Below, one piece after another: positions 1-64,000 of a DNA stretch of 64,000 nucleotides (within the stretch, counting starts at the first letter, position 1; each line of letters begins with the position of its first letter). The notes beneath the pieces are model-generated. The model had not been told where the DNA came from and did not search any database. It saw nothing but the letters and a program-made list of their open reading frames with translations. The DNA is from a virus. The stretch is taken from positions 1 to 64,000 of IMG/VR virus record IMGVR_UViG_3300033148_006706; one strand, 5' to 3'. A program made the translations under genes and the position numbers.

Positions 1-198
1 TGTGAAAGGCTGGATACAATTGAGGGATCGTTTTTATTATCCTGTTATGAAAGAAGTGCATTTAAAATTCCTGACAGCTGGGAAAAGTATCAGATAAAAA
101 CAGTTAAATCGGCGGGGTTTAATAGATGTAAAAGTATAGAAACTGTATATAGAAAAGTAAGTAAGAAGGTGATGGAGCAGGGGTTATTGTTTACATAA
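1..198 (+). CDS. 3' end of a DNA adenine methyltransferase, paralog of the next gene (runs off the window start)
   Basis: Frame 1 reads CERLDTIEGSFLLSCYERSAFKIPDSWEKYQIKTVKSAGFNRCKSIETVYRKV...*, very similar to the C-terminus of 221..1018. Confidence 0.85.
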   Translation, partial: CERLDTIEGSFLLSCYERSAFKIPDSWEKYQIKTVKSAGFNRCKSIETVYRKVSKKVMEQGLLFT

Positions 199-220
199 AT
201 CAGTAAAAAAGGGATAATAA

Positions 221-1018
221 GTGGATAATAAAATACCTTTGAGTTATTATGGTGGGAAGTATAAAATATCTAAGAAACTAATTGAATTATTCCCCCCTCA
301 TACAACTTATTGTGAGCCTTTTTGTGGCGGAGCTTCTGTTTTCTGGAATAAACCAAAAAGTAAAATTGAGGCGCTTAATGATCATGATGAACGTCTGATA
401 ATTTTTTATAGATGTTTACAAGGGGGTTCTGAGGAGTTTTTAAGAAAAATTGAATATACCCCTTATAGTGAAGTCGAATATAGAAAAGCAAATCAAATTT
501 TAAAGAATCATAAACAACACACACAAGTAGATGTTGCGTGGGCTATTTTTGTAAGCATGAATCAAGGTTTTTCAGGTATAGCAGGAGGGGGATGGGGCAG
601 AAGCAAAAAAGATGAACGTAATGCATTAAATTTCTTAAACAAGAAAAAAATGTTGCAACAATTTATTAAAAGATTAGAAAAAGTTTATATTAGTTGTAGT
701 GATGTAATTCAGTGTATAGATTATTGGGACTTTGAGGATACACTTTTTTATCTAGACCCGCCTTATCCCGAGACTGATCAAGGTCATTATTCTGGATATT
801 TAATGCAGGATTTTAATATATTGTGTGAGAAGTTGAATACTATTAAAGGTTCTTTTTTATTATCCTGTTATGAAAAAGCAGCGATGAAAGTTCCTGATAA
901 TTGGGAGAAATATCAGATAAAAACAGTTAAATCGGTGGGGCCAAACAGATGTAAAAGTATAGAGACTGTATATAGAAAAGTAAATGAAAAGATGAAAAGA
1001 CAAATTTTCTTTATATAG
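221..1018 (+). CDS. Dam-like (D12 class) N6-adenine DNA methyltransferase
   Basis: YYGGK, EPFCGG (motif I), ND, YLDPPY (motif IV). Confidence 0.92.
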   Translation: MDNKIPLSYYGGKYKISKKLIELFPPHTTYCEPFCGGASVFWNKPKSKIEALNDHDERLIIFYRCLQGGSEEFLRKIEYTPYSEVEYRKANQILKNHKQHTQVDVAWAIFVSMNQGFSGIAGGGWGRSKKDERNALNFLNKKKMLQQFIKRLEKVYISCSDVIQCIDYWDFEDTLFYLDPPYPETDQGHYSGYLMQDFNILCEKLNTIKGSFLLSCYEKAAMKVPDNWEKYQIKTVKSVGPNRCKSIETVYRKVNEKMKRQIFFI

Positions 1019-1044
1019 AAACAACAATAGATAGGAGGGAAAAC

Positions 1045-2031
1045 ATGTTTAAAAAATGGAAAGATATTGAAAATAGTTGTAAAGAGAAAATGATTAAAAA
1101 ATTTTTTAATACGTATACTTTTGAAGATGAAATTTTTCAAGTGACAGAAAAAATTCATGGTAGTAATCTGTCAATTATCTTTTACCCTGACGGGCATAGA
1201 GAATATGCTAGACGTAGCGGAGTATTAAAAGATGAAAACTTTTATAATTATAAAGAAGCCTTTAAAAAAGAAAACAATCCTGACCTTTATATTTTTCTTA
1301 ATGCGATTCAACAATTTGCAATAAAAAATGGACAGATAATACAACTTATAGGAGAGCTTTTTGGTAAAGGAGTACAAAAGGGAATTTATTATGGAGAGGG
1401 AATTTATTGGCGCTGGTTCGGTACATACGCAAACGAAGAATTTCTAGCAGTAGAAGATGAGGAGCTTTTGTTGAGTAAAATCGAGGATTTAGGATTTGAT
1501 GTGTATCCGGATAAAATTAGAGTGCCGCTTCTCTGTTTATTTTCTAATATAAGTTCAGCTAAAGATTTTATAGATCAAGTAAAACAAATAGACTTGGAGA
1601 AAGATAGTTTATTAACTCCTCCAGGATATAACAAAAAGAACATAGCTGAAGGTGTTGTTATACGACCTTATAATCGAAATTATGCGATTAATCATCAATG
1701 GTTTCTTTTTAAATATAAGCATCCAAAATTTGAGGAAATTATAATGGGAAAAAATAAAGCAAAGAAGCCTAAAGTTAAGGTTTCAGAGAAAGTACAGAAT
1801 ATAGCTCAAGAAATGTGTAGATATGTAAATGAGAACAGGACAGAGAGCCTCTTTTCAAAAGAAGGAGAAATACAAGATGAAAAACAGATAGGAGAATATA
1901 TCAAATTATATTTAGAAGATATATATAAAGATTGCCTTTTAGATTTAAAAGATTTAAAAAAAGAAGAAAAAAAGTATATTAATAAACAGATGACAAACTT
2001 GATAGTAAAGGAATTGAGAAGATGTTTATAG
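1045..2031 (+). CDS. RNA ligase, Rnl2 family
   Basis: TEKIHGSN (motif I), GELFG, EGVVIR, FKYK, C-terminal Rnl2-like helical domain. Confidence 0.85.
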   Translation: MFKKWKDIENSCKEKMIKKFFNTYTFEDEIFQVTEKIHGSNLSIIFYPDGHREYARRSGVLKDENFYNYKEAFKKENNPDLYIFLNAIQQFAIKNGQIIQLIGELFGKGVQKGIYYGEGIYWRWFGTYANEEFLAVEDEELLLSKIEDLGFDVYPDKIRVPLLCLFSNISSAKDFIDQVKQIDLEKDSLLTPPGYNKKNIAEGVVIRPYNRNYAINHQWFLFKYKHPKFEEIIMGKNKAKKPKVKVSEKVQNIAQEMCRYVNENRTESLFSKEGEIQDEKQIGEYIKLYLEDIYKDCLLDLKDLKKEEKKYINKQMTNLIVKELRRCL

Positions 2032-4058
2032 AAAATCTTACGATTGAGAACTATGGCGCATTAAAAAATGCGATGTTAGAATTTCAAAAAGGATTCAATA
2101 TTCTTAGTGGTTCTAATGGGGCAGGGAAGTCACATATTATTAGAGCATTAGCATATCTCATTCTTAATCACAATGAAGGTAAAATTGAAGATGATTTAAA
2201 TTGGCATAGTAATTCTTTTACTATCCAGACTAAGATTAAATATGGTGGGAAAGATTTTATAATTAAGAATCATTATGATGGAAAAAATGTATTGAAAGAG
2301 TTAATAATTTCCTCTAATGGAAATAAACAGCAGTACAGCGGAAATAAAGATGTAGTGGACGTACTTTCACAATATTTTGATCCTACTTATTCTAAACCGG
2401 CTCTTATAGCTTTTCAGGGTGAAATGGATGTAGTAACAGCAACTCCTGCTAAAAGACGAGAGAGTTTAAAAAATATTTACGATTTGAATTTTCAAAAAGA
2501 AATTCAGCAATTAGAAGATGAAAAAACGTCATTAGAATTAAAAGTACAGGAATTGGAAAAGCAGATAGCAATTCTTGAAAGTAAAAGCTATAATTTATAT
2601 AAAAAAGAAAGACTCCCTTTTAATGAGAATACATATAAAGAAAAAGAAACAGATGTTAAAAAATTACAAAGTAAGAAACAATCTTTAGAAAATGAGATAA
2701 ACGATTTTGAATCAAAATTACAAAATGTTAATCGATTTAAAAGTTTTTATGAAAGTAAAGAAAGAGAAATTAAAGAATTATTGGACAAGAAAGATATTTT
2801 GCAAAGTAAGATAAACGAATTAAAAAATGTTATAACTAATCCCAATTATAATGTAGTAGATAAATTAAAAAAACAAATAGATGATATTAAACTCGAAAGG
2901 ATTAAAGAGGATTTCGATATAAATGTTCTTAATTCTAAAAAAGAAAAACTTTATGAAGAAAAAAATGAGCTTAAGAATATAAAAAAGAATATAGAATTGG
3001 TGGAAATGGGTAAGTGCCCGACTTGTGGAGCGGATTTTTCTAATGTCGATATAAATGATTATAAGAGACGTTATGAAGAAAAAGAAGAAATAGTAAGCGC
3101 CATTAATAAAGAAATAGAGGCTATTGAGAAAGATTATAAAACTTGGCAGGAGAAAAAGAAAAAAAACGATAGAAAGAAGGAATTAAAAAATAATTTAATT
3201 AATCAACTTAAATATGAAGAAAAGAAAATAGAAGATGTTATTAACAGTAGTAAAGAAAGTTTAGAAGAAAGAAGTAATGAATTAGTTAATGTTAATAAAA
3301 AAATAGAAGATTATGCCGAGGAAAAGGAAGTTTTAAAAAAAGATTTACAAAAGGAGCTTGATCAACTACCAGATGAAGCAGATATAGAATCTAAGAATAA
3401 GCAAATTGAGGATATAAAAAACAAAATTGATTTAATAAGCCGGGAAATTGAAGAATATAGAACAGTTCTTAATAAGAATAAATGGATAGAGGAAGAAAAT
3501 AAAAAGATACTGAAACAAAAAGATGAGGATGAAAAATTAAAGCAAAAGATTAATAAAGATCATGATCATTTATTGAAAGAAGTAAACGAATATAAAAAAT
3601 CTGTAGATATTCTAAAAAAGGATTTTCCTAATTATATAATAAACGAACTTAAAAGCGATATAGAAACAGGAATGAATGAAATACTGGATAAAGCATATAA
3701 CGGAAGATATCATGTACAAATAAAAGAAAATCGCAGTGGACTTTCTATTGTATATGGAAACGATAAAGAAATAAAACTTGCAAGCGGAGCAGAAAAAAAT
3801 TTATTTACCATAGGATTTAAGAATGCATTTACGAGGCTGGCAGGATTAAAGGTACTTTTGTTGGATGAATGCGATAACTTCATGGATGAAGATATAGCGA
3901 AAAAGACCTTTGATGTTCTTCAGAATCTTATAGAACAAGAAGCACTTAATCAGGTTATTCTTATTACTCATAAGCAGAGTGTTAAAGAATTACTGGAGGG
4001 TGATTATAGAGCTAGAGTTTTTGAAGTAAAAAATGGTGGGGCATTTTTACTTGAATGA
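2022..4058 (+). CDS. SbcC/Rad50-like ATPase (T4 gp46-like)
   Basis: GSNGAGKS Walker A, long coiled coil with CPTCG zinc hook, ASGAE signature, LLLDE Walker B, ITH. Confidence 0.92.
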   Translation: MFIENLTIENYGALKNAMLEFQKGFNILSGSNGAGKSHIIRALAYLILNHNEGKIEDDLNWHSNSFTIQTKIKYGGKDFIIKNHYDGKNVLKELIISSNGNKQQYSGNKDVVDVLSQYFDPTYSKPALIAFQGEMDVVTATPAKRRESLKNIYDLNFQKEIQQLEDEKTSLELKVQELEKQIAILESKSYNLYKKERLPFNENTYKEKETDVKKLQSKKQSLENEINDFESKLQNVNRFKSFYESKEREIKELLDKKDILQSKINELKNVITNPNYNVVDKLKKQIDDIKLERIKEDFDINVLNSKKEKLYEEKNELKNIKKNIELVEMGKCPTCGADFSNVDINDYKRRYEEKEEIVSAINKEIEAIEKDYKTWQEKKKKNDRKKELKNNLINQLKYEEKKIEDVINSSKESLEERSNELVNVNKKIEDYAEEKEVLKKDLQKELDQLPDEADIESKNKQIEDIKNKIDLISREIEEYRTVLNKNKWIEEENKKILKQKDEDEKLKQKINKDHDHLLKEVNEYKKSVDILKKDFPNYIINELKSDIETGMNEILDKAYNGRYHVQIKENRSGLSIVYGNDKEIKLASGAEKNLFTIGFKNAFTRLAGLKVLLLDECDNFMDEDIAKKTFDVLQNLIEQEALNQVILITHKQSVKELLEGDYRARVFEVKNGGAFLLE

Positions 4059-4194
4059 CAAATTTTTAAAATAACGATTCCGATAATACTCTTATGCTAT
4101 ATAGTGAATTTTTTAAAAAAAGTATATTTTTTTATTAAAAATTTGGATAAAGAAATATATATTAGACATATAAACGAATAAATTAAAGGAAGAA

Positions 4195-5118
4195 ATGGTG
4201 AATATTAAAAAGCAAAAGTTGATAATGTTGAAAGGGCTCCCCGCATCTGGAAAAACTACTTGGGCAAAGGAACAAATTTTAAAAGCCAATGGATCAATAA
4301 AAAGAGTTAATAAAGACGATTTAAGAAAGATGATCGATATATCTCAATGGAGTAAAGAAAAAGAATTACATATCCTAAGGATTAGAGACACGATTATATA
4401 TTATTACCTCAGTAACGGGTATTCAGTAATTGTAGATGATACAAATTTGAATCCATATCATGAACAACGACTCAGACGAATTGTAAGCGAGTATAATAGT
4501 AATGTCAGAGAGCATTCTGTTGAGTTTGAAGTTAATGATTCTTTCTGTGATGTTGATTATCGAGAATGTATTAAAAGAGATTTGATAAGAGGAAAAGAAG
4601 CGGTGGGAGAAAAGGTTATCATTAATATGTATAGAAAATATTTACATAAGGCACCCGTTCTTATTCCTTATAAAGTTGAATTACCCGACTGTATTTTAGT
4701 GGATGTTGATTGGACTCTTGCTATTCATGAATACCGTGATCCTTTTGATTATTATAAATGCACAGAAGATAAATTAAATACACCAATTGCATCTTTAATA
4801 AACGATATTCAAAATCGACATTCACTATCGTATACAATGATTGTAACAGGTAGAGAGAATATAAAGTATGAATCGGGAGTAACAGTTTGGGATTTAACAA
4901 GTGAATGGCTTAATAAAAATCATATTCGTTATGATAGAATTTTTATTAGAGAAGAAGGAGATCATAGACCTGATTGGATGGTAAAAAAAGAAATGTTTGA
5001 AAAGCATATTAAGGATAAATATAACGTGTTATATGTTATAGACGACAGAAGGCAAACTATAGACATGTGGCGTAAAGAGGGATTGACAGTACTTGATGTA
5101 GCTGGTCACGATTTTTAA
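4195..5118 (+). CDS. pseT: Polynucleotide 5'-kinase/3'-phosphatase (T4 PseT-like)
   Basis: GLPASGKTT P-loop, DDLR, VDDTN; HAD domain DVDWT, TGR, DDR. Confidence 0.9.
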   Translation: MVNIKKQKLIMLKGLPASGKTTWAKEQILKANGSIKRVNKDDLRKMIDISQWSKEKELHILRIRDTIIYYYLSNGYSVIVDDTNLNPYHEQRLRRIVSEYNSNVREHSVEFEVNDSFCDVDYRECIKRDLIRGKEAVGEKVIINMYRKYLHKAPVLIPYKVELPDCILVDVDWTLAIHEYRDPFDYYKCTEDKLNTPIASLINDIQNRHSLSYTMIVTGRENIKYESGVTVWDLTSEWLNKNHIRYDRIFIREEGDHRPDWMVKKEMFEKHIKDKYNVLYVIDDRRQTIDMWRKEGLTVLDVAGHDF

Positions 5119-5131
5119 ATGAGGAAAAAAA

Positions 5132-6262
5132 ATGAATCTATATTTACAGAATTTTTTAATTGAGCATCCCAACGATTGGAAGGAAATATTAAAAGAAAAA
5201 CCTTATGCATTTAAAGTTATAGAGAAAGACGATTTAGTATTATTTAAATATAATCAGATAGACAGTGATTTTAATATTCCTTTAGTACAGGAGGCACGAG
5301 GAATTGTATTTGATAAAAGCGATTGGAGTGTTATTAAGCACCCTTTCCATAAATTTTTTAACTATGGAGAATCTAACGCAGCCGTTATCGATTGGGGATC
5401 AGCTAGTATACAAGAAAAAATTGATGGCTCTCTTATCGCATGTTATTTTTATAAAAATGAATGGATGATATCGACTAACGGAACTATCGATGCACGAGAT
5501 GCAAGTTTACAGTTTCCCGTTCAATTAAATAAAAAGAAAAAAATAAACTCATTTTACGATCTTGTAGTTTATACACTAGAACAAATGTTTGGACGTGATT
5601 ATATTTTTGGAGTTTTCCAGAATATAGATAAAAAGTCAACGCATCTTTTTGAAATAGCAACCCCAATTAATAGGATAGTTGTCCCCTATAAGGATTTTAA
5701 AATTTATTACTTATGTTCAAAGGTAAATAGTACAGGTATCGAATATTACAGTAAACCATTACTTGATAGATTCCCAATTCCGAAAGTATATTCATTTAAT
5801 TCATTGGAAGATTGTGTTAAAGCAGCTAAAGAATTACAATATGATAGTGAGGGCTATGTAATAGTGGATAAAAACTGGAATCGTATTAAAATTAAGAGTC
5901 CAGCATATATAGCTGCGCATCATTTAAGAGGTGAAGATGTCGTAACAGATAAAAAATTACTCAATCTTATTCTTGCTAATGAAGGGAATGAATTTCTTAC
6001 GTATTTCCCCGAGTTTAAAGATGCCTATAATAATTTATATAATAGACTTTTACAGTTAAAAACAAGAATGGGGGCGGATGCAAAAAAGCTTGAAGAGATG
6101 CAGAAAGGGAATAAATCAAGAAAAGAAATAGCTTTATGGGCTAATAAAGAGTGCGTTATACCTGCGTTTATATTTCAATTGCTTGATAAGAAAATTGAAA
6201 ACATTGATAATTTTATATATAATAAATGTAAAGTAGAAAAACTTTTAGAGTATATAAAATAA
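5132..6262 (+). CDS. RNA ligase 1 (T4 RnlA-like)
   Basis: EARG, KFFN, QEKIDGS, FE, NRIV, EGYV, RIKIK motifs. Confidence 0.88.
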   Translation: MNLYLQNFLIEHPNDWKEILKEKPYAFKVIEKDDLVLFKYNQIDSDFNIPLVQEARGIVFDKSDWSVIKHPFHKFFNYGESNAAVIDWGSASIQEKIDGSLIACYFYKNEWMISTNGTIDARDASLQFPVQLNKKKKINSFYDLVVYTLEQMFGRDYIFGVFQNIDKKSTHLFEIATPINRIVVPYKDFKIYYLCSKVNSTGIEYYSKPLLDRFPIPKVYSFNSLEDCVKAAKELQYDSEGYVIVDKNWNRIKIKSPAYIAAHHLRGEDVVTDKKLLNLILANEGNEFLTYFPEFKDAYNNLYNRLLQLKTRMGADAKKLEEMQKGNKSRKEIALWANKECVIPAFIFQLLDKKIENIDNFIYNKCKVEKLLEYIK

Positions 6263-6287
6263 TATCTTATAGAGGGGGGGATATAAG

Positions 6288-6982
6288 ATGAGAATATTTA
6301 ATGACAGGGTATACGGATTAGAAACTTCTATTGTTGCTAGTGGATATCCGATGCGAGATGTAGTAAAAGAATTTACTCCTGTTCTTTTAGTTAAAGATTC
6401 TATAAGGGCTAGAAAACTTGGAAGATCTAAAAGTAATAGTGGGCATGACTGCTATTTAAAAGGTATCGTAGTGCAAGCCGATATAGAGTTTCCTCTGTAT
6501 TGGCTTAAACAGTTTCAGCGATATCATTTCGTTGATATAGTATCAAGTCAATCAACAATGCATCGGATTCTTAGTATGAACATAAAAGAACATTGCAATA
6601 AGTGGGTAGATGAAGAAGTAATAGATATAGTGAACAAATGGATAACATTATACAATGATTTTGATAATAAATTACAAGAAATTAATAATAATGAAAGATT
6701 AACATTTAAAGAAGCATCTAATATACGCCCTCAAGATAAAATTTATATAGAGGACAAAAAAAAAGGGGGGGGGGTGATTGGTATTCTAAAGAAGATATTT
6801 ATATGAAAATAATATCAAATTTGCCTAGCGGATTCCAGATGGTTATGCGTATTACTACTAATTATTTACAATTAAAAACTATTTACCGGCAGAGAAAAAA
6901 TCACAAATTACCAGAATGGCGTATATTCTGTGATTGGATTTTATCATTGCCGGAATTTAAAGAATTAACAGGAGTTCCTTGA
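6288..6982 (+). CDS. Phage ThyX-like hypothetical protein, split by a -1 frame change at the A9G10 tract (6756-6774)
   Basis: Frame 0 has GHDCYLK..PLYWLKQFQRYHF..SSQSTMH. The -1 frame continues DWYSKED..NLPSGF..TTNYLQLKTIYRQRKNHKLPEWRIFCDWILSLP to TGA at 6982, which overlaps the next ATG. Confidence 0.65.
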
Positions 6983-7539
6983 TGTGGATACATAAATTTG
7001 TTTGGTATAAAATAACTTGTATTTTTAAAGAAGTAAAATGGTTTTTTCAAAAGTTGCTTAGGGGGTATGATGATTTGTACTTGCGGAATTTTTATTCTTC
7101 TTTTGTAAAAGAAGTATATCCTAAATTTAAAGCCTTTGCAGAAATGGAAAAACGGGGAATAGCAACATGTTATTTTGAAAATCCTAAAGAGACATGTCAT
7201 GATGACGAGAGTTTTAAAATAGCTTTTAAAAATTATAATAGTGTATTGAAGAAAATACTATTTGCTTTTGAATGGGTATTATATGATAATGAGTTGTGTG
7301 ATAAAAAATTTAAGAAATATTTTGAAGAGAAGTATGGTAATCCGTATGAAAAGATTGAATCAAATCGACATGAACCGTTAACATATACATTAATAAGTAA
7401 TGATGGTACACGAAGGAAAGAGTATCTTTTTGATGATAAACCGTTTTATTATAATAGAAAAATGATAAAAGATTTTAATGATAAAGCTGAAGAGGGATTT
7501 AAACTTTTTGGAGAATATTTATTTACCTTTTGGGATTAA
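6982..7539 (+). CDS. Hypothetical phage protein
   Basis: ORF coupled to the previous stop via TGATG; ends in EGFKLFGEYLFTFWD, a common phage C-terminus. Confidence 0.7.
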   Translation: MWIHKFVWYKITCIFKEVKWFFQKLLRGYDDLYLRNFYSSFVKEVYPKFKAFAEMEKRGIATCYFENPKETCHDDESFKIAFKNYNSVLKKILFAFEWVLYDNELCDKKFKKYFEEKYGNPYEKIESNRHEPLTYTLISNDGTRRKEYLFDDKPFYYNRKMIKDFNDKAEEGFKLFGEYLFTFWD

Positions 7540-7563
7540 AAAATTTATAAAGGCGGTATACTG

Positions 7564-7956
7564 ATGAATCAAAAAAACAGTGTAAAATTATTTAAGAGAT
7601 TTACATTTTTTCATCCTGAAAAGAGGTTGACTGAAAGTCTTATGGCATTTGGATTTGAATGTGGGGATGGGTGGTTTAATATTATTTGGAATTTATGTGA
7701 GAAAATAGAAGAGGAACTTAAGAATCATTCAAGATTAGATGATTTTGTAGTGTTGCAAGTAAAAGAAAAATTTGGCATGTTACGATTTTATACAAATTTT
7801 GAAATTGGAAAAATGAGGAAATATATTGAAGAAGCTGAAAAAGAATCTGCTAATACATGTGAAATTTGTGGGAAAAAAGGAAAATTGAGAGATGATTTAG
7901 GCTGGATAGTTACGCTGTGCGATAAGCATTATAGTGAGAAATTAAACAAATGCTAA
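7564..7956 (+). CDS. Conserved phage hypothetical protein (CGDGW..QVKEKFG.LRFY..CxxC)
   Basis: Motif pattern; RBS AAGGCGG. Confidence 0.75.
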   Translation: MNQKNSVKLFKRFTFFHPEKRLTESLMAFGFECGDGWFNIIWNLCEKIEEELKNHSRLDDFVVLQVKEKFGMLRFYTNFEIGKMRKYIEEAEKESANTCEICGKKGKLRDDLGWIVTLCDKHYSEKLNKC

Positions 7957-8240
7957 GAATTGTGGTATATGTTAATAAAGATAAAATAGACGAAATACGA
8001 ATTCGTAATACAATGATTAAGAATGATAAAGGCGAAAATAAGTACATTTTAACTATGCCAAAAGGATACGGGAGTATTGAAGTATGGCATGATAGAATTA
8101 AGCCTTGGCATATACTTGTAGAAAAAGTGCTTTATGAATTGAATAAGACAAATTATAATAATATTATAAATAGAACGGCAGATAAAATAATTCGATATGT
8201 CAGGTATCAAGAAAACAATAAAAAAAATAAAGGGAATTGA
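7950..8240 (+). CDS. Hypothetical protein
   Basis: ORF overlapping the previous stop. Confidence 0.65.
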   Translation: MLRIVVYVNKDKIDEIRIRNTMIKNDKGENKYILTMPKGYGSIEVWHDRIKPWHILVEKVLYELNKTNYNNIINRTADKIIRYVRYQENNKKNKGN

Positions 8241-8246
8241 TATATT

Positions 8247-8255
8247 TACTAATAT
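8247..8255 (+). promoter_or_regulatory. Putative phage late promoter TACTAATAT (first of 15 exact copies: 8247, 14246, 16373, 16984, 18855, 19924, 22484, 24884, 34417, 37733, 51844, 54009, 54747, 56376, 57005; variant at 21457)
   Basis: The same 9-mer recurs on the + strand upstream of the terminase, portal, MCP, neck, sheath, tube and other genes; analogous to T4 TATAAATA. Confidence 0.8.
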
Positions 8256-8258
8256 TTT

Positions 8259-10304
8259 GTGAATAAAGAAATTTATGAATATTTGTCTCCATACCTATCA
8301 GATGATAGTAGTATACTTTTAAAAGAAGGCTATCTAGATGATAATATTAATGATATTCTTGATTATTTACAAGTATTGCTTACAGATACGTCAATTCCTG
8401 ATAACGTTAAAGCCTATAAACTTAGGAATCTATGGCAATTATTCTACAGGATAAGACCTCCTACGGTAGAAGAGTTTCTTACTCCAAAGTGGATAGGCGT
8501 AATCGCAGACAAGATATATCCACAAGTAAAGGAGGCATTTAAACAGTACATGCAGCCATTAAATGGAAAAAGGGTATTGGCGTTAAGCACCTGTATTGGA
8601 TGGGGAAAAACGACCCTGTCTACACTTATAGCAACATATATTGTTGTTCATTTGCATTATATGAAAAATCCGAAACGATTTTTTAATCTCAATGAAATAG
8701 GGGCTATTGTAATTGCTCTTATGAGCTTCACACAAAGGAAGGTAAACCAGTTATTACTCCAGCCATTTTATACCTTGTTGAAATCTTCTCCAATGTTTGA
8801 AAGGGTATGGAGGGAGGACAGACTTGAAATTAAACAGAAAGAAATCGGTGATAAAAAAATAGCCTATACAAGTGCGGGTAGAATGGGCGCTTTCCAATTT
8901 AGTAGAGATATTCATATAACAATTGCAAGCAGTAGAGAAGATTTGCTCGGTATGAATATTATCTTAGGAATTGTTTCAGAAATTTCCTTTTGGATTAATC
9001 GTGGAATAGCTATTGAGGAGATTTGGGGGGCGTTTTCGGATATGAGAGAAAGAGTTAACTCACGATTTGCTCATCGATATTTAAGTGGAGTTATATTAGA
9101 CAGCTCCCCATTAGATCTTTCTACATCCCCTATTGATAAGTGGATTTATGAGGGGGACGCTCAAACCGATCCTGAAGTACTCATCATAAATGCTAAGCAT
9201 TGGGATATGTTTCCTGAAAAATACCCAAAGTGGCAGAAAACAAATCAAACTATTCCGGTTTTTAAAGGAGATGCAGCGAGGCCTCCAAAAGTATTAAATG
9301 ATGAAGAGTATGAACGATATGCAAAAGAAGAGATAATAGAATTCCCGATTGATATGGTGGAAGCATTGAAAAACTCAACGGGGTTAAAAAGAGTAGTAGC
9401 TGATTTTGCAGGATGGCCTGCAGGAAGTCTTCCAAAGTTGATAGATGATAAAAGAGTGGTTGAAAATATTTTTACAAATAAACTTAATAATGTTTATACC
9501 TCTATTGTAGCGCCGGACGATAAAGACCCTGAAAAATTAATATGGTACAAAGTAAGGGACTTGTTCTTTATTAAATCAGGACGTTGTTATGAGTTTTATA
9601 GGGCCCCTCATGCATTACGTACAATTCATATTGATTTAGCTGAAAGCGGTGATATGGCTTGTATAAGCATGTGCCATTTAGAGATTGATATTGATTCGGG
9701 TTCAAATATTGTAGTAGGAGATTTTACGATACCAATATCCCCCGAAAAGTCTAAAATAAATCTTGACGCTGTATGCAATTTTATACTCGATTTAAAAAAA
9801 GAAGGGCATATAAGTTTTTATAAAGTTACTGCAGATCAATATCAAAGTAGTGCTCTTTTACAAAGATTAAAACGGAATAATATAGAAGTTGACAAATTAT
9901 CAGTTGATAGAGATACCACTCCCTACAGAGTGGTTATTAGTTGGATATATAATAATAGAATCAGAATTGGAAGAAATGTTATTCTTAAGAATAATTTACT
10001 TTCACTTGTTGAAGTAAAAAATGAAAGGGGGAGAACAAAAATAGATCATACTAATGGTCGAATGGTGTATGAAGATAACGGTGATTGGAACAGATCATTA
10101 ATGGGAATAAATGCAAAAGATGCAAGTGACAGTTTTGTTGGTAGTGCTTATACTCTTATAGCAGAACTTGAAAATTCTATTCCACAATACACTTGGAGAG
10201 ATGAACAATCTTTACAAAGTGATCAAAATGATGAAGATGTAGTTGATATGCCTATATTAGAAGAGTTACGTAAGAAGTTTAATTATATTTACTCTGATAA
10301 TTAA
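8259..10304 (+). CDS. Terminase large subunit
   Basis: IGWGKTT Walker A, SE Walker-B-like, LDSS motif III, RNase H-like HIDLAESGD / DQYQS / KDASDS. Confidence 0.85.
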   Translation: MNKEIYEYLSPYLSDDSSILLKEGYLDDNINDILDYLQVLLTDTSIPDNVKAYKLRNLWQLFYRIRPPTVEEFLTPKWIGVIADKIYPQVKEAFKQYMQPLNGKRVLALSTCIGWGKTTLSTLIATYIVVHLHYMKNPKRFFNLNEIGAIVIALMSFTQRKVNQLLLQPFYTLLKSSPMFERVWREDRLEIKQKEIGDKKIAYTSAGRMGAFQFSRDIHITIASSREDLLGMNIILGIVSEISFWINRGIAIEEIWGAFSDMRERVNSRFAHRYLSGVILDSSPLDLSTSPIDKWIYEGDAQTDPEVLIINAKHWDMFPEKYPKWQKTNQTIPVFKGDAARPPKVLNDEEYERYAKEEIIEFPIDMVEALKNSTGLKRVVADFAGWPAGSLPKLIDDKRVVENIFTNKLNNVYTSIVAPDDKDPEKLIWYKVRDLFFIKSGRCYEFYRAPHALRTIHIDLAESGDMACISMCHLEIDIDSGSNIVVGDFTIPISPEKSKINLDAVCNFILDLKKEGHISFYKVTADQYQSSALLQRLKRNNIEVDKLSVDRDTTPYRVVISWIYNNRIRIGRNVILKNNLLSLVEVKNERGRTKIDHTNGRMVYEDNGDWNRSLMGINAKDASDSFVGSAYTLIAELENSIPQYTWRDEQSLQSDQNDEDVVDMPILEELRKKFNYIYSDN

Positions 10305-10346
10305 ATTTTTTTATAAAAAAATTTATATTTTATATACGGGAGAGTT

Positions 10347-10697
10347 ATGAAAGTAAATAAAGAAGGTAAAGAAATATTAGAAAGAATACATTTAATATCG
10401 GGAGTTAAAAAAGATGATGTAATTAGTGTATTGGAATCGTTATCGATTCTTATTGTTTTAAACTATCTTAATAATGATGATACTTATATCCCATTTATTG
10501 GAAATTGTCATTTAGAATATAAAGGTGATAAAGTAATAGATGGGAAAGCAGAAGCTGTAGTAAAATGTATCTTTAGTGTAGATGATTTTCTTCTCCGTAA
10601 CATCGGCCAAATAGAAGATGGTATTTCGGTTGATGCAGAAAAAATTCTTAAAAGGAAGATTTACTCTACATTAGGCGAATATCTAAACAAGGAGTAA
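10347..10697 (+). CDS. Hypothetical protein, possibly HU/IHF-like DNA-binding
   Basis: Two N-terminal helices followed by IPFIGN, resembling the HU fold. Confidence 0.4.
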   Translation: MKVNKEGKEILERIHLISGVKKDDVISVLESLSILIVLNYLNNDDTYIPFIGNCHLEYKGDKVIDGKAEAVVKCIFSVDDFLLRNIGQIEDGISVDAEKILKRKIYSTLGEYLNKE

Positions 10698-10737
10698 TAA
10701 TTAAAAATTTTTAAAGAAAAAGAGATACTTTTGAAAA

Positions 10738-11481
10738 ATGAAACTACCGAAATTTAGACCTTGTGTAAAGTGTGATAACGGATACATATATAGTACAAAT
10801 TCATTTAATGAACCTGTAGTTACAATTTGCTCATGTTTACAGAAATATCAGTATCAAATAAATCTGTTACAGAAATTAGAAAAAGCCAATATATTTCCTT
10901 CTCAATTTCTCTTGAAATATGATATAGATAACGATTATATCGGGCCTGATAAACAAGGTAATATACCAAAATTGAAAAAATTTATAAGGGAATTTAAGGA
11001 CACTTTTTATGATAAAACTCTGTATATATACGGAAAAGTTGGAACTCAAAAAACAACAGTTGCTAATTGGATAGCAAAAGAGTTGATAGAGAAAGGCGTA
11101 AGTGTTTATTTTACTTTTTTAAATGATTTAATAAAAGAATTGCAAGAAAATACTTTTAGTGAACTTGATTTGGAAGATAAATACTATGATTGTGATTGTC
11201 TTATTATAGACAGAGCTTTTGGTAGGGATAAAGTTACCATTTATAAAAGTGGATATCAAATTCCGTTCTTAGATAATTTCCTTCGTAGAAGAATAGATCA
11301 ATTAAATAAAGCAACTATTATTATATCAAATGATGCAATAGAGAATATATCTAAGAATGGATTTAACGAGGATATTCAAAGTTTGATCGAAAGAAAAACG
11401 AAACCGATTAAGTCAGTTTTTCTTTTTGAAGATTATTATGGAATTAAAGATGATTTTGGAACATTAAAGTTATGGGAATAA
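10738..11481 (+). CDS. DnaC/IstB-like helicase loader
   Basis: N-terminal CxxC..CxC, deviant P-loop GKVGTQKTT, TIIISN; directly upstream of DnaB. Confidence 0.75.
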   Translation: MKLPKFRPCVKCDNGYIYSTNSFNEPVVTICSCLQKYQYQINLLQKLEKANIFPSQFLLKYDIDNDYIGPDKQGNIPKLKKFIREFKDTFYDKTLYIYGKVGTQKTTVANWIAKELIEKGVSVYFTFLNDLIKELQENTFSELDLEDKYYDCDCLIIDRAFGRDKVTIYKSGYQIPFLDNFLRRRIDQLNKATIIISNDAIENISKNGFNEDIQSLIERKTKPIKSVFLFEDYYGIKDDFGTLKLWE

Positions 11482-11482
11482 T

Positions 11483-12904
11483 ATGAACGAAAAAAGTATT
11501 GTTTATCTTGAACAAAATATATTATCGTGTTGTATTGAAAATCCTAGATATATTTTTGATATTGATAGTAAGTTTTTTTTATCCGAAGAAGGGGCTGAGT
11601 TATTTAAAACATTTAAGAATCTTTATATTCGGGATTTACCAATTAATAAAAGAAATATTTTAATTGATTTAAGCAAAAAAAATAAATCAATACAAGAAAC
11701 TATTATTGATAGTTTATTTGATCTTAATGTTGAAAAAGATGAGTCAAATTTTCAAAAATACCTTAAAGATTTAAAAGAGCAACGATTTAAGTTTAATGTT
11801 ATAAAACAAATAATTCCTAGTATGCTTAAAGAAAGCTCTAAAGCAGAGGTTTCAATTGGCGAAATAACCGAACTTGTTCAAAGTATACAAGAAGAACTTT
11901 ATGAATTAAATAAGAAAGAAACAAAGTTGTATACTCCTGATCGTATGTTTAGTGATTATGAATTAACTTTGTATTCAAGGCAGGATACTGTATTTGATTA
12001 TAGTACAGGCGATAGTTATTTAGATAGCATGCTATTAGAAAAATTCCAACCAGGAAGAATAACAACAATATTTGGCCCTAGCGGAGTGGGTAAAAGTGCT
12101 TTTGCCTTATTTCTTGTAAATAGACAGATGCATAAGATGATTCCTAGTATGTATTTCACTCTTGAAATGACGTACGAATCTACTATGGATAGATTAGTTG
12201 CACAAATATTAAATATTCCTGTAAAAGAACTATACCCACAAATATATAGTAGAGATAACATTGAAGAGGTAAATCATTCAATTATTCAACAGGTAAGAGA
12301 GTTAAAAGAAAGATTTAAAGATTCGCAATTTTTTGAGCTTATTGAAGAGGATTCTTTGTACATTCATAATATTGAATCACTGATACGGGATTTTAAAGTT
12401 AAAAGTAAAGTTGATTATGTAATCGTAACGATTGATTTGTTAACTATGTTAAAAGAATTTAACGAGGGAAGTAAAAGTAAAGCGGATAAATATGAAGATG
12501 CTATGAATTTATTACATGAGATGGCAAGAAGAAATAATGTTCATATAGTGGGGGTAGTGCAGGGAAGAAGACAGAATGAAAGAGTTAATATTACAAGCAT
12601 AGATCAATTAGAAAGATTTAGACCCCAATCACAAGAAATAAAAAATTCGGGGGCTATTTATGAAAGATCACGAACAATATTGGGCATATTTAGAAAGAAG
12701 CACTTTGCTAATTTATATCTTCCAAATGATCCTAATACATCTATAATGCCAGATATAATGGAAATTGATATTTTAAAACAGAACATGGGGGCAACAGGAC
12801 GTATAAACTATTTGTTTGAACCTGAAACATATAGATTTATGAAAATTGTAGATAATGTAGAAGAGATAGAAAATTCAGGAGAGGGAAATGAAGATATTAG
12901 TTAA
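11483..12904 (+). CDS. DnaB-like replicative helicase
   Basis: GPSGVGKS, FTLEM, IDLL, Q motif, KNSGAI, ILKQ. Confidence 0.88.
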   Translation: MNEKSIVYLEQNILSCCIENPRYIFDIDSKFFLSEEGAELFKTFKNLYIRDLPINKRNILIDLSKKNKSIQETIIDSLFDLNVEKDESNFQKYLKDLKEQRFKFNVIKQIIPSMLKESSKAEVSIGEITELVQSIQEELYELNKKETKLYTPDRMFSDYELTLYSRQDTVFDYSTGDSYLDSMLLEKFQPGRITTIFGPSGVGKSAFALFLVNRQMHKMIPSMYFTLEMTYESTMDRLVAQILNIPVKELYPQIYSRDNIEEVNHSIIQQVRELKERFKDSQFFELIEEDSLYIHNIESLIRDFKVKSKVDYVIVTIDLLTMLKEFNEGSKSKADKYEDAMNLLHEMARRNNVHIVGVVQGRRQNERVNITSIDQLERFRPQSQEIKNSGAIYERSRTILGIFRKKHFANLYLPNDPNTSIMPDIMEIDILKQNMGATGRINYLFEPETYRFMKIVDNVEEIENSGEGNEDIS

Positions 12905-12964
12905 AAAATTTTTAAAAAAAATTTATATTATAATTAAAGAAAAATCTTTTTAAGGAGTGTAAAA

Positions 12965-13822
12965 ATGAATAATTTTAATTCTGTACAAGGACTTGATCTT
13001 AATCAAGTCAAACAAAGTATAGCGTTTCCTATTTCACGTATGGATTTAGTAACAGAAAATCCACATGAGGAAACAAAATTTCAACTAGTACGGAGGGAAG
13101 ATACGGGGAGGAAGTTAGGTATTATTAGAAAAAATCATCCCACTATTCCATATCCGGATGTTATGGATTGGCTTACTGCTGAATTTGATAACGCTGAAGT
13201 AGTATATAAACTTCGAGATTCGGTAGTAAAAAATGATGGGTCATTATTTCAAGAATATCTTTTTGATTACAATATTGAACCGCCAGATGGTGAGGATATC
13301 TCCCCTCTTGTTATAGTAAAATCAAGTTACGTAGGCCCCCCGCTTGATATATACTTCGGCACCTATCGATTTGTGTGTAGTAATGGAGTAATAACAGGGG
13401 AAACAATTGAAAAAATTCACATTAATGCACGATCCTCCGATATTCTTAATTCATCTATTCGAGATGATATAAGAGTGTCCTTAGATAAATTTGAAAGAGT
13501 AGCGGGGCTGTATAAAAATCTTACTCATGAAAAATTTAATCCATATCTTAATGCAGTCATTGCCAATATGTATATTTCAACTGGAGTTAAGAAAGTAATT
13601 CTTAAAGAACTTCAAAAACAAGGCAGTGTTGAATTATTAAAAGAAAAAATTAAAGCTGAAGACTTTAATGAAAATTTTAGAGAAAATCTATTCAATATAA
13701 TAAATGAAATTACCGCATGGGAATTTTACAATATTGTAACTAATATTGCCACAAGAAAGAGTAATACTGTAGCGGCTCGATTAGGAAATTACATAAATAT
13801 TTCTAAGGTATTTAGAATTTAA
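12965..13822 (+). CDS. DUF932-like protein
   Basis: RFVCSNG motif; RREDTG..LG. Confidence 0.7.
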   Translation: MNNFNSVQGLDLNQVKQSIAFPISRMDLVTENPHEETKFQLVRREDTGRKLGIIRKNHPTIPYPDVMDWLTAEFDNAEVVYKLRDSVVKNDGSLFQEYLFDYNIEPPDGEDISPLVIVKSSYVGPPLDIYFGTYRFVCSNGVITGETIEKIHINARSSDILNSSIRDDIRVSLDKFERVAGLYKNLTHEKFNPYLNAVIANMYISTGVKKVILKELQKQGSVELLKEKIKAEDFNENFRENLFNIINEITAWEFYNIVTNIATRKSNTVAARLGNYINISKVFRI

Positions 13823-13830
13823 ATAGAATT

Positions 13831-13942
13831 GGGGATGCAATTGGTTCGACTGTTAAAATAACACGGGGAGAGATACGATGCTCTCCCCGTGCTTTAAAAG
13901 ACGACTTTAACTAGGACGAGGGTTCAAGGCCCTCCATCTCCA
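13831..13942 (+). ncRNA. Miniature tmRNA-like RNA (Ala tRNA-like domain, no evident mRNA-like domain)
   Basis: 5' GGGGATG pairs with 3' CATCTCC-A, giving G3.U70. Stemless D-loop ending TTCGAC; GGAC before the T-arm GAGGG-TTCAAGG-CCCTC; helix-2-like GTTAAA/TTTAAC enclosing an 11-bp hairpin. Confidence 0.8.
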
Positions 13943-13958
13943 AAAGTAGAGAAGTAAT

Positions 13959-14219
13959 ATGGTGTGTTTAGAGGATAAAGATAAAGATACTGCACTTACA
14001 AAAGTGGCGATAGGATTTACTCAAGCCGGCAATACTTTAGGAACTACTTCAGATATGGAGGAGTTAACATTGGAGGTGGAAAGTCAGTATGGCGATATTT
14101 CTAAGGGGGGACTTTTTTTTGTTCTAAGAACTAATACAGGATGGAGTTTTGATAATATTAACGATATTGAACAAACGATAAGAAAATTATGGAGTAAATT
14201 AAAAAATATAAAAATTTAA
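13959..14219 (+). CDS. Hypothetical protein
   Basis: ORF only. Confidence 0.6.
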   Translation: MVCLEDKDKDTALTKVAIGFTQAGNTLGTTSDMEELTLEVESQYGDISKGGLFFVLRTNTGWSFDNINDIEQTIRKLWSKLKNIKI

Positions 14220-14264
14220 ATTTTTAAATAAAAAATTGAACCACATACTAATATATTGTAAAAG

Positions 14265-14708
14265 GTGGTTTTTATGCTTAAGGCGATTGTAACAGGATCA
14301 AAAAATTTTAGTGATTATAAATTTCTCGAGGATATAATTGATGAAGTTTTATTTGAGATATACGTTTTTTCAAAAGGATTTAATTATGTTGAAATAGTGT
14401 CAGGAACATCTTCTAAAGGGGTTGACAGTCTTAGTGTACAGTATGCAAAGAGTAGAAATTATCAAATTAAACAATTTCCAGTACAATGGGATTTATATGG
14501 TAGAAGAGCGGGAATATTACGCAACAATGAAATGGCAAAGTATTTATACAGAAATATATACGAGCACAAAGGGCTTGGAATTTGTATATGTTTTTGGGAT
14601 GAAAAAAGTAAAGGCACTGCCAATATGATTGATACTGCAAAGCAGTATAATATTCCTACTTATGTAATAAATTATAATTCCCTAGAATGGGATGAGGAGG
14701 AAATATAA
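14265..14708 (+). CDS. DUF2493/YspA-like SLOG family protein
   Basis: IVTGSKNF, IVSG..GVD, W..YG..AG..RN.EM, FWD..SKGT..MI. Confidence 0.8.
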   Translation: MVFMLKAIVTGSKNFSDYKFLEDIIDEVLFEIYVFSKGFNYVEIVSGTSSKGVDSLSVQYAKSRNYQIKQFPVQWDLYGRRAGILRNNEMAKYLYRNIYEHKGLGICICFWDEKSKGTANMIDTAKQYNIPTYVINYNSLEWDEEEI

Positions 14709-14848
14709 TGGGAGATAAGGTGAAACTTAATGAAAAAGAAATAACTCGAGAAGAATTAGAAAAAAAGAAAGAAGAGATCGCAAACATGTCAGGAGCTCGA
14801 ATAGTTGAAGTCCGACCCGGAGAATTCAAGATTAGACTTTACGATTAA
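14708..14848 (+). CDS. Small hypothetical protein (46 aa, below the ORF-track cutoff)
   Basis: TAATG coupling, RBS GAGGAGG; MGDKVKLNEKEITREELEKKKEEIANMSGARIVEVRPGEFKIRLYD. Confidence 0.65.
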   Translation: MGDKVKLNEKEITREELEKKKEEIANMSGARIVEVRPGEFKIRLYD

Positions 14849-14876
14849 TTTTTTTTTAAAAAGGAAATCAGAAAAC

Positions 14877-15254
14877 ATGGAAAAAAAAGAAGAAAAAAAT
14901 AGAATAAAAAAATTTGAAAATGATCCGCCTAAAAATTTATATTCTAGACTTGCATATCGATACCTTTTTAATAGATTAAAGACGTATATTCGAATTGTTA
15001 TGGTGCATAAAAAAACTGAAGAAGAAGCAAAAGCTGAAATATATCGACATCTTGTTCGCTATATGCTTAAAATACAAGAATGTATAGATCAATTTGAAAA
15101 GGATTTAGAAAATTTATTAGAGGATGGCGACAGAGTTTATTTTCCATTAGAAGAGGAATGTATAGAAAAGACGAATGGCAAAATTCAAATAGTTTCAGTT
15201 GGAAAAGATCAAATTCATAAATGGGTAAAAACTTATAAAAAAAATGAACAATAA
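14877..15254 (+). CDS. Hypothetical protein
   Basis: ATG 14877 after AAGGA. Confidence 0.6.
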   Translation: MEKKEEKNRIKKFENDPPKNLYSRLAYRYLFNRLKTYIRIVMVHKKTEEEAKAEIYRHLVRYMLKIQECIDQFEKDLENLLEDGDRVYFPLEEECIEKTNGKIQIVSVGKDQIHKWVKTYKKNEQ

Positions 15255-15313
15255 TAAAAAATTATCATAAAATGTATATATTAATATTAAAAATAAAACG
15301 GGGGTATCTAGAA

Positions 15314-15502
15314 ATGAAAAGAACGTTAAATGAAATAACCGCAATCATTAAATTAAAGACCGATTTTGAAAAACTTAAAGCATTATTTATATTGTTGAAT
15401 ATCGATTTTGAAGTTGCTGGCAATAGTCTGCGCATAGAAAATAGAAGATTTGATTTTGGACCAAAAACTGGAGATTTAACTAATATTGAAGATTGTGAAT
15501 GA
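15314..15502 (+). CDS. Hypothetical protein
   Basis: ATG after GGGGG RBS. Confidence 0.55.
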   Translation: MKRTLNEITAIIKLKTDFEKLKALFILLNIDFEVAGNSLRIENRRFDFGPKTGDLTNIEDCE

Positions 15503-15530
15503 AAAAAAGAAAGATAGGAGTTAAAATAAT

Positions 15531-16481
15531 ATGAAAAATAAAATTATCATATTCGGTGATGATCATATTCGATATGATGAGCCTTTCTTTAGCGCTAAAA
15601 AAGATTATTTTCAATGGGTAATACAGCAAGATTTTAATAATAAAGATAATATAGCAATTCATGTTGGGGATTTGTTTCATAGTAATCATCCAACTCCTCG
15701 TGAGTATGATTTAGCGTATTGGTTTTTACAAAAGTTAAGATTTTCTAAAGTATTTATTCTCTCGGGAAATGGTATACATGAATATAACAGAGTAAAAGAG
15801 ACGTATGCTATAAAACCTCTTGATAGAATAGATAATGTAGAAATTATTATTAAACCACAGGAATCGAAGTTAGGTAATCTTAATATTTTATTCCTTCCAT
15901 GGATTCCAAGTCGTTATTATAATGACATGACTATGAGGGAGTGGTATGAAGGTCTTCCAGAGAAAGAGTACGATTATATATTTGGACATTTTGCTCACAA
16001 AGAATTTTACGGAACTGAAATTGATATTTCCCAATTAAAAGGGAAAAAAAGAATGGGGCATATCCATGTGCCTGATGATGAGTATGTTGGAGTAAATACA
16101 ATTACAAGAGCAGATGAAAAAGGAATACATTGCAGGCTTAATTGTATTGATATGTTTACAGGAGAGGAAGAACTTATCGAAATTCCCAAATTTTTAGACT
16201 ATTATGAAGTAGAATACCCAAATAAATTGCCGGATAATATAGAAGCTCGATATTCGATATGGACGGTTACTAATGCTCCATCAAAAGAAAAAGCTGAACA
16301 GAAGTACAGTTACATTTATATAAAGAATATTGTTCTAGATAATAAAAGTTTGTCCAGGAGCAATAATAAAAATACTAATATAACAGGAAAAAAAGCGTCA
16401 ATAAGGGAATATTTTGATTTCTTTATACAGGACTATGGAATAAGTAAAGAAATAGAAAAAAAATTAAGGAGTGTTATATGA
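15531..16481 (+). CDS. SbcD/Mre11-like metallophosphoesterase nuclease (T4 gp47-like)
   Basis: GDDH, GDLFH, GNGIHE, GHF, GHIH motifs. Confidence 0.85.
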   Translation: MKNKIIIFGDDHIRYDEPFFSAKKDYFQWVIQQDFNNKDNIAIHVGDLFHSNHPTPREYDLAYWFLQKLRFSKVFILSGNGIHEYNRVKETYAIKPLDRIDNVEIIIKPQESKLGNLNILFLPWIPSRYYNDMTMREWYEGLPEKEYDYIFGHFAHKEFYGTEIDISQLKGKKRMGHIHVPDDEYVGVNTITRADEKGIHCRLNCIDMFTGEEELIEIPKFLDYYEVEYPNKLPDNIEARYSIWTVTNAPSKEKAEQKYSYIYIKNIVLDNKSLSRSNNKNTNITGKKASIREYFDFFIQDYGISKEIEKKLRSVI

Positions 16482-16687
16482 TTGACATAAAAATAAGAGA
16501 CGTGGAATTAGAGTTAACAGAGAAAGAGGCCTGGAATTTATATGATAATTTAAGTAAATTTTTTAAGGAAAAAGAAATGGGAAGTTATAAAAATTTATCG
16601 GATACTTCAAAAGATAATGAATTAAAGGTGGATTTGGAATGTTGGGGAAGCTCGAAAAGTCCATCTGTAAATTTGTATATTAAATAG
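16478..16687 (+). CDS. Hypothetical protein
   Basis: ATGA overlap, RBS AAGGAG. Confidence 0.6.
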   Translation: MIDIKIRDVELELTEKEAWNLYDNLSKFFKEKEMGSYKNLSDTSKDNELKVDLECWGSSKSPSVNLYIK

Positions 16688-16721
16688 CAACTATTAAGAG
16701 GGGAGGCATTAAAAGTTATTT

Positions 16722-16979
16722 ATGAAAGTATGTAGAGATTTTGAAGTAGGAAAGACAGCATATAGCTATAAATGTAAAATATGTGGATTAAACGAAGACC
16801 TTTACTATCACATGGACGAGGAAAGACCAAAGAGCTATCAATGTCCTATGTGTAAAACTAAAAATTCAATGTACAGAGTATATGGGAATAATAAAATTAT
16901 TATTCCATTTCAATGGGGGACTACAGATAACGAGATAAAATTTGATAAAAGGCCGAGTAGAAGGAAACAATATTTTTGA
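16722..16979 (+). CDS. FmdB-like zinc-ribbon protein
   Basis: YSYKCKICG...CPMC...RVYG. Confidence 0.7.
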   Translation: MKVCRDFEVGKTAYSYKCKICGLNEDLYYHMDEERPKSYQCPMCKTKNSMYRVYGNNKIIIPFQWGTTDNEIKFDKRPSRRKQYF

Positions 16980-17028
16980 TAATTACTAATATGGTATGTA
17001 TTAAGATTTAGTAAAAAAAAGAGGAAAT

Positions 17029-18840
17029 ATGGCAAATAATAGCATAATTGATAAGCTAAAAAGTATATTTAATATTTCCAGTGTAAAGACAAATAGTGGC
17101 AATCAGAAAAGGGTGCATCCAGGATATAGAGATGTTAAAACTGGGAAAATAAAACCGGTTAAGTTCCCCGACGACATATTACGTCTTTATGATTATTGGT
17201 TAAAGGATACATTTGAAACTTCATCTTCACTTAAAAATAGACTTGAAAGGTATGCGGCTTTATCTTATGCTTATTATAATAACACTATTTTTTCAAAAGC
17301 TGTTAATCTTTATGCCGATGAAACTGTACAAAGTGATGTAAATGATGAAATATTAAGCGTAGAGGCTGATAAAAAAGTAAAAAATTATATATATGATTTT
17401 CTAGATAAGTTGGGAGTTAGAGAAGGGCAGAAATTGTATGACGTGGCCCATAATTTGGTATTATATGGCGACTCCTTTTGGATAAACTCAATTGATTATA
17501 GAAAAGGAAGCGGTTATACAGATAGTACTCCTGTAAATGTAGAGGATATATCAGATAGAATTGAATTTAATGCATCTAATGTAGCAAAAGATCAGAGAAG
17601 AAACAATAAGTTTCTTATTCATATTCAAAAAGATACTCGTCTTAATATTATTTATAAAATGCTGCAAGATACGAAAGAAAATAATGATTATTCTCAATTT
17701 TTTAAATCTTATCTATTTGGTTTTTGGTTATCAAATAAAGTTTATTTGCCTCCTTGGAATGTTAGCCATTTTAGAATGTTTACTACTATGAATGAATTTG
17801 CTCCTTTCGGTAGACCTGTTATGATTAATTGTTTAGGCCCATATAGACAACTTCAAGCCGGGAAAAATCTTATGGCATTAGCAAGACCTTATAATTTCCC
17901 AATCAAAAAATTTGAAGTAAAAGTAGATGAAAATATGGATCAAGGAGATATATGGGAGGTTGTTGATGAAGCTAAAAGTGAGTATCACAACCTTGGTTAT
18001 AGTGAAACTGATAAAGAACAGTTCGCTATGGGTGGTGAAGTGTGGCTTCCTCAAGGCCTTTTAAATATGGATAATATTGAAAGCAGAATGGATCTTGATG
18101 CTATTGCAGATATTGAAATGCTGCGAGATGATCTTATCATGGGTACGGATATTCCCAAGGGGTATCTAATAGTAGATAGGGCGAGCTTTGGTACAAGTGG
18201 TCAGGCTTTATTACGACAACATAAACCATTTGCACGTTCAGTGTTTAAGATCCAAACAGTTATTCTGGAACAAATTTCACAATTAATCCGTTTACAATTT
18301 GTAATTAGTAATGATTTTGATTATGATACGCCTTTTGAATTAAGTATGCCGTTTCCTGAAGTTGAGGAGAGTAGTGATAGATTAAGGATGAAGAGTGATA
18401 CGCTTAGACTTGCCAAGGACGTACTAGATAACATAGGGGATGCAATAGGTCTTGAACGAGGAGAGGCGCTGCCTCCCGATGTTGTAAAAGCAGTGTTTTC
18501 ACAAATTTCATTTCTGAATGATGATGATATAATAAAATGGATTGACGATACAATAAAAATGCAACAGCAAAAGCCTGATGAAGGAGAGGAGTCTAAAGAC
18601 TATATGTTTGAAAGTAAAAAATTTGCAAATAGGAATAAGATACAGGAACGTTTGACTCCGAAAACAATACGTGAATGCTGGAATAAAGCTAGAAAAAATA
18701 CAAGAATATATGAAAACATTAGTAACGACAGGCATCATTATAGCTCTTATAATATGAACCCCGATCATAGATTACAATTGGAACTTTTATCAATTGATCC
18801 TAAAAAATTAAAGGAAAAATATGGTATTAATAAGGAATAA
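17029..18840 (+). CDS. Portal protein (T4 gp20-like)
   Basis: YADE, YGDSF, HFR, PFGRP, DI..LRD.L...IPKGYL, FAR; position in the head module. Confidence 0.88.
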   Translation: MANNSIIDKLKSIFNISSVKTNSGNQKRVHPGYRDVKTGKIKPVKFPDDILRLYDYWLKDTFETSSSLKNRLERYAALSYAYYNNTIFSKAVNLYADETVQSDVNDEILSVEADKKVKNYIYDFLDKLGVREGQKLYDVAHNLVLYGDSFWINSIDYRKGSGYTDSTPVNVEDISDRIEFNASNVAKDQRRNNKFLIHIQKDTRLNIIYKMLQDTKENNDYSQFFKSYLFGFWLSNKVYLPPWNVSHFRMFTTMNEFAPFGRPVMINCLGPYRQLQAGKNLMALARPYNFPIKKFEVKVDENMDQGDIWEVVDEAKSEYHNLGYSETDKEQFAMGGEVWLPQGLLNMDNIESRMDLDAIADIEMLRDDLIMGTDIPKGYLIVDRASFGTSGQALLRQHKPFARSVFKIQTVILEQISQLIRLQFVISNDFDYDTPFELSMPFPEVEESSDRLRMKSDTLRLAKDVLDNIGDAIGLERGEALPPDVVKAVFSQISFLNDDDIIKWIDDTIKMQQQKPDEGEESKDYMFESKKFANRNKIQERLTPKTIRECWNKARKNTRIYENISNDRHHYSSYNMNPDHRLQLELLSIDPKKLKEKYGINKE

Positions 18841-18911
18841 TTTTTAAATCTTTATACTAATATAATATATAAAGTATTTAATAGAGAAAAAACATTTTTA
18901 GGAGTTGAAAT

Positions 18912-19301
18912 ATGAGAGAACAAGATTACTTAGTAAGTACAAATGAATTCGCTTCATTAGATGAGCTTGCTGATGCTACCGTGAAATGGTTTCGGAGATA
19001 TCGCCCTATGCATAGATTTGTAAATGCCTCTGCTAAATGGGCGAATAAAGAAAAAACCAAAGCGATTGTCTATTGTGGAGATAGCGGTCATGTGCATGAA
19101 CTTGTTCTTAGAGAAAATCCTGAGATATCTTATGCTGACGCTACATTTTATGCCTGGTACCTAGTGAATGAAAGAGAAAAAGTAAGAAGAAAGAGAAATA
19201 CAATTATTGAAATTCAAGAAAATATAGAAATTGATCAAGGAGATGAGATTATCATCCTTGAAAAAGGTGATAAAATAAGAATTCTTGATAAAAATAGATA
19301 G
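18912..19301 (+). CDS. Hypothetical head-region protein with C-terminal LxKGDKI module
   Basis: Late motif and RBS; IIEIQENIEIDQGDEIIILEKGDKIRIL. Confidence 0.7.
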   Translation: MREQDYLVSTNEFASLDELADATVKWFRRYRPMHRFVNASAKWANKEKTKAIVYCGDSGHVHELVLRENPEISYADATFYAWYLVNEREKVRRKRNTIIEIQENIEIDQGDEIIILEKGDKIRILDKNR

Positions 19302-19363
19302 TTTTCCCCTTTTAAAGGAGTTGTTTTGATAAAAAACAAATTAGTGAGAGGATTAAATATACA

Positions 19364-20944
19364 ATGGAAACACGACAAAAGCTGGTTGAAAGTTATGTAG
19401 TTAATGGATCTAATTTAAAAAAGATTCCCTTAACCGAGTCCACTAAAATTATAGAAAAAGATGGTAAAGAATATAAGTGTAGGGCGGCCTATGAATTGCC
19501 GGTGTGGCGGTTAGGAGAAAAGAATCTTAATGAACGTATCTACAGTAAAGAACTAGCCGAGAAGCTTATAAAAGAAAATCCCGTTACCTTAGGGTTAGCT
19601 AATCATCCTGAAAATGAAGCTGATGTTACTTATACTTTTGCAGTAGAGCGGAATCCGCATATCAAAGAAAATATTTTGTATGTAGATGCATATCTGGTAG
19701 GAGATAACGGGGAGTTGGCTAACGAGATTATCGAAGCGGGGGGAAATATTGGACTTAGTTCTAGTGCGTATGGAGATGTTGATAGTGAGGGGAGAGTACA
19801 ACTTGAGGGATTTGAAATTGAAAGATTTTGCGATTGGGTAGAGATGCCTTCTTATGGAGTATATGCTGGAAAAGAAAATGCTATCGGATCAGAAAAAAAT
19901 AAGGAAAGTTTTTCAAATTCTAATACTAATATAATAATAGAAAAAGAAGAAAAAGGTAAAAAGGAGAATAAAAATATGAGTACTGAAAATAAAGAAACTT
20001 CTAAAACTAAGAGCTTAGAAGAAAAGAATCTTAGATTAGGAGTAAGAAACCTTTTTAAAGAAGCTGAAAACAAGGAATCACTTCAAGAGAAACTCGAAGT
20101 TTATAAAGAGGTTATTGACTATTGTGGTGATTCAGAATTTGGTGAAGATTATGTAAAGAAAGCGGCTGAAAAAATTGAAGAAATTCAACAGGAATTATAT
20201 GAGTTAGCAGATAAAGGAAAGGAAGTTGATGAACTTAAAGAGAACTCCGAAAAAACTCATAAAGAATTAGAAGAGAAAGTAGAAACCCTTGAAAAGGAAA
20301 AATCAGATCTTCAAGAACAGTATGAAATGGCAACACAGCTTCTTGATGATATGAAAACAAGAGAATCAAAAATTAAAGAAATGTATGAAATGGCAATAGC
20401 AGAGAAGAACGGAATGGTTTCTGCTGAGGAGTATCAAGAATTGGCGGTATATTTAAAAGGTAAAGAGGAGAAATTGGAAGAATTACTTGAGGAAAATAGA
20501 AGATTGAAGAAAAGAATAAGATTTTATATGCAGGAAACGATGAATCGTAATCGTGTGAAAGAAGTAAACGGAGATGAAAAAGAAGACGAGGATGAAGAAG
20601 ATGAGGAAAGAGAGGAAGATAAAGATAAGAAAAAAGAATCTTCATTTGTAAGAAAAAGTAACAGAGAAGCTGACTATCGTTTTGTAAGAGATAATAAACA
20701 GGTAAGAGATTATTATGAGGATCTCTTGCTTGAAAATCCTAATGTGGAAAAAATTAAAGAAGAAATTCTTGGATGTGGTACCCTTTTTGAAGCACAGAAA
20801 AAGTATCTTAATTTAAAAGATTTGGTAGAGGATATTCCTAATCCAAATTCGATTAAAAGGTTGAGAATGAGCAATATTGAAGAGGAAGATAAGCAATTAA
20901 AAAATAGAAAAACGAGACTTACAATAAGAGAGGGGTGGGTATAA
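19364..20944 (+). CDS. Prohead protease (T4 gp21-like) fused to a coiled-coil scaffold
   Basis: NLNERIYS, NHP (His), GLSSSAYG (Ser), DWV..PS; acidic coiled-coil C-terminal half. Confidence 0.85.
   Translation: METRQKLVESYVVNGSNLKKIPLTESTKIIEKDGKEYKCRAAYELPVWRLGEKNLNERIYSKELAEKLIKENPVTLGLANHPENEADVTYTFAVERNPHIKENILYVDAYLVGDNGELANEIIEAGGNIGLSSSAYGDVDSEGRVQLEGFEIERFCDWVEMPSYGVYAGKENAIGSEKNKESFSNSNTNIIIEKEEKGKKENKNMSTENKETSKTKSLEEKNLRLGVRNLFKEAENKESLQEKLEVYKEVIDYCGDSEFGEDYVKKAAEKIEEIQQELYELADKGKEVDELKENSEKTHKELEEKVETLEKEKSDLQEQYEMATQLLDDMKTRESKIKEMYEMAIAEKNGMVSAEEYQELAVYLKGKEEKLEELLEENRRLKKRIRFYMQETMNRNRVKEVNGDEKEDEDEEDEEREEDKDKKKESSFVRKSNREADYRFVRDNKQVRDYYEDLLLENPNVEKIKEEILGCGTLFEAQKKYLNLKDLVEDIPNPNSIKRLRMSNIEEEDKQLKNRKTRLTIREGWV
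19976..20944 (+). CDS. Nested in-frame scaffold protein (internal start)
   Basis: Late motif at 19924 and AAGGAG at 19961 precede the in-frame ATG 19976 (MSTENKE...). Confidence 0.65.
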   Translation: MSTENKETSKTKSLEEKNLRLGVRNLFKEAENKESLQEKLEVYKEVIDYCGDSEFGEDYVKKAAEKIEEIQQELYELADKGKEVDELKENSEKTHKELEEKVETLEKEKSDLQEQYEMATQLLDDMKTRESKIKEMYEMAIAEKNGMVSAEEYQELAVYLKGKEEKLEELLEENRRLKKRIRFYMQETMNRNRVKEVNGDEKEDEDEEDEEREEDKDKKKESSFVRKSNREADYRFVRDNKQVRDYYEDLLLENPNVEKIKEEILGCGTLFEAQKKYLNLKDLVEDIPNPNSIKRLRMSNIEEEDKQLKNRKTRLTIREGWV

Positions 20945-20946
20945 GC

Positions 20947-21399
20947 ATGGAGATAAAAATGAAAGAAAAAGATAAGATTGATTTTGAGCAGGAAGTAATT
21001 GATGCATACTATGATTACAAAGAATATGAAGATTTAGAACGGGAAGATGCTATTATAGCTACTGCCAGACTTTTATTGATGAAGCCGAGCGATGTAGAAA
21101 AGATTCTTATTAAGAATAAAATATATGAAGACAAAAGAATCAGGGCAAAAAAGAAGAAAAGCCGACTTAAAAAAGTTTTGAATGAAGTATCAGATTTCCA
21201 TGATTTTAAATCAAGAGTGTGGATAGAAGGTAAAAAATCTTTAGATTATTATGGAGATCTGGGAGACGTTTTAGAAGAAATTTTTAGAGACTTTACAGAA
21301 GAGGAAATTCGAAACAGTAGAAAAGAATGGGCTATTCTTTTTAGAGGAAGTGTAGTGGCATATATAGACTTTGAAGAAGTGCTAGATGCACTTGAATAA
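20947..21399 (+). CDS. Hypothetical head-region protein
   Basis: ORF. Confidence 0.6.
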   Translation: MEIKMKEKDKIDFEQEVIDAYYDYKEYEDLEREDAIIATARLLLMKPSDVEKILIKNKIYEDKRIRAKKKKSRLKKVLNEVSDFHDFKSRVWIEGKKSLDYYGDLGDVLEEIFRDFTEEEIRNSRKEWAILFRGSVVAYIDFEEVLDALE

Positions 21400-21504
21400 T
21401 TAGAGAAATTAAATTATAAAAAATGAAACGAAAAAATTATACTTTTAATTTTTATTTACTAATACAATATATAGAGAAGAGAATAAAAGAAGGAGAATAA
21501 AAGT

Positions 21505-21819
21505 ATGAGTATGGTAACAACTTCTGTAACAAACGGTGTTTCAATGGGATATGTCCATACGGTAACTGCTGCCGATGCAGCGAGTGGCGAAATTATATTT
21601 GATTTTCAGACAGATTATAACTTAGCTGCTGTGTTTATGGTAACAAATCCCGGAACAAGCGATCCTAATCAAAGTGCTCCAGTAGTTGATCTTGGCGATG
21701 CTGAAATATCTTACCCTGACGTGGGGCAGGTTAAGATTGCTAATGGTGATTCTACATTTACATTAACTGCTGGATATATGATTCATGTAATAGCTCAAAG
21801 ACGGTCAAGTGCTGAATAA
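21505..21819 (+). CDS. Small beta-rich virion protein (possible head decoration)
   Basis: Thr/Ala/Gly-rich, strong RBS, variant late motif at 21457. Confidence 0.55.
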   Translation: MSMVTTSVTNGVSMGYVHTVTAADAASGEIIFDFQTDYNLAAVFMVTNPGTSDPNQSAPVVDLGDAEISYPDVGQVKIANGDSTFTLTAGYMIHVIAQRRSSAE

Positions 21820-21834
21820 AAAGGAGGGAGATAA

Positions 21835-22452
21835 ATGAAAGCAATAAAAAGAAAAAACGGCACACATGATACTTTTAAAGCTAAAAGAAAATCTATAATT
21901 ATCGAAATTGATAAACCGGTTCGTATTCCTGATACTGATATCATTCTCACGAAAGGGGATAAAATAGAAGTACTTCATGAGGGGGTAGAACAAAGTATTT
22001 CTATTACAAATGATTGCACCAAAGGAACACTTAGTGTATATGAAAATGACGATGGGGGTCAGTTTGTATCGGGGAATATTGAAATATTTAATTGTCCAAG
22101 TGGGGGAAAAATTACCGCTGATGTAGTAAAAAAAGTCCTTGATTCGGTAGTTAGTGGATTGAAACTTCAAGCACCTGAATTTGAACTAGTTAGTGAAAAA
22201 AGAAATAATAATAACAGATCGGTTAAAGAATCAATTAGGGGAGATTACATATCATTTGATTATGCCGGGCATTCTTGGCTCTGGCCTGTTGAAGTAGATA
22301 AATATGGAGATATAGAACTTTCTCTTAATACAATTTCAAGTGAAGATGATTCGAGTGTTGTCTTGTCAGCAGATGATGTTATTGAATTGACTGACGAATA
22401 TATTTATTTTGACGATGGAACAAATGTTCCTTATACTCTTGTAAATTTATAA
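21835..22452 (+). CDS. Hypothetical head-region protein with LxKGDKI module
   Basis: IIIEIDKPVRIPDTDIILTKGDKIEVLHE. Confidence 0.65.
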   Translation: MKAIKRKNGTHDTFKAKRKSIIIEIDKPVRIPDTDIILTKGDKIEVLHEGVEQSISITNDCTKGTLSVYENDDGGQFVSGNIEIFNCPSGGKITADVVKKVLDSVVSGLKLQAPEFELVSEKRNNNNRSVKESIRGDYISFDYAGHSWLWPVEVDKYGDIELSLNTISSEDDSSVVLSADDVIELTDEYIYFDDGTNVPYTLVNL

Positions 22453-22631
22453 AATTATAAAAAAAAACTTTTTAGAAAATTGTTACTAATATAATGTGGA
22501 GGATTAAAAATAATTCTTCACTTAACTATTTTCTTTTAAAAATAAAAGAAAATATAGAACTGTTTCTTTCAAATAAACGTTCAAAGTAAAAATTAAAAAT
22601 CTCAAAAAAAGAAAGAAGAGGAGAAATTATT

Positions 22632-24071
22632 ATGCGTAGGCAAATGAAGGAAGCCTTTCTCCGGGAGGAGCGAACTGTAGCACTTTCTGAAAGGAAAAGG
22701 CATGCAGATAGGCTCTTTGAGAAATGGCAGAAAAAAGCAGATATAGGCAAGAATATGGACAAGCTTATGGATACAAATCCAGAGAAAGCCCGTAACTTAG
22801 CCATTATTCTTGAGAATCAGGAGAATCACCTTAAAGCTCTTACTGAGACTCAAATCAGTAATGACTTTCAAACAACTCCTGAAAACGTACTAAGAATTGT
22901 ACGTCTTGGATATCCGAACAGTATACGTGGAGAGATCTTTTTTGATTATCCTATGATTACTGCTCGTGATTCGATTTATTACCTTAGACCGGTATATTCT
23001 TCAACTGCAAGAGGTGCTACCGCTGGTACTGTAACTCACGAGTCTAGCGCTTGGAGATATGCAAATGAAGCTCAGGAGCAGATAATTGACCCTTCTGCGG
23101 AAGACTCCGATACTGATTATAGCGCTACTCTTAGCGGTTATCCTGTACGTCCTTATACCGTTATCGTAATGATAGACGATAAGCCAGTTGGTTCTGATGA
23201 TGGTAGCGGGAATATAACTGGAAGCGGACTTAATCCTGCACTTACAAATAGTATTACCTATTCCACCGGAGCAATTACGTTGAACTTTACCCCTTCTGCT
23301 ATTACAGGCGGTGAGGAGATCAAGGTGTACTACAGAACTGATACAGAAGATGAGACTAATGGAAGGGATTATATTAAATCTGTTGAGCTTCAGTTAACTG
23401 ATTATCAGTTTAGAGCGCATCCTTATCCTTTATACGTAAGCTGGACTAAGATGGCAGAGCTTCTTCTTGGAACTACTCTTGATATCGATGCTGAAGAGGC
23501 GTTGATAGCAGGGGCTGGTGACGAATTGAAGAAAACATTGGACTTTATGGCTGTTAAGTTCGGATATAGGTACAGCGAGCAGAATGCTATAACTACATTT
23601 AATGCTGATTGGGCAACTGGAGGTGCAGATAGCGAAAAAGCTCATGCGCAGTCTCTTACTAAAGTTGCAAAACAAGCTGCTAACCAGATTTATTCTGAAT
23701 TACAGCGCGGTGGGATTAGTGCATGGGTAGTTGGAAATGATGCATCGGCATTCCTGACTTTACACGATCAGTATACCTCTGATGGTGCACAACCTGAAAT
23801 AGGTATTTATAGAGTAGGTACATGGATGGGGAAGCCGGTTTATCAAGCACCTACAGATGTTATTCCTACCAATGAAATGCTTGGTGTTTGGAGGAATCCA
23901 AATGCTGATGGTGGGGACTACAGTATAATCTTCGGAACACTGATACCGTTGTACCAGACACAGGTTTTAGAATATAAGGAAGGATATAGCGAAACCGGTC
24001 TTTTCCATTATGGAGATTGGAAAGCTATTAATCCTAAGTATCTAACTAGAGTTCAACTTCAAAATTTATAA
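22632..24071 (+). CDS. Major capsid protein (T4 gp23-like) with inserted beta domain
   Basis: LFEKW..AIILENQ..LTE/TQ propeptide pattern, VRLGYPN, PM..IYYL; late motif upstream, terminator downstream. Confidence 0.9.
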   Translation: MRRQMKEAFLREERTVALSERKRHADRLFEKWQKKADIGKNMDKLMDTNPEKARNLAIILENQENHLKALTETQISNDFQTTPENVLRIVRLGYPNSIRGEIFFDYPMITARDSIYYLRPVYSSTARGATAGTVTHESSAWRYANEAQEQIIDPSAEDSDTDYSATLSGYPVRPYTVIVMIDDKPVGSDDGSGNITGSGLNPALTNSITYSTGAITLNFTPSAITGGEEIKVYYRTDTEDETNGRDYIKSVELQLTDYQFRAHPYPLYVSWTKMAELLLGTTLDIDAEEALIAGAGDELKKTLDFMAVKFGYRYSEQNAITTFNADWATGGADSEKAHAQSLTKVAKQAANQIYSELQRGGISAWVVGNDASAFLTLHDQYTSDGAQPEIGIYRVGTWMGKPVYQAPTDVIPTNEMLGVWRNPNADGGDYSIIFGTLIPLYQTQVLEYKEGYSETGLFHYGDWKAINPKYLTRVQLQNL

Positions 24072-24102
24072 AAGTTTAAAGCTTATTTGGGCACTCCTTA
24101 AT

Positions 24103-24138
24103 AAAGCCTGTTCATTCGATTGGACAGGCTTTTTTTTT
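24103..24138 (+). terminator. Rho-independent terminator after the MCP gene
   Basis: AAAGCCTGTTC...GGACAGGCTTT hairpin followed by a T-run. Confidence 0.85.
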
Positions 24139-24334
24139 ATTTTTTTTAAATTTTTAAGAAAAATTTCTTATATTAATATAAGGAGCTAATAAAATGAAGA
24201 ATAAAAAAGAATGGCTTAACGAAGAAAATTTATATAACGATTTAAAATTTATATTATAGTATATCATATATTATTAACTCTCATATTTATAATGAATGTA
24301 AGAAAATATAAATTAAAGAAAGGATATATTAAAA

Positions 24335-24874
24335 ATGATACCGATAAAAGATAAAGATAATAAAATCAAAAATATAAATCCCGATCGAGTTAAATGGTTT
24401 GGAACAGAAGTAAAGAGAGTATATAAAAAAGACGGAGATTTTAAACGGTTTGAATCACTCACATGGATTCAAACTTATAAAGGTGATAGATTTTACACCG
24501 ATTTAAGTATTGGAAAATTAAAGAAACAGTTTAAATTCTTTCAAAGTGATAAAAAAGTTATTAAAGAATTAAAAAAAGGAAAGTTTGTGAAAGCGATTGA
24601 GTGGTGTTGTGAAACAGTAAAAGAGAGAGGAACAAAAATTCGAAATGATGAAATGAAACAAATACTTGAATCAATACGCCGGCATAGACCTTTCACATTA
24701 GATGGTAAATATCTATATTATTATATAGATGGAAGAGTATTTAAGGACTCTAGAAATGGGCGGCTGGTTTATGTAGATATTAAGAAAAATATACTTGTTA
24801 ATGTGAATATAGATGGTAAACTCACCGCTAACAAAATAGAAGAGTGGATAATTAAATATAACAGTAAAAAATAA
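24335..24874 (+). CDS. Hypothetical protein
   Basis: ORF with RBS. Confidence 0.65.
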   Translation: MIPIKDKDNKIKNINPDRVKWFGTEVKRVYKKDGDFKRFESLTWIQTYKGDRFYTDLSIGKLKKQFKFFQSDKKVIKELKKGKFVKAIEWCCETVKERGTKIRNDEMKQILESIRRHRPFTLDGKYLYYYIDGRVFKDSRNGRLVYVDIKKNILVNVNIDGKLTANKIEEWIIKYNSKK

Positions 24875-24912
24875 CTCCTTTAATACTAATATAGTAAAGG
24901 AGTTTGTTAAAT

Positions 24913-25647
24913 ATGGCCATACTTTCAATTCCCGATAATATTTATGAAAGAATTTTAACTTGTATTGGGTATCCGATTATAAGTGAATCGGATATGGGGC
25001 TTACTAAAGATCAGATTTTAGACTTACTTATTCTCCCCCCTTTAAAAAATGTTTACTATAAATGGTTTCCAATACTTGAGAGAGAGGATTATAGCACTTC
25101 TGCTTCTTTTGAAATAGATTTTCCAGATGAACAAACCTTTGGGGTAGTTGATATTCGTCTTGTATGGCAAGGAGTTGGAGGAGCGGGTAGAACGGGTAAT
25201 CCGCTTCTTGACCAATTTAATATCAGAATAAAAGGGCAAACTCGTAATAAATGGAATACAGGAAACGATTACGGGTATACTCAAGTTTATTACGCTGAAC
25301 AGGCGTATAGCAGAGCAAGAATTCAAAATGTTAAAGCTTTAAAACAATGGGTAGATTATACAAATAGAAAAGTGAAGGGGTATACGAATGCTATCGGAAA
25401 AATATCTATTACCTGGGCTAAATGGGCAAATGATTGGAGCGGTGTACAATTCAAATTTGAAGAAGATGTTATCAAACTTTGTCAATCTTATGTACTTGGA
25501 TATTTTGGAAGATTATTAAATCAAGGAACCGGTGATTTACCGACTGAGCTTACTGGAGATGATATGATAAGCAGGAGTGAAGATTTAGAAGAACAAATTA
25601 TAGAAAAATTTAAACAATATAGCAAGGTTGTTATTTTGAGAGGATAG
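24913..25647 (+). CDS. Putative neck/head-tail connector protein
   Basis: Late motif; I...IGYP start pattern; position after the MCP. Confidence 0.55.
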   Translation: MAILSIPDNIYERILTCIGYPIISESDMGLTKDQILDLLILPPLKNVYYKWFPILEREDYSTSASFEIDFPDEQTFGVVDIRLVWQGVGGAGRTGNPLLDQFNIRIKGQTRNKWNTGNDYGYTQVYYAEQAYSRARIQNVKALKQWVDYTNRKVKGYTNAIGKISITWAKWANDWSGVQFKFEEDVIKLCQSYVLGYFGRLLNQGTGDLPTELTGDDMISRSEDLEEQIIEKFKQYSKVVILRG

Positions 25648-25723
25648 TGTGATAAGAATACTTGAAGTTAAGACAAACAGAGTAATTTTAAATTATTAAA
25701 ATTAGAGAAAAAAGTTAGTTGAT

Positions 25724-26422
25724 ATGGGAGATTATACTATTAAAGAAGTACTTCAAATTACAGATAAATATTATCCAAATAGATTTACATATAAAGAACG
25801 TGATGTAGTAAAACGTATTGTTATAAAAGAAGTGAAAGAAGTACAACGACATGATATTCCTGGAGGCCCGAGAGTATATACGAAATATGTTATTGAAAGC
25901 AAATCATGGCCACAGTATTATCCTTATTTTACTAGAACAGATAGCAGAGGTAGACGTAGACGCTATCAAAGAAGTGTAGCTCATTATTATGATGTAATAT
26001 TCGAAACGGATAGATTGAGCTTAAATACTAAGAAATGGGTGGGTAGAGTTGGCAGTGGAAAAAAGTGGAATGCTAGACCGCCACAATCGCAAATAAAAAG
26101 TTTATATCCTGAAACAAGGGAAAAATTTAGAAGAAGGGCTAGAGGTAATCAACAAGAATATAAGAGACTTGTAGAAAGACATAAAAGAAGTGCACCGTAT
26201 CTTGATGTAGGCGATTATAATAGTAGAGTAAATGGAATTATGGGGGATTTTTGTTTTAGACAAGCTTGGGCATATTACACTCATGGCCATCTATTTGGAA
26301 GACAATATTATGGTAACGTACCTTCTTCAATTACAAATCCTAACGCTATTGTTTTTTTCGATAAACATCAATTAAATGTAATTGACCAACTTATGAGAAG
26401 AGGGATCTTAAAAGATGATTAA
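25724..26422 (+). CDS. Basic hypothetical protein with SWIM-like C-terminus lacking Cys ligands
   Basis: DFCFR..ITNP..FDKH. Confidence 0.6.
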   Translation: MGDYTIKEVLQITDKYYPNRFTYKERDVVKRIVIKEVKEVQRHDIPGGPRVYTKYVIESKSWPQYYPYFTRTDSRGRRRRYQRSVAHYYDVIFETDRLSLNTKKWVGRVGSGKKWNARPPQSQIKSLYPETREKFRRRARGNQQEYKRLVERHKRSAPYLDVGDYNSRVNGIMGDFCFRQAWAYYTHGHLFGRQYYGNVPSSITNPNAIVFFDKHQLNVIDQLMRRGILKDD

Positions 26423-26927
26423 GATTATAAATTTTAAAGAAAAGATTTATGGAAATATGGCAATAGTTTTCCATAGAACTAGCGTTTCAGATTTAGTAAA
26501 TAAAGTTTTTACAAGTGGATTTAAACCTGGTACAGGAGATAAATATGGAAGAGGATTTTATGCTACTTATGAACTTGAGTCACAAGAGCGACCAGAAATG
26601 AAGAAATATGGAACCTGGAAAAATGGAACTTGGAGAAATGGAGTCTGAAAAGACGGAACCTGGAAAAAAGGAATCTGGAAAGATGGGATTTGGGAAGACG
26701 GAGCTTGGGAAGGCGGGCAATGGGAAAAAGGAGTTTGGAAAAAAGGTACCTGGGAAAATGGGATTTGGGAGTATGGAACTTGGGAAAATGGAGATTGGAA
26801 AGATGGAATTTGGGAAAGTGGGGTGTGGAAAGGTGGAAAGATATGGAACCCTCAAACAAAAAAATATCAGTATAGTGACAAAAACCCTTATGATTGCGAA
26901 TGGAGCTTGAGTTATTATAAAAGATAA
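26415..26927 (+). pseudogene. GxW-repeat gene #1: truncated ART-like N-terminus plus 15 repeats, with an in-frame TGA at 26646
   Basis: FHRT..GFKPG.G.KYGRGFYAT, then GTWKN GTWRN GV* KD GTWKK... in frame to KNPYDCEWSLSYYKR*. Confidence 0.75.
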
Positions 26928-26960
26928 TAATATTTATGACATAAGGAGGGAGAGTAAAAC

Positions 26961-28253
26961 GTGATTAAAATATTTAAAAACCTGAACCTTCTTGAAAAGA
27001 AAGATCACATTATAAGAAAAATGCCCAATTTGACTAGTGAGCAGAAGGAAGAACTAATAAACTTTTTCAATAGACACCCAAATTATGAAAATAGGGTCGA
27101 TTGGAATAAGTGGAGAACTTTAACATACGAAGATTTTAAAGACATTCTTGAAATTGAATCCAAAACTCAAAGGAAGAAATCCGTTAAGACAAGAGGAATA
27201 AAAGGACTAAAAGAGGGTAAGGATTATATTCAATTGAAGAATTTGCCCGACGATATACAAGGATATATTCCTTTGAATTACGAGGCATCAAAATTTATTG
27301 CTTCTAGATATGTAGGAGGCATTGAAGGAAAATGGTGTACTGCATATCAAAAAACCGATAAATATTGGGAAGAATATAAAAGCTACGGGGTAATTTTTAT
27401 ATATTTAATCAAAGACAATGAAAAATATGCAATAGCTGTTTATCTCGACAATAAAACTTATGAAATTTATAATAAAGATGACGATAAAATTTCTTTTATA
27501 GAAGGCATTAATATTAAATCAGATATATTAAATGATCGAAATGTTTCTCTTTTTGAAAAAGTAAGAAAAGAAATCGGTTTTGAACATTGGATTACCAAAG
27601 CTGAAATATCAAAGGATGCTAAGTTTGAATATGGCGAATTTAGGCAAATAGTTTGGTTAGATGGGGCGTGGTATAAAGGGACTTGGTATAACGGAATTTG
27701 GAAAAATGGAATTTGGAAAAATGGAACTTGGGAAGATGGTTCTTGGAAGAGTGGAACTTGGAAGAGTGGAACTTGGAAGTTTGGAACTTGGGAAGATGGA
27801 ATATGGGAAAATGGAAATTGGATAATGGGATTATGGGAAGATGGAATTTGGAAAGACGGAACTTGGAAAGATGGAACTTGGGAGGATGGAACATGGAAAA
27901 GTGGAATTTGGAACAAAGGGGGATGGACAAAAGGGATATGGGAAGACGGAATATGGAAAAATGGAATTTGGGGTGGAGGAACCTGGGAAAGTGGAATTTG
28001 GAAGGATGGATCTTGGATTAAGGGGACGTGGATTAATGGAACTTGGGAATTTGGAACTTGGTATAACGGAATTTGGAAAAACGGAACTTGGAAAGATGGA
28101 ACTTGGATTGATGGGGAATGGAAAGACGGAATCTGGAAAGATGGAGTATGGAAAGGTGGAAAAATATGGGATCCTCAAATAGAAAAATATCAATATAGTG
28201 ACAAAAACCCCTATGATTGTGAATGGAGCTTAAGTTATTACAAAGAACAATAG
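26961..28253 (+). CDS. GxW pentapeptide-repeat protein, family A (WCTA domain), 33 repeats
   Basis: MIKIFKNLNLLEKK leader, GKWCTAY domain, GxWxx tract, KNPYDCEWSLSY cap. Confidence 0.9.
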   Translation: MIKIFKNLNLLEKKDHIIRKMPNLTSEQKEELINFFNRHPNYENRVDWNKWRTLTYEDFKDILEIESKTQRKKSVKTRGIKGLKEGKDYIQLKNLPDDIQGYIPLNYEASKFIASRYVGGIEGKWCTAYQKTDKYWEEYKSYGVIFIYLIKDNEKYAIAVYLDNKTYEIYNKDDDKISFIEGINIKSDILNDRNVSLFEKVRKEIGFEHWITKAEISKDAKFEYGEFRQIVWLDGAWYKGTWYNGIWKNGIWKNGTWEDGSWKSGTWKSGTWKFGTWEDGIWENGNWIMGLWEDGIWKDGTWKDGTWEDGTWKSGIWNKGGWTKGIWEDGIWKNGIWGGGTWESGIWKDGSWIKGTWINGTWEFGTWYNGIWKNGTWKDGTWIDGEWKDGIWKDGVWKGGKIWDPQIEKYQYSDKNPYDCEWSLSYYKEQ

Positions 28254-28285
28254 TATTTATATTATAAAGATGGTGGTTGAGGGGC

Positions 28286-29563
28286 ATGATCAAAATATTT
28301 AAAAATTTAAACTTACTTGAAAAAAAAGATCATATTATAAGAAAAATACCTAATTTGACTAATGAGCAGAAGGAGGAGCTGATAAACTTTTTCGATAAAC
28401 ACCCAAATTACGAAAATAGAATTGATTGGAACAGGTGGAGGACTTTAACATACGAAGATTTTAAGGGTATTCTTGAAATTGAATCAAAGACTCAGAAAAA
28501 AAAATCCGTTAAGATAAGTGGAATAAAAGGACTAAAAGAGGGTGAGGATTATATTCAACTGAAAGGGTTGCCCGATGATACGCAAGGATACATACCTCTA
28601 AATTACGAGGCTTCAAAATTTATTGCTTCTAGATATGTAGGGGGTATCGAGGGGAGATGGTGTACAGCATATCAAAAAACTAGGGAATATTGGGAAAAAT
28701 ATACAAGTGAGAATATAATCTTAATTTATTTGATTAATAATAATACAAAATATGCAATAGCCGTTTATCCAAATAATAAAACTCATAAAATTTATGATAG
28801 TGATGACAACAAAATTTCTTATATTCCCGGTATTGATATTAACCGAGATATATTAAATAAAAGAAACATTTCTATTTTTGAAAAAATAAGAAGAGAAGTT
28901 GAAGACTATAAGCATTGGATTCATAAAGCTGAAATATCAAGAGACGCTAGATTCGAAATTGATAAAACAAATCAAGTAATTTGGTACAAAGGGACTTGGG
29001 TAGATGGGGTATGGGAAAGGGGAACTTGGATTAATGGGATTTGGTTTGATGGTTATTGGGCAAAAGGAGCTTGGAAGAATGGAATTTGGAGAGGGGGAAC
29101 TTGGGAAAAAGGAACTTGGGAAGACGGAACCTGGGAAAAAGGAATTTGGTATGGCGGGACTTGGAAAGATGGAATTTGGGAACATGGAACTTGGAAAGAT
29201 GGAACTTGGAAATATGGAACCTGGAAAAATGGAGTTTGGGAAAGTGGAACTTGGAAAGATGGAGTCTGGAAAAGCGGAACCTGGAAAAATGGAGCCTGGG
29301 AAAGCGGAACTTGGAAAGATGGAACCTGGAAGCTTGGAATCTGGGAACTTGGGACTTGGATTAATGGAACCTGGGAGTCTGGAACTTGGGAATATGGAAC
29401 CTGGAAAGATGGAGTCTGGGAAGGTGGGGATTGGGACGATGGAAATTGGGAAAAGGGAGTATGGAAAGGTGGAAGGATATGGAATCCAGAAACAGGAAAA
29501 TATCAATATAGCGATAAGAACCCAAACGAATGTGAATGGAGCTTAAGTTATTACAAAAGATAA
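28286..29563 (+). CDS. GxW-repeat protein, family A
   Basis: Paralog; ATG 28286 after GAGGGG. Confidence 0.9.
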   Translation: MIKIFKNLNLLEKKDHIIRKIPNLTNEQKEELINFFDKHPNYENRIDWNRWRTLTYEDFKGILEIESKTQKKKSVKISGIKGLKEGEDYIQLKGLPDDTQGYIPLNYEASKFIASRYVGGIEGRWCTAYQKTREYWEKYTSENIILIYLINNNTKYAIAVYPNNKTHKIYDSDDNKISYIPGIDINRDILNKRNISIFEKIRREVEDYKHWIHKAEISRDARFEIDKTNQVIWYKGTWVDGVWERGTWINGIWFDGYWAKGAWKNGIWRGGTWEKGTWEDGTWEKGIWYGGTWKDGIWEHGTWKDGTWKYGTWKNGVWESGTWKDGVWKSGTWKNGAWESGTWKDGTWKLGIWELGTWINGTWESGTWEYGTWKDGVWEGGDWDDGNWEKGVWKGGRIWNPETGKYQYSDKNPNECEWSLSYYKR

Positions 29564-29582
29564 TAATATGGGGGAGTAAAAC

Positions 29583-30725
29583 GTGATTAAAATATTTAAA
29601 AATCTGAACCTTCTTGAAAAAAAAGATCACATTATAAGAAAAATACCTAATTTGACTAGTGAACAGAAGGAGGAGCTAATAAATTTTTTCAATAAACACC
29701 CAAATTACGAGAACAGAATTGATTGGAATAAGTGGAAAACTTTAACATACGAAGATTTTAAAGACATTCTAGGGATTGAATCTAAGACTCAAAGGAAAAA
29801 ATCCGTTAAGATAAGTGGAATAAAAGGATTAAAAGAGGGCGAGGATTATATTCAATTGAAGAATTTGCCTGACGATACGCAAGGATATATCCCTTTGAAT
29901 TACGAGGCTTCAAAATTTATTGCTTCTAGATATGTAGGGGGTATCGAGGGGAAATGGTGTACAGCATACCAAAAAACTAGGGAATATTGGGAAGAATATA
30001 AAAGTGATAGGATAATTTTTATATATTTAATCAAAGACAATGAAAAATATGCAATAGCCGTTTATCCTGACAATAGAACTTATGAAGTTTATGATAAAAA
30101 TGATAACAAAATTTCTTATATTCCCGGTATTGATATTAAACGAGATATATTAAATAAAAAAAATATTTCTATTTTTGAAAAAATAAAAAGAGAAGTTGAA
30201 GACTACAAGCATTGGATTTATAAAGTTAAAATATCAAAAGACGCTAGATTTGAAATTGATAAGACGAATCGGGTATTTTGGTATGAAGGGACTTGGATAG
30301 ATGAGGTATGGGAAAGTGGAACCTGGAAAGATGGAACTTGGCTTGATGGTTATTGGACAGATGGAACTTGGGAGAATGGAACCTGGGAAAATGGTACTTG
30401 GGAATATGGAATCTGGGAAAATGGGGTTTGGAAAGACGGAATTTGGAAAGATGGAACTTGGTTGAAGGGGGTTTGGAAAGAGGGAATTTGGAAAAATGGA
30501 GTTTGGGAAAATGGAACTTGGGAAGATGGGACATGGGAGGATGGGTTTTGGGAAAATGGAATCTGGAAAGATGGAACTTGGAAAGATGGAACTTGGAAGG
30601 ATGGAATCTGGAAAGACGGAGTGTGGAAAGGTGGAAAGATATGGAACCCTCAAACAAAAAAATATCAGTATAGTAACAAAAACCCCTATGATTGTGAATG
30701 GGGTTTAAGCTATTACAAGAAATAA
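29583..30725 (+). CDS. GxW-repeat protein, family A
   Basis: Paralog. Confidence 0.9.
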   Translation: MIKIFKNLNLLEKKDHIIRKIPNLTSEQKEELINFFNKHPNYENRIDWNKWKTLTYEDFKDILGIESKTQRKKSVKISGIKGLKEGEDYIQLKNLPDDTQGYIPLNYEASKFIASRYVGGIEGKWCTAYQKTREYWEEYKSDRIIFIYLIKDNEKYAIAVYPDNRTYEVYDKNDNKISYIPGIDIKRDILNKKNISIFEKIKREVEDYKHWIYKVKISKDARFEIDKTNRVFWYEGTWIDEVWESGTWKDGTWLDGYWTDGTWENGTWENGTWEYGIWENGVWKDGIWKDGTWLKGVWKEGIWKNGVWENGTWEDGTWEDGFWENGIWKDGTWKDGTWKDGIWKDGVWKGGKIWNPQTKKYQYSNKNPYDCEWGLSYYKK

Positions 30726-30761
30726 TAATACTTATATTATAAAAATGGGGGGTTGAGGGGC

Positions 30762-31550
30762 ATGATCAAAATATTTAAAAATTTGAACCTTCTTGAAAAA
30801 AAAGATCACATTATAAGAAAAATGCCCAATTTAACTAGTGAACAGAAGGAAGAAATAATAAATTTTTTTAATAAGTGTCCAAATTACGAGAATGGAATTG
30901 ATTGGAACGAGTGGGAAACTTTAATATATGAAGATTTTAAGAATATTCTTAAAATTGATCCCAGAATTCAAGGAAGGGAATTTGTTAAAATAAGCGGAAT
31001 AAAAGAATTAAAGAGGGGTGATGATTATATTCAATTGAAGAAAGCCCCTAATAATGTGCAAGAATACACCCCCTTAGATTATAAAGCGTCAAAATTTATT
31101 ATTTCTGAAAAAGAAATCGGTTTTGAGCATTGGATTACCAAAGCTGAAATATTAAAGGAGGCTAAATTTAAATTTGATGGGCCTACACAAATAATTTGGT
31201 TAAGTGGAACTTGGAAAAACGGAACTTGGAAAAACGGAACTTGGAAGGATGGGATTTGGGAAAACGGAACCTGGCAAACTGGAACTTGGGAAAATGGAAC
31301 TTGGAAAAACGGAACTTGGGAAGACGGAATTTGGAAAAATGGAACTTGGAAATTTGGAACTTGGAAAGGTGGGGTTTGGAATGATGGGATTTGGGTAATG
31401 GGAATTTGGAAAGATGGAAATTGGAAAGATGGAGCATGGAAAGGCGGGGAGATATGGAATCTAGAAACAAGAAAATATGAATATAGCGATAAAAACCCAT
31501 ACGAATGTGAATGGAGTTTAAGTTATAGAAAGTTTCCATATCAATATTAA
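30762..31550 (+). CDS. GxW-repeat protein, family A, with internal deletion of the WCTA domain; 16 repeats
   Basis: ASKFI joined directly to KEIGFEHWITKAE. Confidence 0.85.
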   Translation: MIKIFKNLNLLEKKDHIIRKMPNLTSEQKEEIINFFNKCPNYENGIDWNEWETLIYEDFKNILKIDPRIQGREFVKISGIKELKRGDDYIQLKKAPNNVQEYTPLDYKASKFIISEKEIGFEHWITKAEILKEAKFKFDGPTQIIWLSGTWKNGTWKNGTWKDGIWENGTWQTGTWENGTWKNGTWEDGIWKNGTWKFGTWKGGVWNDGIWVMGIWKDGNWKDGAWKGGEIWNLETRKYEYSDKNPYECEWSLSYRKFPYQY

Positions 31551-31563
31551 AAAGAGGTGTGTT

Positions 31564-31797
31564 GTGGAAATAATAAATGAAGAAGAATTTAGAATAGATT
31601 ATAGCAATTTTTATATAGCATATAATAAAACTCAAGATTTATGGTATGCACGACATGAGAATGAAGATTTATATGAAGAAGATGTTATTATTGATATAGA
31701 AAATTTAAAAGATGAACCGGTGGAGCTATTTGATGGCTTTATACTTGATATACAAGAATTTAAAGAAATAGAGGGGCTAAAAAATACGATCATTTAG
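31564..31797 (+). CDS. Small acidic hypothetical protein
   Basis: GTG after AGAGGTG. Confidence 0.55.
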   Translation: MEIINEEEFRIDYSNFYIAYNKTQDLWYARHENEDLYEEDVIIDIENLKDEPVELFDGFILDIQEFKEIEGLKNTII

Positions 31798-31930
31798 TAC
31801 TAAGATATGAAAAGATAGATTAAGATGATGCTTGGTTAGAAAAATGATTACAATTTTTGAATTTTAAGAAAAAACTTATAGAGTTTAAGTTATAATAAAA
31901 AATAGATTAGAGAGATATGCGGTATAAAAG

Positions 31931-33163
31931 ATGGTTAGAATATTCAAAAATTTAAATTTACTCGAAAAGAAAGATCATATTATAAGAAAAATGCCCAATT
32001 TGACTAGTGAACAAAAAGAAGAGCTGATAAATTTCTTTAGTAGGCATCCTAACTATGAAAATAGAATTGATTGGAATAAGTGGAAAACTTTAACATACGA
32101 AGATTTTAAAGACATTCTAGGAATTGAATCAAAGACTCAAAGAAAGAAATCTGTTAAGATAAGTGGAATAAAAGGATTAAAAGAGGGCAAGGATTATATT
32201 CAACTGAAAGGGTTGCCTGACGATATGCAAGGATACATTCCTTTAAACTATGAGGCATCAAAATTTATTGCCTCTAAATATGTAGGAGGCATCAAAGGAA
32301 AATGGTGCACAGCATATCGAAAAAGTAAGGAATATTGGGAAAAATATACAAGTAAGAGTATAATCTTAATTTATTTGATTGGTAATAATACAAAATATGC
32401 AATATCCGTTTATCTAGATAATAGAACTTATGAAATTTATGATAGTAAGGATAACAAAATTTCTTATATTCCCGGTATTGATATTAAACGAGATATATTA
32501 AATAAAAGAAATATTTTTATTTTTGAAAAAATAAGAAGAGAAGTTGAAGACTACAAGCATTGGATTTATAAAGTTAAAATATTAAAAGGCGCTAGATTTG
32601 AAATTGATAAGACAAATCAAGTAATTTGGTATAAAGGAATTTGGATAGATGGAGTATGGGAAAGGGGAACTTGGGTTAATGGAGTTTGGCTTGATGGTTA
32701 TTGGACAGATGGAACTTGGGAAGACGGAACTTGGAAAGAGGGGACTTGGGAAAAGGGAACCTGGAAAGACGGAACCTGGGAAAAAGGAATTTGGTATGGC
32801 GGGATTTGGAAAGATGGGATCTGGGAATTTGGAACTTGGAAAGATGGAACTTGGAAAGGGGGGACTTGGGAAAAGGGTACTTGGGAAGACGGAACTTGGG
32901 AAGATGGCTTCTGGGAAAACGGAACTTGGGAAGATGGGACTTGGCTGGAGGGGGTTTGGAAAGATGGAACTTGGGAAGACGGAACTTGGGAAGATGGAAC
33001 TTGGAAATATGGAGTCTGGGAAGGTGGAGTTTGGAAAGATGGAATTTGGGAAAGTGGAGTGTGGGAAGGTGGAAAGATATGGAACCTGAAAACAAAAAAA
33101 TATAAATATAGCGATAAGAACCCATACGAATGTGAATGGAGTTTGAGTTATTACAAAAGATAA
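31931..33163 (+). CDS. GxW-repeat protein, family A
   Basis: Paralog. Confidence 0.9.
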   Translation: MVRIFKNLNLLEKKDHIIRKMPNLTSEQKEELINFFSRHPNYENRIDWNKWKTLTYEDFKDILGIESKTQRKKSVKISGIKGLKEGKDYIQLKGLPDDMQGYIPLNYEASKFIASKYVGGIKGKWCTAYRKSKEYWEKYTSKSIILIYLIGNNTKYAISVYLDNRTYEIYDSKDNKISYIPGIDIKRDILNKRNIFIFEKIRREVEDYKHWIYKVKILKGARFEIDKTNQVIWYKGIWIDGVWERGTWVNGVWLDGYWTDGTWEDGTWKEGTWEKGTWKDGTWEKGIWYGGIWKDGIWEFGTWKDGTWKGGTWEKGTWEDGTWEDGFWENGTWEDGTWLEGVWKDGTWEDGTWEDGTWKYGVWEGGVWKDGIWESGVWEGGKIWNLKTKKYKYSDKNPYECEWSLSYYKR

Positions 33164-33196
33164 TAATATTTATGGCGTAAAAAGGGAGAATAAAAG

Positions 33197-34384
33197 ATGA
33201 TTAGAATATTTAAAAATTTAAACTTACTTGAAAAAAAAGATCATATTATAAGAAAGATGCCCAATTTGACTAGTGAGCAGAAGGAAGAGCTAATAAACTT
33301 TTTCAACAAACATCCAAATTATGAAAACAGGATTGATTGGAACAAATGGAAAACTTTAACTTATGATGATTTTAAAAATGTTCTAGGGATTGAATCTAAA
33401 ACTCAGAGAAAAAAATCTGTCAAAACAAAAGGAATACGGGGATTAAAGGAAGGCGAGGATTATGTTCAATTAAAAGAACTTCCAAATAATGTAGAGGCAT
33501 ATATTCCTTTAAATTATGAGGCTTCAAAATTTATTGCCTCCAAATATGTAGGGGGTATCGAGGGAAAATGGTGTACTGCATATCAAAAAACCGATGAGTA
33601 TTGGAAGAAATATACAAATGAGAGTATAATCTTAATTTATTTAATTAGTAATGATACAAAATATGCAATAGCCGTTTATCCAAATAATAAAACTCATAAA
33701 ATTTATGATAGTGATGATAACAAAATTTCTTATATCCCTGATATTTATATTAACCGAGATATATTAAATAAAAGAAACATTTCTATTTTTGAAAAAATAA
33801 GAAGAGAAGTTGAAGATTATAAGCATTGGGTTCATAAAGCTGAAATATCGAAAGACGCCAAATTCGAAATTGATAAGACAAATCAAGTAATTTGGTACAA
33901 AGGGGTTTGGATAGATGGATTATGGGAAAGGGGAACCTGGAAAGATGGAACTTGGGAATATGGAATCTGGAAAGATGGTATCTGGGAAAAAGGAATCTGG
34001 AAAGATGGTATTTGGGAAGACGGAACTTGGAAATTTGGAACTTGGGTATACGGAATTTGGATAGATGGAACTTGGGAAAACGGAACTTGGAAGAAGGGAA
34101 CCTGGGAAGATGGAGTCTGGGAAACCGGAACTTGGGCGAAAGGAACTTGGGAAGATGGAATCTGGAAAGATGGGGTTTGGAAAGATGGAACCTGGGAGTC
34201 TGGAACTTGGGAATATGGAACCTGGAAAGATGGCATCTGGGAAGGTGGGGATTGGGACGATGGAAATTGGGAAAAGGGAGTATGGAAAGGTGGAAGGATA
34301 TGGAGTTCAAAAACAGAAAGATATGAATATAGTGTAAAAAATCCTTATGACTGTAAATGGAGTTTAAGCTATAAAAAACGTTAG
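33197..34384 (+). CDS. GxW-repeat protein, family A
   Basis: Paralog. Confidence 0.9.
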   Translation: MIRIFKNLNLLEKKDHIIRKMPNLTSEQKEELINFFNKHPNYENRIDWNKWKTLTYDDFKNVLGIESKTQRKKSVKTKGIRGLKEGEDYVQLKELPNNVEAYIPLNYEASKFIASKYVGGIEGKWCTAYQKTDEYWKKYTNESIILIYLISNDTKYAIAVYPNNKTHKIYDSDDNKISYIPDIYINRDILNKRNISIFEKIRREVEDYKHWVHKAEISKDAKFEIDKTNQVIWYKGVWIDGLWERGTWKDGTWEYGIWKDGIWEKGIWKDGIWEDGTWKFGTWVYGIWIDGTWENGTWKKGTWEDGVWETGTWAKGTWEDGIWKDGVWKDGTWESGTWEYGTWKDGIWEGGDWDDGNWEKGVWKGGRIWSSKTERYEYSVKNPYDCKWSLSYKKR

Positions 34385-34435
34385 ATTGTAAATAATTAAA
34401 GTTTTATTTGCTTAATTACTAATATAATAGAACGA

Positions 34436-34888
34436 ATGGGAAATAGTATGGAAAATAAAAAGATAATAGAAGAATTCAACAGGCTTCTTAAAGTAAGACT
34501 CTATAAGCAAGGAGAAAATCAGTGGCGCCTTGTACCGGTGCAAAAACGTGATGGTACACAAATTAGAAGAGGAGAAATTATATTCAGAGGAGATGAAGAA
34601 AAGCTTAAATTACTTCTCCGTAGATTAAAAGCTAAAGATAATGAAACCGATCCGCCGTCGGTAAAGAATAGAACATATCAACAAATGATAGACGGAGCAA
34701 AGGATAAAAGCGATCCGTGGATTTGGATCGAACTAAAAGATTGGAATAAATATAGAAATAATAATAAGATAACTACTATGGAAAATTATAAAACTTTAAA
34801 TCTTGAAATTAATAAACCGGTAAAAATAGAACAGAAAGACGGGGCTCTTATTTTAGAGAGAGGGGATAAAATACGTATATTACAATAA
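34436..34888 (+). CDS. Hypothetical protein with C-terminal LxRGDKI module
   Basis: Late motif at 34417; LEINKPVKIEQKDGALILERGDKIRILQ. Confidence 0.7.
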   Translation: MGNSMENKKIIEEFNRLLKVRLYKQGENQWRLVPVQKRDGTQIRRGEIIFRGDEEKLKLLLRRLKAKDNETDPPSVKNRTYQQMIDGAKDKSDPWIWIELKDWNKYRNNNKITTMENYKTLNLEINKPVKIEQKDGALILERGDKIRILQ

Positions 34889-34918
34889 AACAGAATACAT
34901 AGGTGGATAATATTAATA

Positions 34919-35281
34919 ATGAAAGCTATATTTAAAGTTTATGAACAAGAGACATTGGAGAATTATTTTAAAAAAGAACTAACATGGACTCTTTCAGAAA
35001 AGTTAGAATATAATATTGCTATACAGAATCAAACAAAAATCATAAATTTTAGCGATATTGATAATATAAAACTTATACTTTTTTCAAGTACAAATAATGA
35101 AATATTTAAAGTAAGAATTAGCACTTCTACAGATACTATAACATTTACAGTAGATGATATATTCTTATTTACCCCGACCGACTTAATGATAAATAGTATA
35201 ACAGAAATAGCATTGGTTGAGGAATTGGGCAATGAAGTAGAGGTAAAAACGATATTTTATGGAGAATTACAAGAAAGCTAA
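34919..35281 (+). CDS. Hypothetical protein
   Basis: ORF. Confidence 0.6.
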   Translation: MKAIFKVYEQETLENYFKKELTWTLSEKLEYNIAIQNQTKIINFSDIDNIKLILFSSTNNEIFKVRISTSTDTITFTVDDIFLFTPTDLMINSITEIALVEELGNEVEVKTIFYGELQES

Positions 35282-35302
35282 ATTATAAAAAAGGATTATA
35301 AT

Positions 35303-35551
35303 ATGACAGATATTGAAATTTTTTTACAAAGAAACATGGACAGGATGGATAGGGACACGTTGATAGGGGTGATGGCCGATAAATTTAATTTGAGCTTGGA
35401 ACAAGCAGAAGAAATAATTATGGAAAGGGAAAAAATAAGAAAAAAAGAATCCCTTATAACAGTAACAAGATCTTTTTTAATAGAGACGAATAATATAGTT
35501 TTTGCTTTAGAAAAAGGGGATAAAATTAATATATTACATAGAGTTGAGTAA
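35303..35551 (+). CDS. Small protein with LxKGDKI module
   Basis: ITVTRSFLIETNNIVFALEKGDKINIL. Confidence 0.65.
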   Translation: MTDIEIFLQRNMDRMDRDTLIGVMADKFNLSLEQAEEIIMEREKIRKKESLITVTRSFLIETNNIVFALEKGDKINILHRVE

Positions 35552-36528
35552 TGCCATTACCAGAACCAAGAAAAGATGAAAGTAAACAAGATTTTATTAG
35601 TAGATGTGCAGGAGACAGCACAATGAATAGTGAGTTTCCTGATCAAAAACAAAGACTTGCGGTTTGTTATAGTCAATGGAAAAAACAAAAAAAAGAAGAA
35701 ATTATAAAACAAATAGAAAAGAAAAAAGAGAATGTAATTGAAATAACTAGACCGGTGAAAATAGAACAAAAAAATAAGATTATTTTCTTAGAAAAAGGGG
35801 ATAAGATTACACTATTAGAAGTGTCTCCTTTAAGAGAGTTTAATAATTTTTTTATAGAAGCAAGTATTTCAAGTGATGCAATAATCGAATGGGATCAAAG
35901 GAATGATACCCCAACCTGGAAGAGGGGAATTTGGGGAAGTGGAACATGGAAAGAAGGAGATTGGGAAAATGGAACTTGGAAAGATGGAACTTGGAAAGAT
36001 GGAACTTGGGAACTTGGAATTTGGGAGAGGGGGACTTGGGAAGATGGTATTTGGGAAAGCGGTATTTGGAAAAGTGGGACTTGGAAAGATGGTACTTGGA
36101 AAGGTGGAACTTGGATAAAAGGAACCTGGGAATTCGGAACTTGGATAGAAGGAACCTGGAGAAAGGGTACTTGGAAAAATGGAGTTTGGAAGTATGGAAC
36201 TTGGTATGGTGGGATTTGGGAAGATGGAATTTGGATGTATGGAGTTTGGAATGATGGAATCTGGAAAAATGGGACTTGGAAAGATGGAACCTGGGAAAAT
36301 GGAACTTGGTTATACGGAACATGGGAAAGCGGAACTTGGAAAGATGGAACTTGGGAAAATGGAACTTGGAAAGATGGAACTTGGATCGACGGGGTATGGA
36401 TAGACGGAATTTGGGAAGGTGGAGTATGGAAAGGTGGGAAAATATGGAATCCTAAAATAAGAAATTATGAATATAGCAACAAAAATCCATACGAATGTGA
36501 ATGGAGTTTAAGTTATATGAAGAGGTGA
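35551..36528 (+). CDS. GxW-repeat protein with MPLPEP..FISRC..QRLAVCYSQW domain and LxKGDKI module
   Basis: A different N-terminal domain on the same repeat tract and cap. Confidence 0.88.
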   Translation: MPLPEPRKDESKQDFISRCAGDSTMNSEFPDQKQRLAVCYSQWKKQKKEEIIKQIEKKKENVIEITRPVKIEQKNKIIFLEKGDKITLLEVSPLREFNNFFIEASISSDAIIEWDQRNDTPTWKRGIWGSGTWKEGDWENGTWKDGTWKDGTWELGIWERGTWEDGIWESGIWKSGTWKDGTWKGGTWIKGTWEFGTWIEGTWRKGTWKNGVWKYGTWYGGIWEDGIWMYGVWNDGIWKNGTWKDGTWENGTWLYGTWESGTWKDGTWENGTWKDGTWIDGVWIDGIWEGGVWKGGKIWNPKIRNYEYSNKNPYECEWSLSYMKR

Positions 36529-36536
36529 TTGTTATT

Positions 36537-37124
36537 ATGAATAAGAAAATAAAAAAAATTTCTCCATACGTACAAGAACTCGTAAAATTGACTGGCAAAA
36601 AGGTAAGTGAAATAGAAAAACTTTGGGATAAAGCAAAAAAAATTGCAAAAGATATGTACGGAATCGAAGAAAAAGATTTTAAAGAAACGCATTATAGATT
36701 TATGGTTGATACAGTAAAAAACATGCTGGGATTTAATGAAAATAAGTCTCTTGTTGTTGAATTTATAAATTCAGAAAAATCAGCTAAAGAATTTATTCAA
36801 GAAGCTATTACTACAACAAGTGATTTTCCCCAACTTTGGAAAAGCCATATTAAATCGGAAGAAGATGAAGATGATGAAATAAATGTTGGTGAAGAAATAG
36901 ATAAAATTGTTAAACAAACAGAAATCGAAGATAATTATAATGACGGGTCAAATAAAAAAATAGTGTATGATATAGAACAATTAAAGAAATTTCCTATTGA
37001 GGAAGTATATAAAATAGAGGAAGGTATCACGATGGAAATTAAGCTGCCCAATGGAAAGCGAAAATATATTAAAGCGGAGTCGATAGAAAAAGCAAAAGAA
37101 GAAGGATGGTGTATAGGGGATTAG
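36537..37124 (+). CDS. Hypothetical protein (TGK..SEIEKLWDKAK phage motif)
   Basis: ATG 36537 after GAGGTG. Confidence 0.65.
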   Translation: MNKKIKKISPYVQELVKLTGKKVSEIEKLWDKAKKIAKDMYGIEEKDFKETHYRFMVDTVKNMLGFNENKSLVVEFINSEKSAKEFIQEAITTTSDFPQLWKSHIKSEEDEDDEINVGEEIDKIVKQTEIEDNYNDGSNKKIVYDIEQLKKFPIEEVYKIEEGITMEIKLPNGKRKYIKAESIEKAKEEGWCIGD

Positions 37125-37159
37125 TTTAAAAAAATGTAAAAAAAGTATATATTAATAAT

Positions 37160-37720
37160 ATGAAAAACACACTTGAAAAATATGTAGAATTTGTACAAGA
37201 GCAAATTCAAAAGTATCACAGATACTCCCAACTTATAAATTATGATGCCGGGGAAATAAATCCTGAAGCAATTAATACAGCACTTGCTCAATATAATGAC
37301 ATATTACTTATGCTTATCTCAGAATACAATAGATTAAAAGCGGATGCGCATGATGTTGAGGTTGAATATCAAATATGGTGGGATGATAAATTTACTTCTA
37401 TGCGTAGGCAATTAAACCCACCGGATATTGTTGCCTCTAAATGGCTTTCTAAGAGTGAAATAGAATCAGAAACTCGAGCTCAGTATTCTAAAGAATATAG
37501 AGAATGGCAAGATAAATTATTTCAAGCACAACAGAAGAAAGCTTTTTTAGGACAATTATTGGACTCATGGAAAAAAATGGATTCAATTCTTATCACAATT
37601 AGTACAAATCTAAGAGCAGAAATGCGTTCTCTATCACTTGATAATAGACTGATGTATAAAAAAGAAGAATTAGCGAGCTCTTCCACTCCAATAAGACGGG
37701 AAAAAATCATTAAAAAATAA
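37160..37720 (+). CDS. Helical protein, possibly a UvsY-like recombination mediator
   Basis: All-helical, with a C-terminal pattern like UvsY-type proteins; TATATT-type promoter. Confidence 0.45.
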   Translation: MKNTLEKYVEFVQEQIQKYHRYSQLINYDAGEINPEAINTALAQYNDILLMLISEYNRLKADAHDVEVEYQIWWDDKFTSMRRQLNPPDIVASKWLSKSEIESETRAQYSKEYREWQDKLFQAQQKKAFLGQLLDSWKKMDSILITISTNLRAEMRSLSLDNRLMYKKEELASSSTPIRREKIIKK

Positions 37721-37770
37721 TTGTAAACCTATTACTAATATACTATAGACATTAGAAATAGGTTAGCTTA

Positions 37771-38289
37771 GTGGGGTATCAAGATAAAATTTCCTCTACA
37801 TTTGCGCAATGGACTCGCAATATAAACGATTATAAAATCCAGCAAAGTGGATTTGAAGGTCAAGTTATTCGTCTTAAGACAACAGCAAACATGTACGGGG
37901 ACGAAACAGAGTGGGAAATAGTTTCTCATGACATTGTAACTGTTTCACTTTCTATTCCAGGTGAGATTCCTTTAACAAGATTGCGAAAGGACGTAACTGA
38001 AGAAGTTCCAGAAATTAAAAATGTTTTTCTTTACGATATATTGCCTATTACAGGCAGTTCACGTTTTGAAGATAATATAGAGAAAGATGATTTACTTATA
38101 CATAAAATATATACTGAAAGGGAAAAAGATTCATACTATCTTGTACTTAAAGTATCTGAAATTCAAGGGAATATATCAATTAAGCAACTTATTAGAAAAT
38201 CTTTTTCTTGTGCTCCATATAATGGATCCCTTCCACAAAAGGTACAAGATATTATCGATAGTTATATAGAAGATGAGGATAAAATATAA
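37771..38289 (+). CDS. Putative head-closure/neck protein
   Basis: Late motif at 37733; NMYGD, beta-rich. Confidence 0.4.
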   Translation: MGYQDKISSTFAQWTRNINDYKIQQSGFEGQVIRLKTTANMYGDETEWEIVSHDIVTVSLSIPGEIPLTRLRKDVTEEVPEIKNVFLYDILPITGSSRFEDNIEKDDLLIHKIYTEREKDSYYLVLKVSEIQGNISIKQLIRKSFSCAPYNGSLPQKVQDIIDSYIEDEDKI

Positions 38290-39704
38290 TGACTACAGGG
38301 GAAAAATTAAAAAAAAATTTAGGTCTTGAAAAATTAAAATATGTTAAAATAAGTAGGGCAGTTTTGTCTTCGTATAGAATTTTATTTGTTTGGTACGATA
38401 GTTACAGGCCTACAATGCCTATAACCAATCACAGAATAAAAAAGTTTCCGTGGATAGCTCATATTTTTCATGGAACCGACTTATACCACAATACAAATAA
38501 AATAACAGTTTTTACTCCAGCTATTAATATAGAGGATTATAATGGTGCTATTAGAGGGTCACTAATTATTCCTGTTAATCTAGCGGGGGATAGATTTATT
38601 AATAAGAAACAATTTACAAAAATTTTTGAAAGTAAATTGAATGAGAAGTTTGTTGATTATATCAAAAGCGTATTCAATAATAAAGAGTATACAATTTATG
38701 TAAACCCCACTGCTAAAGAAGTAAAAGAAATACATAAAGAAGACCCTGATAATCCGGGAATGCGGGGCATATTCCTTTCAAATATTAATAAAGTATTCGT
38801 TGCTAATTCAAATTTGTTACATAAAAGTATAAAAAACTATTTAGAAAAGCTTTATTCTCCTCTTAATCTTAATGAATATGGATTATATTTCACAACTGAT
38901 AGCAGAATAGAAACAATAATAATAGAATGTATAAGCGATGACGCATTTAAAGAATTTGTATCTAGTGATTTTTATAATAAATTTCTTTTAAATTATGAAA
39001 TCGAGTTAAAAGAAGTGCTACTTGAGAAACAATCTATATTACTTGGAGAGAGGGCTTTAAAAGAATTTGTAACACTTAATGATTTAAAAAGTGTTGATAC
39101 TATTAGTAATTTTACACAAGTATGGAGAAAAGATAGGAATCGAGTTATGGGCGCAGAGAATATAACTGCTAAACTTATTGATTGTGTTATAGATGAAGCT
39201 GATAGAAGTGTTACATTTCAATTTCTTACTGAAGCGACAGAATTGGGGAATAAAGAACCAAACGATAATATAAATAGCCCATACAGATTTTATCCGGGGC
39301 CTAAAGGGGAAGTTGATCCCGAGACTTTTAAAATAAAGCGTAATAGAAGCAGAACGTATGAAATACAAATTAAAATACTTGAATTTTTTGATTGGCTAGA
39401 TGCATTTGAAGGTGAAAAAATAGGACGAAAAGAAATAAATGAAATTTTAGAAGTAAGTAATGTACAAATATTTAGTACAAGCCCATCTTTTCATTGGCAA
39501 GGGATGAATTATAATCTTTCTCAAATAGATGCAAGTATATATCCAACTGACATTCCAAATTCAGTATGGGGGCCACGACATGGCGATCCTAGTGGATATT
39601 TTCTTGACAAACACACTTATGGATTACTAAGACAAATTTCATTTTTTGCACAACAAATGGGAAGTATGTTAACTGGTAAACTTCAAAGAAGAGGGCTAAT
39701 ATAA
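38289..39704 (+). CDS. Multidomain hypothetical protein with Cys-less SWIM-like C-terminus
   Basis: STSPSFHWQG..Y...LDKH. Confidence 0.65.
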   Translation: MTTGEKLKKNLGLEKLKYVKISRAVLSSYRILFVWYDSYRPTMPITNHRIKKFPWIAHIFHGTDLYHNTNKITVFTPAINIEDYNGAIRGSLIIPVNLAGDRFINKKQFTKIFESKLNEKFVDYIKSVFNNKEYTIYVNPTAKEVKEIHKEDPDNPGMRGIFLSNINKVFVANSNLLHKSIKNYLEKLYSPLNLNEYGLYFTTDSRIETIIIECISDDAFKEFVSSDFYNKFLLNYEIELKEVLLEKQSILLGERALKEFVTLNDLKSVDTISNFTQVWRKDRNRVMGAENITAKLIDCVIDEADRSVTFQFLTEATELGNKEPNDNINSPYRFYPGPKGEVDPETFKIKRNRSRTYEIQIKILEFFDWLDAFEGEKIGRKEINEILEVSNVQIFSTSPSFHWQGMNYNLSQIDASIYPTDIPNSVWGPRHGDPSGYFLDKHTYGLLRQISFFAQQMGSMLTGKLQRRGLI

Positions 39705-39779
39705 TATTTTAAGATTTTTTTACTAAAATATCATAGGAATATAATATTTAAAATTGTTATAATAGAGAGGATAAGAATA

Positions 39780-40355
39780 ATGATCAATATTATAAGAGAA
39801 ATTAGATTTAGCAAATACTTTCCTTTTGTGGTTAATAAAGATTCGTTGAAACATTTTCAAGCAAATTTTAAACTAGATCCGTCTATTGTACAGATACAAA
39901 ATGACGAAGGCGAATGGGTGAGCTTAGATACTATAATAGATAAAGAAAAAGGGCTGAAATATACTGTAGATATTAAAAAGGTGTCTGGAGGCAAACGAGT
40001 ACCGGTTAATCGAGGTAATATTATAGACGAGATAAAAGTTTTTGTACATGTAGTTACTTTTTCAAATGATTTTACAACTATGAGGAATTTAAAAGGCAAT
40101 TTTGGCATTATGGTTTTTTCAACTGTTGCCAGAATTTTAATAGAGTTTCAAAAGAGGTATTCAACGCAATTTCAATGTTTTACATTTACTCCAGCACATC
40201 CTAAATTAGAAGGTGTTTATGAAATATTAGCTAGAGAATCCGAAAAACAAGGAGACCTGGTATATATAAATAGTAATATTGGAAGATCATCAAAAAAATG
40301 GTATTTATTAAATAAGAAACTTTGGAAAAAATATACACAAATTAAAGGAGTTTAA
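39780..40355 (+). CDS. Hypothetical protein
   Basis: ORF with RBS GAGG. Confidence 0.65.
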   Translation: MINIIREIRFSKYFPFVVNKDSLKHFQANFKLDPSIVQIQNDEGEWVSLDTIIDKEKGLKYTVDIKKVSGGKRVPVNRGNIIDEIKVFVHVVTFSNDFTTMRNLKGNFGIMVFSTVARILIEFQKRYSTQFQCFTFTPAHPKLEGVYEILARESEKQGDLVYINSNIGRSSKKWYLLNKKLWKKYTQIKGV

Positions 40356-40357
40356 TT

Positions 40358-41911
40358 ATGAGATTTATAACACGAGAGATAAGATCTCTAGCGAAGATTC
40401 ATCCTAGAAGGATTGATGAAGCTTTTCAAGTTCATTCGTTAAAAAAAGCAGCTAAGAATATATTCAGTTATCTAGGTAAAAAGGTAGGTTGGCGAGAACT
40501 TGTTGGTATATCTGAAGATATAATGGTTCCAACATATTATTCGTTAACAGGTATAGGTAATTTTGTAGGATTTGAAGCATATCTTACTTCTGGTGGAAAA
40601 ATAAGATTGGATTTTTCTATTAAAGATGGATCAGGAAAAGTATATTCAGTATCGTGGTTTGAAAAACCTGCTAGAAAAGCAACTAAATATATTAAAATTC
40701 CCCCGCAATTTAACATAGTTGAAGTGTTAGATCATGTAATTGTCGCATTAACTGGTGAATATAGTCAATTGTTTTCAGAATCTATTTCTTTCAGAGAAAG
40801 AGTTAGAAAATTTGATTTTGTAAGAGAGTGGTTGACGAACACTCCAGATAAAGGACGAATCTATAGTGAAATTAAGAGAAGAGGAACCGATTGGGACGGT
40901 TTATTAGTTCAATATTATGAATATCACGAGTCTAAAGGGCAACCGCGTTCTAAAGTGAGCTTAAATAAAGTAACTTTTCAAGTTTATTGTAGTAAAATTT
41001 TCAAGGAGGAGGGGCAAGAAAATTTAAGTAATAGTATACCTCATGTAAATGTTTCGGCTGGGGTAGAAGAACAAGCGGTTAGTAGCGATGTTGAGTCAGA
41101 AAACCTATTCCAAAATGAGCTTTTAGAAAATGAGCATATTGAAAAATTTGAGTATTTAAAATTTCAATTATATAATATTAAAAACGGGGATCCGAATACG
41201 TTATCTTTATATATTTATGGGAGAGGTGGAATTGGAAAAAGCTACTGGGCAAAAAAGATATTAGGCGATTTACCCAATACTTATTATACTAAAGGCAAGA
41301 TAAAAGGATATCAAGGCCTTCTTCAATTGCTCTACGATCATAAAGATAATGAAATATTGATATTAGATGATATAATTAGCAAAGAGGATATGAAAAATAC
41401 CACAATTGAAAACATTTTAAAAGCTGTACTAGATCCAGAACCTCCTAGACGAGTAAAAGTTGAAAGAAGGATACCTAGTTCAGAAATAAGTTCTGCAGAA
41501 GCTCCGATATCAGGTGAAGAGGACATAGTTGATTTTACATCTGAACAAGGAATAATTGTTGAAGATAATTTATATAATTTTGAATTTAATTCAAGAGTAG
41601 TTTTTATTACAAATTATCCTGAAAAACCGCAAGCCTTTGGTGACCGTGTTTTAAGTATATCTATGTTATTTTCTGATACGCAAGTGGCCGATATTATAAA
41701 AAACGTTTTGGATAAAATTGAACCCGTAGATGTAGGAATAGAGAATAAACAATTTATTCTAAATTGGTTGCAAGAAAGATATAGAGGAAGACGTAAATTA
41801 CAACAATTGAGTTTTCGTGTTTTTCAAAAGGTGTTGAGCATATATATGGGTGCTAAACATCTGGGTGGGAATAAATGGCAGAAATGGGCTTTTTATGAAT
41901 TAGCTTCATAA
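40358..41911 (+). CDS. Phage AAA+-type P-loop ATPase with large N-terminal extension
   Basis: YGRGGIGKS, ILILDD, NILKAVLD, VFITN, DR. Confidence 0.8.
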   Translation: MRFITREIRSLAKIHPRRIDEAFQVHSLKKAAKNIFSYLGKKVGWRELVGISEDIMVPTYYSLTGIGNFVGFEAYLTSGGKIRLDFSIKDGSGKVYSVSWFEKPARKATKYIKIPPQFNIVEVLDHVIVALTGEYSQLFSESISFRERVRKFDFVREWLTNTPDKGRIYSEIKRRGTDWDGLLVQYYEYHESKGQPRSKVSLNKVTFQVYCSKIFKEEGQENLSNSIPHVNVSAGVEEQAVSSDVESENLFQNELLENEHIEKFEYLKFQLYNIKNGDPNTLSLYIYGRGGIGKSYWAKKILGDLPNTYYTKGKIKGYQGLLQLLYDHKDNEILILDDIISKEDMKNTTIENILKAVLDPEPPRRVKVERRIPSSEISSAEAPISGEEDIVDFTSEQGIIVEDNLYNFEFNSRVVFITNYPEKPQAFGDRVLSISMLFSDTQVADIIKNVLDKIEPVDVGIENKQFILNWLQERYRGRRKLQQLSFRVFQKVLSIYMGAKHLGGNKWQKWAFYELAS

Positions 41912-41928
41912 AATCAAAGAGAAAAAAA

Positions 41929-42282
41929 GTGAAAAGAAAATTAGAAATTTATATGTATAGTAACAACTGGGTTTTTGATGAACCAGGGGTTTGTGAAAAA
42001 GAACCGTTTGTTATGGGCAGTTCAGAAATTATAACAAATGTAGCAAAGAAAAAAGGTATTAAAAATTTACGAGAGAAAGTTTTGTTACTTATATTTAGCG
42101 ATTCTCCTTTTCAAGGGGCAGATTGTAAATTATTTTGGGATGGTGAATCTTTAAATGGTAATTGGTATGTCAACTCTGAAACAAATGAAAAAGGATGGCT
42201 ATGTCCGGTGTTATTATATTATTTTAATAAAGCACCAGAGAATATTTATTTTTCTGTAGAAGAAAAAATAAATTGTTATTAG
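41929..42282 (+). CDS. DUF6717-like protein
   Basis: WVFD..EPFV.G, FS..PF.G, GNWY, GWLCP.L..YF..AP..IY. Confidence 0.7.
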   Translation: MKRKLEIYMYSNNWVFDEPGVCEKEPFVMGSSEIITNVAKKKGIKNLREKVLLLIFSDSPFQGADCKLFWDGESLNGNWYVNSETNEKGWLCPVLLYYFNKAPENIYFSVEEKINCY

Positions 42283-42301
42283 CAAACAAGGGGATTGATT
42301 G

Positions 42302-43774
42302 ATGATCATTATAAGAAAATTAAATGAATATTTATCAGGATTTGATTATCGTCTTCCTGATGACCCCGAATTGATTTTATACGATTTCTATTTCTTAACT
42401 ACTTACGGGAACGATATAGAAACAAATATGCCTGAGGCGGACTTCGCAATAAAGGAGGCTTCTGATAAAATTGTAGAGAGTCTTCATGCCCACATGTTAA
42501 AGGCAGTAAAATATGCGCTATGTAGTGAAATTAGACATATTTTCGATGGATTAAGAGATATTGAATCTCTTGAAGAATTAGCAAAAATGGATAAAAAAAT
42601 AAATAGATTTGTTAATTCATATTCTAGAAATTATGAATTAAGTACTGGTATTGATCTTACGAATCGAGAACTTCGAGGTGTACTTACAAAAGAAACAGAA
42701 TCAAGCAGACTAGCCTCTTATGAAGCTATTATTGAAACACAAAAAGAATTAAATATGACAAATATGGAATTGGCTAAAATTTTTAGTAGCCTGTTTTTAG
42801 AATTAGATTGGAAACGTGATTACGGGGGAAGAGCTTGGGATATGATAGTTGATGGATATAAAATGCTTCTGAAAGCTAAGAGGAAAAATGAAAAAATCAT
42901 TGCCATCGATCACACTTATGATTTACAGCATAATACTGATACGGTTTTTAATAAACTGCAGATATACTATAAAGATAGCTCTGGATATGGGTGGATTAGA
43001 AGAGCGTTAAATTGGAAAAAGGATGTAGAAGATATTCGTTTTTTTTATGAAAAAGTATCACCTCAACTACGGAGAATAGTAGCTTTTATAGCGTATAATG
43101 TGTACGGACTTACAATGGAAGATAAATCTTATCAGCATAGAGTTTGGACAGGCGGAATTTGGGCGGGGGGAACTTGGAATGATGGAATTTGGAAAAATGG
43201 GATTTGGAAAGATGGAACTTGGAATGACGGGGCTTGGATTAACGGAACCTGGGAGAAAGGAGCCTGGAGAAATGGAATTTGGAAAAATGGAATATGGCAA
43301 AATGGAACCTGGGAGCTTGGAACCTGGGAAAATGGTACTTGGGAATATGGAATTTGGGAAAACGGTACTTGGAAATATGGAACTTGGTTTTACGGAACTT
43401 GGAAAAATGGAACTTGGGAAGACGGGGAATGGAAAGATGGGGTCTGGGAATATGGAGTTTGGAAAAATGGAGTTTGGAAGTATGGAACTTGGTATAATGG
43501 AACCTGGGAAAACGGGACTCGAGAAAGTGGAACATGGCTAGAAGGGGTTTGGAAAAATGGAGTTTGGGAAGATGGTACTTGGTTGTATGGAGTTTGGAAA
43601 GATGGGGTTTGGAATGATGGAATCTGGGAAAATGGGATTTGGGAAGATGGAATTTGGAGAAACGGAGCTTGGGAGGGTGGCAAAATATGGAATCCTAAAA
43701 CAAGAGAATATGAATATAGTAATAAAAACCCATACAAGTGTGAATGGAGTTTAAGCTATAGAAAAGAGCGATAA
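42302..43774 (+). CDS. GxW-repeat protein, family B (DHxYDLQHNT domain)
   Basis: LYDFYFL, YGGRAW, IDHTYDLQHNTDTVFNK, repeat tract, KNPYKCEWSLSY. Confidence 0.9.
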   Translation: MIIIRKLNEYLSGFDYRLPDDPELILYDFYFLTTYGNDIETNMPEADFAIKEASDKIVESLHAHMLKAVKYALCSEIRHIFDGLRDIESLEELAKMDKKINRFVNSYSRNYELSTGIDLTNRELRGVLTKETESSRLASYEAIIETQKELNMTNMELAKIFSSLFLELDWKRDYGGRAWDMIVDGYKMLLKAKRKNEKIIAIDHTYDLQHNTDTVFNKLQIYYKDSSGYGWIRRALNWKKDVEDIRFFYEKVSPQLRRIVAFIAYNVYGLTMEDKSYQHRVWTGGIWAGGTWNDGIWKNGIWKDGTWNDGAWINGTWEKGAWRNGIWKNGIWQNGTWELGTWENGTWEYGIWENGTWKYGTWFYGTWKNGTWEDGEWKDGVWEYGVWKNGVWKYGTWYNGTWENGTRESGTWLEGVWKNGVWEDGTWLYGVWKDGVWNDGIWENGIWEDGIWRNGAWEGGKIWNPKTREYEYSNKNPYKCEWSLSYRKER

Positions 43775-43792
43775 AACAAAGGTCTGTCAGCA

Positions 43793-45343
43793 ATGATTAA
43801 AATAATTCGAGTAAAGCCAAAAATAAAAGAAATCTTCTCAAACTTTGTATACAGAATGCCTGATGATCCTGAGTTGATTTTATACGATTTTTATTTCTTA
43901 ACTACTTACGGAAAAAATATAGAAACAAACATGCCCGAAGCAGATTTTGCGATAAACGAAGCGGTCGAACAGATTATTGAAAATCTTCATGCACACATGT
44001 TAAAGGCTGTAAAATATGCTCTATGCGCTGAGATTCGTCATATTTTTGATTCTACAGCAGCTGAATCATTAAAGCAATTAGTTGAAAAAAACAAGAACAT
44101 TGGAACCTTTATCAAGACATATTATAAAAAATATATCACTTTTACAGAAATAAGTAGAACACCGCTTGATTTCTTACTTGATGATAGATCGGGGGAGGCT
44201 GACAGATTAAGAAACGTTCTTTCTAAAGAGACAGATTCAAAAAGAAAAAGCTCATACAGGGCAGTTACAGAGACACAAAAAGATTTAAAGATAACAAACT
44301 CTGAACTGTCAAAAATATTTGAATACGTATTCTTAAAGCTTGTTTGGCAACCACAATTCGGAGGCCCAGCATGGGCCGATATTGCCAAAGCTTATTATAG
44401 ACTTCTAAGGGCTAAGAGGAAAAACGAAAAAATCATTGCCATTGACCATGCCTATGATTTACAGCATAACACCGATACGGTTTTTAATAAGTTGCAGATA
44501 TACTATAAAGATGGTTATAGTTGGATTAAAGATGCTTTGGATTGGAAAAGAGATGTAAAGGATATTCGATCTTTTTACAATAAAGTTTCTCCTCAATTAA
44601 GGAGAATAGTAGCCTTCATAGCATACAATGTATATGGGCTTACAATGGAGGGAGGAACTCCTCGTTCAGTTGATCAAGATAAAATCTGGACGAGGGGGCT
44701 CTGGAAGGGGGGAACCTGGACAGGAGAAATTTGGAAATATGGAATTTGGGAGAAAGGAACTTGGAAAGGCGGGACTTGGAAAGATGGAATTTGGAAAGAC
44801 GGAACTTGGGAAGATGGAATTTGGAAAGACGGAATTTGGAAAAATGGAACTTGGAAAAATGGAACTTGGAAGGGTGGAACTTGGGAAAGTGGAAGTTGGA
44901 GAAATGGAATTTGGGAAGATGGGATTTGGAAAGAAGGTGATTGGGAAAATGGAACTTGGAAAGATGGATTCTGGATGTACGGATATTGGAAAAATGGTAC
45001 CTGGAAGAGCGGAACTTGGAAAGATGGGATTTGGAAAAGTGGAACCTGGAAAAATGGAACTTGGAGATATGGAACTTGGAAAAGTGGAACTTGGAAAAAT
45101 GGAACCTGGAGGGATGGGATCTGGGAAAATGGAACTTGGGAAGATGGAACTTGGTTTAAAGGGGTTTGGAAAAATGGAACTTGGAAAAATGGAACTTGGG
45201 AAAATGGATTTTGGAAAGATGGGGTTTGGGAAGGCGGAATATGGAAGAGTGGGGAGATATGGAATCCGGAGACAGATGAATATGAATATAGTGATAGAAA
45301 TCCATACGAATGTGAATGGAGTTTAAGTTATAGAAAAGGATAA
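43793..45343 (+). CDS. GxW-repeat protein, family B
   Basis: Paralog. Confidence 0.9.
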   Translation: MIKIIRVKPKIKEIFSNFVYRMPDDPELILYDFYFLTTYGKNIETNMPEADFAINEAVEQIIENLHAHMLKAVKYALCAEIRHIFDSTAAESLKQLVEKNKNIGTFIKTYYKKYITFTEISRTPLDFLLDDRSGEADRLRNVLSKETDSKRKSSYRAVTETQKDLKITNSELSKIFEYVFLKLVWQPQFGGPAWADIAKAYYRLLRAKRKNEKIIAIDHAYDLQHNTDTVFNKLQIYYKDGYSWIKDALDWKRDVKDIRSFYNKVSPQLRRIVAFIAYNVYGLTMEGGTPRSVDQDKIWTRGLWKGGTWTGEIWKYGIWEKGTWKGGTWKDGIWKDGTWEDGIWKDGIWKNGTWKNGTWKGGTWESGSWRNGIWEDGIWKEGDWENGTWKDGFWMYGYWKNGTWKSGTWKDGIWKSGTWKNGTWRYGTWKSGTWKNGTWRDGIWENGTWEDGTWFKGVWKNGTWKNGTWENGFWKDGVWEGGIWKSGEIWNPETDEYEYSDRNPYECEWSLSYRKG

Positions 45344-45380
45344 TTATTATTAGAAAGTTATAAAAAGGGAAGTAATAATA

Positions 45381-47144
45381 ATGATTAAAATAGTTCGAGT
45401 AAAACCGAAAATAAAAGAAATTTTCTCAAACTTTGTATATAGGATGCCTAAAGATCCCGAGTTAATTCTGTACGATTTTTATTTTTTGACTACTTACGGG
45501 AAAGATATAGAAACAAATATGCCTGAGGCTGACTTTGCAATAAAGGAGGCTTCTGATGAAATTGTAGAATCCCTTCATACCCACATGCTAAAGGCAGTAA
45601 AATATGCCCTGTGTGCCGAGATTCGTCATATTTTTGATGCTATAGCAACCGAATCATTGAAACGATTGGTTGGGGAAAACAAGAATATAGGGGCATTTAT
45701 TAAAGTGTACTATAGAAAATATCTTGCCTTTATAGAAATAGGTAAAGTACCGCTTGACTTTTTACTCGATGATAGATCGGAGGAGGCTGGCAGATTAAGA
45801 AACGTTCTCTCTAAAGAAACTGATTTGAAAAGGAAAAGCTCATATAGAGCGATTGCAGAAACGCAAAAAGAGTTGAAGATAACAAATTCGGAACTGTCAA
45901 AAATATTTGAATATTTATTCTTAAATCTTATTTGGTATTCACAATTCGGAGGTTTTGCATGGGCCGATATTGCCGAAGCTTATTATAGACTTTTAAAGGC
46001 TAAGAGGAAAAATGAAAAAATCATTGCTATAGATCATGCCTATGATTTGCAACACAATACCGATATAGTTTTCAATAAATTACGGCTATATTACAAAGAT
46101 GGTTATAGTTGGATTAAAAGAGCACTGGATTGGAAAAAGAATGTGAAGGATATTCGATCTTTTTACAAAAAAGTTTCTCCTCAATTAAAGAGAATAGTAG
46201 CCTTCATAGCATACAATGTATACGGGCTTACAATGGAGGGGGGAACTCCTCGTTCAGTTGATCAAGATAGAATCCGGACAGGAAGATCCTGGGAGGGAGG
46301 AACCTGGACAGGGGGAATCTGGGAAAACGGGACTTGGGAAAAAGGAACCTGGGAAAACGGAACCTGGAAAAACGGAACTTGGAAACTTGGAATCTGGGAA
46401 CTTGGGACTTGGGAAAATGGAACTTGGGAGTCTGGGACTTGGGAATATGGAACCTGGAAAAATGGAGTCTGGAAAGACGGAGATTGGGAAGATGGAATTT
46501 GGAAGGGAGGAATTTGGGAATATGGAACTTGGATGAGTGGAGTCTGGAAATTTGGAACTTGGAAAGACGGAACATGGGAAAATGGGGTTTGGGAAAAAGG
46601 AATTTGGGAAAAAGGAACTTGGAAAAGTGGAGCTTGGAAGAACGGGGTTTGGAAAAATGGAACTTGGAAAGATGGAAGATGGGAAGATGGAATCTGGAAA
46701 GATGGAACTTGGGAAGACGGGGTTTGGAAAAATGGAACTTGGGAAAATGGGACTTGGGAAAATGGAATTTGGTTAGAAGGGATCTGGAAAAATGGAACTT
46801 GGAAAAACGGAACTTGGGAATATGGATTCTGGAAAAATGGGGTTTGGAAAGATGGAACTTGGGAAGATGGAACATGGGGAGAGGGGGTCTGGAAAGAAGG
46901 AATTTGGAAGGGAGGAATTTGGGAATACGGAACTTGGAATAATGGAATTTGGAAATTCGGAACCTGGAATAATGGAATTTGGAATAATGGGATTTGGGAA
47001 GATGGAGTGTGGAAAGATGGGGTTTGGAAAGATGGAGCATGGAAAGGTGGGGAAATATGGAATCCAAAGACAAATGAATATGAATATAGTAATAAAAACC
47101 CATACGAATGTGAGTGGGGTTTAAGTTATAGAAAAGAGCAATAA
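45381..47144 (+). CDS. GxW-repeat protein, family B
   Basis: Paralog. Confidence 0.9.
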   Translation: MIKIVRVKPKIKEIFSNFVYRMPKDPELILYDFYFLTTYGKDIETNMPEADFAIKEASDEIVESLHTHMLKAVKYALCAEIRHIFDAIATESLKRLVGENKNIGAFIKVYYRKYLAFIEIGKVPLDFLLDDRSEEAGRLRNVLSKETDLKRKSSYRAIAETQKELKITNSELSKIFEYLFLNLIWYSQFGGFAWADIAEAYYRLLKAKRKNEKIIAIDHAYDLQHNTDIVFNKLRLYYKDGYSWIKRALDWKKNVKDIRSFYKKVSPQLKRIVAFIAYNVYGLTMEGGTPRSVDQDRIRTGRSWEGGTWTGGIWENGTWEKGTWENGTWKNGTWKLGIWELGTWENGTWESGTWEYGTWKNGVWKDGDWEDGIWKGGIWEYGTWMSGVWKFGTWKDGTWENGVWEKGIWEKGTWKSGAWKNGVWKNGTWKDGRWEDGIWKDGTWEDGVWKNGTWENGTWENGIWLEGIWKNGTWKNGTWEYGFWKNGVWKDGTWEDGTWGEGVWKEGIWKGGIWEYGTWNNGIWKFGTWNNGIWNNGIWEDGVWKDGVWKDGAWKGGEIWNPKTNEYEYSNKNPYECEWGLSYRKEQ

Positions 47145-47162
47145 AATAAGGAGCTATCAGCA

Positions 47163-48953
47163 ATGATTAAAATAATTCAAGTAAAATCAAAAATGAAAGA
47201 AATTTTCTCAAATTTTGTATACAGGATGCCCAAAGATCCTGAGTTAATTTTGTACGATTTTTATTTCTTGACTACTTACGGGAACGATATAGAAACAAAT
47301 ATGCCTGAGGCTGATTTTGCAATAAAAGAGGCTTCTGATGAAATTGTTGAAAATCTTCATGCACACATGCTAAAGGCAGTAAAATATGCCCTGTGTGCCG
47401 AGATTCGTCATATTTTTGATGCTACAGCAATTGAATCATTAAAACAATTGGTTGAGAAAAACAAGAACATTGGGGCTTTTATTAAAATGTACTATAAAAA
47501 ATATCTCACCTTTACAGATGTAGGTAAGGCCCCACTTGATTTTTTACTTGATGATAGATCGGGCGAGGCTGACAGATTAAGAAATGTTCTCTCTAAAGAA
47601 ACCGATTTAAGAAGAAAATGCTCATACAGAGCAGTTACAGAGACACAAAAAGAGTTGAGGATAACAAACTCTGAACTGTCAAAAATATTTGAATACCTAT
47701 TTTTGAATCTTGTCTGGCAATCACAATTCGGTGGTTCAGCATGGGCTGATATTGCCAAATCTTATTATATGCTTTTAAAAGCCAAGAGGAAAAATGAAAA
47801 AATCATCGCTATTGATCATGCTTACGATTTGCAACATAATACCGATACGGTTTTCAATAAATTACAGTTATATTATAAAGACGGTTATAGTTGGATTAGA
47901 AATGCTTTAGATTGGAAAAGGGATGTAGATGATATTCGTTCTTTTTATGAAAAAGTTTCCCCCCAGCTAAGGAGAATAGTGGCATTTATAGCATACAATG
48001 TATATGGGATTACGATGGAGGGGTGGCTTTCCCATTCAGTTGATCAAGATAAAATTTGGACAGGGGGGTCCTGGAAAGGAGGAACTTGGACAGGAGGGAC
48101 TTGGGAAAATGGGACATGGGAAAAAGGAATTTGGGAAAACGGTATTTGGGCGGGTGGAACTTGGGTAAGTGGGGCCTGGAAAGATGGAGTTTGGGAAAGT
48201 GGAACTTGGAAATTCGGAACTTGGACGGATGGGACTTGGGAAAATGGAACTTGGGAAAATGGGATTTGGGAATATGGAACTTGGAAAGATGGAACTTGGA
48301 TATATGGAATTTGGAAAAACGGAACTTGGTTATTTGGAACTTGGTATGACGGGATTTGGAAAAAGGGGGTCTGGATATATGGAACTTGGAAAAATGGAAC
48401 TTGGGAAGATGGAACTTGGAAAAATGGAACCTGGAAAGATGGAACTTGGAGAAATGGAGTCTGGAAAGATGGAACCTGGAAAAATGGAGTCTGGGAACTT
48501 GGAACCTGGAAAGATGGAGTTTGGGAAAGTGGAATTTGGAAATATGGAACTTGGAAGCTTGGAATCTGGGAACTTGGGACTTGGGAAAATGGAATTTGGG
48601 AAGATGGGGATTGGGAAGATGGAACCTGGAAAAATGGAATTTGGAAAGGTGGGGATTGGGAAGATGGAACCTGGAAAGACGGGATCTGGGAACTTGGAAC
48701 TTGGAAAGATGGAGTTTGGAAAAGTGGAACTTGGGAGGATGGAGTTTGGAAAAGTGGAACTTGGGAAAATGGAGCCTGGACAATGGGGACTTGGGAAGAT
48801 GGGATCTGGGAAAATGGAACTTGGAAAGAAGGAACCTGGAAAGACGGGATATGGAAAGGTGGGGGGATATGGAATCCAGAAACAAAAGAATATGAATATA
48901 GTAATAAAAACCCATACGAGTGTGAGTGGAGTTTAAGCTATAGAAAGAGATAA
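47163..48953 (+). CDS. GxW-repeat protein, family B (longest tract, about 53-54 units)
   Basis: Paralog. Confidence 0.9.
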   Translation: MIKIIQVKSKMKEIFSNFVYRMPKDPELILYDFYFLTTYGNDIETNMPEADFAIKEASDEIVENLHAHMLKAVKYALCAEIRHIFDATAIESLKQLVEKNKNIGAFIKMYYKKYLTFTDVGKAPLDFLLDDRSGEADRLRNVLSKETDLRRKCSYRAVTETQKELRITNSELSKIFEYLFLNLVWQSQFGGSAWADIAKSYYMLLKAKRKNEKIIAIDHAYDLQHNTDTVFNKLQLYYKDGYSWIRNALDWKRDVDDIRSFYEKVSPQLRRIVAFIAYNVYGITMEGWLSHSVDQDKIWTGGSWKGGTWTGGTWENGTWEKGIWENGIWAGGTWVSGAWKDGVWESGTWKFGTWTDGTWENGTWENGIWEYGTWKDGTWIYGIWKNGTWLFGTWYDGIWKKGVWIYGTWKNGTWEDGTWKNGTWKDGTWRNGVWKDGTWKNGVWELGTWKDGVWESGIWKYGTWKLGIWELGTWENGIWEDGDWEDGTWKNGIWKGGDWEDGTWKDGIWELGTWKDGVWKSGTWEDGVWKSGTWENGAWTMGTWEDGIWENGTWKEGTWKDGIWKGGGIWNPETKEYEYSNKNPYECEWSLSYRKR

Positions 48954-48991
48954 CAAAATAATAAAATTATAGAAAAAAGGGGTTGCCAGCA

Positions 48992-50425
48992 ATGATTAAA
49001 ATAATTCGAGTAAAACCAAAAATAAAAGAAATTTTCTCAAATTTTGTATACAGGATGCCTGATGATCCTGAGTTAATTCTGTATGATTTCTATTTCTTGA
49101 CTACTTATGGGAAAGATATAGAAACAAACATGCCTGAGGCTGATTTTGCGATAAACGAAGCGGTCGAACAGATTATTGAAAATCTTCATACCCACATGTT
49201 GAAGGCAGTAAAATATGCCTTGTGTGCCGAGATTCGTCATATTTTTGATGCTACAGCAACCGAATCATTAAAACAATTAGTTGAAAAAAATAAGAACATT
49301 AGAACCTTTATCAAGACATATTATAAAAAATATATCACTTTTACAGAAATAAGTAGAACACCGCTTGACTTTTTACTCGATGATAGATCGGGCGGGGCTG
49401 ATAGATTAAGAAACGTTCTTTCTAAAGAAACAGATTCAAAAAGAAAAAGCTCATACAGGGCAATTACAGAGACACAAAAAGAGTTAAAGATAACAAACTT
49501 GGAACTGTCAAAAATATTTGAATACCTATTTTTGAATCTTGTCTGGCAATCACAATTCGGTGGTTCAGCATGGGCTGATATTGCTAAATCTTATTACATG
49601 CTTTTAAAAGCCAAAAGGAAAAATGAAAAAATCATTGCCATTGATCATGCCTATGATTTGCAGCATAATACTGATACGGTTTTTAATAAGTTGCAGATAT
49701 ACTATAAAGATGGTTATAGTTGGATTAGAGATGCTTTGGATTGGAAAAGGGATGTAGAAGATATTCGATTTTTTTACAATAAAGTATCGCCTCAACTACG
49801 GAGAATAGTAGCTTTTATAGCGTACAATGTATATGGGATTACGATGGAGGATAAACTTTATCAACATGGAGTTTGGACAGGGGGAGCTTGGAAAGGTGGA
49901 ATTTGGACAGGAGGGACTTGGAAAAAAGGTACTTGGATATATGGAACATGGGAAAATGGTATTTGGGAAGACGGAACTTGGGAAAGTGGAACTTGGAAAA
50001 ACGGAACTTGGAAAAACGGAACTTGGAAATTCGGAACTTGGGTAGACGGAACTTGGAAAAGAGGTACTTGGGAAAACGGGGTTTGGCAAAATGGAACATG
50101 GAAAGATGGAACTTGGATATATGGAATTTGGAAAAGTGGAATTTGGAAAAATGGATTCTGGGAGGACGGAATTTGGGAACTTGGAACTTGGGAAAATGGA
50201 GATTGGAAGAACGGAACTTGGAGGGATGGGATTTGGAAAGATGGAATTTGGAAAAATGGAATATGGCAAAATGGAACCTGGGAAAAAGGAGTTTGGAAAG
50301 ATGGAGTTTGGAAAGATGGAATTTGGAAAAACGGCAAAATATGGAACTCAGAGACAAGAGAATATGAATATAGTAATAAAAACCCATACGAGTGTGAGTG
50401 GAGTTTAAGTTATGGTAAAAAATAA
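48992..50425 (+). CDS. GxW-repeat protein, family B
   Basis: Paralog; ATG 48992. Confidence 0.9.
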   Translation: MIKIIRVKPKIKEIFSNFVYRMPDDPELILYDFYFLTTYGKDIETNMPEADFAINEAVEQIIENLHTHMLKAVKYALCAEIRHIFDATATESLKQLVEKNKNIRTFIKTYYKKYITFTEISRTPLDFLLDDRSGGADRLRNVLSKETDSKRKSSYRAITETQKELKITNLELSKIFEYLFLNLVWQSQFGGSAWADIAKSYYMLLKAKRKNEKIIAIDHAYDLQHNTDTVFNKLQIYYKDGYSWIRDALDWKRDVEDIRFFYNKVSPQLRRIVAFIAYNVYGITMEDKLYQHGVWTGGAWKGGIWTGGTWKKGTWIYGTWENGIWEDGTWESGTWKNGTWKNGTWKFGTWVDGTWKRGTWENGVWQNGTWKDGTWIYGIWKSGIWKNGFWEDGIWELGTWENGDWKNGTWRDGIWKDGIWKNGIWQNGTWEKGVWKDGVWKDGIWKNGKIWNSETREYEYSNKNPYECEWSLSYGKK

Positions 50426-50474
50426 ACTATTTAAATTTAATATTAAAAAATTATTTGATTAAAAGGTAAAAAAG

Positions 50475-51818
50475 GTGATAAGATTATACTCTCCGGTAAA
50501 ATTAAATAAAATTAAACTTCAAAAACTACCTTCAAACTTATATTTTTCTTCTAAACCTCATGTTCTTGATATTGAAGACTTTATAGAAACTCTCAAAAAA
50601 TACAATATTTTTGATGTTGTTGTCCTTATGACACGAGAAGAAATAACAGATTATTATTTCTATAATTTATTTTCTTTTTATGAAAAAAATAATATAAACT
50701 TTATTCATTATCCAATCGAAGATTTGGGAATACCAAAGAGCTTAAAAAGTTTTGATCTAGTTATACATAGAATAATCGATCTGTTAAATAAAGGTAGAAA
50801 TGTTATAATTCATTGTAGTGGAGGAGTAGGAAGAAGCGGTCTAGTAATTGTTGGGGTATTAATGAATATACTTAAAAAACCCCCTAATGTTATTCTAGAT
50901 GTAATAAGAGATCAAAAATTTATTGTAGAGACTAGAGAACAAGAAATCTTTTTATCTAATTATTATAAAATGATAAAGGCATCAACTGAACAGTTTAAAG
51001 AACAAGAAGATTCAGAGGTTGTTGATCTTAAAAAAGAAATACTTCAAATTGAACAAGATATAATTAAACTTAGGGCACAACAGCTTGAAACTGACGATCC
51101 CGACGAGATAGAAGATATTAAACGACAAATTGATGATTTGAACCAACAAAAACAAGATATAAGCGATAAAATAGTAGATATTAAAGAAAGATTATACAAT
51201 AAAAAATTGAAAAAATTAAAGGAAGAAATTTCTCTTTTACAAGAAGCTAGAATGATTCCTACATTCCCTGGACATGAAATACAAGGGGACGTCTATGATA
51301 TATGGCAAAATTATAAAAAAGCTATGGAAAAACGCAGACCGGATAGCTATTTGGAATATGACAAATTTGAATATTATCTGGAAACCTCCGCTTCTGTATA
51401 TAAATATAAGAATAGTTATGTAATTGGACAATATGATGGAAATTTGTTTATTCCAACTCATTTTTCACCTGCCGGGTTAAAGGAAGGTATTGATATAATT
51501 AAATCGATGAAAAAATATGATAACATTGTATTTATAGTTACTAAAGATCTAAAAGATATGTTAAATAAGATGGGGTTTAAGACTCTTCCTGTTACGATAA
51601 TAAGACAATTCAGAGGGGTGGATGTTGAAAAGTCGATAGTCTATTCTAATATATTTTACATAGCTGTTGAGAGAATATGGATGCAATTATTAAGATTGAT
51701 ACAATTTGTAAAAGCTAAATTTAGAAAAGTTACTTTTAATTTAGTAAATAAATTTAAAGATCGATTTGATTTTGAAGACGATTTTATTATTGATGAAAAA
51801 ACATTGTATGATGATTAA
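50475..51818 (+). CDS. Dual-specificity/tyrosine phosphatase domain plus coiled coil plus unknown C-terminal domain
   Basis: HYPIED acid loop and HCSGGVGRSG (CX5R), VET..Q. Confidence 0.85.
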   Translation: MIRLYSPVKLNKIKLQKLPSNLYFSSKPHVLDIEDFIETLKKYNIFDVVVLMTREEITDYYFYNLFSFYEKNNINFIHYPIEDLGIPKSLKSFDLVIHRIIDLLNKGRNVIIHCSGGVGRSGLVIVGVLMNILKKPPNVILDVIRDQKFIVETREQEIFLSNYYKMIKASTEQFKEQEDSEVVDLKKEILQIEQDIIKLRAQQLETDDPDEIEDIKRQIDDLNQQKQDISDKIVDIKERLYNKKLKKLKEEISLLQEARMIPTFPGHEIQGDVYDIWQNYKKAMEKRRPDSYLEYDKFEYYLETSASVYKYKNSYVIGQYDGNLFIPTHFSPAGLKEGIDIIKSMKKYDNIVFIVTKDLKDMLNKMGFKTLPVTIIRQFRGVDVEKSIVYSNIFYIAVERIWMQLLRLIQFVKAKFRKVTFNLVNKFKDRFDFEDDFIIDEKTLYDD

Positions 51819-51881
51819 AAAAAACAAATATTCAGAATAGAATTACTAATATAACGGATAAGTAAAAAGAGGGAGATACAA

Positions 51882-52391
51882 ATGGCTGATGTGAAAAAAA
51901 TCATACAAGACATAGAAAGTAAAGACCTTAGTAGTACAAATAAACAACAAGCTGCTTTTGCTGAAATGATAAAAGGATTAGCTTTTAGTGATGATCCTCT
52001 CGCAAACAAATTTATGAAAAAAGTGGATAAAGCAATTACTAAAATTGCTAAAGATGTATTAAGTAAAGAGGAATCCTTTAGTAAATTTATTACTATTTCA
52101 AAAAGCGTTCATATTCCAGAATCCAATATTATTCTTACCAAAGGAGATAAAATCAGAATTATAGAACAGGATAAATGGATTCAAAAAGCTGTAAAGCACC
52201 CTGGAGCGTTATCTAAAGCCCTTGGTATACCGGAAGAGGAAAATATACCAGCAGCATTACTCAATGCGATTATTAATGCAGAAACCGGAGAGACTATATC
52301 AAATCCAACAAAGGTGGGCAAGTCTAGTATCAAAGTAACTACTGAACTTAAAAGAATGGCTAACTTAGCACGTACCTTAAAAGGGATATAA
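51882..52391 (+). CDS. Hypothetical protein with LxKGDKI module and WIQKAVKHPGAL domain
   Basis: Late motif at 51844; ITISKSVHIPESNIILTKGDKIRIIE. Confidence 0.7.
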   Translation: MADVKKIIQDIESKDLSSTNKQQAAFAEMIKGLAFSDDPLANKFMKKVDKAITKIAKDVLSKEESFSKFITISKSVHIPESNIILTKGDKIRIIEQDKWIQKAVKHPGALSKALGIPEEENIPAALLNAIINAETGETISNPTKVGKSSIKVTTELKRMANLARTLKGI

Positions 52392-52395
52392 CTTA

Positions 52396-52698
52396 ATGAA
52401 ACAAATTAAAAAAATTTTTCTTTTTATTAAGAAATACTGGTTTGTAGTTGCAACTGTTAGTGGCGTAATAATATTTTTTCTTATTAAATTATTTGCTAAT
52501 ACTTCTGTAAAAAAGAACGAAATAAAGCAAAAAATAGAAGTTATTAAAAAGTCTAATAATGAAACAATTAAAGAAGTAGAAAAAGAAATAAAACAAATGG
52601 ATGAGGAAATAGAACAGATAAAAAAGAATAGACGGGAGGTTATTAAAAATAAAAAAGAGCGAGATAAAAAAGCAAAAAAATATTTTAAGGGAATTTAA
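52396..52698 (+). CDS. Single-TM coiled-coil protein (i-spanin-like architecture)
   Basis: N-terminal TM WFVVATVSGVIIFFLI, then charged coiled coil. Confidence 0.5.
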   Translation: MKQIKKIFLFIKKYWFVVATVSGVIIFFLIKLFANTSVKKNEIKQKIEVIKKSNNETIKEVEKEIKQMDEEIEQIKKNRREVIKNKKERDKKAKKYFKGI

Positions 52699-52710
52699 AA
52701 CAAGAATATT

Positions 52711-53211
52711 ATGAAAAAATTTTTATCATTTTTAATGATTTTATATATCTCATTAAATCATCTTACAGCCGAAGAAGTAAAAATAGACCATCCCAACCCT
52801 AATAAAGACCCAATTGTTCTTATTGTCCCCGATACTTACGAGGAGCTTAAAGAAGCCTATATAGAGATGGCAAAATTGTATCTTGGGGAACGATACGATT
52901 TGGAACAGTGCTTATCGGATCAAGAAAAACTTTTTAAAAATTATGATAAAATAAAAGAAGAGGTTATTACTCCTCTTATGGATCAACTTAAAAAGAATGA
53001 AAAAGCTATTAAAGATATAGCAAATAAAAAAGTAAAAATTGAACCATTTCAATTCGGTATATTTCTTCAAACAGGGATAGAACTTAAAAATGAAACAATT
53101 ATCCATACATTCTACGGAATGCCGTACATACAATTATTTCAAACAATAAATGTAGGGGTATTTATTGGATATCCTTTACAGTTAGGAATTGGAGCGGGGG
53201 TACAATTTTAG
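52711..53211 (+). CDS. Signal-peptide protein with coiled coil and C-terminal amphipathic beta strands ending in F
   Basis: MKKFLSFLMILY..LTA/EE; ...GIGAGVQF. Confidence 0.55.
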   Translation: MKKFLSFLMILYISLNHLTAEEVKIDHPNPNKDPIVLIVPDTYEELKEAYIEMAKLYLGERYDLEQCLSDQEKLFKNYDKIKEEVITPLMDQLKKNEKAIKDIANKKVKIEPFQFGIFLQTGIELKNETIIHTFYGMPYIQLFQTINVGVFIGYPLQLGIGAGVQF

Positions 53212-53448
53212 ATGATTAAGATATTTTCAAAGTATGAAAAATTAAAGGAAATACTTAGTAGATATAATGTCAAAGATTGGAATCGAGTACAGATGCAAAT
53301 ATGGCTTAAATTAGTACAAGATAACATAGTAGAAATGGACGATATGAATAAACTATTCATGTTTGGTCAAATATTTAGTGATTATTTTGATAAATATGGA
53401 AAAATAATTCCTTATGATCTAGTAAAGAAAAAATTATCAGAGGTATAA
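53212..53448 (+). CDS. Hypothetical protein
   Basis: ORF; MIKIF leader. Confidence 0.6.
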   Translation: MIKIFSKYEKLKEILSRYNVKDWNRVQMQIWLKLVQDNIVEMDDMNKLFMFGQIFSDYFDKYGKIIPYDLVKKKLSEV

Positions 53449-53452
53449 AATT

Positions 53453-54007
53453 GTGGCTATAACCAGGGGATTCAGAACAGATAGTAGTGGAGTATTTATA
53501 ACGATGACTTGGGCACATGTACTTGCACATAAAGGGGAGGTATTTGAAGTAAATGATTATGATGTAGATGTAGACATAGCAGGGCCTAAATACTGGCATT
53601 TCAAAACAGCAGATGACGATGAAAATGCGGTTCATTTTCGATATGATGTAACTTGTAATGGTGGTGCAATGATAGAGGTCTTTGAAGACTCCACGCTTTC
53701 AAACGACGGCACTTCTCTTACTATATTTAACATGAATAGGCAATCTACTAAAACTTCCAGTCTTCTGACTGCATATTATGATCCTGCTGTTAGCAGTGAC
53801 GGAACAAGACTTACTGTTCATGAAATTGGCAGTACGGGAGGCGGGAGCCGTTTTGCAGGTACAGTACCTGGGTTTCTAGGCGCACTAGAATTTATTCTTA
53901 AATCCAATACCTCGTATTTAATAAAGGTAACAGTACGACAAGACGACTCGACTGTGGGCATGAATGTATTCTTTTATGAATATAACTATACAGACTTAAC
54001 TTCATAA
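53453..54007 (+). CDS. Beta-rich putative virion protein
   Basis: Composition; position before the tail genes. Confidence 0.55.
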   Translation: MAITRGFRTDSSGVFITMTWAHVLAHKGEVFEVNDYDVDVDIAGPKYWHFKTADDDENAVHFRYDVTCNGGAMIEVFEDSTLSNDGTSLTIFNMNRQSTKTSSLLTAYYDPAVSSDGTRLTVHEIGSTGGGSRFAGTVPGFLGALEFILKSNTSYLIKVTVRQDDSTVGMNVFFYEYNYTDLTS

Positions 54008-54020
54008 TTACTAATATAAT

Positions 54021-54725
54021 ATGGCAGTAGTATCATCATATTACTCTGATAAAAATTTTCTGAATATAGCATACGCAATTGATCTTTCTCTAATAAGCCA
54101 TTTCTCATCTATGTTATTTAATAATGATGTTAACAGGGTACAGTATTCTAGCAATGCATACGCCATGAGAAAAAGAAGCGATAATAATAATGGGCGACTA
54201 GATTTACCGTTTTTAAATTTCAAAGCTGTTAGCTATGAACCAGGAGAAAGAGCTTGGTGGAATGCCTCTGCATATACAAAAGGCGTTTATATACCCGAAT
54301 TATCACAAAAAATAAAAATGGCGCCTGTAACAATTGGATATGAAGCATCTATTTGGCTACATAAAGATAGTGATTTACGATACGCCTTTAGTGAACTTAT
54401 CTTTGATGCAGATAATAAAACAATTTTAAATGTTCAACAGGCGACATATATAGATATTAATGGACAAACAGTATCTCTTCCTACAGTATTAAATTATACA
54501 GGGCTTGATTTTGAACCCGAGTACAATGAACAAGACTGGTTAGAACGGAATAATATTCACAGTGCTAGTTTAGATTTTGAGATAGGTACATTTGCTATAA
54601 AATCAAATGATAATATATGTATCCCCGAGAGAGTATTGTTTAACTTTGCTAATACTAAGGATATGAAAAATTATACTTACGATGAAGTATATAACTTTTT
54701 AGTTGAAGATTTAAATAGCAAATGA
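54021..54725 (+). CDS. Putative tail terminator/completion protein (gp15-like)
   Basis: Late motif; LPFLNF, PV.I.Y pattern; directly before the sheath. Confidence 0.55.
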   Translation: MAVVSSYYSDKNFLNIAYAIDLSLISHFSSMLFNNDVNRVQYSSNAYAMRKRSDNNNGRLDLPFLNFKAVSYEPGERAWWNASAYTKGVYIPELSQKIKMAPVTIGYEASIWLHKDSDLRYAFSELIFDADNKTILNVQQATYIDINGQTVSLPTVLNYTGLDFEPEYNEQDWLERNNIHSASLDFEIGTFAIKSNDNICIPERVLFNFANTKDMKNYTYDEVYNFLVEDLNSK

Positions 54726-54791
54726 TTAACTTTTTAATAGTTCTTTTACTAATATAATGTAATATACGTGAAAAGAAAAGGAGACTAATAT

Positions 54792-56369
54792 ATGGCATTA
54801 TCAAATAGCTGGAGATTAGATGTTCGTGAAATAGATAAATCTAGTACAGTACGCCTTTCTGTGAATACAACGGGTGCAATGGTAATACGAGCATCAAAAG
54901 GGCCTACTAAACCCGTTTTTATAAATCCTAATAAAGAACAGAGAATTATTAATCTTTTGGGTAAACCTTCGGTAAGTTATCCTGATGTACAAGAGGTAAT
55001 AGAATATAATAAGGAAGCCCCGGTGTGGGTTTCAGCTCCCTATGCTGTAAGTGATACTTATGGGGGGGTATTAGTTTCTTCTACTGGAACAGCTCCATTA
55101 GAAAGCGGACTTACTGATTCTGACATAGAAAGCTATACTTTTTCTGAAAGTTCACAATATTTTGTTCTTCTTTCAAGAAGTCCTTATAAAACTGATGACC
55201 TTGCAGTACTTGTAACTCAAACAATATTAAGGGAAAACGAGGCTAATGAGTTAAAAGCATTTGAAATTGAACTTTATCAAAAAGATAAGGGCCTTTGGGA
55301 TTTAAAAAAAGAGTATACGGTATGTTTAGATAGCGAGGGAGTAGACGGATTTGGTAGAGGAATATATATAGAAGATGTTCTAGAAAACGACGATTTTCTT
55401 AAAGTTATAGTAAATGAAAATTATGATACAACGTTGACATTTAATGACGATTCTGAGAAAGTCGAATTTGCTGGAGGCTCTAGGACAGATCCTACGATTG
55501 AAGAGTTGACTGATGGGTGGGATTATTTTAAAAAACCAAGGCAATATGAAGCAAATATTTTTATGGACTGTACAGCTGATGATGGTATTCCATCTATTTT
55601 TAATAATTTACGAAATAATTATCAAAAATATGCGCACTATATTATAAAACTCCCTATGAGCGAGAATGTATCCACGGCTATTTCTACTAAACAAGATTAC
55701 GGAATAGATAACAGGGGATTATCGTTTTCTTGGAATCATGGTAAGGTTAAAAACTTTTATGGCGGATCCTCCTTTTGGACATCTCTTATAGGAAGAGTAG
55801 GTAGAAAATATGCTCAAATGGCGCCCATTTTTAATGGTGGAGCTCCTGCATGGATCGATGAGAATGGATATGGAGGTCAATTAGGCCCGGGAATAGAGGA
55901 AATGGAATTTGACCCTACTGAAACAGAATTGGAACAACTTGATGAGAATGGTATTAATCCTATAATATTAGATCCGGGAGTTGGGGCTTTAATAGTATCA
56001 CAGAGAACTGCCCAATCACCGACCAAACTTTCTGACACTTCTTGGATTGCTCATAGCAGATTGTTCGATTTTATACTTAAGAATATAATAGAACAAGTTC
56101 TAGTACAACAAATTGTGAAACTTAATGATACACAACATAGGCAAATGGCTAAATCTAAAGGCAACACAATTATGGCTTCTATAGCTGCTGAAAATCTAAT
56201 ATCTGATTATGCTATAATTTGTGATGAAACCAATAACACTGATGAAATGTTAGCGCAAAGATATTTTGTATATGATGTAATTCTTAAAGTAACTCCCTAT
56301 TCAGAGCAGATAAGGTTTAACTTTGTTAACATAGGACAAACTGTAGAGGTAAGTGAGTTTGTGGGGTAA
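54792..56369 (+). CDS. Tail sheath protein
   Basis: VREIDKS, KGP..P, L.ENGINPI, RT, HSRLF, ICDETNNT, P..EQI.FNF. Confidence 0.92.
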   Translation: MALSNSWRLDVREIDKSSTVRLSVNTTGAMVIRASKGPTKPVFINPNKEQRIINLLGKPSVSYPDVQEVIEYNKEAPVWVSAPYAVSDTYGGVLVSSTGTAPLESGLTDSDIESYTFSESSQYFVLLSRSPYKTDDLAVLVTQTILRENEANELKAFEIELYQKDKGLWDLKKEYTVCLDSEGVDGFGRGIYIEDVLENDDFLKVIVNENYDTTLTFNDDSEKVEFAGGSRTDPTIEELTDGWDYFKKPRQYEANIFMDCTADDGIPSIFNNLRNNYQKYAHYIIKLPMSENVSTAISTKQDYGIDNRGLSFSWNHGKVKNFYGGSSFWTSLIGRVGRKYAQMAPIFNGGAPAWIDENGYGGQLGPGIEEMEFDPTETELEQLDENGINPIILDPGVGALIVSQRTAQSPTKLSDTSWIAHSRLFDFILKNIIEQVLVQQIVKLNDTQHRQMAKSKGNTIMASIAAENLISDYAIICDETNNTDEMLAQRYFVYDVILKVTPYSEQIRFNFVNIGQTVEVSEFVG

Positions 56370-56407
56370 AATTTCTACTAATATAAAAGAAAGGAGATTT
56401 AGAAATT

Positions 56408-56926
56408 ATGAGTATAGAACAGCTATATGATTTAGGAGATGATGCTTTACAGAATTTATTTGAAATGACAATAGCTCCTACTCAATATCTATCAGAACTA
56501 GCACCTACTTTATTACGTGTTCAAAATTTAACTATCCCTGCTAGTGGTGCAAATAAATATGAAGTTCATTACAAAACGGTAATGATAGAGAAAATAGGAG
56601 GTAAGCCTGATTCTCCTAAAGAGTTTACTTTTGATATACGAATCGACAGAAATTACTTGGTATATAAAGGTCTTGTTGCTTGGAAGAATGCGGTTAGTAA
56701 TACTAAGACAGGTGTTATGATGCCAGATACCGGTGGGTTAAGAGTCCCTATAACAGTATATCCTGTGACCCCTGAAGGTGATAAAATTACAGGTTTTGGA
56801 GAATGGTTATTTGAAGGGTGTTGCCCCACTAATATAAGTGATATTGGATATGATTATAGCTCGGGAGATCCCATTACGGTAACAGTTACTATGAGTTTTT
56901 TGGCCATGAATGATAACAATTTATAA
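56408..56926 (+). CDS. Tail tube protein
   Basis: After the sheath; NLFEM, W.F.GC.PT.IS...YDYSS...TVT. Confidence 0.85.
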   Translation: MSIEQLYDLGDDALQNLFEMTIAPTQYLSELAPTLLRVQNLTIPASGANKYEVHYKTVMIEKIGGKPDSPKEFTFDIRIDRNYLVYKGLVAWKNAVSNTKTGVMMPDTGGLRVPITVYPVTPEGDKITGFGEWLFEGCCPTNISDIGYDYSSGDPITVTVTMSFLAMNDNNL

Positions 56927-56957
56927 TTTTTTAAAGCCTTTCCATATTTTATTTTTT

Positions 56958-56982
56958 ATCCCTCTTTTTTGAGGGATTTTTT
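56958..56982 (+). terminator. Rho-independent terminator after the tube gene
   Basis: ATCCCTC-TTTTTT-GAGGGAT hairpin followed by a T-run. Confidence 0.7.
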
Positions 56983-57019
56983 ATTCTCCAAGTAAATGAA
57001 AAATTACTAATATAATAGT

Positions 57020-57631
57020 ATGATTCTATTTAATAAATATCTAAGAAAACTTAGAGCACTCGACATTCAAAATCCTAATTTATGGGAATTCTATTTTACT
57101 GATAATCAAGATATTCAATTCAATGTGGTTAGTATGTCTTTACCTTTTAAATCGTTAGAATTAGAAAAACATAATTCCGGATTACAGTATTACAGATCTT
57201 GTTCTTTAGAAGACTCCTTTTCTATTACTTTTAATGAAACCACCGACTTTGCTGTACTTTCTTATCTTAAAAGATGGTTTAATGAAATATACGATGAGGA
57301 AAATAGAGTTTTTAAAAGCGGTGATCATAATAAGATAGGAATAATGAATTTCAGTAAGCATGTGTTTTTTGACATTTTTAGCATTCTAGGCTTACCTGTT
57401 ACACTTAAAGAACTAGAAAAAAATACTCTATCTGTTACATTTTATAATATGCTATTAGCATCTATTGATGCTATTGATTTATCTTACGATAATACATCTG
57501 GAGGATTTACAGTAAGTGCCGAATTTTCTTCTTCAGAAATTCAATTTGATTTCTCTAATATTAAACAACCGTTGTCTGCGGCTATAGAGTCTAGAATTTC
57601 TTCTGGATTATCAAGTATGAGATTAGAATAA
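57020..57631 (+). CDS. Tube-like baseplate-tube initiator (gp54-like)
   Basis: Tube-fold pattern (SLP, ITF.ET, W, LSYD). Confidence 0.55.
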   Translation: MILFNKYLRKLRALDIQNPNLWEFYFTDNQDIQFNVVSMSLPFKSLELEKHNSGLQYYRSCSLEDSFSITFNETTDFAVLSYLKRWFNEIYDEENRVFKSGDHNKIGIMNFSKHVFFDIFSILGLPVTLKELEKNTLSVTFYNMLLASIDAIDLSYDNTSGGFTVSAEFSSSEIQFDFSNIKQPLSAAIESRISSGLSSMRLE

Positions 57632-57645
57632 GGAGATTATAAACC

Positions 57646-58686
57646 ATGAGTGATGAAGTAAAGGATTTCTTTGTTAACGATGAAGAGAATAAACAGCAAG
57701 AGATACAAAAAAGTAAGAAAAAAGATCAAAGATCAGACATCGTACCTAATGACTATATAAAAGTAAAATTAAGTACCTGTGGAAAACTTTCAGCTCCACC
57801 CATTGTTCATGTCAGAGACTATAGCGGGGAGGAGGCTTTTAAGCTTTCGTTGATGAATGATGATAATATGGTAGAAACTATTATTGATGTAATAAATAAT
57901 CTTCTATATGAAGATTTTGATGCTGGGAAATTTCACGAGAGGGAAGTAGAAGAAATTTTACTTAATATTCATGCCAACTTTTGGGATTCTACCATAAGCT
58001 ATAATTATGAACCTACTGAGGAGGAGTTAAACGAATTAAAAGAAAGTGATAGTGAAAAATTAAAGAAAATCCAAAATAGCAATGAGCCCTTAAAAGTAGC
58101 TATTCCTATAACTAATATCGAAACTAAACCGTTGCCCGATAATTTCAGTGAGCCTATTTCTATAAAAGATAAGAATATAAAAGTTCAATTTATACTTCCT
58201 AGAATTGAACATATTCTTGAAACCAGCAAATATCTGCAGACAAAATTTGCCCAGGAAGATCAAAAATTTGCTACTTTAAAACAAATAATAAGCCATAATG
58301 ATAGAATGAAAAGAGAGAGAAAATTTAATGAAATAGAATACATTTCAGAAGATAAAATGCAAGAATATAATAATTATCAAATTAGAAGAACTAGAGAATA
58401 TATATTAATACAGCAATCGCTACTGATTAAAAAAATTAATAATCAAAAATTAATAACAATAAATGAAAAAAGAAAGGCGTATGAACGAATACCTCAGAGA
58501 TTATGGGATGTCCTGGGAAATATACTAAATAAAGACCTGTTTTTTGGCGTACAAAGAGAAGTAAAAGTCAAATCTCCATTAACTAACAAAAAAGTTACTA
58601 GGAGGTTTCAATTTCGATTATTGGATTTTATACCGACCCTGGAGTTACAGGACACTTCAGGATATACTATTTCATTTGGGGAATAG
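57646..58686 (+). CDS. Baseplate hub assembly / tail assembly chaperone (gp26-like)
   Basis: L..CGK, VRDY, F.LPR, FGV...SP; position before the tape measure. Confidence 0.6.
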   Translation: MSDEVKDFFVNDEENKQQEIQKSKKKDQRSDIVPNDYIKVKLSTCGKLSAPPIVHVRDYSGEEAFKLSLMNDDNMVETIIDVINNLLYEDFDAGKFHEREVEEILLNIHANFWDSTISYNYEPTEEELNELKESDSEKLKKIQNSNEPLKVAIPITNIETKPLPDNFSEPISIKDKNIKVQFILPRIEHILETSKYLQTKFAQEDQKFATLKQIISHNDRMKRERKFNEIEYISEDKMQEYNNYQIRRTREYILIQQSLLIKKINNQKLITINEKRKAYERIPQRLWDVLGNILNKDLFFGVQREVKVKSPLTNKKVTRRFQFRLLDFIPTLELQDTSGYTISFGE

Positions 58687-58810
58687 TAATTTCAGTGAAA
58701 CATATTTTGATTATATGAGAATGCCAGCTCATATAATTAGAGACAGATTTAAGAAGTGGAAAAAATTAATGGAAAAACAAAACATAAATAATAAAAGGTT
58801 TTCCTTATGA
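58613..58810 (+). CDS. Unannotated +1-frame ORF (second chaperone segment), possibly reached by frameshift
   Basis: FDYWILYRPWSYRTLQDILFHLGNSNFSETYFDYMRMPAHIIRDRFKKWKKLMEKQN...; its TGA overlaps the tape-measure ATG (ATGA). Confidence 0.6.
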   Translation, partial: FDYWILYRPWSYRTLQDILFHLGNSNFSETYFDYMRMPAHIIRDRFKKWKKLMEKQNINNKRFSL

Positions 58811-61122
58811 GTGATAGTATACCAATTTTAACAAGAAGAGAAGATACTCAAAATTTAGGTACAGAGATAGAGAAGCATCTTTTTGATATATCAGATTCTT
58901 TAGGTAGAGTGAAGGAAAGATTTATACAGCAACAGGAGAGAACAGGAATTATTGTAAAAAATGTTCTAGGCAATATAACAGATAACTTATTTAAAAAAAG
59001 AGAGAAAAAATATGAGATAGTGCCTCCGAATGAAGGACAACTTAAAAAAATGGGGGTCGAGGGCGCCAGTGCTGTATATTTAGGAGAAAAACTAGATGAA
59101 ATAATAAAAGAAGATAAAAAAGAAGAAAGAAGAAAAGATGGAAAGGGACTTTTTACTGGTTTGGGTTTGGGGGCTACTGGGATAGGAGCAGTAGCGGCTA
59201 GATTATTTCCTAGTTTAATGAAAGTTCTCCCTTTAGCTGCAATTGCTGGAGGTATAATTTGGATGGTGGTTGATGGTATTAAAGCTTCAATAAAGGCTGA
59301 AGAATGGGGTGTTAGCAAAATATCCGCTATCCTTGGTGGTGTATTAGGAGGAACGGGTAAAGGATTAGAAAATGCATTTAAAAATGCGGGGAAATTTGCA
59401 TTGCTAGGCGCAGGTATAGGTACACTGATAGCCCCCGGATTAGGTACTATAGCTGGAGGGATTTTAGGCGCTGCTATAGGAGGGATTCTAGGTTTTATAG
59501 GTGGAGAAAAGATAGCTCAAAGCATTGAGAAAATAAAAGAAATAGGCGGCAATGTGTGGGAAAAAGCTAAAGAAATACTCCCCACTCTAATTGATAATAT
59601 ATTTGGTGGCTTAATCGATAGAATTAAAGAAAAAATAGGTTCAATTAAGGAAATATGGAAGGGCGACGACTCAATTGGAAGTAAAATAGGAGAAACCATA
59701 GGACATATTGTAACTTTTGTTCCCGGGGTTATATGGAAGTGGATCTTAGAAGATATTTGGCCTCCTATATGGGAAAAAATAAATGAGTATAAAGATGAGC
59801 TTTTAGGAATAATTATTTCTCCTTTTACAGGAGCCTGGGAGGCAATTCTAGGATGGAGGGAAAGATTTGGGAAAATTTGGAAAGACGAAGATAAAACTAT
59901 TTGGACTAAAATAAAAGAAAGTGCTTTAAATTATATTTCATTTATTCCTCAAATTTTAGGAGGGTTCTTTGGAGGATTGTTTACTTCAGTAAGAAATTTC
60001 TTTAAAAAAGTCTTTGGAAAAGAAGAAGACATAATGAGTGAAAAGGAACAACGTGAAACTTCTAAGGAAACCGGTTCAATGATATTCGATTTATTTAAAA
60101 TTATCACGGGTTTTTTAGGAGATATATTCAAAGGATTTCTTTCGGGTATAAGAAGCGGATTGGGATTAGATAAGGGCTGGTTCCAAGAAAAGATAATTAA
60201 TCCCATAGTACAAACTATTGGGAACTTAATTTCTAAAGCTATAGAAATAAAGGAGAAAGCGGAAAAGTGGATAAAAGATCATATTACTGGGCCTATAGGT
60301 AATTTCTTCGGGGGAATAGGGAAAAGAATTTCAATTTTAATACATGGGGGAACAATAGAAGGAGAAGAATATGAAGGAGTTGTTAACTGGGTAAAAACAC
60401 GGTTTGCAGATCCCATAGTTAAATTTTTTAATAATTTAAAGGATAAAGTCGATGAATATAAAACCAAGATATCAGACTGGGTAACTACGTATATTATTAA
60501 CCCCGTGAAGAATTTTTTCAATATAATAGGTGAATTTTTAGCTAAGGCGCAATTAACTGGTGCTAAGTTTGCCCATCCACTCCAGTTTGGTAAAATAGGA
60601 AGAAACATAGAACAACTCCTGGGGCTAGGTTTAACACATTCACAAATACTTAAATTAACAAGTGCAATAGAAGGCGATATACCCACATCGCTTAAACAAA
60701 TTGTCTCTGAATTACAAAGGTGGTATGGTGTAGAGGCGAAGAGAAGCTACCTTCAAAGAAAATATGGAATAGAAGTAAAAGAAACAGAAAACGCTCAAGA
60801 TGTTATTATTACTCCAGAAGGTAAGCTAATCAGAACTCATCCAGACGATACGCTTATAGCTACTAAAAATCCAGTAGTAAACGTCGATTCTGAATTTGAT
60901 AAAGAAATTTCTAGTGATATTAGAAAATTGGAAAGAGAAACATCTTCTACAATAATAGAACAAAATAATAAGATAATAGATTTGCTTTCCACAATAGCCG
61001 AAAGAACAATAGGAGAACAAAATAATAATGTATTGATTGATAGTAGAGGCGGAGTAGGCAGTGAATTTGATCCATTCTCTTCAATGCAAATTTTTAAAAA
61101 GGGGTTAGCTTATGGCGTATAG
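58807..61122 (+). CDS. Tape measure protein
   Basis: Gly/Ala-rich hydrophobic segments, W/F periodic amphipathic repeats, position. Confidence 0.8.
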   Translation: MSDSIPILTRREDTQNLGTEIEKHLFDISDSLGRVKERFIQQQERTGIIVKNVLGNITDNLFKKREKKYEIVPPNEGQLKKMGVEGASAVYLGEKLDEIIKEDKKEERRKDGKGLFTGLGLGATGIGAVAARLFPSLMKVLPLAAIAGGIIWMVVDGIKASIKAEEWGVSKISAILGGVLGGTGKGLENAFKNAGKFALLGAGIGTLIAPGLGTIAGGILGAAIGGILGFIGGEKIAQSIEKIKEIGGNVWEKAKEILPTLIDNIFGGLIDRIKEKIGSIKEIWKGDDSIGSKIGETIGHIVTFVPGVIWKWILEDIWPPIWEKINEYKDELLGIIISPFTGAWEAILGWRERFGKIWKDEDKTIWTKIKESALNYISFIPQILGGFFGGLFTSVRNFFKKVFGKEEDIMSEKEQRETSKETGSMIFDLFKIITGFLGDIFKGFLSGIRSGLGLDKGWFQEKIINPIVQTIGNLISKAIEIKEKAEKWIKDHITGPIGNFFGGIGKRISILIHGGTIEGEEYEGVVNWVKTRFADPIVKFFNNLKDKVDEYKTKISDWVTTYIINPVKNFFNIIGEFLAKAQLTGAKFAHPLQFGKIGRNIEQLLGLGLTHSQILKLTSAIEGDIPTSLKQIVSELQRWYGVEAKRSYLQRKYGIEVKETENAQDVIITPEGKLIRTHPDDTLIATKNPVVNVDSEFDKEISSDIRKLERETSSTIIEQNNKIIDLLSTIAERTIGEQNNNVLIDSRGGVGSEFDPFSSMQIFKKGLAYGV

Positions 61123-61861
61123 AATAAAAATACCCGAGGGAAAAAAAGTAACTATAAATAAAAATGGAGAACCTTTACTTCCTAATACTCCACTTATCTT
61201 AGACGATGACGTAACCATTTCATTATCATCTTCTTTTTCTCCATTTTTAGGAGCTTTATTTTCATCTCCATCTACTAAAACAGCAAAAATAATTAGTTCA
61301 TTAGGCGCAATTATAGCTAGAAAATTTGGAGAAGAAAGGGGAGTGTCAACTCAATTAAAACAATTTGGAATTCAAACTTGGGACTCCACTGATCCTATAT
61401 CTTTAAATTTAACTTTTTCTTTTTTTAGAGGATTAAGAGGGCTTTATGATGCTAAGAAGGAAGTATACGACCCGATTATGACTTTATGTGAGTTGCCCTT
61501 GCCTTCCTTGGGTGTCTTAGATAGTGTATTAACCGCTCCTGGTCCAACTGGTGCAGAAGCAGTAGAAGAGGTGGCTTCTTTATTGAGTGAAGAGGCTAAG
61601 GCAGCGTTATCCGACCTTACAAATTATTATTCTATAAGAATAGGAAATATAATCTCGATTTCAGGAATAGTTATACTTAAAGCAGAGCCCACTTTTACAA
61701 GCGAATGTGATGAAAGGGGATATCCCATTTGGGGGCAGATAAACTTAGATATAAATTCAATAGAAACCGCTACTGTAGATTTATTAAGAGAAGGCGCTTC
61801 TCCTGTAGATAAGATCTCTCCCGAACCAAAGTATACGCCTCCGCCTTTAAGCGGGCCTTAA
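61112..61861 (+). CDS. Baseplate/tube-initiator protein (gp48-like)
   Basis: W..TDP.S..L.F, IRIG, GYPI; position. Confidence 0.5.
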   Translation: MAYRIKIPEGKKVTINKNGEPLLPNTPLILDDDVTISLSSSFSPFLGALFSSPSTKTAKIISSLGAIIARKFGEERGVSTQLKQFGIQTWDSTDPISLNLTFSFFRGLRGLYDAKKEVYDPIMTLCELPLPSLGVLDSVLTAPGPTGAEAVEEVASLLSEEAKAALSDLTNYYSIRIGNIISISGIVILKAEPTFTSECDERGYPIWGQINLDINSIETATVDLLREGASPVDKISPEPKYTPPPLSGP

Positions 61862-61885
61862 TCTTTAGAGGAGGGCAATTTAGTA

Positions 61886-62197
61886 ATGTTAACACGTTAT
61901 TCCTTTATGAAAAGCTCAAATACTTTAGCTTCGGATGGTACTTATTATCCCGATCCCTTAACTTTCTCTACTCAAAAATTTAGATTTACTGAATACGGTG
62001 TAGATTATTCTTTAATTGATATTGATATATCCAGATTTGATATATTAATAAGCAAAGTTTATAATAATCAAAGATACAAAGATTTAATACTCGATATTAA
62101 TAATATCGATTATATTTGGAATCAAGAAATAGGACGAACAATAATTTTTCCTACTAAATCTGATTTAGAAAGGTTTATCGAAGATTTTATAGAATAA
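61886..62197 (+). CDS. Baseplate wedge protein (gp53/LysM-like)
   Basis: RFDILISKVY...LILDINNI..G..I.FP. Confidence 0.65.
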   Translation: MLTRYSFMKSSNTLASDGTYYPDPLTFSTQKFRFTEYGVDYSLIDIDISRFDILISKVYNNQRYKDLILDINNIDYIWNQEIGRTIIFPTKSDLERFIEDFIE

Positions 62198-63381
62198 TGA
62201 AATACTACGGATATAATATAAAATTAAAAATTAATAAGAGCGTTGATCTCGATGATCCTAGTCTTTACTCTTTTTCTCTTACAGATAGTATCTTCAACTT
62301 ACTTAATTTCGGCACTATATCGTTCTATGATATAGGCGGACATTTTAGAGAATTTCTAATATTGGAAAACGGCAATGAAGTAAATGTAACTTTTGGTAGA
62401 GGGGAGACAATTAATAAATGTAATTATAATATAAAAAGTAACAGTATAGATAGAACAGAGAGTACAAATAGTATAACAGGAGAAATAAAAACAAAAGTAG
62501 AACATGCTTGGGGATCAGCAGATGAAAAAATAAAAAGCATTGCTTACGATGATACGATATCTAATATAATTTTAAAACTTGCGAATAGCTATCAATTTAA
62601 AAATAAAGATATTACTACAACTCACGATAGAGATATTTGGTATCAACCTTTATTAAATGATATTGATTTTATACAACAACAGTTATTGCCTAATGTGTAT
62701 TCAACTTCAAGTAGCGATACTCCTTTATTTTGTTATACCACATACGATAACAATATTCACCTTATTAGCGCAAAAGAAATGTTTGACAAAAAACCAGTAA
62801 AAGAATTGTTTTTTACTCCTGCATCTTATAAAGAATTTGAAAGCATGATATTTGTTTTAAAACACTGGACTGTTAATTCTGATGATTATGATAATTTGTT
62901 GAATCAAACCATTACTTATATAGATAAAGAGAGCGGTAGTATAATAGAAAAAACAGATAAATTTAAAGATCATTTAATAAATAAAAGCGGTAAGTTATTT
63001 CACATAGGAGATGATAATCAAGCTAAAGGATACGAAAAATTCTTATATAAAGAAAAAGGGCAAAGAGAAAATATCTATAAAGGACAAATTATTAATAAAT
63101 TAAAAAAGAATTATTTTATAAATGAGTTGATGATTACCTGCCCCTATGATCCTAATTTAAAAGCAGGAGAAACGATAAAGTTAAATATTTTTTTATCTGG
63201 GGAGGGAAAGAATCCTGTAAGATCAAAAAGACTCAGTGGAAAATATATAATTGAAGCTAGCGAACAGATATGGAGTGCACAATTAAAGAAAGCTTTTTCT
63301 AAATTGCTTATTGGAGTACCCTCTAGCGGTACCGATCCTAATATTCCTAGTGATTATAGATATAAAGAACTTTTGGTATAA
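62197..63381 (+). CDS. Baseplate hub protein (gp27-like)
   Basis: Q....D..FI, L.AGETI, SGKYII; position. Confidence 0.65.
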   Translation: MKYYGYNIKLKINKSVDLDDPSLYSFSLTDSIFNLLNFGTISFYDIGGHFREFLILENGNEVNVTFGRGETINKCNYNIKSNSIDRTESTNSITGEIKTKVEHAWGSADEKIKSIAYDDTISNIILKLANSYQFKNKDITTTHDRDIWYQPLLNDIDFIQQQLLPNVYSTSSSDTPLFCYTTYDNNIHLISAKEMFDKKPVKELFFTPASYKEFESMIFVLKHWTVNSDDYDNLLNQTITYIDKESGSIIEKTDKFKDHLINKSGKLFHIGDDNQAKGYEKFLYKEKGQRENIYKGQIINKLKKNYFINELMITCPYDPNLKAGETIKLNIFLSGEGKNPVRSKRLSGKYIIEASEQIWSAQLKKAFSKLLIGVPSSGTDPNIPSDYRYKELLV

Positions 63382-63385
63382 AACT

Positions 63386-64000
63386 ATGTACAATATAAGA
63401 TTATACTACGGAAAAGTAGAAGAGAATAACGACCCTGATAAAGAATCAAAAATACAGGTACGATTATTACCTGAGATGAAAGATGTAGCAAAGTCTGATT
63501 TGCCCTGGGTACGTCCTTTTCTAGTAGAGAATATGACGGAGGAGGCAACATCTCATTGTCCTTTAGAAGAAGGTAGTACAGTTTGGGTATTCTTTTTAGA
63601 CGAGTACTTTAAATATGGCTTTTACATTAAAGCAACTTTTTTAGATGATTTATTTGATTATGACTCTGTAAAAAGCGATATTGATTCTATAAGTGATTTA
63701 GACTCTCAATCCTATCCTCAACCGAAGTTTACAAGATATAAAGACGGAACTATAGTATTTCACAATTCTGAGACAGGGGAGACAGGAATTTATCATAAAA
63801 GCGGTTCTTATAATGTAATCGATAAAGATGGAAATGTTTTTTCTTATTCAACCGGAGATATTAAAATTTATAATGATAATGGCTCAATCACAATAGATTC
63901 TAACGGGGAGATAGAATTAAATAATTCAAATACTTCTACCTTTACTGTTAAGAATGGAAGTTTTGAATTTGATGGCAATGCAAAAAGTTTAGTTAAATAT
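63386..64000 (+). CDS. Baseplate spike, gp5/VgrG-like N-terminal OB-fold (runs off the window end)
   Basis: YYGKVEENNDPDKESKIQVRLLP...LPWVRP...P..GSTVWVFF, later HKSGS. Confidence 0.85.
   Translation, partial: MYNIRLYYGKVEENNDPDKESKIQVRLLPEMKDVAKSDLPWVRPFLVENMTEEATSHCPLEEGSTVWVFFLDEYFKYGFYIKATFLDDLFDYDSVKSDIDSISDLDSQSYPQPKFTRYKDGTIVFHNSETGETGIYHKSGSYNVIDKDGNVFSYSTGDIKIYNDNGSITIDSNGEIELNNSNTSTFTVKNGSFEFDGNAKSLVKY

Follow-up and report, generated by a model that had tools for sequence, protein, structure and literature searches.

A tRNA-like-domain-only tmRNA gene in the replication module of an uncultured 140-kb phage and its syntenic relatives

Genomic context

The window, i.e., the complete stretch of DNA analyzed here, comprises the first 64,000 nucleotides of a phage genome of 139,904 bp (IMG/VR record IMGVR_UViG_3300033148_006706; direct terminal repeats, 32% G+C). 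Within it, a module of co-oriented replication genes encodes, in this order, a DnaC-like loader, a DnaB helicase and a DUF932 protein, followed, after a short RNA gene, by an 86-aa protein, a YspA/SLOG protein and a metallophosphoesterase. The RNA gene (13831..13942, + strand) measures 112 nt up to and including its discriminator A. Directly upstream, the gene encoding the DUF932 family protein (Pfam PF06067; 12965..13822, + strand), which served as our synteny anchor, ends 8 nt before the RNA, and the gene encoding the 86-aa protein (13959..14219, + strand) starts 16 nt past it. No signal above chance was detected for a promoter or terminator belonging to the RNA itself. A homologue of the 86-aa gene (46% identity) directly follows the RNA in one of the relatives described below (L016); since another homologue, in L191, has no RNA upstream, we ruled out this gene as an obligate partner.

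The RNA-repair set mentioned in a preliminary description of the sequence was found at 1045-6262 and is of the T4 type; Rnl2 (1045-2031), Pnkp with its kinase and HAD phosphatase domains (4195-5118) and Rnl1 (5132-6262) are encoded. A 678-aa AAA_15/SMC-like ATPase (2022-4058) lies between Rnl2 and Pnkp, and a D12 adenine methyltransferase gene (221-1018) is located upstream of the set. Neither SmpB nor RtcB nor any tyrosine or serine recombinase is encoded in the phage genome. A 300-aa open reading frame at genome positions 134121-135023 (L054 1399-2301) weakly resembles nucleotidyltransferases (PolyA_pol head domain, 14 to 15 bits; phrog_1614, E of 1e-6) and strongly matches phrog_4400, a family of unknown function; the likeness was too weak to count it as a CCA-adding enzyme.

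Elsewhere, the early region of the genome contains tRNA-like elements without an anticodon, at 112243-112331 and 109854-109871 (both on the - strand), which match the Rfam tmRNA model (RF00023) as T-loop fragments only, at 14 to 16 bits. The element at 112243-112331 has no G3.U70 pair and a different discriminator, and these elements form a class apart from the RNA described here. ARAGORN additionally reported one tRNA of undetermined type at 108534-108626 (- strand). A blastn search against cultured phages gave no match, and the only matches of the DnaB protein among cultured phages had at most 24% identity, providing no clue to the host.

Structure of the RNA

The preliminary description, drawn up from the bare sequence, had recognized both tmRNA termini in normal order, and direct reading of 13831-13942 bore this out. 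All seven pairs of the acceptor stem form between its 5' strand (G1 to G7; 13831..13837) and positions 13935-13941, with a G.U pair at the third position, as had been claimed; the 3' strand, which contributes U70, ends in discriminator A73 (13935..13942). The base at 13942 is an A followed by AAAG, so that CCA is not encoded, again as described. Between the acceptor stem and the interior lies a D-loop analogue (13838..13849) containing GG and UUCGA, the latter being invariant in our alignments. That this loop is stemless was correct; a correction to be made is that its GG lies one base nearer to UUCGAC than in canonical tmRNA. The T-arm (13918..13934), whose assignment also held, consists of a 5-bp stem (5/5 pairs) and the 7-nt loop UUCAAGG, a UUCRA-type loop of which the final two bases are unusual. 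Immediately before it, the GAC of the conserved GGAC motif (13915..13917; invariant G, A and C columns) is the presumed partner of the GAC at 13848-13850. In tmRNA, these GAC and GGAC motifs form tandem G.A pairs.

The interior between the two halves of this tRNA-like domain (TLD) counts 64 nt, close to the 60 nt estimated previously, and folds as simple helices only, both of the helices noted earlier (an A/U-rich helix and an 11-bp hairpin) being present. In the first, helix 2a, 13850..13857 and 13906..13914 are joined by 8 pairs that leave one U bulged. The helix is thermodynamically weak in the window copy (pair probability of approximately 0.25 to 0.3) and belongs to one of several near-equal folds. 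The second is a G+C-rich hairpin (13862..13891) with 11 of 11 standard pairs and an 8-nt loop. The unpaired segment that follows (13892..13905; alignment columns 74 to 85) is homologous to a small hairpin of the relatives, P-B, the stem of which is degenerate here. Pseudoknots PK1 to PK4 are absent, as are a single-stranded resume region and a tag frame encoding a protease signal, consistent with the earlier statement that a tag-coding domain is missing.

The folding energy of the strand is -43.7 kcal/mol (z = -4.8 relative to shuffles), and a degenerate TLD pattern matched once in the 64-kb window versus not at all in 100 dinucleotide shuffles. The RNA occurs as a single copy in the genome, which rules out a repeat family within it.

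Model searches

RF00023 aligns to 13831-13942 from end to end (model positions 1 to 374) with 44.4 bits and an E value of about 1e-15 to 1e-17, depending on the search. This remains below the gathering cutoff of 47 bits, and Rfam at gathering thresholds reports nothing at the locus. The length of the query mattered as well: an Rfam scan of a short region returned a truncated local match of 15 bits only, and the full-model match required a longer source sequence. The full alignment equates the 11-bp hairpin with the distal portion of tmRNA helix 2 and opens a deletion of 274 model positions at the hairpin tip. The anatomy of the RNA is that of a TLD with a helix-2-like stalk, in which an 8-nt loop replaces the pseudoknots and tag frame.

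Other detectors were silent. ARAGORN made no call at the RNA, whether run on the window or, in tmRNA mode, on the whole genome, and neither the canonical tRNA model (RF00005; E of 0.1 or better) nor the mitochondrial tmRNA model (RF02544; E of 1 or better) matched anywhere in the genome. The proposed tmRNA identity was backed by the general tmRNA model, below its cutoff, and not by ARAGORN or the mitochondrial model. The silence of ARAGORN and RF00005 excludes an ordinary tRNA with D-stem and anticodon arm, a fold that the preliminary description had named as the competing one, and the silence of RF02544 excludes a tmRNA of the mitochondrial type.

A family model built from an alignment of 10 sequences (see below) scored the window copy at 87 bits, as its sole match in the window. 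The same model found the published RNA of mycobacteriophage DS6A (49 bits; E of 2.5e-9), which ties the mini forms of AT-rich large phages to the DS6A form. By RF00023, the window copy has the lowest score of its group, its relatives scoring 56 to 72 bits. Since both ARAGORN and the Rfam cutoff miss the window copy and the DS6A RNA, routine annotation undercounts such genes.

Syntenic relatives

A related-locus search seeded with the upstream DUF932 protein yielded nothing. The protein has many homologues, and the contigs encoding these were inspected for the content of the slot following the DUF932 gene. In L016 (DUF932 identity of 76%), a 123-nt mini-tmRNA is located directly before homologues of the 86-aa gene and the YspA/SLOG (Pfam YAcAr) gene, with six small genes inserted between the DUF932 gene and the RNA. 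In L017 (51%), a mini-tmRNA of the same length immediately follows the DUF932 gene. Both exceed the Rfam cutoff for RF00023, with 61.6 and 56.1 bits, respectively. The slot is occupied by a tRNA-Tyr gene in L019 (52%) and is empty in L020 (56%).

None of these four contigs has a full-length tmRNA in the slot. Because the relatives that do carry a syntenic tmRNA carry mini forms, and none a full-length one, the mini form must be old in this lineage and is not the remnant of a recent deletion, which the preliminary description had named as a possibility. The slot after the DUF932 gene behaves like an exchangeable place for tRNA-like genes.

The tRNA-Tyr replacing the mini-tmRNA after DUF932, and the tRNA clusters slightly downstream in related phages, were seen at L019 3916-4001, L020 2898-3210 and L021 5146-5627. 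Finally, L016 contains a 105-nt match to the tRNA model (4621-4725; 35.4 bits) that ARAGORN does not call and that may be a tRNA carrying an insertion.

The wider family

Pattern scans yielded 28 unique mini forms of 102 to 132 nt, including the window copy and the two RNAs found by synteny. The pattern-scan loci included 23 from metagenomes versus 2 from a collection in which 185,579 bacterial and archaeal species are represented by a single genome each. Covariation among these homologues was strong: all 140 stem cells left free by the pattern pair, three or four pair types occur at four of the five pattern-free stem positions, and covariation is seen at acceptor pair 5 (4 pair types), at acceptor pair 6 (3 pair types) and at the three free pairs of the T-stem. 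In the 10-sequence alignment, 93.4% of the cells of the five-helix structure are paired, compared to 73.3% in shuffles and 49 to 61% with slid partners, and 18 pairs show changes on both sides. For helix 2a, such double changes were seen in all five counted pairs. The UUCGA and GAC columns are invariant in both alignments.

Because the patterns had fixed G3.U70, a fair test of this pair is restricted to homologues recovered otherwise. This independent set (n = 11) comprises the two syntenic RNAs, the DS6A RNA and eight RNAs found via an interior motif alone, and all 11 have both G3.U70 and A73, including L057, in which the fourth pair is altered. The model score, the covariation and the synteny thus agree on the identity of the element, and 13831-13942 is confirmed as a genuine phage RNA gene, encoding an alanine-type tmRNA TLD without pseudoknots or a conserved tag frame. 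With both halves present and covarying, and with no tyrosine or serine recombinase encoded in the genome, an ssrA attachment site (attP) was ruled out.

Loose scans with the interior motif returned 136 loci, true mini forms accounting for only about a dozen. No flanking gene is shared among the other mini forms. The matches of the first viral pattern scan were rejected as homologues, being mainly tRNA T-loops with a tmRNA 3' fragment behind them. On several viral contigs (L005/L012, L007/L013, L006 and L008-L010), the 60 to 80 nt or so behind a tRNA-like T-arm contain a tmRNA-type 3' end (GGAC, T-arm, ...CUCCA), conceivably a fragment of an attachment site or part of a two-piece tmRNA gene.

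A separate observation concerns L041, an E. coli-like locus on a 100-kb metagenome contig (PPYE01046245.1), where ssrA measures only 132 nt (6088-6219). It has a SmpB-like open reading frame approximately 140 nt upstream and, approximately 130 nt downstream, a 423-aa open reading frame that is integrase-like by its N-terminal sequence. We take this short ssrA to consist of the 5' portion, as far as the end of the first pseudoknot, fused to the 3' end, with the tag frame and later pseudoknots missing; either a natural deletion or an assembly artifact could explain it.

Possible function

In the reading that we prefer, and to which we give somewhat better than even chances, this TLD-only (CDS-less) tmRNA would be a decoy to which host SmpB and AlaRS are diverted, so that tagging is blocked or bypassed. 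The G3.U70 pair and A73, retained here, are the marks that AlaRS uses for alanine identity, and the RNA also retains the D-loop region and the start of helix 2, which SmpB contacts in solved complexes with the TLD. The RNA would be transcribed together with the replication genes, after which host RNase P would cut its 5' end, and trimming of its 3' end by a tRNA 3'-processing nuclease would be completed by the CCA-adding enzyme; cotranscription and processing are assumed because no promoter or terminator signal exceeds chance. Given the conserved identity marks, host AlaRS would be expected to charge the RNA through G3.U70 and A73, and host SmpB would bind it. With no usable resume codon, trans-translation would not be completed, and the RNA would rival host tmRNA for SmpB, and perhaps also for EF-Tu and for stalled ribosomes. 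By analogy to DS6A, the result might be less ssrA tagging, and hence less proteolysis, of unfinished proteins during infection.

The decoy idea agrees with what has been published on the DS6A form, and we infer that it may extend to the window RNA. The statements on DS6A in Hudson, Lau and Williams (2014; PMC4131195) are that such a molecule, chargeable or not, strongly inhibits tmRNA, perhaps via titration of SmpB, and the 2025 tmRNA database paper (PMC11915505) states, where it treats the DS6A-type RNA, that expression in E. coli inhibits the endogenous tmRNA. One might further conjecture that the neighboring tRNA-repair genes suit a phage whose translation is likely to come under attack.

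The same structural evidence would serve a second reading, in which the charged RNA, together with SmpB, takes over the nascent chain on stalled ribosomes. The peptidyl-RNA would leave either through drop-off and peptidyl-tRNA hydrolase or with the aid of another release factor, so that ribosomes would be freed and phage proteins would gain a single alanine without a degradation tag, as has also been proposed for the frameless tmRNAs of mitochondria. The CDS-less tmRNAs of mitochondria and some plastids, which are conserved along with SmpB and thought to help with incomplete mRNAs (PMC11915505), make such tagless rescue conceivable; however, no mechanism of release is known, and the sole phage-form experiment reported in the DS6A statements of the two papers cited above (PMC4131195 and PMC11915505) shows inhibition of tmRNA and not rescue. 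We therefore regard this reading as improbable.

Alternatively, the RNA might serve merely to punctuate the message, its tRNA-like shape being a cut signal by which host RNase P and 3' processing split the transcript, with the excised RNA having no role of its own. The tight fit between two genes on the same strand (8 and 16 nt), the lack of promoter and terminator signals above chance, the tRNA-Tyr in the same slot of L019 and the anticodon-less tRNA mimic in the early region of the same genome would all suit this reading. A cut signal, however, needs neither G3.U70 and A73 nor a tmRNA D-loop nor GAC/GGAC, all of which are invariant in the independent homologues, and the mimic at 112243-112331 indeed does without the pair and has another discriminator. 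As processing is also expected as a by-product of the decoy reading, we give punctuation as the only role little credence.

Divergence of the window copy from its relatives

In the closest relatives, a covarying 6-bp stem (P-A) closes a conserved 23- to 24-nt loop motif (GACG.A..GC.C ... CGAAA). The motif, with a covarying stem around it, is carried by L014, L016, L017, L024, L026, L031, L044, L045, L049, L056-L058, L095, L138, L151, L172 and L177 and, in part, by L055 (DS6A), and recurs within mini-tmRNAs of very different phages. The CGAA of this motif is complementary to UUCG in the D-loop; RNAalifold pairs the two, and no covariation accompanies the pairing. The relatives also have the small P-B hairpin intact (4 bp, loop UAAA, within UUAAAA), and its stem covaries.

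The window copy shares with the 123- to 125-nt mini-tmRNAs (L016, L017, L026, L044, L045 and L056-L058) the same TLD frame, helix 2a and the UUAAAA hairpin, the last of these as a sequence remnant only. It differs from them in the interior: the loop motif is absent, and where they have the 6-bp stem with its 23- to 24-nt motif loop, it has 11 bp closing a loop of 8 nt. Its D-loop GG, in addition, lies one base off the position seen in 9 of the 10 relatives in the alignment. By these comparisons, the window copy is a derived variant, and without the interior motif it could be less active than its relatives.

This raises the question of whether the working 123-nt mini-tmRNA of the lineage has lost its interior motif here and is drifting. 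The window copy is the sole member of its subfamily without the loop motif, and the degenerate P-B, the shifted GG and the lowest model score point in the same direction. All 12 acceptor and T-stem pairs, however, are intact, and 5 of them have both bases changed with respect to the closest relative, L016; the new hairpin, with its 11 bp unbroken, is a perfect helix rather than debris; and the RF00023 score equals that of the DS6A RNA. Decay is hence an unlikely explanation in our view, and the decoy reading remains the one that we prefer for this copy too.

Coding potential of the interior

A frame scan of the interior revealed two frames starting with alanine, of 5 and 7 codons, neither of which has a known tag ending. 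The 7-codon frame is not conserved in L016 or L017. The 5-codon frame (Ala-Leu-Pro-Val-Leu-stop; 13880..13897, + strand), which we consider unlikely to be read as a tag, ends at a stop homologous to the one in the P-B loop of the relatives. An Ala-started frame ending there is present in 9 of the 10 long forms, including the window copy; L169 uses different stop codons. L045, also a long form, is frameshifted, and most of the 104- to 108-nt forms that keep the loop motif lack the frame. The family thus has no conserved tag frame.

If the 5-codon frame were used, the RNA would be a minimal working tmRNA that transfers its alanine, resumes at GCU (13880) and stops at UAA (13895-13897), so that stalled ribosomes would be released with a product bearing a short tail that is no protease signal, and the 123- to 125-nt relatives would do the same via 9-codon frames ending in a helix-5-like hairpin loop. 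We consider this very improbable, open as the frame is and shared as its stop is with the relatives, given that the first codon sits at the loop/stem edge of the G+C-rich 11-bp helix, with no single-stranded run for loading, that the frame is disrupted or missing in the forms just mentioned, that stops are expected by chance in A/U-rich sequence, and that there is no pseudoknot.

Implications

A TLD-only tmRNA would let a phage act on ribosome rescue and protein tagging in its host by means of approximately 110 bases of RNA, without having to encode a protein for it. The published record of such RNAs consists of one mycobacteriophage, and the kind is now also seen in uncultured phages of approximately 140 to 180 kb. 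The mini-tmRNA persists in one genomic neighborhood across deep divergence, down to 51% identity of the neighboring protein, and shares its genome with T4-type tRNA-repair enzymes. Taken together, these findings point to a wider phage toolkit against host defenses directed at translation.

Comparison with known systems

Among cellular RNAs, the obvious reference is bacterial ssrA. The acceptor stem, D-loop analogue, GAC/GGAC motifs, T-arm and helix-2-like stalk of the window copy align to both ends of RF00023, whereas approximately 270 model positions, representing the four pseudoknots, the resume codon region, the tag frame and helix 5, have no counterpart. Frameless organellar tmRNAs, such as those of jakobid and oomycete mitochondria (RF02544), are likewise reduced to the TLD and are thought to act with SmpB without tagging; the CDS-less plastid forms of Mallomonadaceae are even as short as approximately 65 bp (PMC11915505). 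These organellar forms, however, represent a separate reduction in another lineage and work with imported SmpB, whereas the phage must use that of its host. Early-region tRNA mimics and the t-elements of plant mitochondria similarly imitate an acceptor stem and T-arm between genes on the coding strand, but the early-region mimic that we inspected has, unlike the mini-tmRNA, no tmRNA D-loop and no GAC/GGAC in addition to lacking G3.U70.

The closest counterpart is the RNA of mycobacteriophage DS6A (L055 579-658; tmID 11587 of the tmRNA Website), which is unannotated in its own record, was described as "little more than the TLD" (Hudson, Lau and Williams 2014; PMC4131195) and is the form for which PMC4131195 and PMC11915505 both cite Mao et al. 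2009 (RNA Biol 6:355). Like the window copy, it is phage-encoded, is located with replication genes (flanked by gp33 and the gene for DNA polymerase III) and has a complete alanine TLD with G3.U70 and A73 and no CCA, pseudoknots or tag frame; the two also score alike with RF00023, both just below the cutoff (43.2 bits for DS6A versus 44.4 bits). They differ in that the DS6A RNA is 80 nt long, with a 5-bp helix 2 and a 20-nt loop containing part of the motif, whereas the window copy, at 112 nt, has a longer stalk and no motif, and in their hosts and G+C content over the RF00023 match (69% versus 48%). In summary, the kind is already known through DS6A, and the window copy is a further member of it, from an uncultured 140-kb phage; what is new is the long persistence documented by synteny, an interior reduced to a bare helix-2-like stalk, and the position of both copies below the Rfam cutoff.

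What the first reader, a model, noticed from the sequence alone, without database searches (positions are those of the whole stretch)
26415..50425. Modular family of 13 GxW pentapeptide-repeat genes with swappable N-terminal domains
Seen: thirteen genes (about 16 kb) share a C-terminal module of G-x-W-x-x repeats (about 15 to 54 units) closed by a conserved cap, GG.IWNP.T..YEYS.KNPYECEWSLSY. Four unrelated N-termini are fused to it: an ART-like fragment (26415), a WCTA domain (6 copies, one internally deleted), an MPLPEP/FISRC domain (35551) and a DHxYDLQHNT domain (5 copies). G and W are almost invariant while the other three positions vary in every copy. The arrays follow the late motifs at 24884, 34417 and 37733 on the same strand, between head and tail modules. 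Inference: a beta-solenoid 'chassis' with a variable surface carries exchangeable domains. It could be a virion-packaged and injected effector arsenal, or a diversified binder family for counter-defence or host takeover. I know of no described system with this architecture.
Basis: partly seen in the sequence, partly recalled or inferred. Interest (0 to 1): 0.88.

Follow-up and report, generated by a model that had tools for sequence, protein, structure and literature searches.

The report
Tryptophan five-residue solenoid phage gene family
A complete 140-kb phage genome carries 13 late-operon genes that fuse different front domains to one unnamed Gly-x-Trp-x-x repeat module; the module is common in phage metagenomes and probably coils three repeats per turn into a tryptophan-filled beta-solenoid whose function is unknown.

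Summary
Thirteen same-strand genes (26415-50425) share a C-terminal array of 15-54 G-[TIV]-W-[KE]-[NDG] units in perfect 5-residue register, closed by one conserved cap. Eleven are intact. One has an in-frame 86-residue deletion. One is decayed: its N-domain is cut to about 60 residues and a Trp codon is TGA. The copies are old, distinct paralogues, not an assembly artefact.

The module is not unique to this phage. A profile finds 2014 protein clusters, mostly viral, with no Pfam, NCBIfam or named PHROG family. A cultured phage copy (PspYZU05 gp54) is mislabelled "PIP5K-like". At least 40 N-domain groups are fused to it, and the WCTA and DH.YDLQHN domains also occur with other C-terminal modules.

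AlphaFold2 gives a right-handed three-sided beta-helix (Z 16 to TibA and Ag43). Charges at unit position 4 are anticorrelated at exactly 3 units, which independently supports 15 residues per turn rather than the 20 of classical pentapeptide-repeat proteins.

All three clusters follow a late-type motif that also precedes the capsid and sheath genes. A syntenic relative has one gene where this phage has five.

Function is inferred only: modular effector or binder proteins, possibly carried in the virion. This scan met the same repeat type before, in another phage (e1-1021244).

The parts
24884..24893 (+). Late-type motif TACTAATATA heading the operon that holds 24904, 25724 and the first seven repeat genes
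   Evidence: 15 matches, all on the + strand, against 1.1 expected. The same motif precedes the capsid gene (22484) and sheath gene (54747). The only terminator-like site nearby is at 24103, after the capsid gene.
26415..26927 (+). Decayed copy: first ~60 residues of the YHRT..YG.GFY (ART-PolyVal-like) domain, ~21 repeat units with an in-frame TGA at 26646-26648, then an intact cap
   Evidence: The cap and array resemble those of the neighbouring WCTA genes.
26961..28253 (+). WCTA N-domain (residues 1-~219), N-cap HWI.KAEIS, 36 units and cap (430 aa)
28277..29563 (+). WCTA domain, 33 units and cap. The likely start is the ATG at 28286.
29583..30725 (+). WCTA domain, 24 units and cap (380 aa)
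30753..31550 (+). WCTA gene with an in-frame deletion of N-domain residues 116-201 (the WC.A core is lost), 17 units and cap
   Evidence: matches residues 1-115 and 202-224 only
31931..33163 (+). WCTA domain, 30 units and cap (410 aa)
33197..34384 (+). WCTA domain, 27 units and cap (395 aa)
34417..34426 (+). Late-type motif heading the operon 34436-37720, which contains 35551
35551..36528 (+). MPLPEP/FISRC helical N-domain, a ~28-residue KGDKI tag region, 35 units and cap (325 aa). This is the protein that was modelled.
   Evidence: The tag region matches 34736-34906, 35399-35539 and 19176-19304.
37733..37742 (+). Late-type motif heading the operon 37771-51818, which contains the five DH-type genes
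42299..43774 (+). DH.YDLQHN N-domain (~275 aa, the most divergent copy at 68% identity), 37 units and cap
43793..45343 (+). DH.YDLQHN domain (1-296), 38 units and cap. The N-domain was modelled: all-alpha, pLDDT 88.
45381..47144 (+). DH.YDLQHN domain, 51 units and cap (587 aa)
47163..48953 (+). DH.YDLQHN domain, 54 units and cap (596 aa)
48983..50425 (+). DH.YDLQHN domain, 32 units and cap. The likely start is the ATG at 48992.
50475..51818 (+). Dual-specificity phosphatase gene directly downstream in the same operon. In another phage this phosphatase domain is fused to the DH domain itself.
   Evidence: CDKN3/DSPc/Tc-R-P, E 1e-14 to 1e-11; P0137 = DH domain plus DSP phosphatase

Best explanation
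The 13 genes are a lineage-specific tandem expansion of a large, unnamed phage protein family.

Shown or strongly supported:
- The shared C-terminal module is an autonomous domain. It has an N-cap (W[IL].KA.IS in many members), an array of G-[TIV]-W-[KE]-[NDG] units and a C-cap.
- It most likely folds as a right-handed, three-sided beta-solenoid with three units (15 residues) per turn. Trp fills the core and Gly plus Asn/Asp/Gly make the corners. Positions 2 and 4 face the solvent, and position 4 alternates K and E between stacked turns.
- Core residues are frozen. Surface residues and array length change freely. The N-domains are under strong purifying selection.

Inferred:
- The solenoid acts as a rigid scaffold with a diversifiable surface, serving as a binding or targeting rod. 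It occupies the same slot that LRR-like, DUF285, SH3 or MIB/HERC2 modules hold in relatives of the same N-domains.
- The N-domains are the working heads. One type is ART-PolyVal-like. The others, WCTA and the all-alpha DH.YDLQHN domain, have unknown chemistry.
- The genes are transcribed late with the structural genes. The proteins are therefore most likely made for the virion or for the next infection, as packaged or ejected host-modifying effectors in the manner of T4 Alt or MuF-fused effectors. Each paralogue would aim at a different target.
- New combinations arise by duplication and recombination inside a genome. That is why all copies in one genome share one cap type.
For: Family and autonomy:
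- 454 word-indexed relatives and 2014 clusters at 50% identity (1018 at E<=1e-10), 124-3738 aa long.
- Of 250 array proteins held, 190 have an N-domain, then a C-terminal array, then a tail under 60 residues. The N-domains fall into ~40 groups.
- Stand-alone modules exist, for example PspYZU05 gp54 and G001/G002/G005 genes.

Fold:
- AF2 pLDDT exceeds 90 over residues 200-320, with a 15-residue strand period.
- The best structural matches are TibA (Z 16.1, rmsd 2.9 over 196 residues) and Ag43 (Z 16.0, rmsd 2.5 over 184). EfsQnr reaches only Z 10.3. Left-handed helices fit at rmsd ~11.
- Independent of AF2, the charge product at position 4 is negative only at a lag of 3 units. z = -14.6 in 243 arrays, -3.7 in the window's 12, and -7.7 in representatives at <=50% identity. 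Opposite charges make up 63% of charged pairs at lag 3, against 44-49% at other lags. Tandem duplication of blocks would give a positive correlation, not a negative one.

Selection (pN/pS = share of amino-acid-changing over silent differences):
- N-domains show pN/pS of about 0.05-0.15 with pS of 0.27-0.76. G and W positions have pN ~0. Positions 2, 4 and 5 show 0.64-0.88.

Slot equivalence:
- The WCTA and DH domains carry other binding-type C-termini in relatives.

Effector lead:
- The nearest named clusters to the YHRT domain are ART-PolyVal and AcrIF11, both ADP-ribosyltransferases.
- Amidoligase_2 and PLD-like N-domains occur in other family members.

Late context:
-. The precedent for late-encoded, head-packaged effectors is PMC5512222.

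Cap follows genome, not N-domain:
-.

Copy number varies:
- Other viral records hold 1-6 genes. A syntenic relative holds one gene, of a different N-type, where this phage has five.
Against: - There is no experimental or proteomic evidence for expression, packaging or any target.
- The head protease, scaffold and portal of this phage could not be recognised. No packaging signal or cleavage site could therefore be tested.
- There is no MuF or portal fusion, and no HMM-level match to any polyvalent-protein domain.
- The one cultured-phage homologue examined (PspYZU05 gp54) lies among replication and early-type genes, not structural genes.
- AF2 is known to give confident but false beta-solenoids for repeat sequences (PMC11795689). 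The alignment used had only 18 rows, and the coordinates could not be inspected.
- pN/pS near 0.7-0.9 at surface positions fits relaxed constraint on a mere spacer as well as diversifying selection. Cap-anchored units may also not be orthologous.
- Two of the 13 copies are degraded, so not every copy is needed.
Confidence: 0.45

Rival explanations
1. The proteins are intracellular host-takeover or counter-defence proteins that are never packaged. They are made in the infected cell, and the variable solenoid surface binds or acts as a decoy for host proteins such as defence sensors. The N-domain modifies the bound target.
For: - The family is expanded and its copy number varies.
- The surface evolves fast on a frozen core.
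- There is an ART-PolyVal/AcrIF11-like lead for one N-domain.
- PspYZU05 gp54 lies in an early or replication gene region.
Against: In this genome all three clusters sit behind the motif that heads the capsid, sheath and tail genes, between the head and tail modules. That is late timing for a takeover function. No known anti-defence family matched, and PADLOC was not run.
Confidence: 0.22
2. The proteins are virion surface decoration or accessory adhesins. The conserved C-cap docks on the capsid or tail, the solenoid is a stalk of adjustable length (about 25-85 A for 17-54 units at 4.8 A per turn), and the N-domain is displayed outward.
For: - The genes are late and lie between the head and tail modules.
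- The cap type is constant within a genome and differs between genomes. That pattern would be expected if the cap binds a genome-specific virion partner.
- The closest folds are adhesin beta-helices (TibA, Ag43, pertactin, tailspikes).
- Very long relatives carry LysM, BNR and propeller domains.
Against: - The N-domains look enzymatic or helical rather than like known receptor-binding folds. The DH domain has no structural match (best Z 5.2).
- Phage fibres normally anchor by a conserved N-terminus and vary at the C-terminus, which is the reverse of this arrangement.
- Stand-alone modules with no displayed domain exist.
Confidence: 0.15
3. The arrays are ordinary pentapeptide-repeat proteins: a four-sided Rfr fold that mimics DNA, like MfpA or Qnr. 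They would act on gyrase or other DNA-binding host proteins.
For: - The period is five residues, with a large residue at the centre and a small one at i-2.
- There are sub-threshold hits to Pentapeptide_4 and the SV2 luminal domain in long relatives (17-23 bits against cut-offs of 29-38).
- The SV2C luminal domain matches a family profile at E 0.26.
- EfsQnr aligns to the model at Z 10.3.
Against: - No window protein reaches any Pfam pentapeptide model, even at E 0.1.
- The charge periodicity is at 3 units and absent at 4.
- The AF2 strand period is 15 residues.
- Surface charge is roughly balanced between K/R and D/E rather than strongly acidic (composition).
Confidence: 0.08
4. The arrays are an assembly artefact, or decaying junk. 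Either the tandem copies were created by misassembly of a repeat, or the arrays are neutral expansions without function.
For: The sequence is repetitive, and two copies are degraded.
Against: - The longest exact nucleotide string shared by any two genes is 83 nt.
- The paralogues differ at 27-76% of synonymous sites.
- Eleven long frames are open, with strong purifying selection on the N-domains and caps and absolute conservation of G and W.
- The family recurs in hundreds of independent assemblies.
- Read-level checks could not be run.
Confidence: 0.03

Closest known systems
Pentapeptide-repeat proteins (Pfam PF00805/PF13599; Rfr fold: MfpA, Qnr, Np275/276, SV2 luminal domain)
   Same: Both have tandem 5-residue units in strict register, with a bulky residue at the centre and a small one two positions before it. 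Both form a right-handed beta-solenoid with end caps. There is faint sub-threshold sequence similarity.
   Different: The consensus is G-x-W-x-x instead of A-(D/N)-L-x-x. No Pfam model is reached. There are three units (15 residues) per turn instead of four (20), by AF2 and by charge periodicity. The surface is not markedly acidic. The module is used as a C-terminal part on many N-domains in phages.
Self-associating autotransporter passenger beta-helices (TibA 4q1q, Ag43 7kob/7koh)
   Same: These are the best structural matches to the model, at Z 16 and rmsd 2.5-2.9 A over 184-199 residues. They are three-sided right-handed beta-helices.
   Different: Their rungs are ~19-20 residues. They have no Trp core and no pentapeptide register. 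They carry signal peptides and autotransporter barrels, which are absent here. Identity is 11-13%, so this is a fold-class resemblance only.
MORN repeats (PF02493), the source of the 'phosphatidylinositol 4-phosphate 5-kinase-like' label on PspYZU05 gp54
   Same: Both contain the G-x-W-x-x-G string. The weak PDB sequence hit is to the MORN protein RSP1 (E 0.5).
   Different: A MORN unit is ~23 residues and forms hairpins. No Pfam MORN hit was found. The period here is exactly 5. The database label is a misannotation.
Head-packaged phage effectors: T4 Alt, MuF-fused toxins, polyvalent proteins (PMC5512222)
   Same: Both are late-encoded and lie beside virion genes. Both have a modular effector-plus-constant-module design. 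There is an ART-PolyVal-like lead for one N-domain.
   Different: There is no MuF, portal or other known packaging domain. Each protein has one head domain rather than 2-15. Packaging is not shown.
Trp pentapeptide-repeat phage protein noted earlier in this scan (e1-1021244)
   Same: It has the same repeat type fused to an unannotated N-domain. That agent also proposed three units per turn and a virion-carried role.
   Different: There it is a single gene beside the terminase in another genome. Here it is a 13-gene expansion with four N-domain types.
Nanog tryptophan repeat (PMC5446312)
   Same: Trp occurs at every fifth residue in a tandem array that mediates protein-protein contact.
   Different: It is a eukaryotic transcription factor with no Gly at i-2, ten units and no caps. 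It is not homologous.

Membership tests
Pentapeptide-repeat proteins (PF00805 clan) | Tandem repeats of exactly five residues in register | tested here: met
   17-54 units with no indel in any intact array.
Pentapeptide-repeat proteins (PF00805 clan) | Match to a Pfam pentapeptide model above its gathering score (consensus A[D/N]LXX) | tested here: not met
   no hit at E<=0.1 for the window proteins; long relatives reach only 17-19 bits against a cut-off of 38.
Pentapeptide-repeat proteins (PF00805 clan) | Four-sided beta-helix with 20 residues per coil | tested here: not met
   This is prediction-level evidence only. The AF2 strand period is 15 residues. Charge anticorrelation is at lag 3 (z -14.6 and -7.7) and absent at lag 4. 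No experimental structure exists.
MORN repeat proteins (PF02493) | ~23-residue YxGxWxxGxxxGxG units recognised by the Pfam model | tested here: not met
   no hit. The period is 5.
Autotransporter (Ag43/TibA) passenger domains | Signal peptide, beta-helix passenger and C-terminal translocator barrel | tested here: not met
   Only the beta-helix shape matches. The proteins end in a 30-residue cap and have no barrel domain or Pfam autotransporter hit.
Polyvalent / MuF-type packaged effectors | Encoded among late or virion genes | tested here: met
   Timing is inferred from the motif, not measured.
Polyvalent / MuF-type packaged effectors | Contains MuF, portal or a recognised polyvalent-protein domain by profile search | tested here: not met
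   Searches found no HMM hit. There is only an ESM-feature lead to ART-PolyVal at 0.85-0.87.
Polyvalent / MuF-type packaged effectors | Protein present in virions and delivered to the host | not testable with these tools
   This needs virion proteomics.
ADP-ribosyltransferases (ART-PolyVal / AcrIF11 type), for the 26415 fragment and its intact relatives | Profile or structural match covering the catalytic motifs | tested here: inconclusive
   No Pfam or PDB profile hit. The nearest named ESM clusters are ART-PolyVal and AcrIF11, below the 0.9 level. H-R-T and Y-G-x-G-F-Y are invariant in the family. The window copy keeps only ~60 residues.

The most novel reading that the evidence does not exclude
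The Trp-core three-sided solenoid is a previously unrecognised general-purpose 'handle' of tailed phages. It would be a thin, rigid, self-capped rod that loads diverse enzymes into the particle and lets them travel to the next host. Its surface would be reprogrammed paralogue by paralogue to hit different host targets. On that reading, this phage carries an arsenal of about eleven differently aimed effectors built on one chassis.
Probability: 0.15. Interest if true: 0.85.

Novelty: new variant of a known kind. Interest (0 to 1): 0.66.

Why it matters
- A repeat module found in about 2000 protein clusters of phage metagenomes has no name, no family model and no known function. In a cultured phage it is mislabelled as a lipid kinase, so defining it would correct the annotation of many genomes.
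- If the predicted geometry holds (15 residues per turn, three Trp ladders in the core, K/E ladders outside), it is a new minimal beta-solenoid class beside the four-sided pentapeptide-repeat fold. That would interest protein designers.
- The two-way domain shuffling ties together several large phage-specific domains of unknown function (WCTA, DH.YDLQHN, the W.SCM type and the ART-PolyVal-like type). They appear as the working parts of one modular system.
- The 13-gene expansion, set against a single gene in a syntenic relative, gives a natural contrast for testing what the system does.

Tried and rejected
- Pfam, NCBIfam and PHROGs scans of the repeat proteins found nothing, apart from the unknown-function phrog_20946 for the DH domain.
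- PDB sequence searches with single proteins and with profiles found nothing significant.
- Foldseek of both models against the PDB gave no match at E<=0.001. The DH model had a best VIA-align Z of 5.2. In BFVD it had only four unnamed viral proteins, at probability 1.0 and TM 0.46-0.48.
- I looked for close relatives of the phage through its capsid protein in IMG/VR and found none.
- An exact-sequence look-up of P0003 returned nothing on record.
- tblastn of the MPLPEP/FISRC leader against cultured phages found no match. Weak ESM-Atlas shape matches of that N-part to prohead protease, portal and DUF2213 clusters (TM 0.19-0.28) are too weak to use.
- Cassette exchange between the WCTA and DH arrays is only marginal. 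The best cross-group block is 91% identical over 90 nt, and 1 of 20 unit-order shuffles reached that value.
- The head-module proteins could not be identified by Pfam or PHROGs, so no protease cleavage rule could be applied.
- No suppressor tRNA in the window explains the in-frame TGA.
- Pfam on three giant relatives showed only LysM, BNR and propeller domains.
- Complex prediction was not used, because no specific partner is claimed.

Full report
**Setting.** The window is the first 64 kb of a 139,904-bp virus record with direct terminal repeats, rated complete. It has about 30% G+C, and every predicted gene lies on the + strand. The major head protein is at 22632-24071. The tail sheath is at 54792-56369 and the tape measure at 58807-61122. 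The finding therefore lies between the head and tail modules of a myovirus. Most neighbouring proteins match no Pfam or PHROG family, so the phage is very divergent.

**Observation.**
- Twelve long frames plus one broken frame carry the repeat.
- Parsed backwards from the cap, each array is an unbroken series of five-residue units: 17 to 54 in the intact genes and about 15-21 in 26415.
- Over 6265 units from 243 arrays, G is 98% at position 1 and W is 92% at position 3. Position 2 is mostly T/I/V, position 4 mostly K/E, and position 5 mostly N/D/G.
- The cap is nearly identical in all copies.
- Six genes have the WCTA domain. One of them (30753) lacks residues 116-201 in frame.
- Five genes have the DH.YDLQHN domain.
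- One gene (35551) has a helical MPLPEP/FISRC domain.
- Gene 26415 is a remnant. It keeps 59 residues that are 80% identical to the start of P0009, a metagenome protein with a ~250-residue N-domain. Its arrays follow directly, and TGA replaces a Trp codon at 26646-26648.
- No further copies of any of these domains exist elsewhere in the genome.

**Not an artefact.**
- No two genes share more than 83 identical nucleotides in a row.
- Synonymous differences between paralogues are 27-76%.
- The N-domains show pN/pS (share of amino-acid-changing over silent differences) of about 0.05-0.15.
- Within arrays, G and W codons have essentially no non-synonymous change. Positions 2, 4 and 5 run at 0.64-0.88 of the synonymous rate.
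- These are old, maintained paralogues.
- Read-level confirmation could not be obtained.

**The family.**
- A word-indexed search with 35551 found 454 relatives, all 'hypothetical'.
- A profile of ten units plus the cap, scored against 1.84 billion cluster representatives, found 2014 proteins at E<=1e-3 and 1018 at E<=1e-10. Lengths run from 124 to 3738 residues.
- Of the 250 array proteins I held, 190 have the layout N-domain, C-terminal array, short tail.
- Their N-regions form about 40 similarity groups. Five are large, among them WCTA (39 members), DH (38) and the YHRT..YG.GFY type (22).
- Many members share a motif just before the array, W[IL].KA.IS, which looks like an N-terminal cap.
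- Several alternative C-caps exist, for example the ..GYDK.G.YH..GDSPDKW and ..SPINPKEYF types.
- IMG/VR holds the module in at least 37 viral loci.
- ESM-Atlas shape neighbours of the solenoid are clusters that are 100% viral.
- The only cultured example I examined, PspYZU05 gp54, is a stand-alone module annotated 'phosphatidylinositol 4-phosphate 5-kinase 5-like'. That label is inherited from MORN similarity, which Pfam does not support.
- I found no paper describing the repeat. This shows no match in the held library, not absence from the literature.
- This scan had noted the same repeat type in another phage (e1-1021244).

**Fold.**
- AF2 on 35551, with an 18-row alignment, gave pLDDT above 90 for residues 200-320. 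The strands repeat every 15 residues.
- An exhaustive structural comparison put the three-sided right-handed beta-helices first: TibA (Z 16.1, rmsd 2.9 A over 196 residues) and Ag43 (Z 16.0, rmsd 2.5 A over 184).
- The pentapeptide-repeat protein EfsQnr reached Z 10.3, and left-handed helices fitted badly.
- AF2 is known to invent confident solenoids for repeats (PMC11795689), so I looked for a signal in the sequences alone.
- The product of charges at unit position 4 is strongly negative at a lag of exactly three units. z is -14.6 against within-array shuffles in all 243 arrays, -3.7 in the window's 12, and -7.7 in representatives at <=50% identity.
- The signal is null at lags 2, 4 and 5 and weakly positive at lag 6.
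- Opposite charges make up 63% of charged pairs at lag 3, against 44-49% at other lags.
- That is what K/E salt-bridge ladders between stacked turns of a 15-residue coil would give. Block duplication cannot produce it, because duplication yields positive correlation.
- I therefore take three units per turn as well supported, though unproven without a structure.
- This sets the module apart from classical pentapeptide-repeat proteins, which have four units per turn. It shares with them only faint, sub-threshold sequence similarity.

**Modularity runs both ways.**
- The DH domain has D-H-x-Y-D-L-Q-H-N almost invariant. Its AF2 model has pLDDT 88 and pTM 0.86, is all-alpha, and has no PDB match above Z 5.2.
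- In 87 proteins the DH domain is followed by many different C-termini. These include GxW arrays with various caps, a dual-specificity phosphatase, SH3_15, MIB_HERC2 and a CusF-like domain.
- The WCTA domain (W-C-x-A, D-Y, P, W and K invariant) is followed in relatives by LRR-like repeats, DUF285 repeats or GxW arrays.
- In this phage, a phosphatase gene of the type fused to DH elsewhere sits directly after the five DH genes.
- The GxW module therefore fills the slot that binding-type repeat modules fill in relatives.
- Within a genome all GxW genes share one cap type whatever the N-domain. This holds for the window's 13 genes, for six genes of a 112-kb record (four WCTA-type, one stand-alone and one other, all with the GDSPDKW cap), and for two of a 290-kb phage.
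- The same N-domain carries different caps in different genomes.
- This points to spread of the module inside genomes by duplication and recombination, or to a genome-specific partner of the cap.
- Direct evidence for cassette exchange between the two large clusters is only marginal.

**Copy number.**
- Other viral records carry one to six such genes.
- The contig L045 is syntenic with window 40358-53211. It has homologues of the NTPase gene, of the middle of the phosphatase gene, and of 52396 and 52711.
- L045 has a single GxW gene of the YHRT type where this phage has five DH-type genes.

**Timing.**
- TACTAATAYR occurs 15 times, all on the coding strand, against 1.1 expected.
- It stands before the capsid, sheath and other tail genes, and at 24884, 34417 and 37733. 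No terminator-like site lies between those motifs and the repeat genes.
- Late co-transcription with structural genes is thus a reasonable inference. It has not been measured.

**Function.** Nothing here shows what the proteins do.
- The only functional lead for an N-domain comes from the YHRT type. Its nearest named ESM clusters are ART-PolyVal and AcrIF11, both ADP-ribosyltransferases (0.85-0.87, a lead only). No HMM supports this.
- Amidoligase_2 and PLD-like heads occur in other family members.
- Several features argue for modular effector or binder proteins made for the particle or the next infection, as with T4 Alt and MuF-fused effectors (PMC5512222). They are the late context, the frozen core with a free surface, the conserved heads and the copy-number flux. 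I give this reading 0.45.
- The main rivals are an unpackaged intracellular binder family (0.22) and virion surface decoration with the cap as anchor (0.15).
- A classical DNA-mimic pentapeptide protein (0.08) and an artefact or junk (0.03) are unlikely.

**Verdict.** The thing is real and unnamed, and it is a new variant within the known class of beta-solenoid repeat modules. It is unusually expanded here but widespread elsewhere.

Noticed in passing
window 14246-57014 (15 sites, e.g. 22484, 24884, 34417, 37733, 51844, 54009, 54747, 56376, 57005): TACTAATAYR occurs 15 times, only on the + strand, against 1.1 expected. It lies just upstream of the capsid, sheath and other structural genes and looks like this phage's late promoter.
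   Followed up: partly
window 26415, 26961, 29583, 43793, 45381, 47163, 53212; L045:5111: Unrelated proteins start with the same M-I-K-I leader. Three N-domain families (YHRT, WCTA, DH) each have a nearly invariant Glu at residue 9, 12 or 13 across distant relatives. This could be a shared processing or targeting signal, or just a translation-start preference in an AT-rich genome.
   Followed up: no
window 50475-51818: This dual-specificity phosphatase (Pfam CDKN3/DSPc/Tc-R-P) has a 280-residue acidic, coiled C-terminal extension and ends the DH-gene operon. In another phage the same phosphatase type is fused to the DH domain (P0137). The extension has a separate homologue in the relative L045 (5111-5917).
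   Followed up: partly
window 35551-35900; also 34736-34906, 35399-35539, 19176-19304: The N-part of 35551 contains a ~28-residue I.I...V.I....LEKGDKI.L tag that recurs in three other late proteins. The scan noted it separately as e1-5791741 and e1-5791732. It is modelled as a small hairpin with low confidence.
   Followed up: partly
window 25724-26422: A 232-residue, very basic protein (with an RGRRRRYQR run) lies just upstream of the first repeat gene in the same late operon. It has no family match and might be an internal or DNA-binding virion protein.
   Followed up: no
window 40358-41911: A P-loop NTPase (weak RNA_helicase/DUF5906 hits; phrog_1250) sits among the late genes between the repeat clusters. 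An 840-residue homologue occupies the same place in the relative L045.
   Followed up: no
L038:5896-6507 (Pseudomonas phage PspYZU05 gp54, KY971610.1): This is a stand-alone GxW solenoid module of 203 residues with a Cys-rich variant of the units. It is annotated 'phosphatidylinositol 4-phosphate 5-kinase 5-like protein', which is a misannotation. The record has nine matching places.
   Followed up: partly
window 17029-25647: Apart from the major head protein, none of the head-module proteins (603, 526, 154, 104, 205, 179 and 247 aa) matches any Pfam or PHROG family. The portal, protease and scaffold of this phage remain unidentified.
   Followed up: partly
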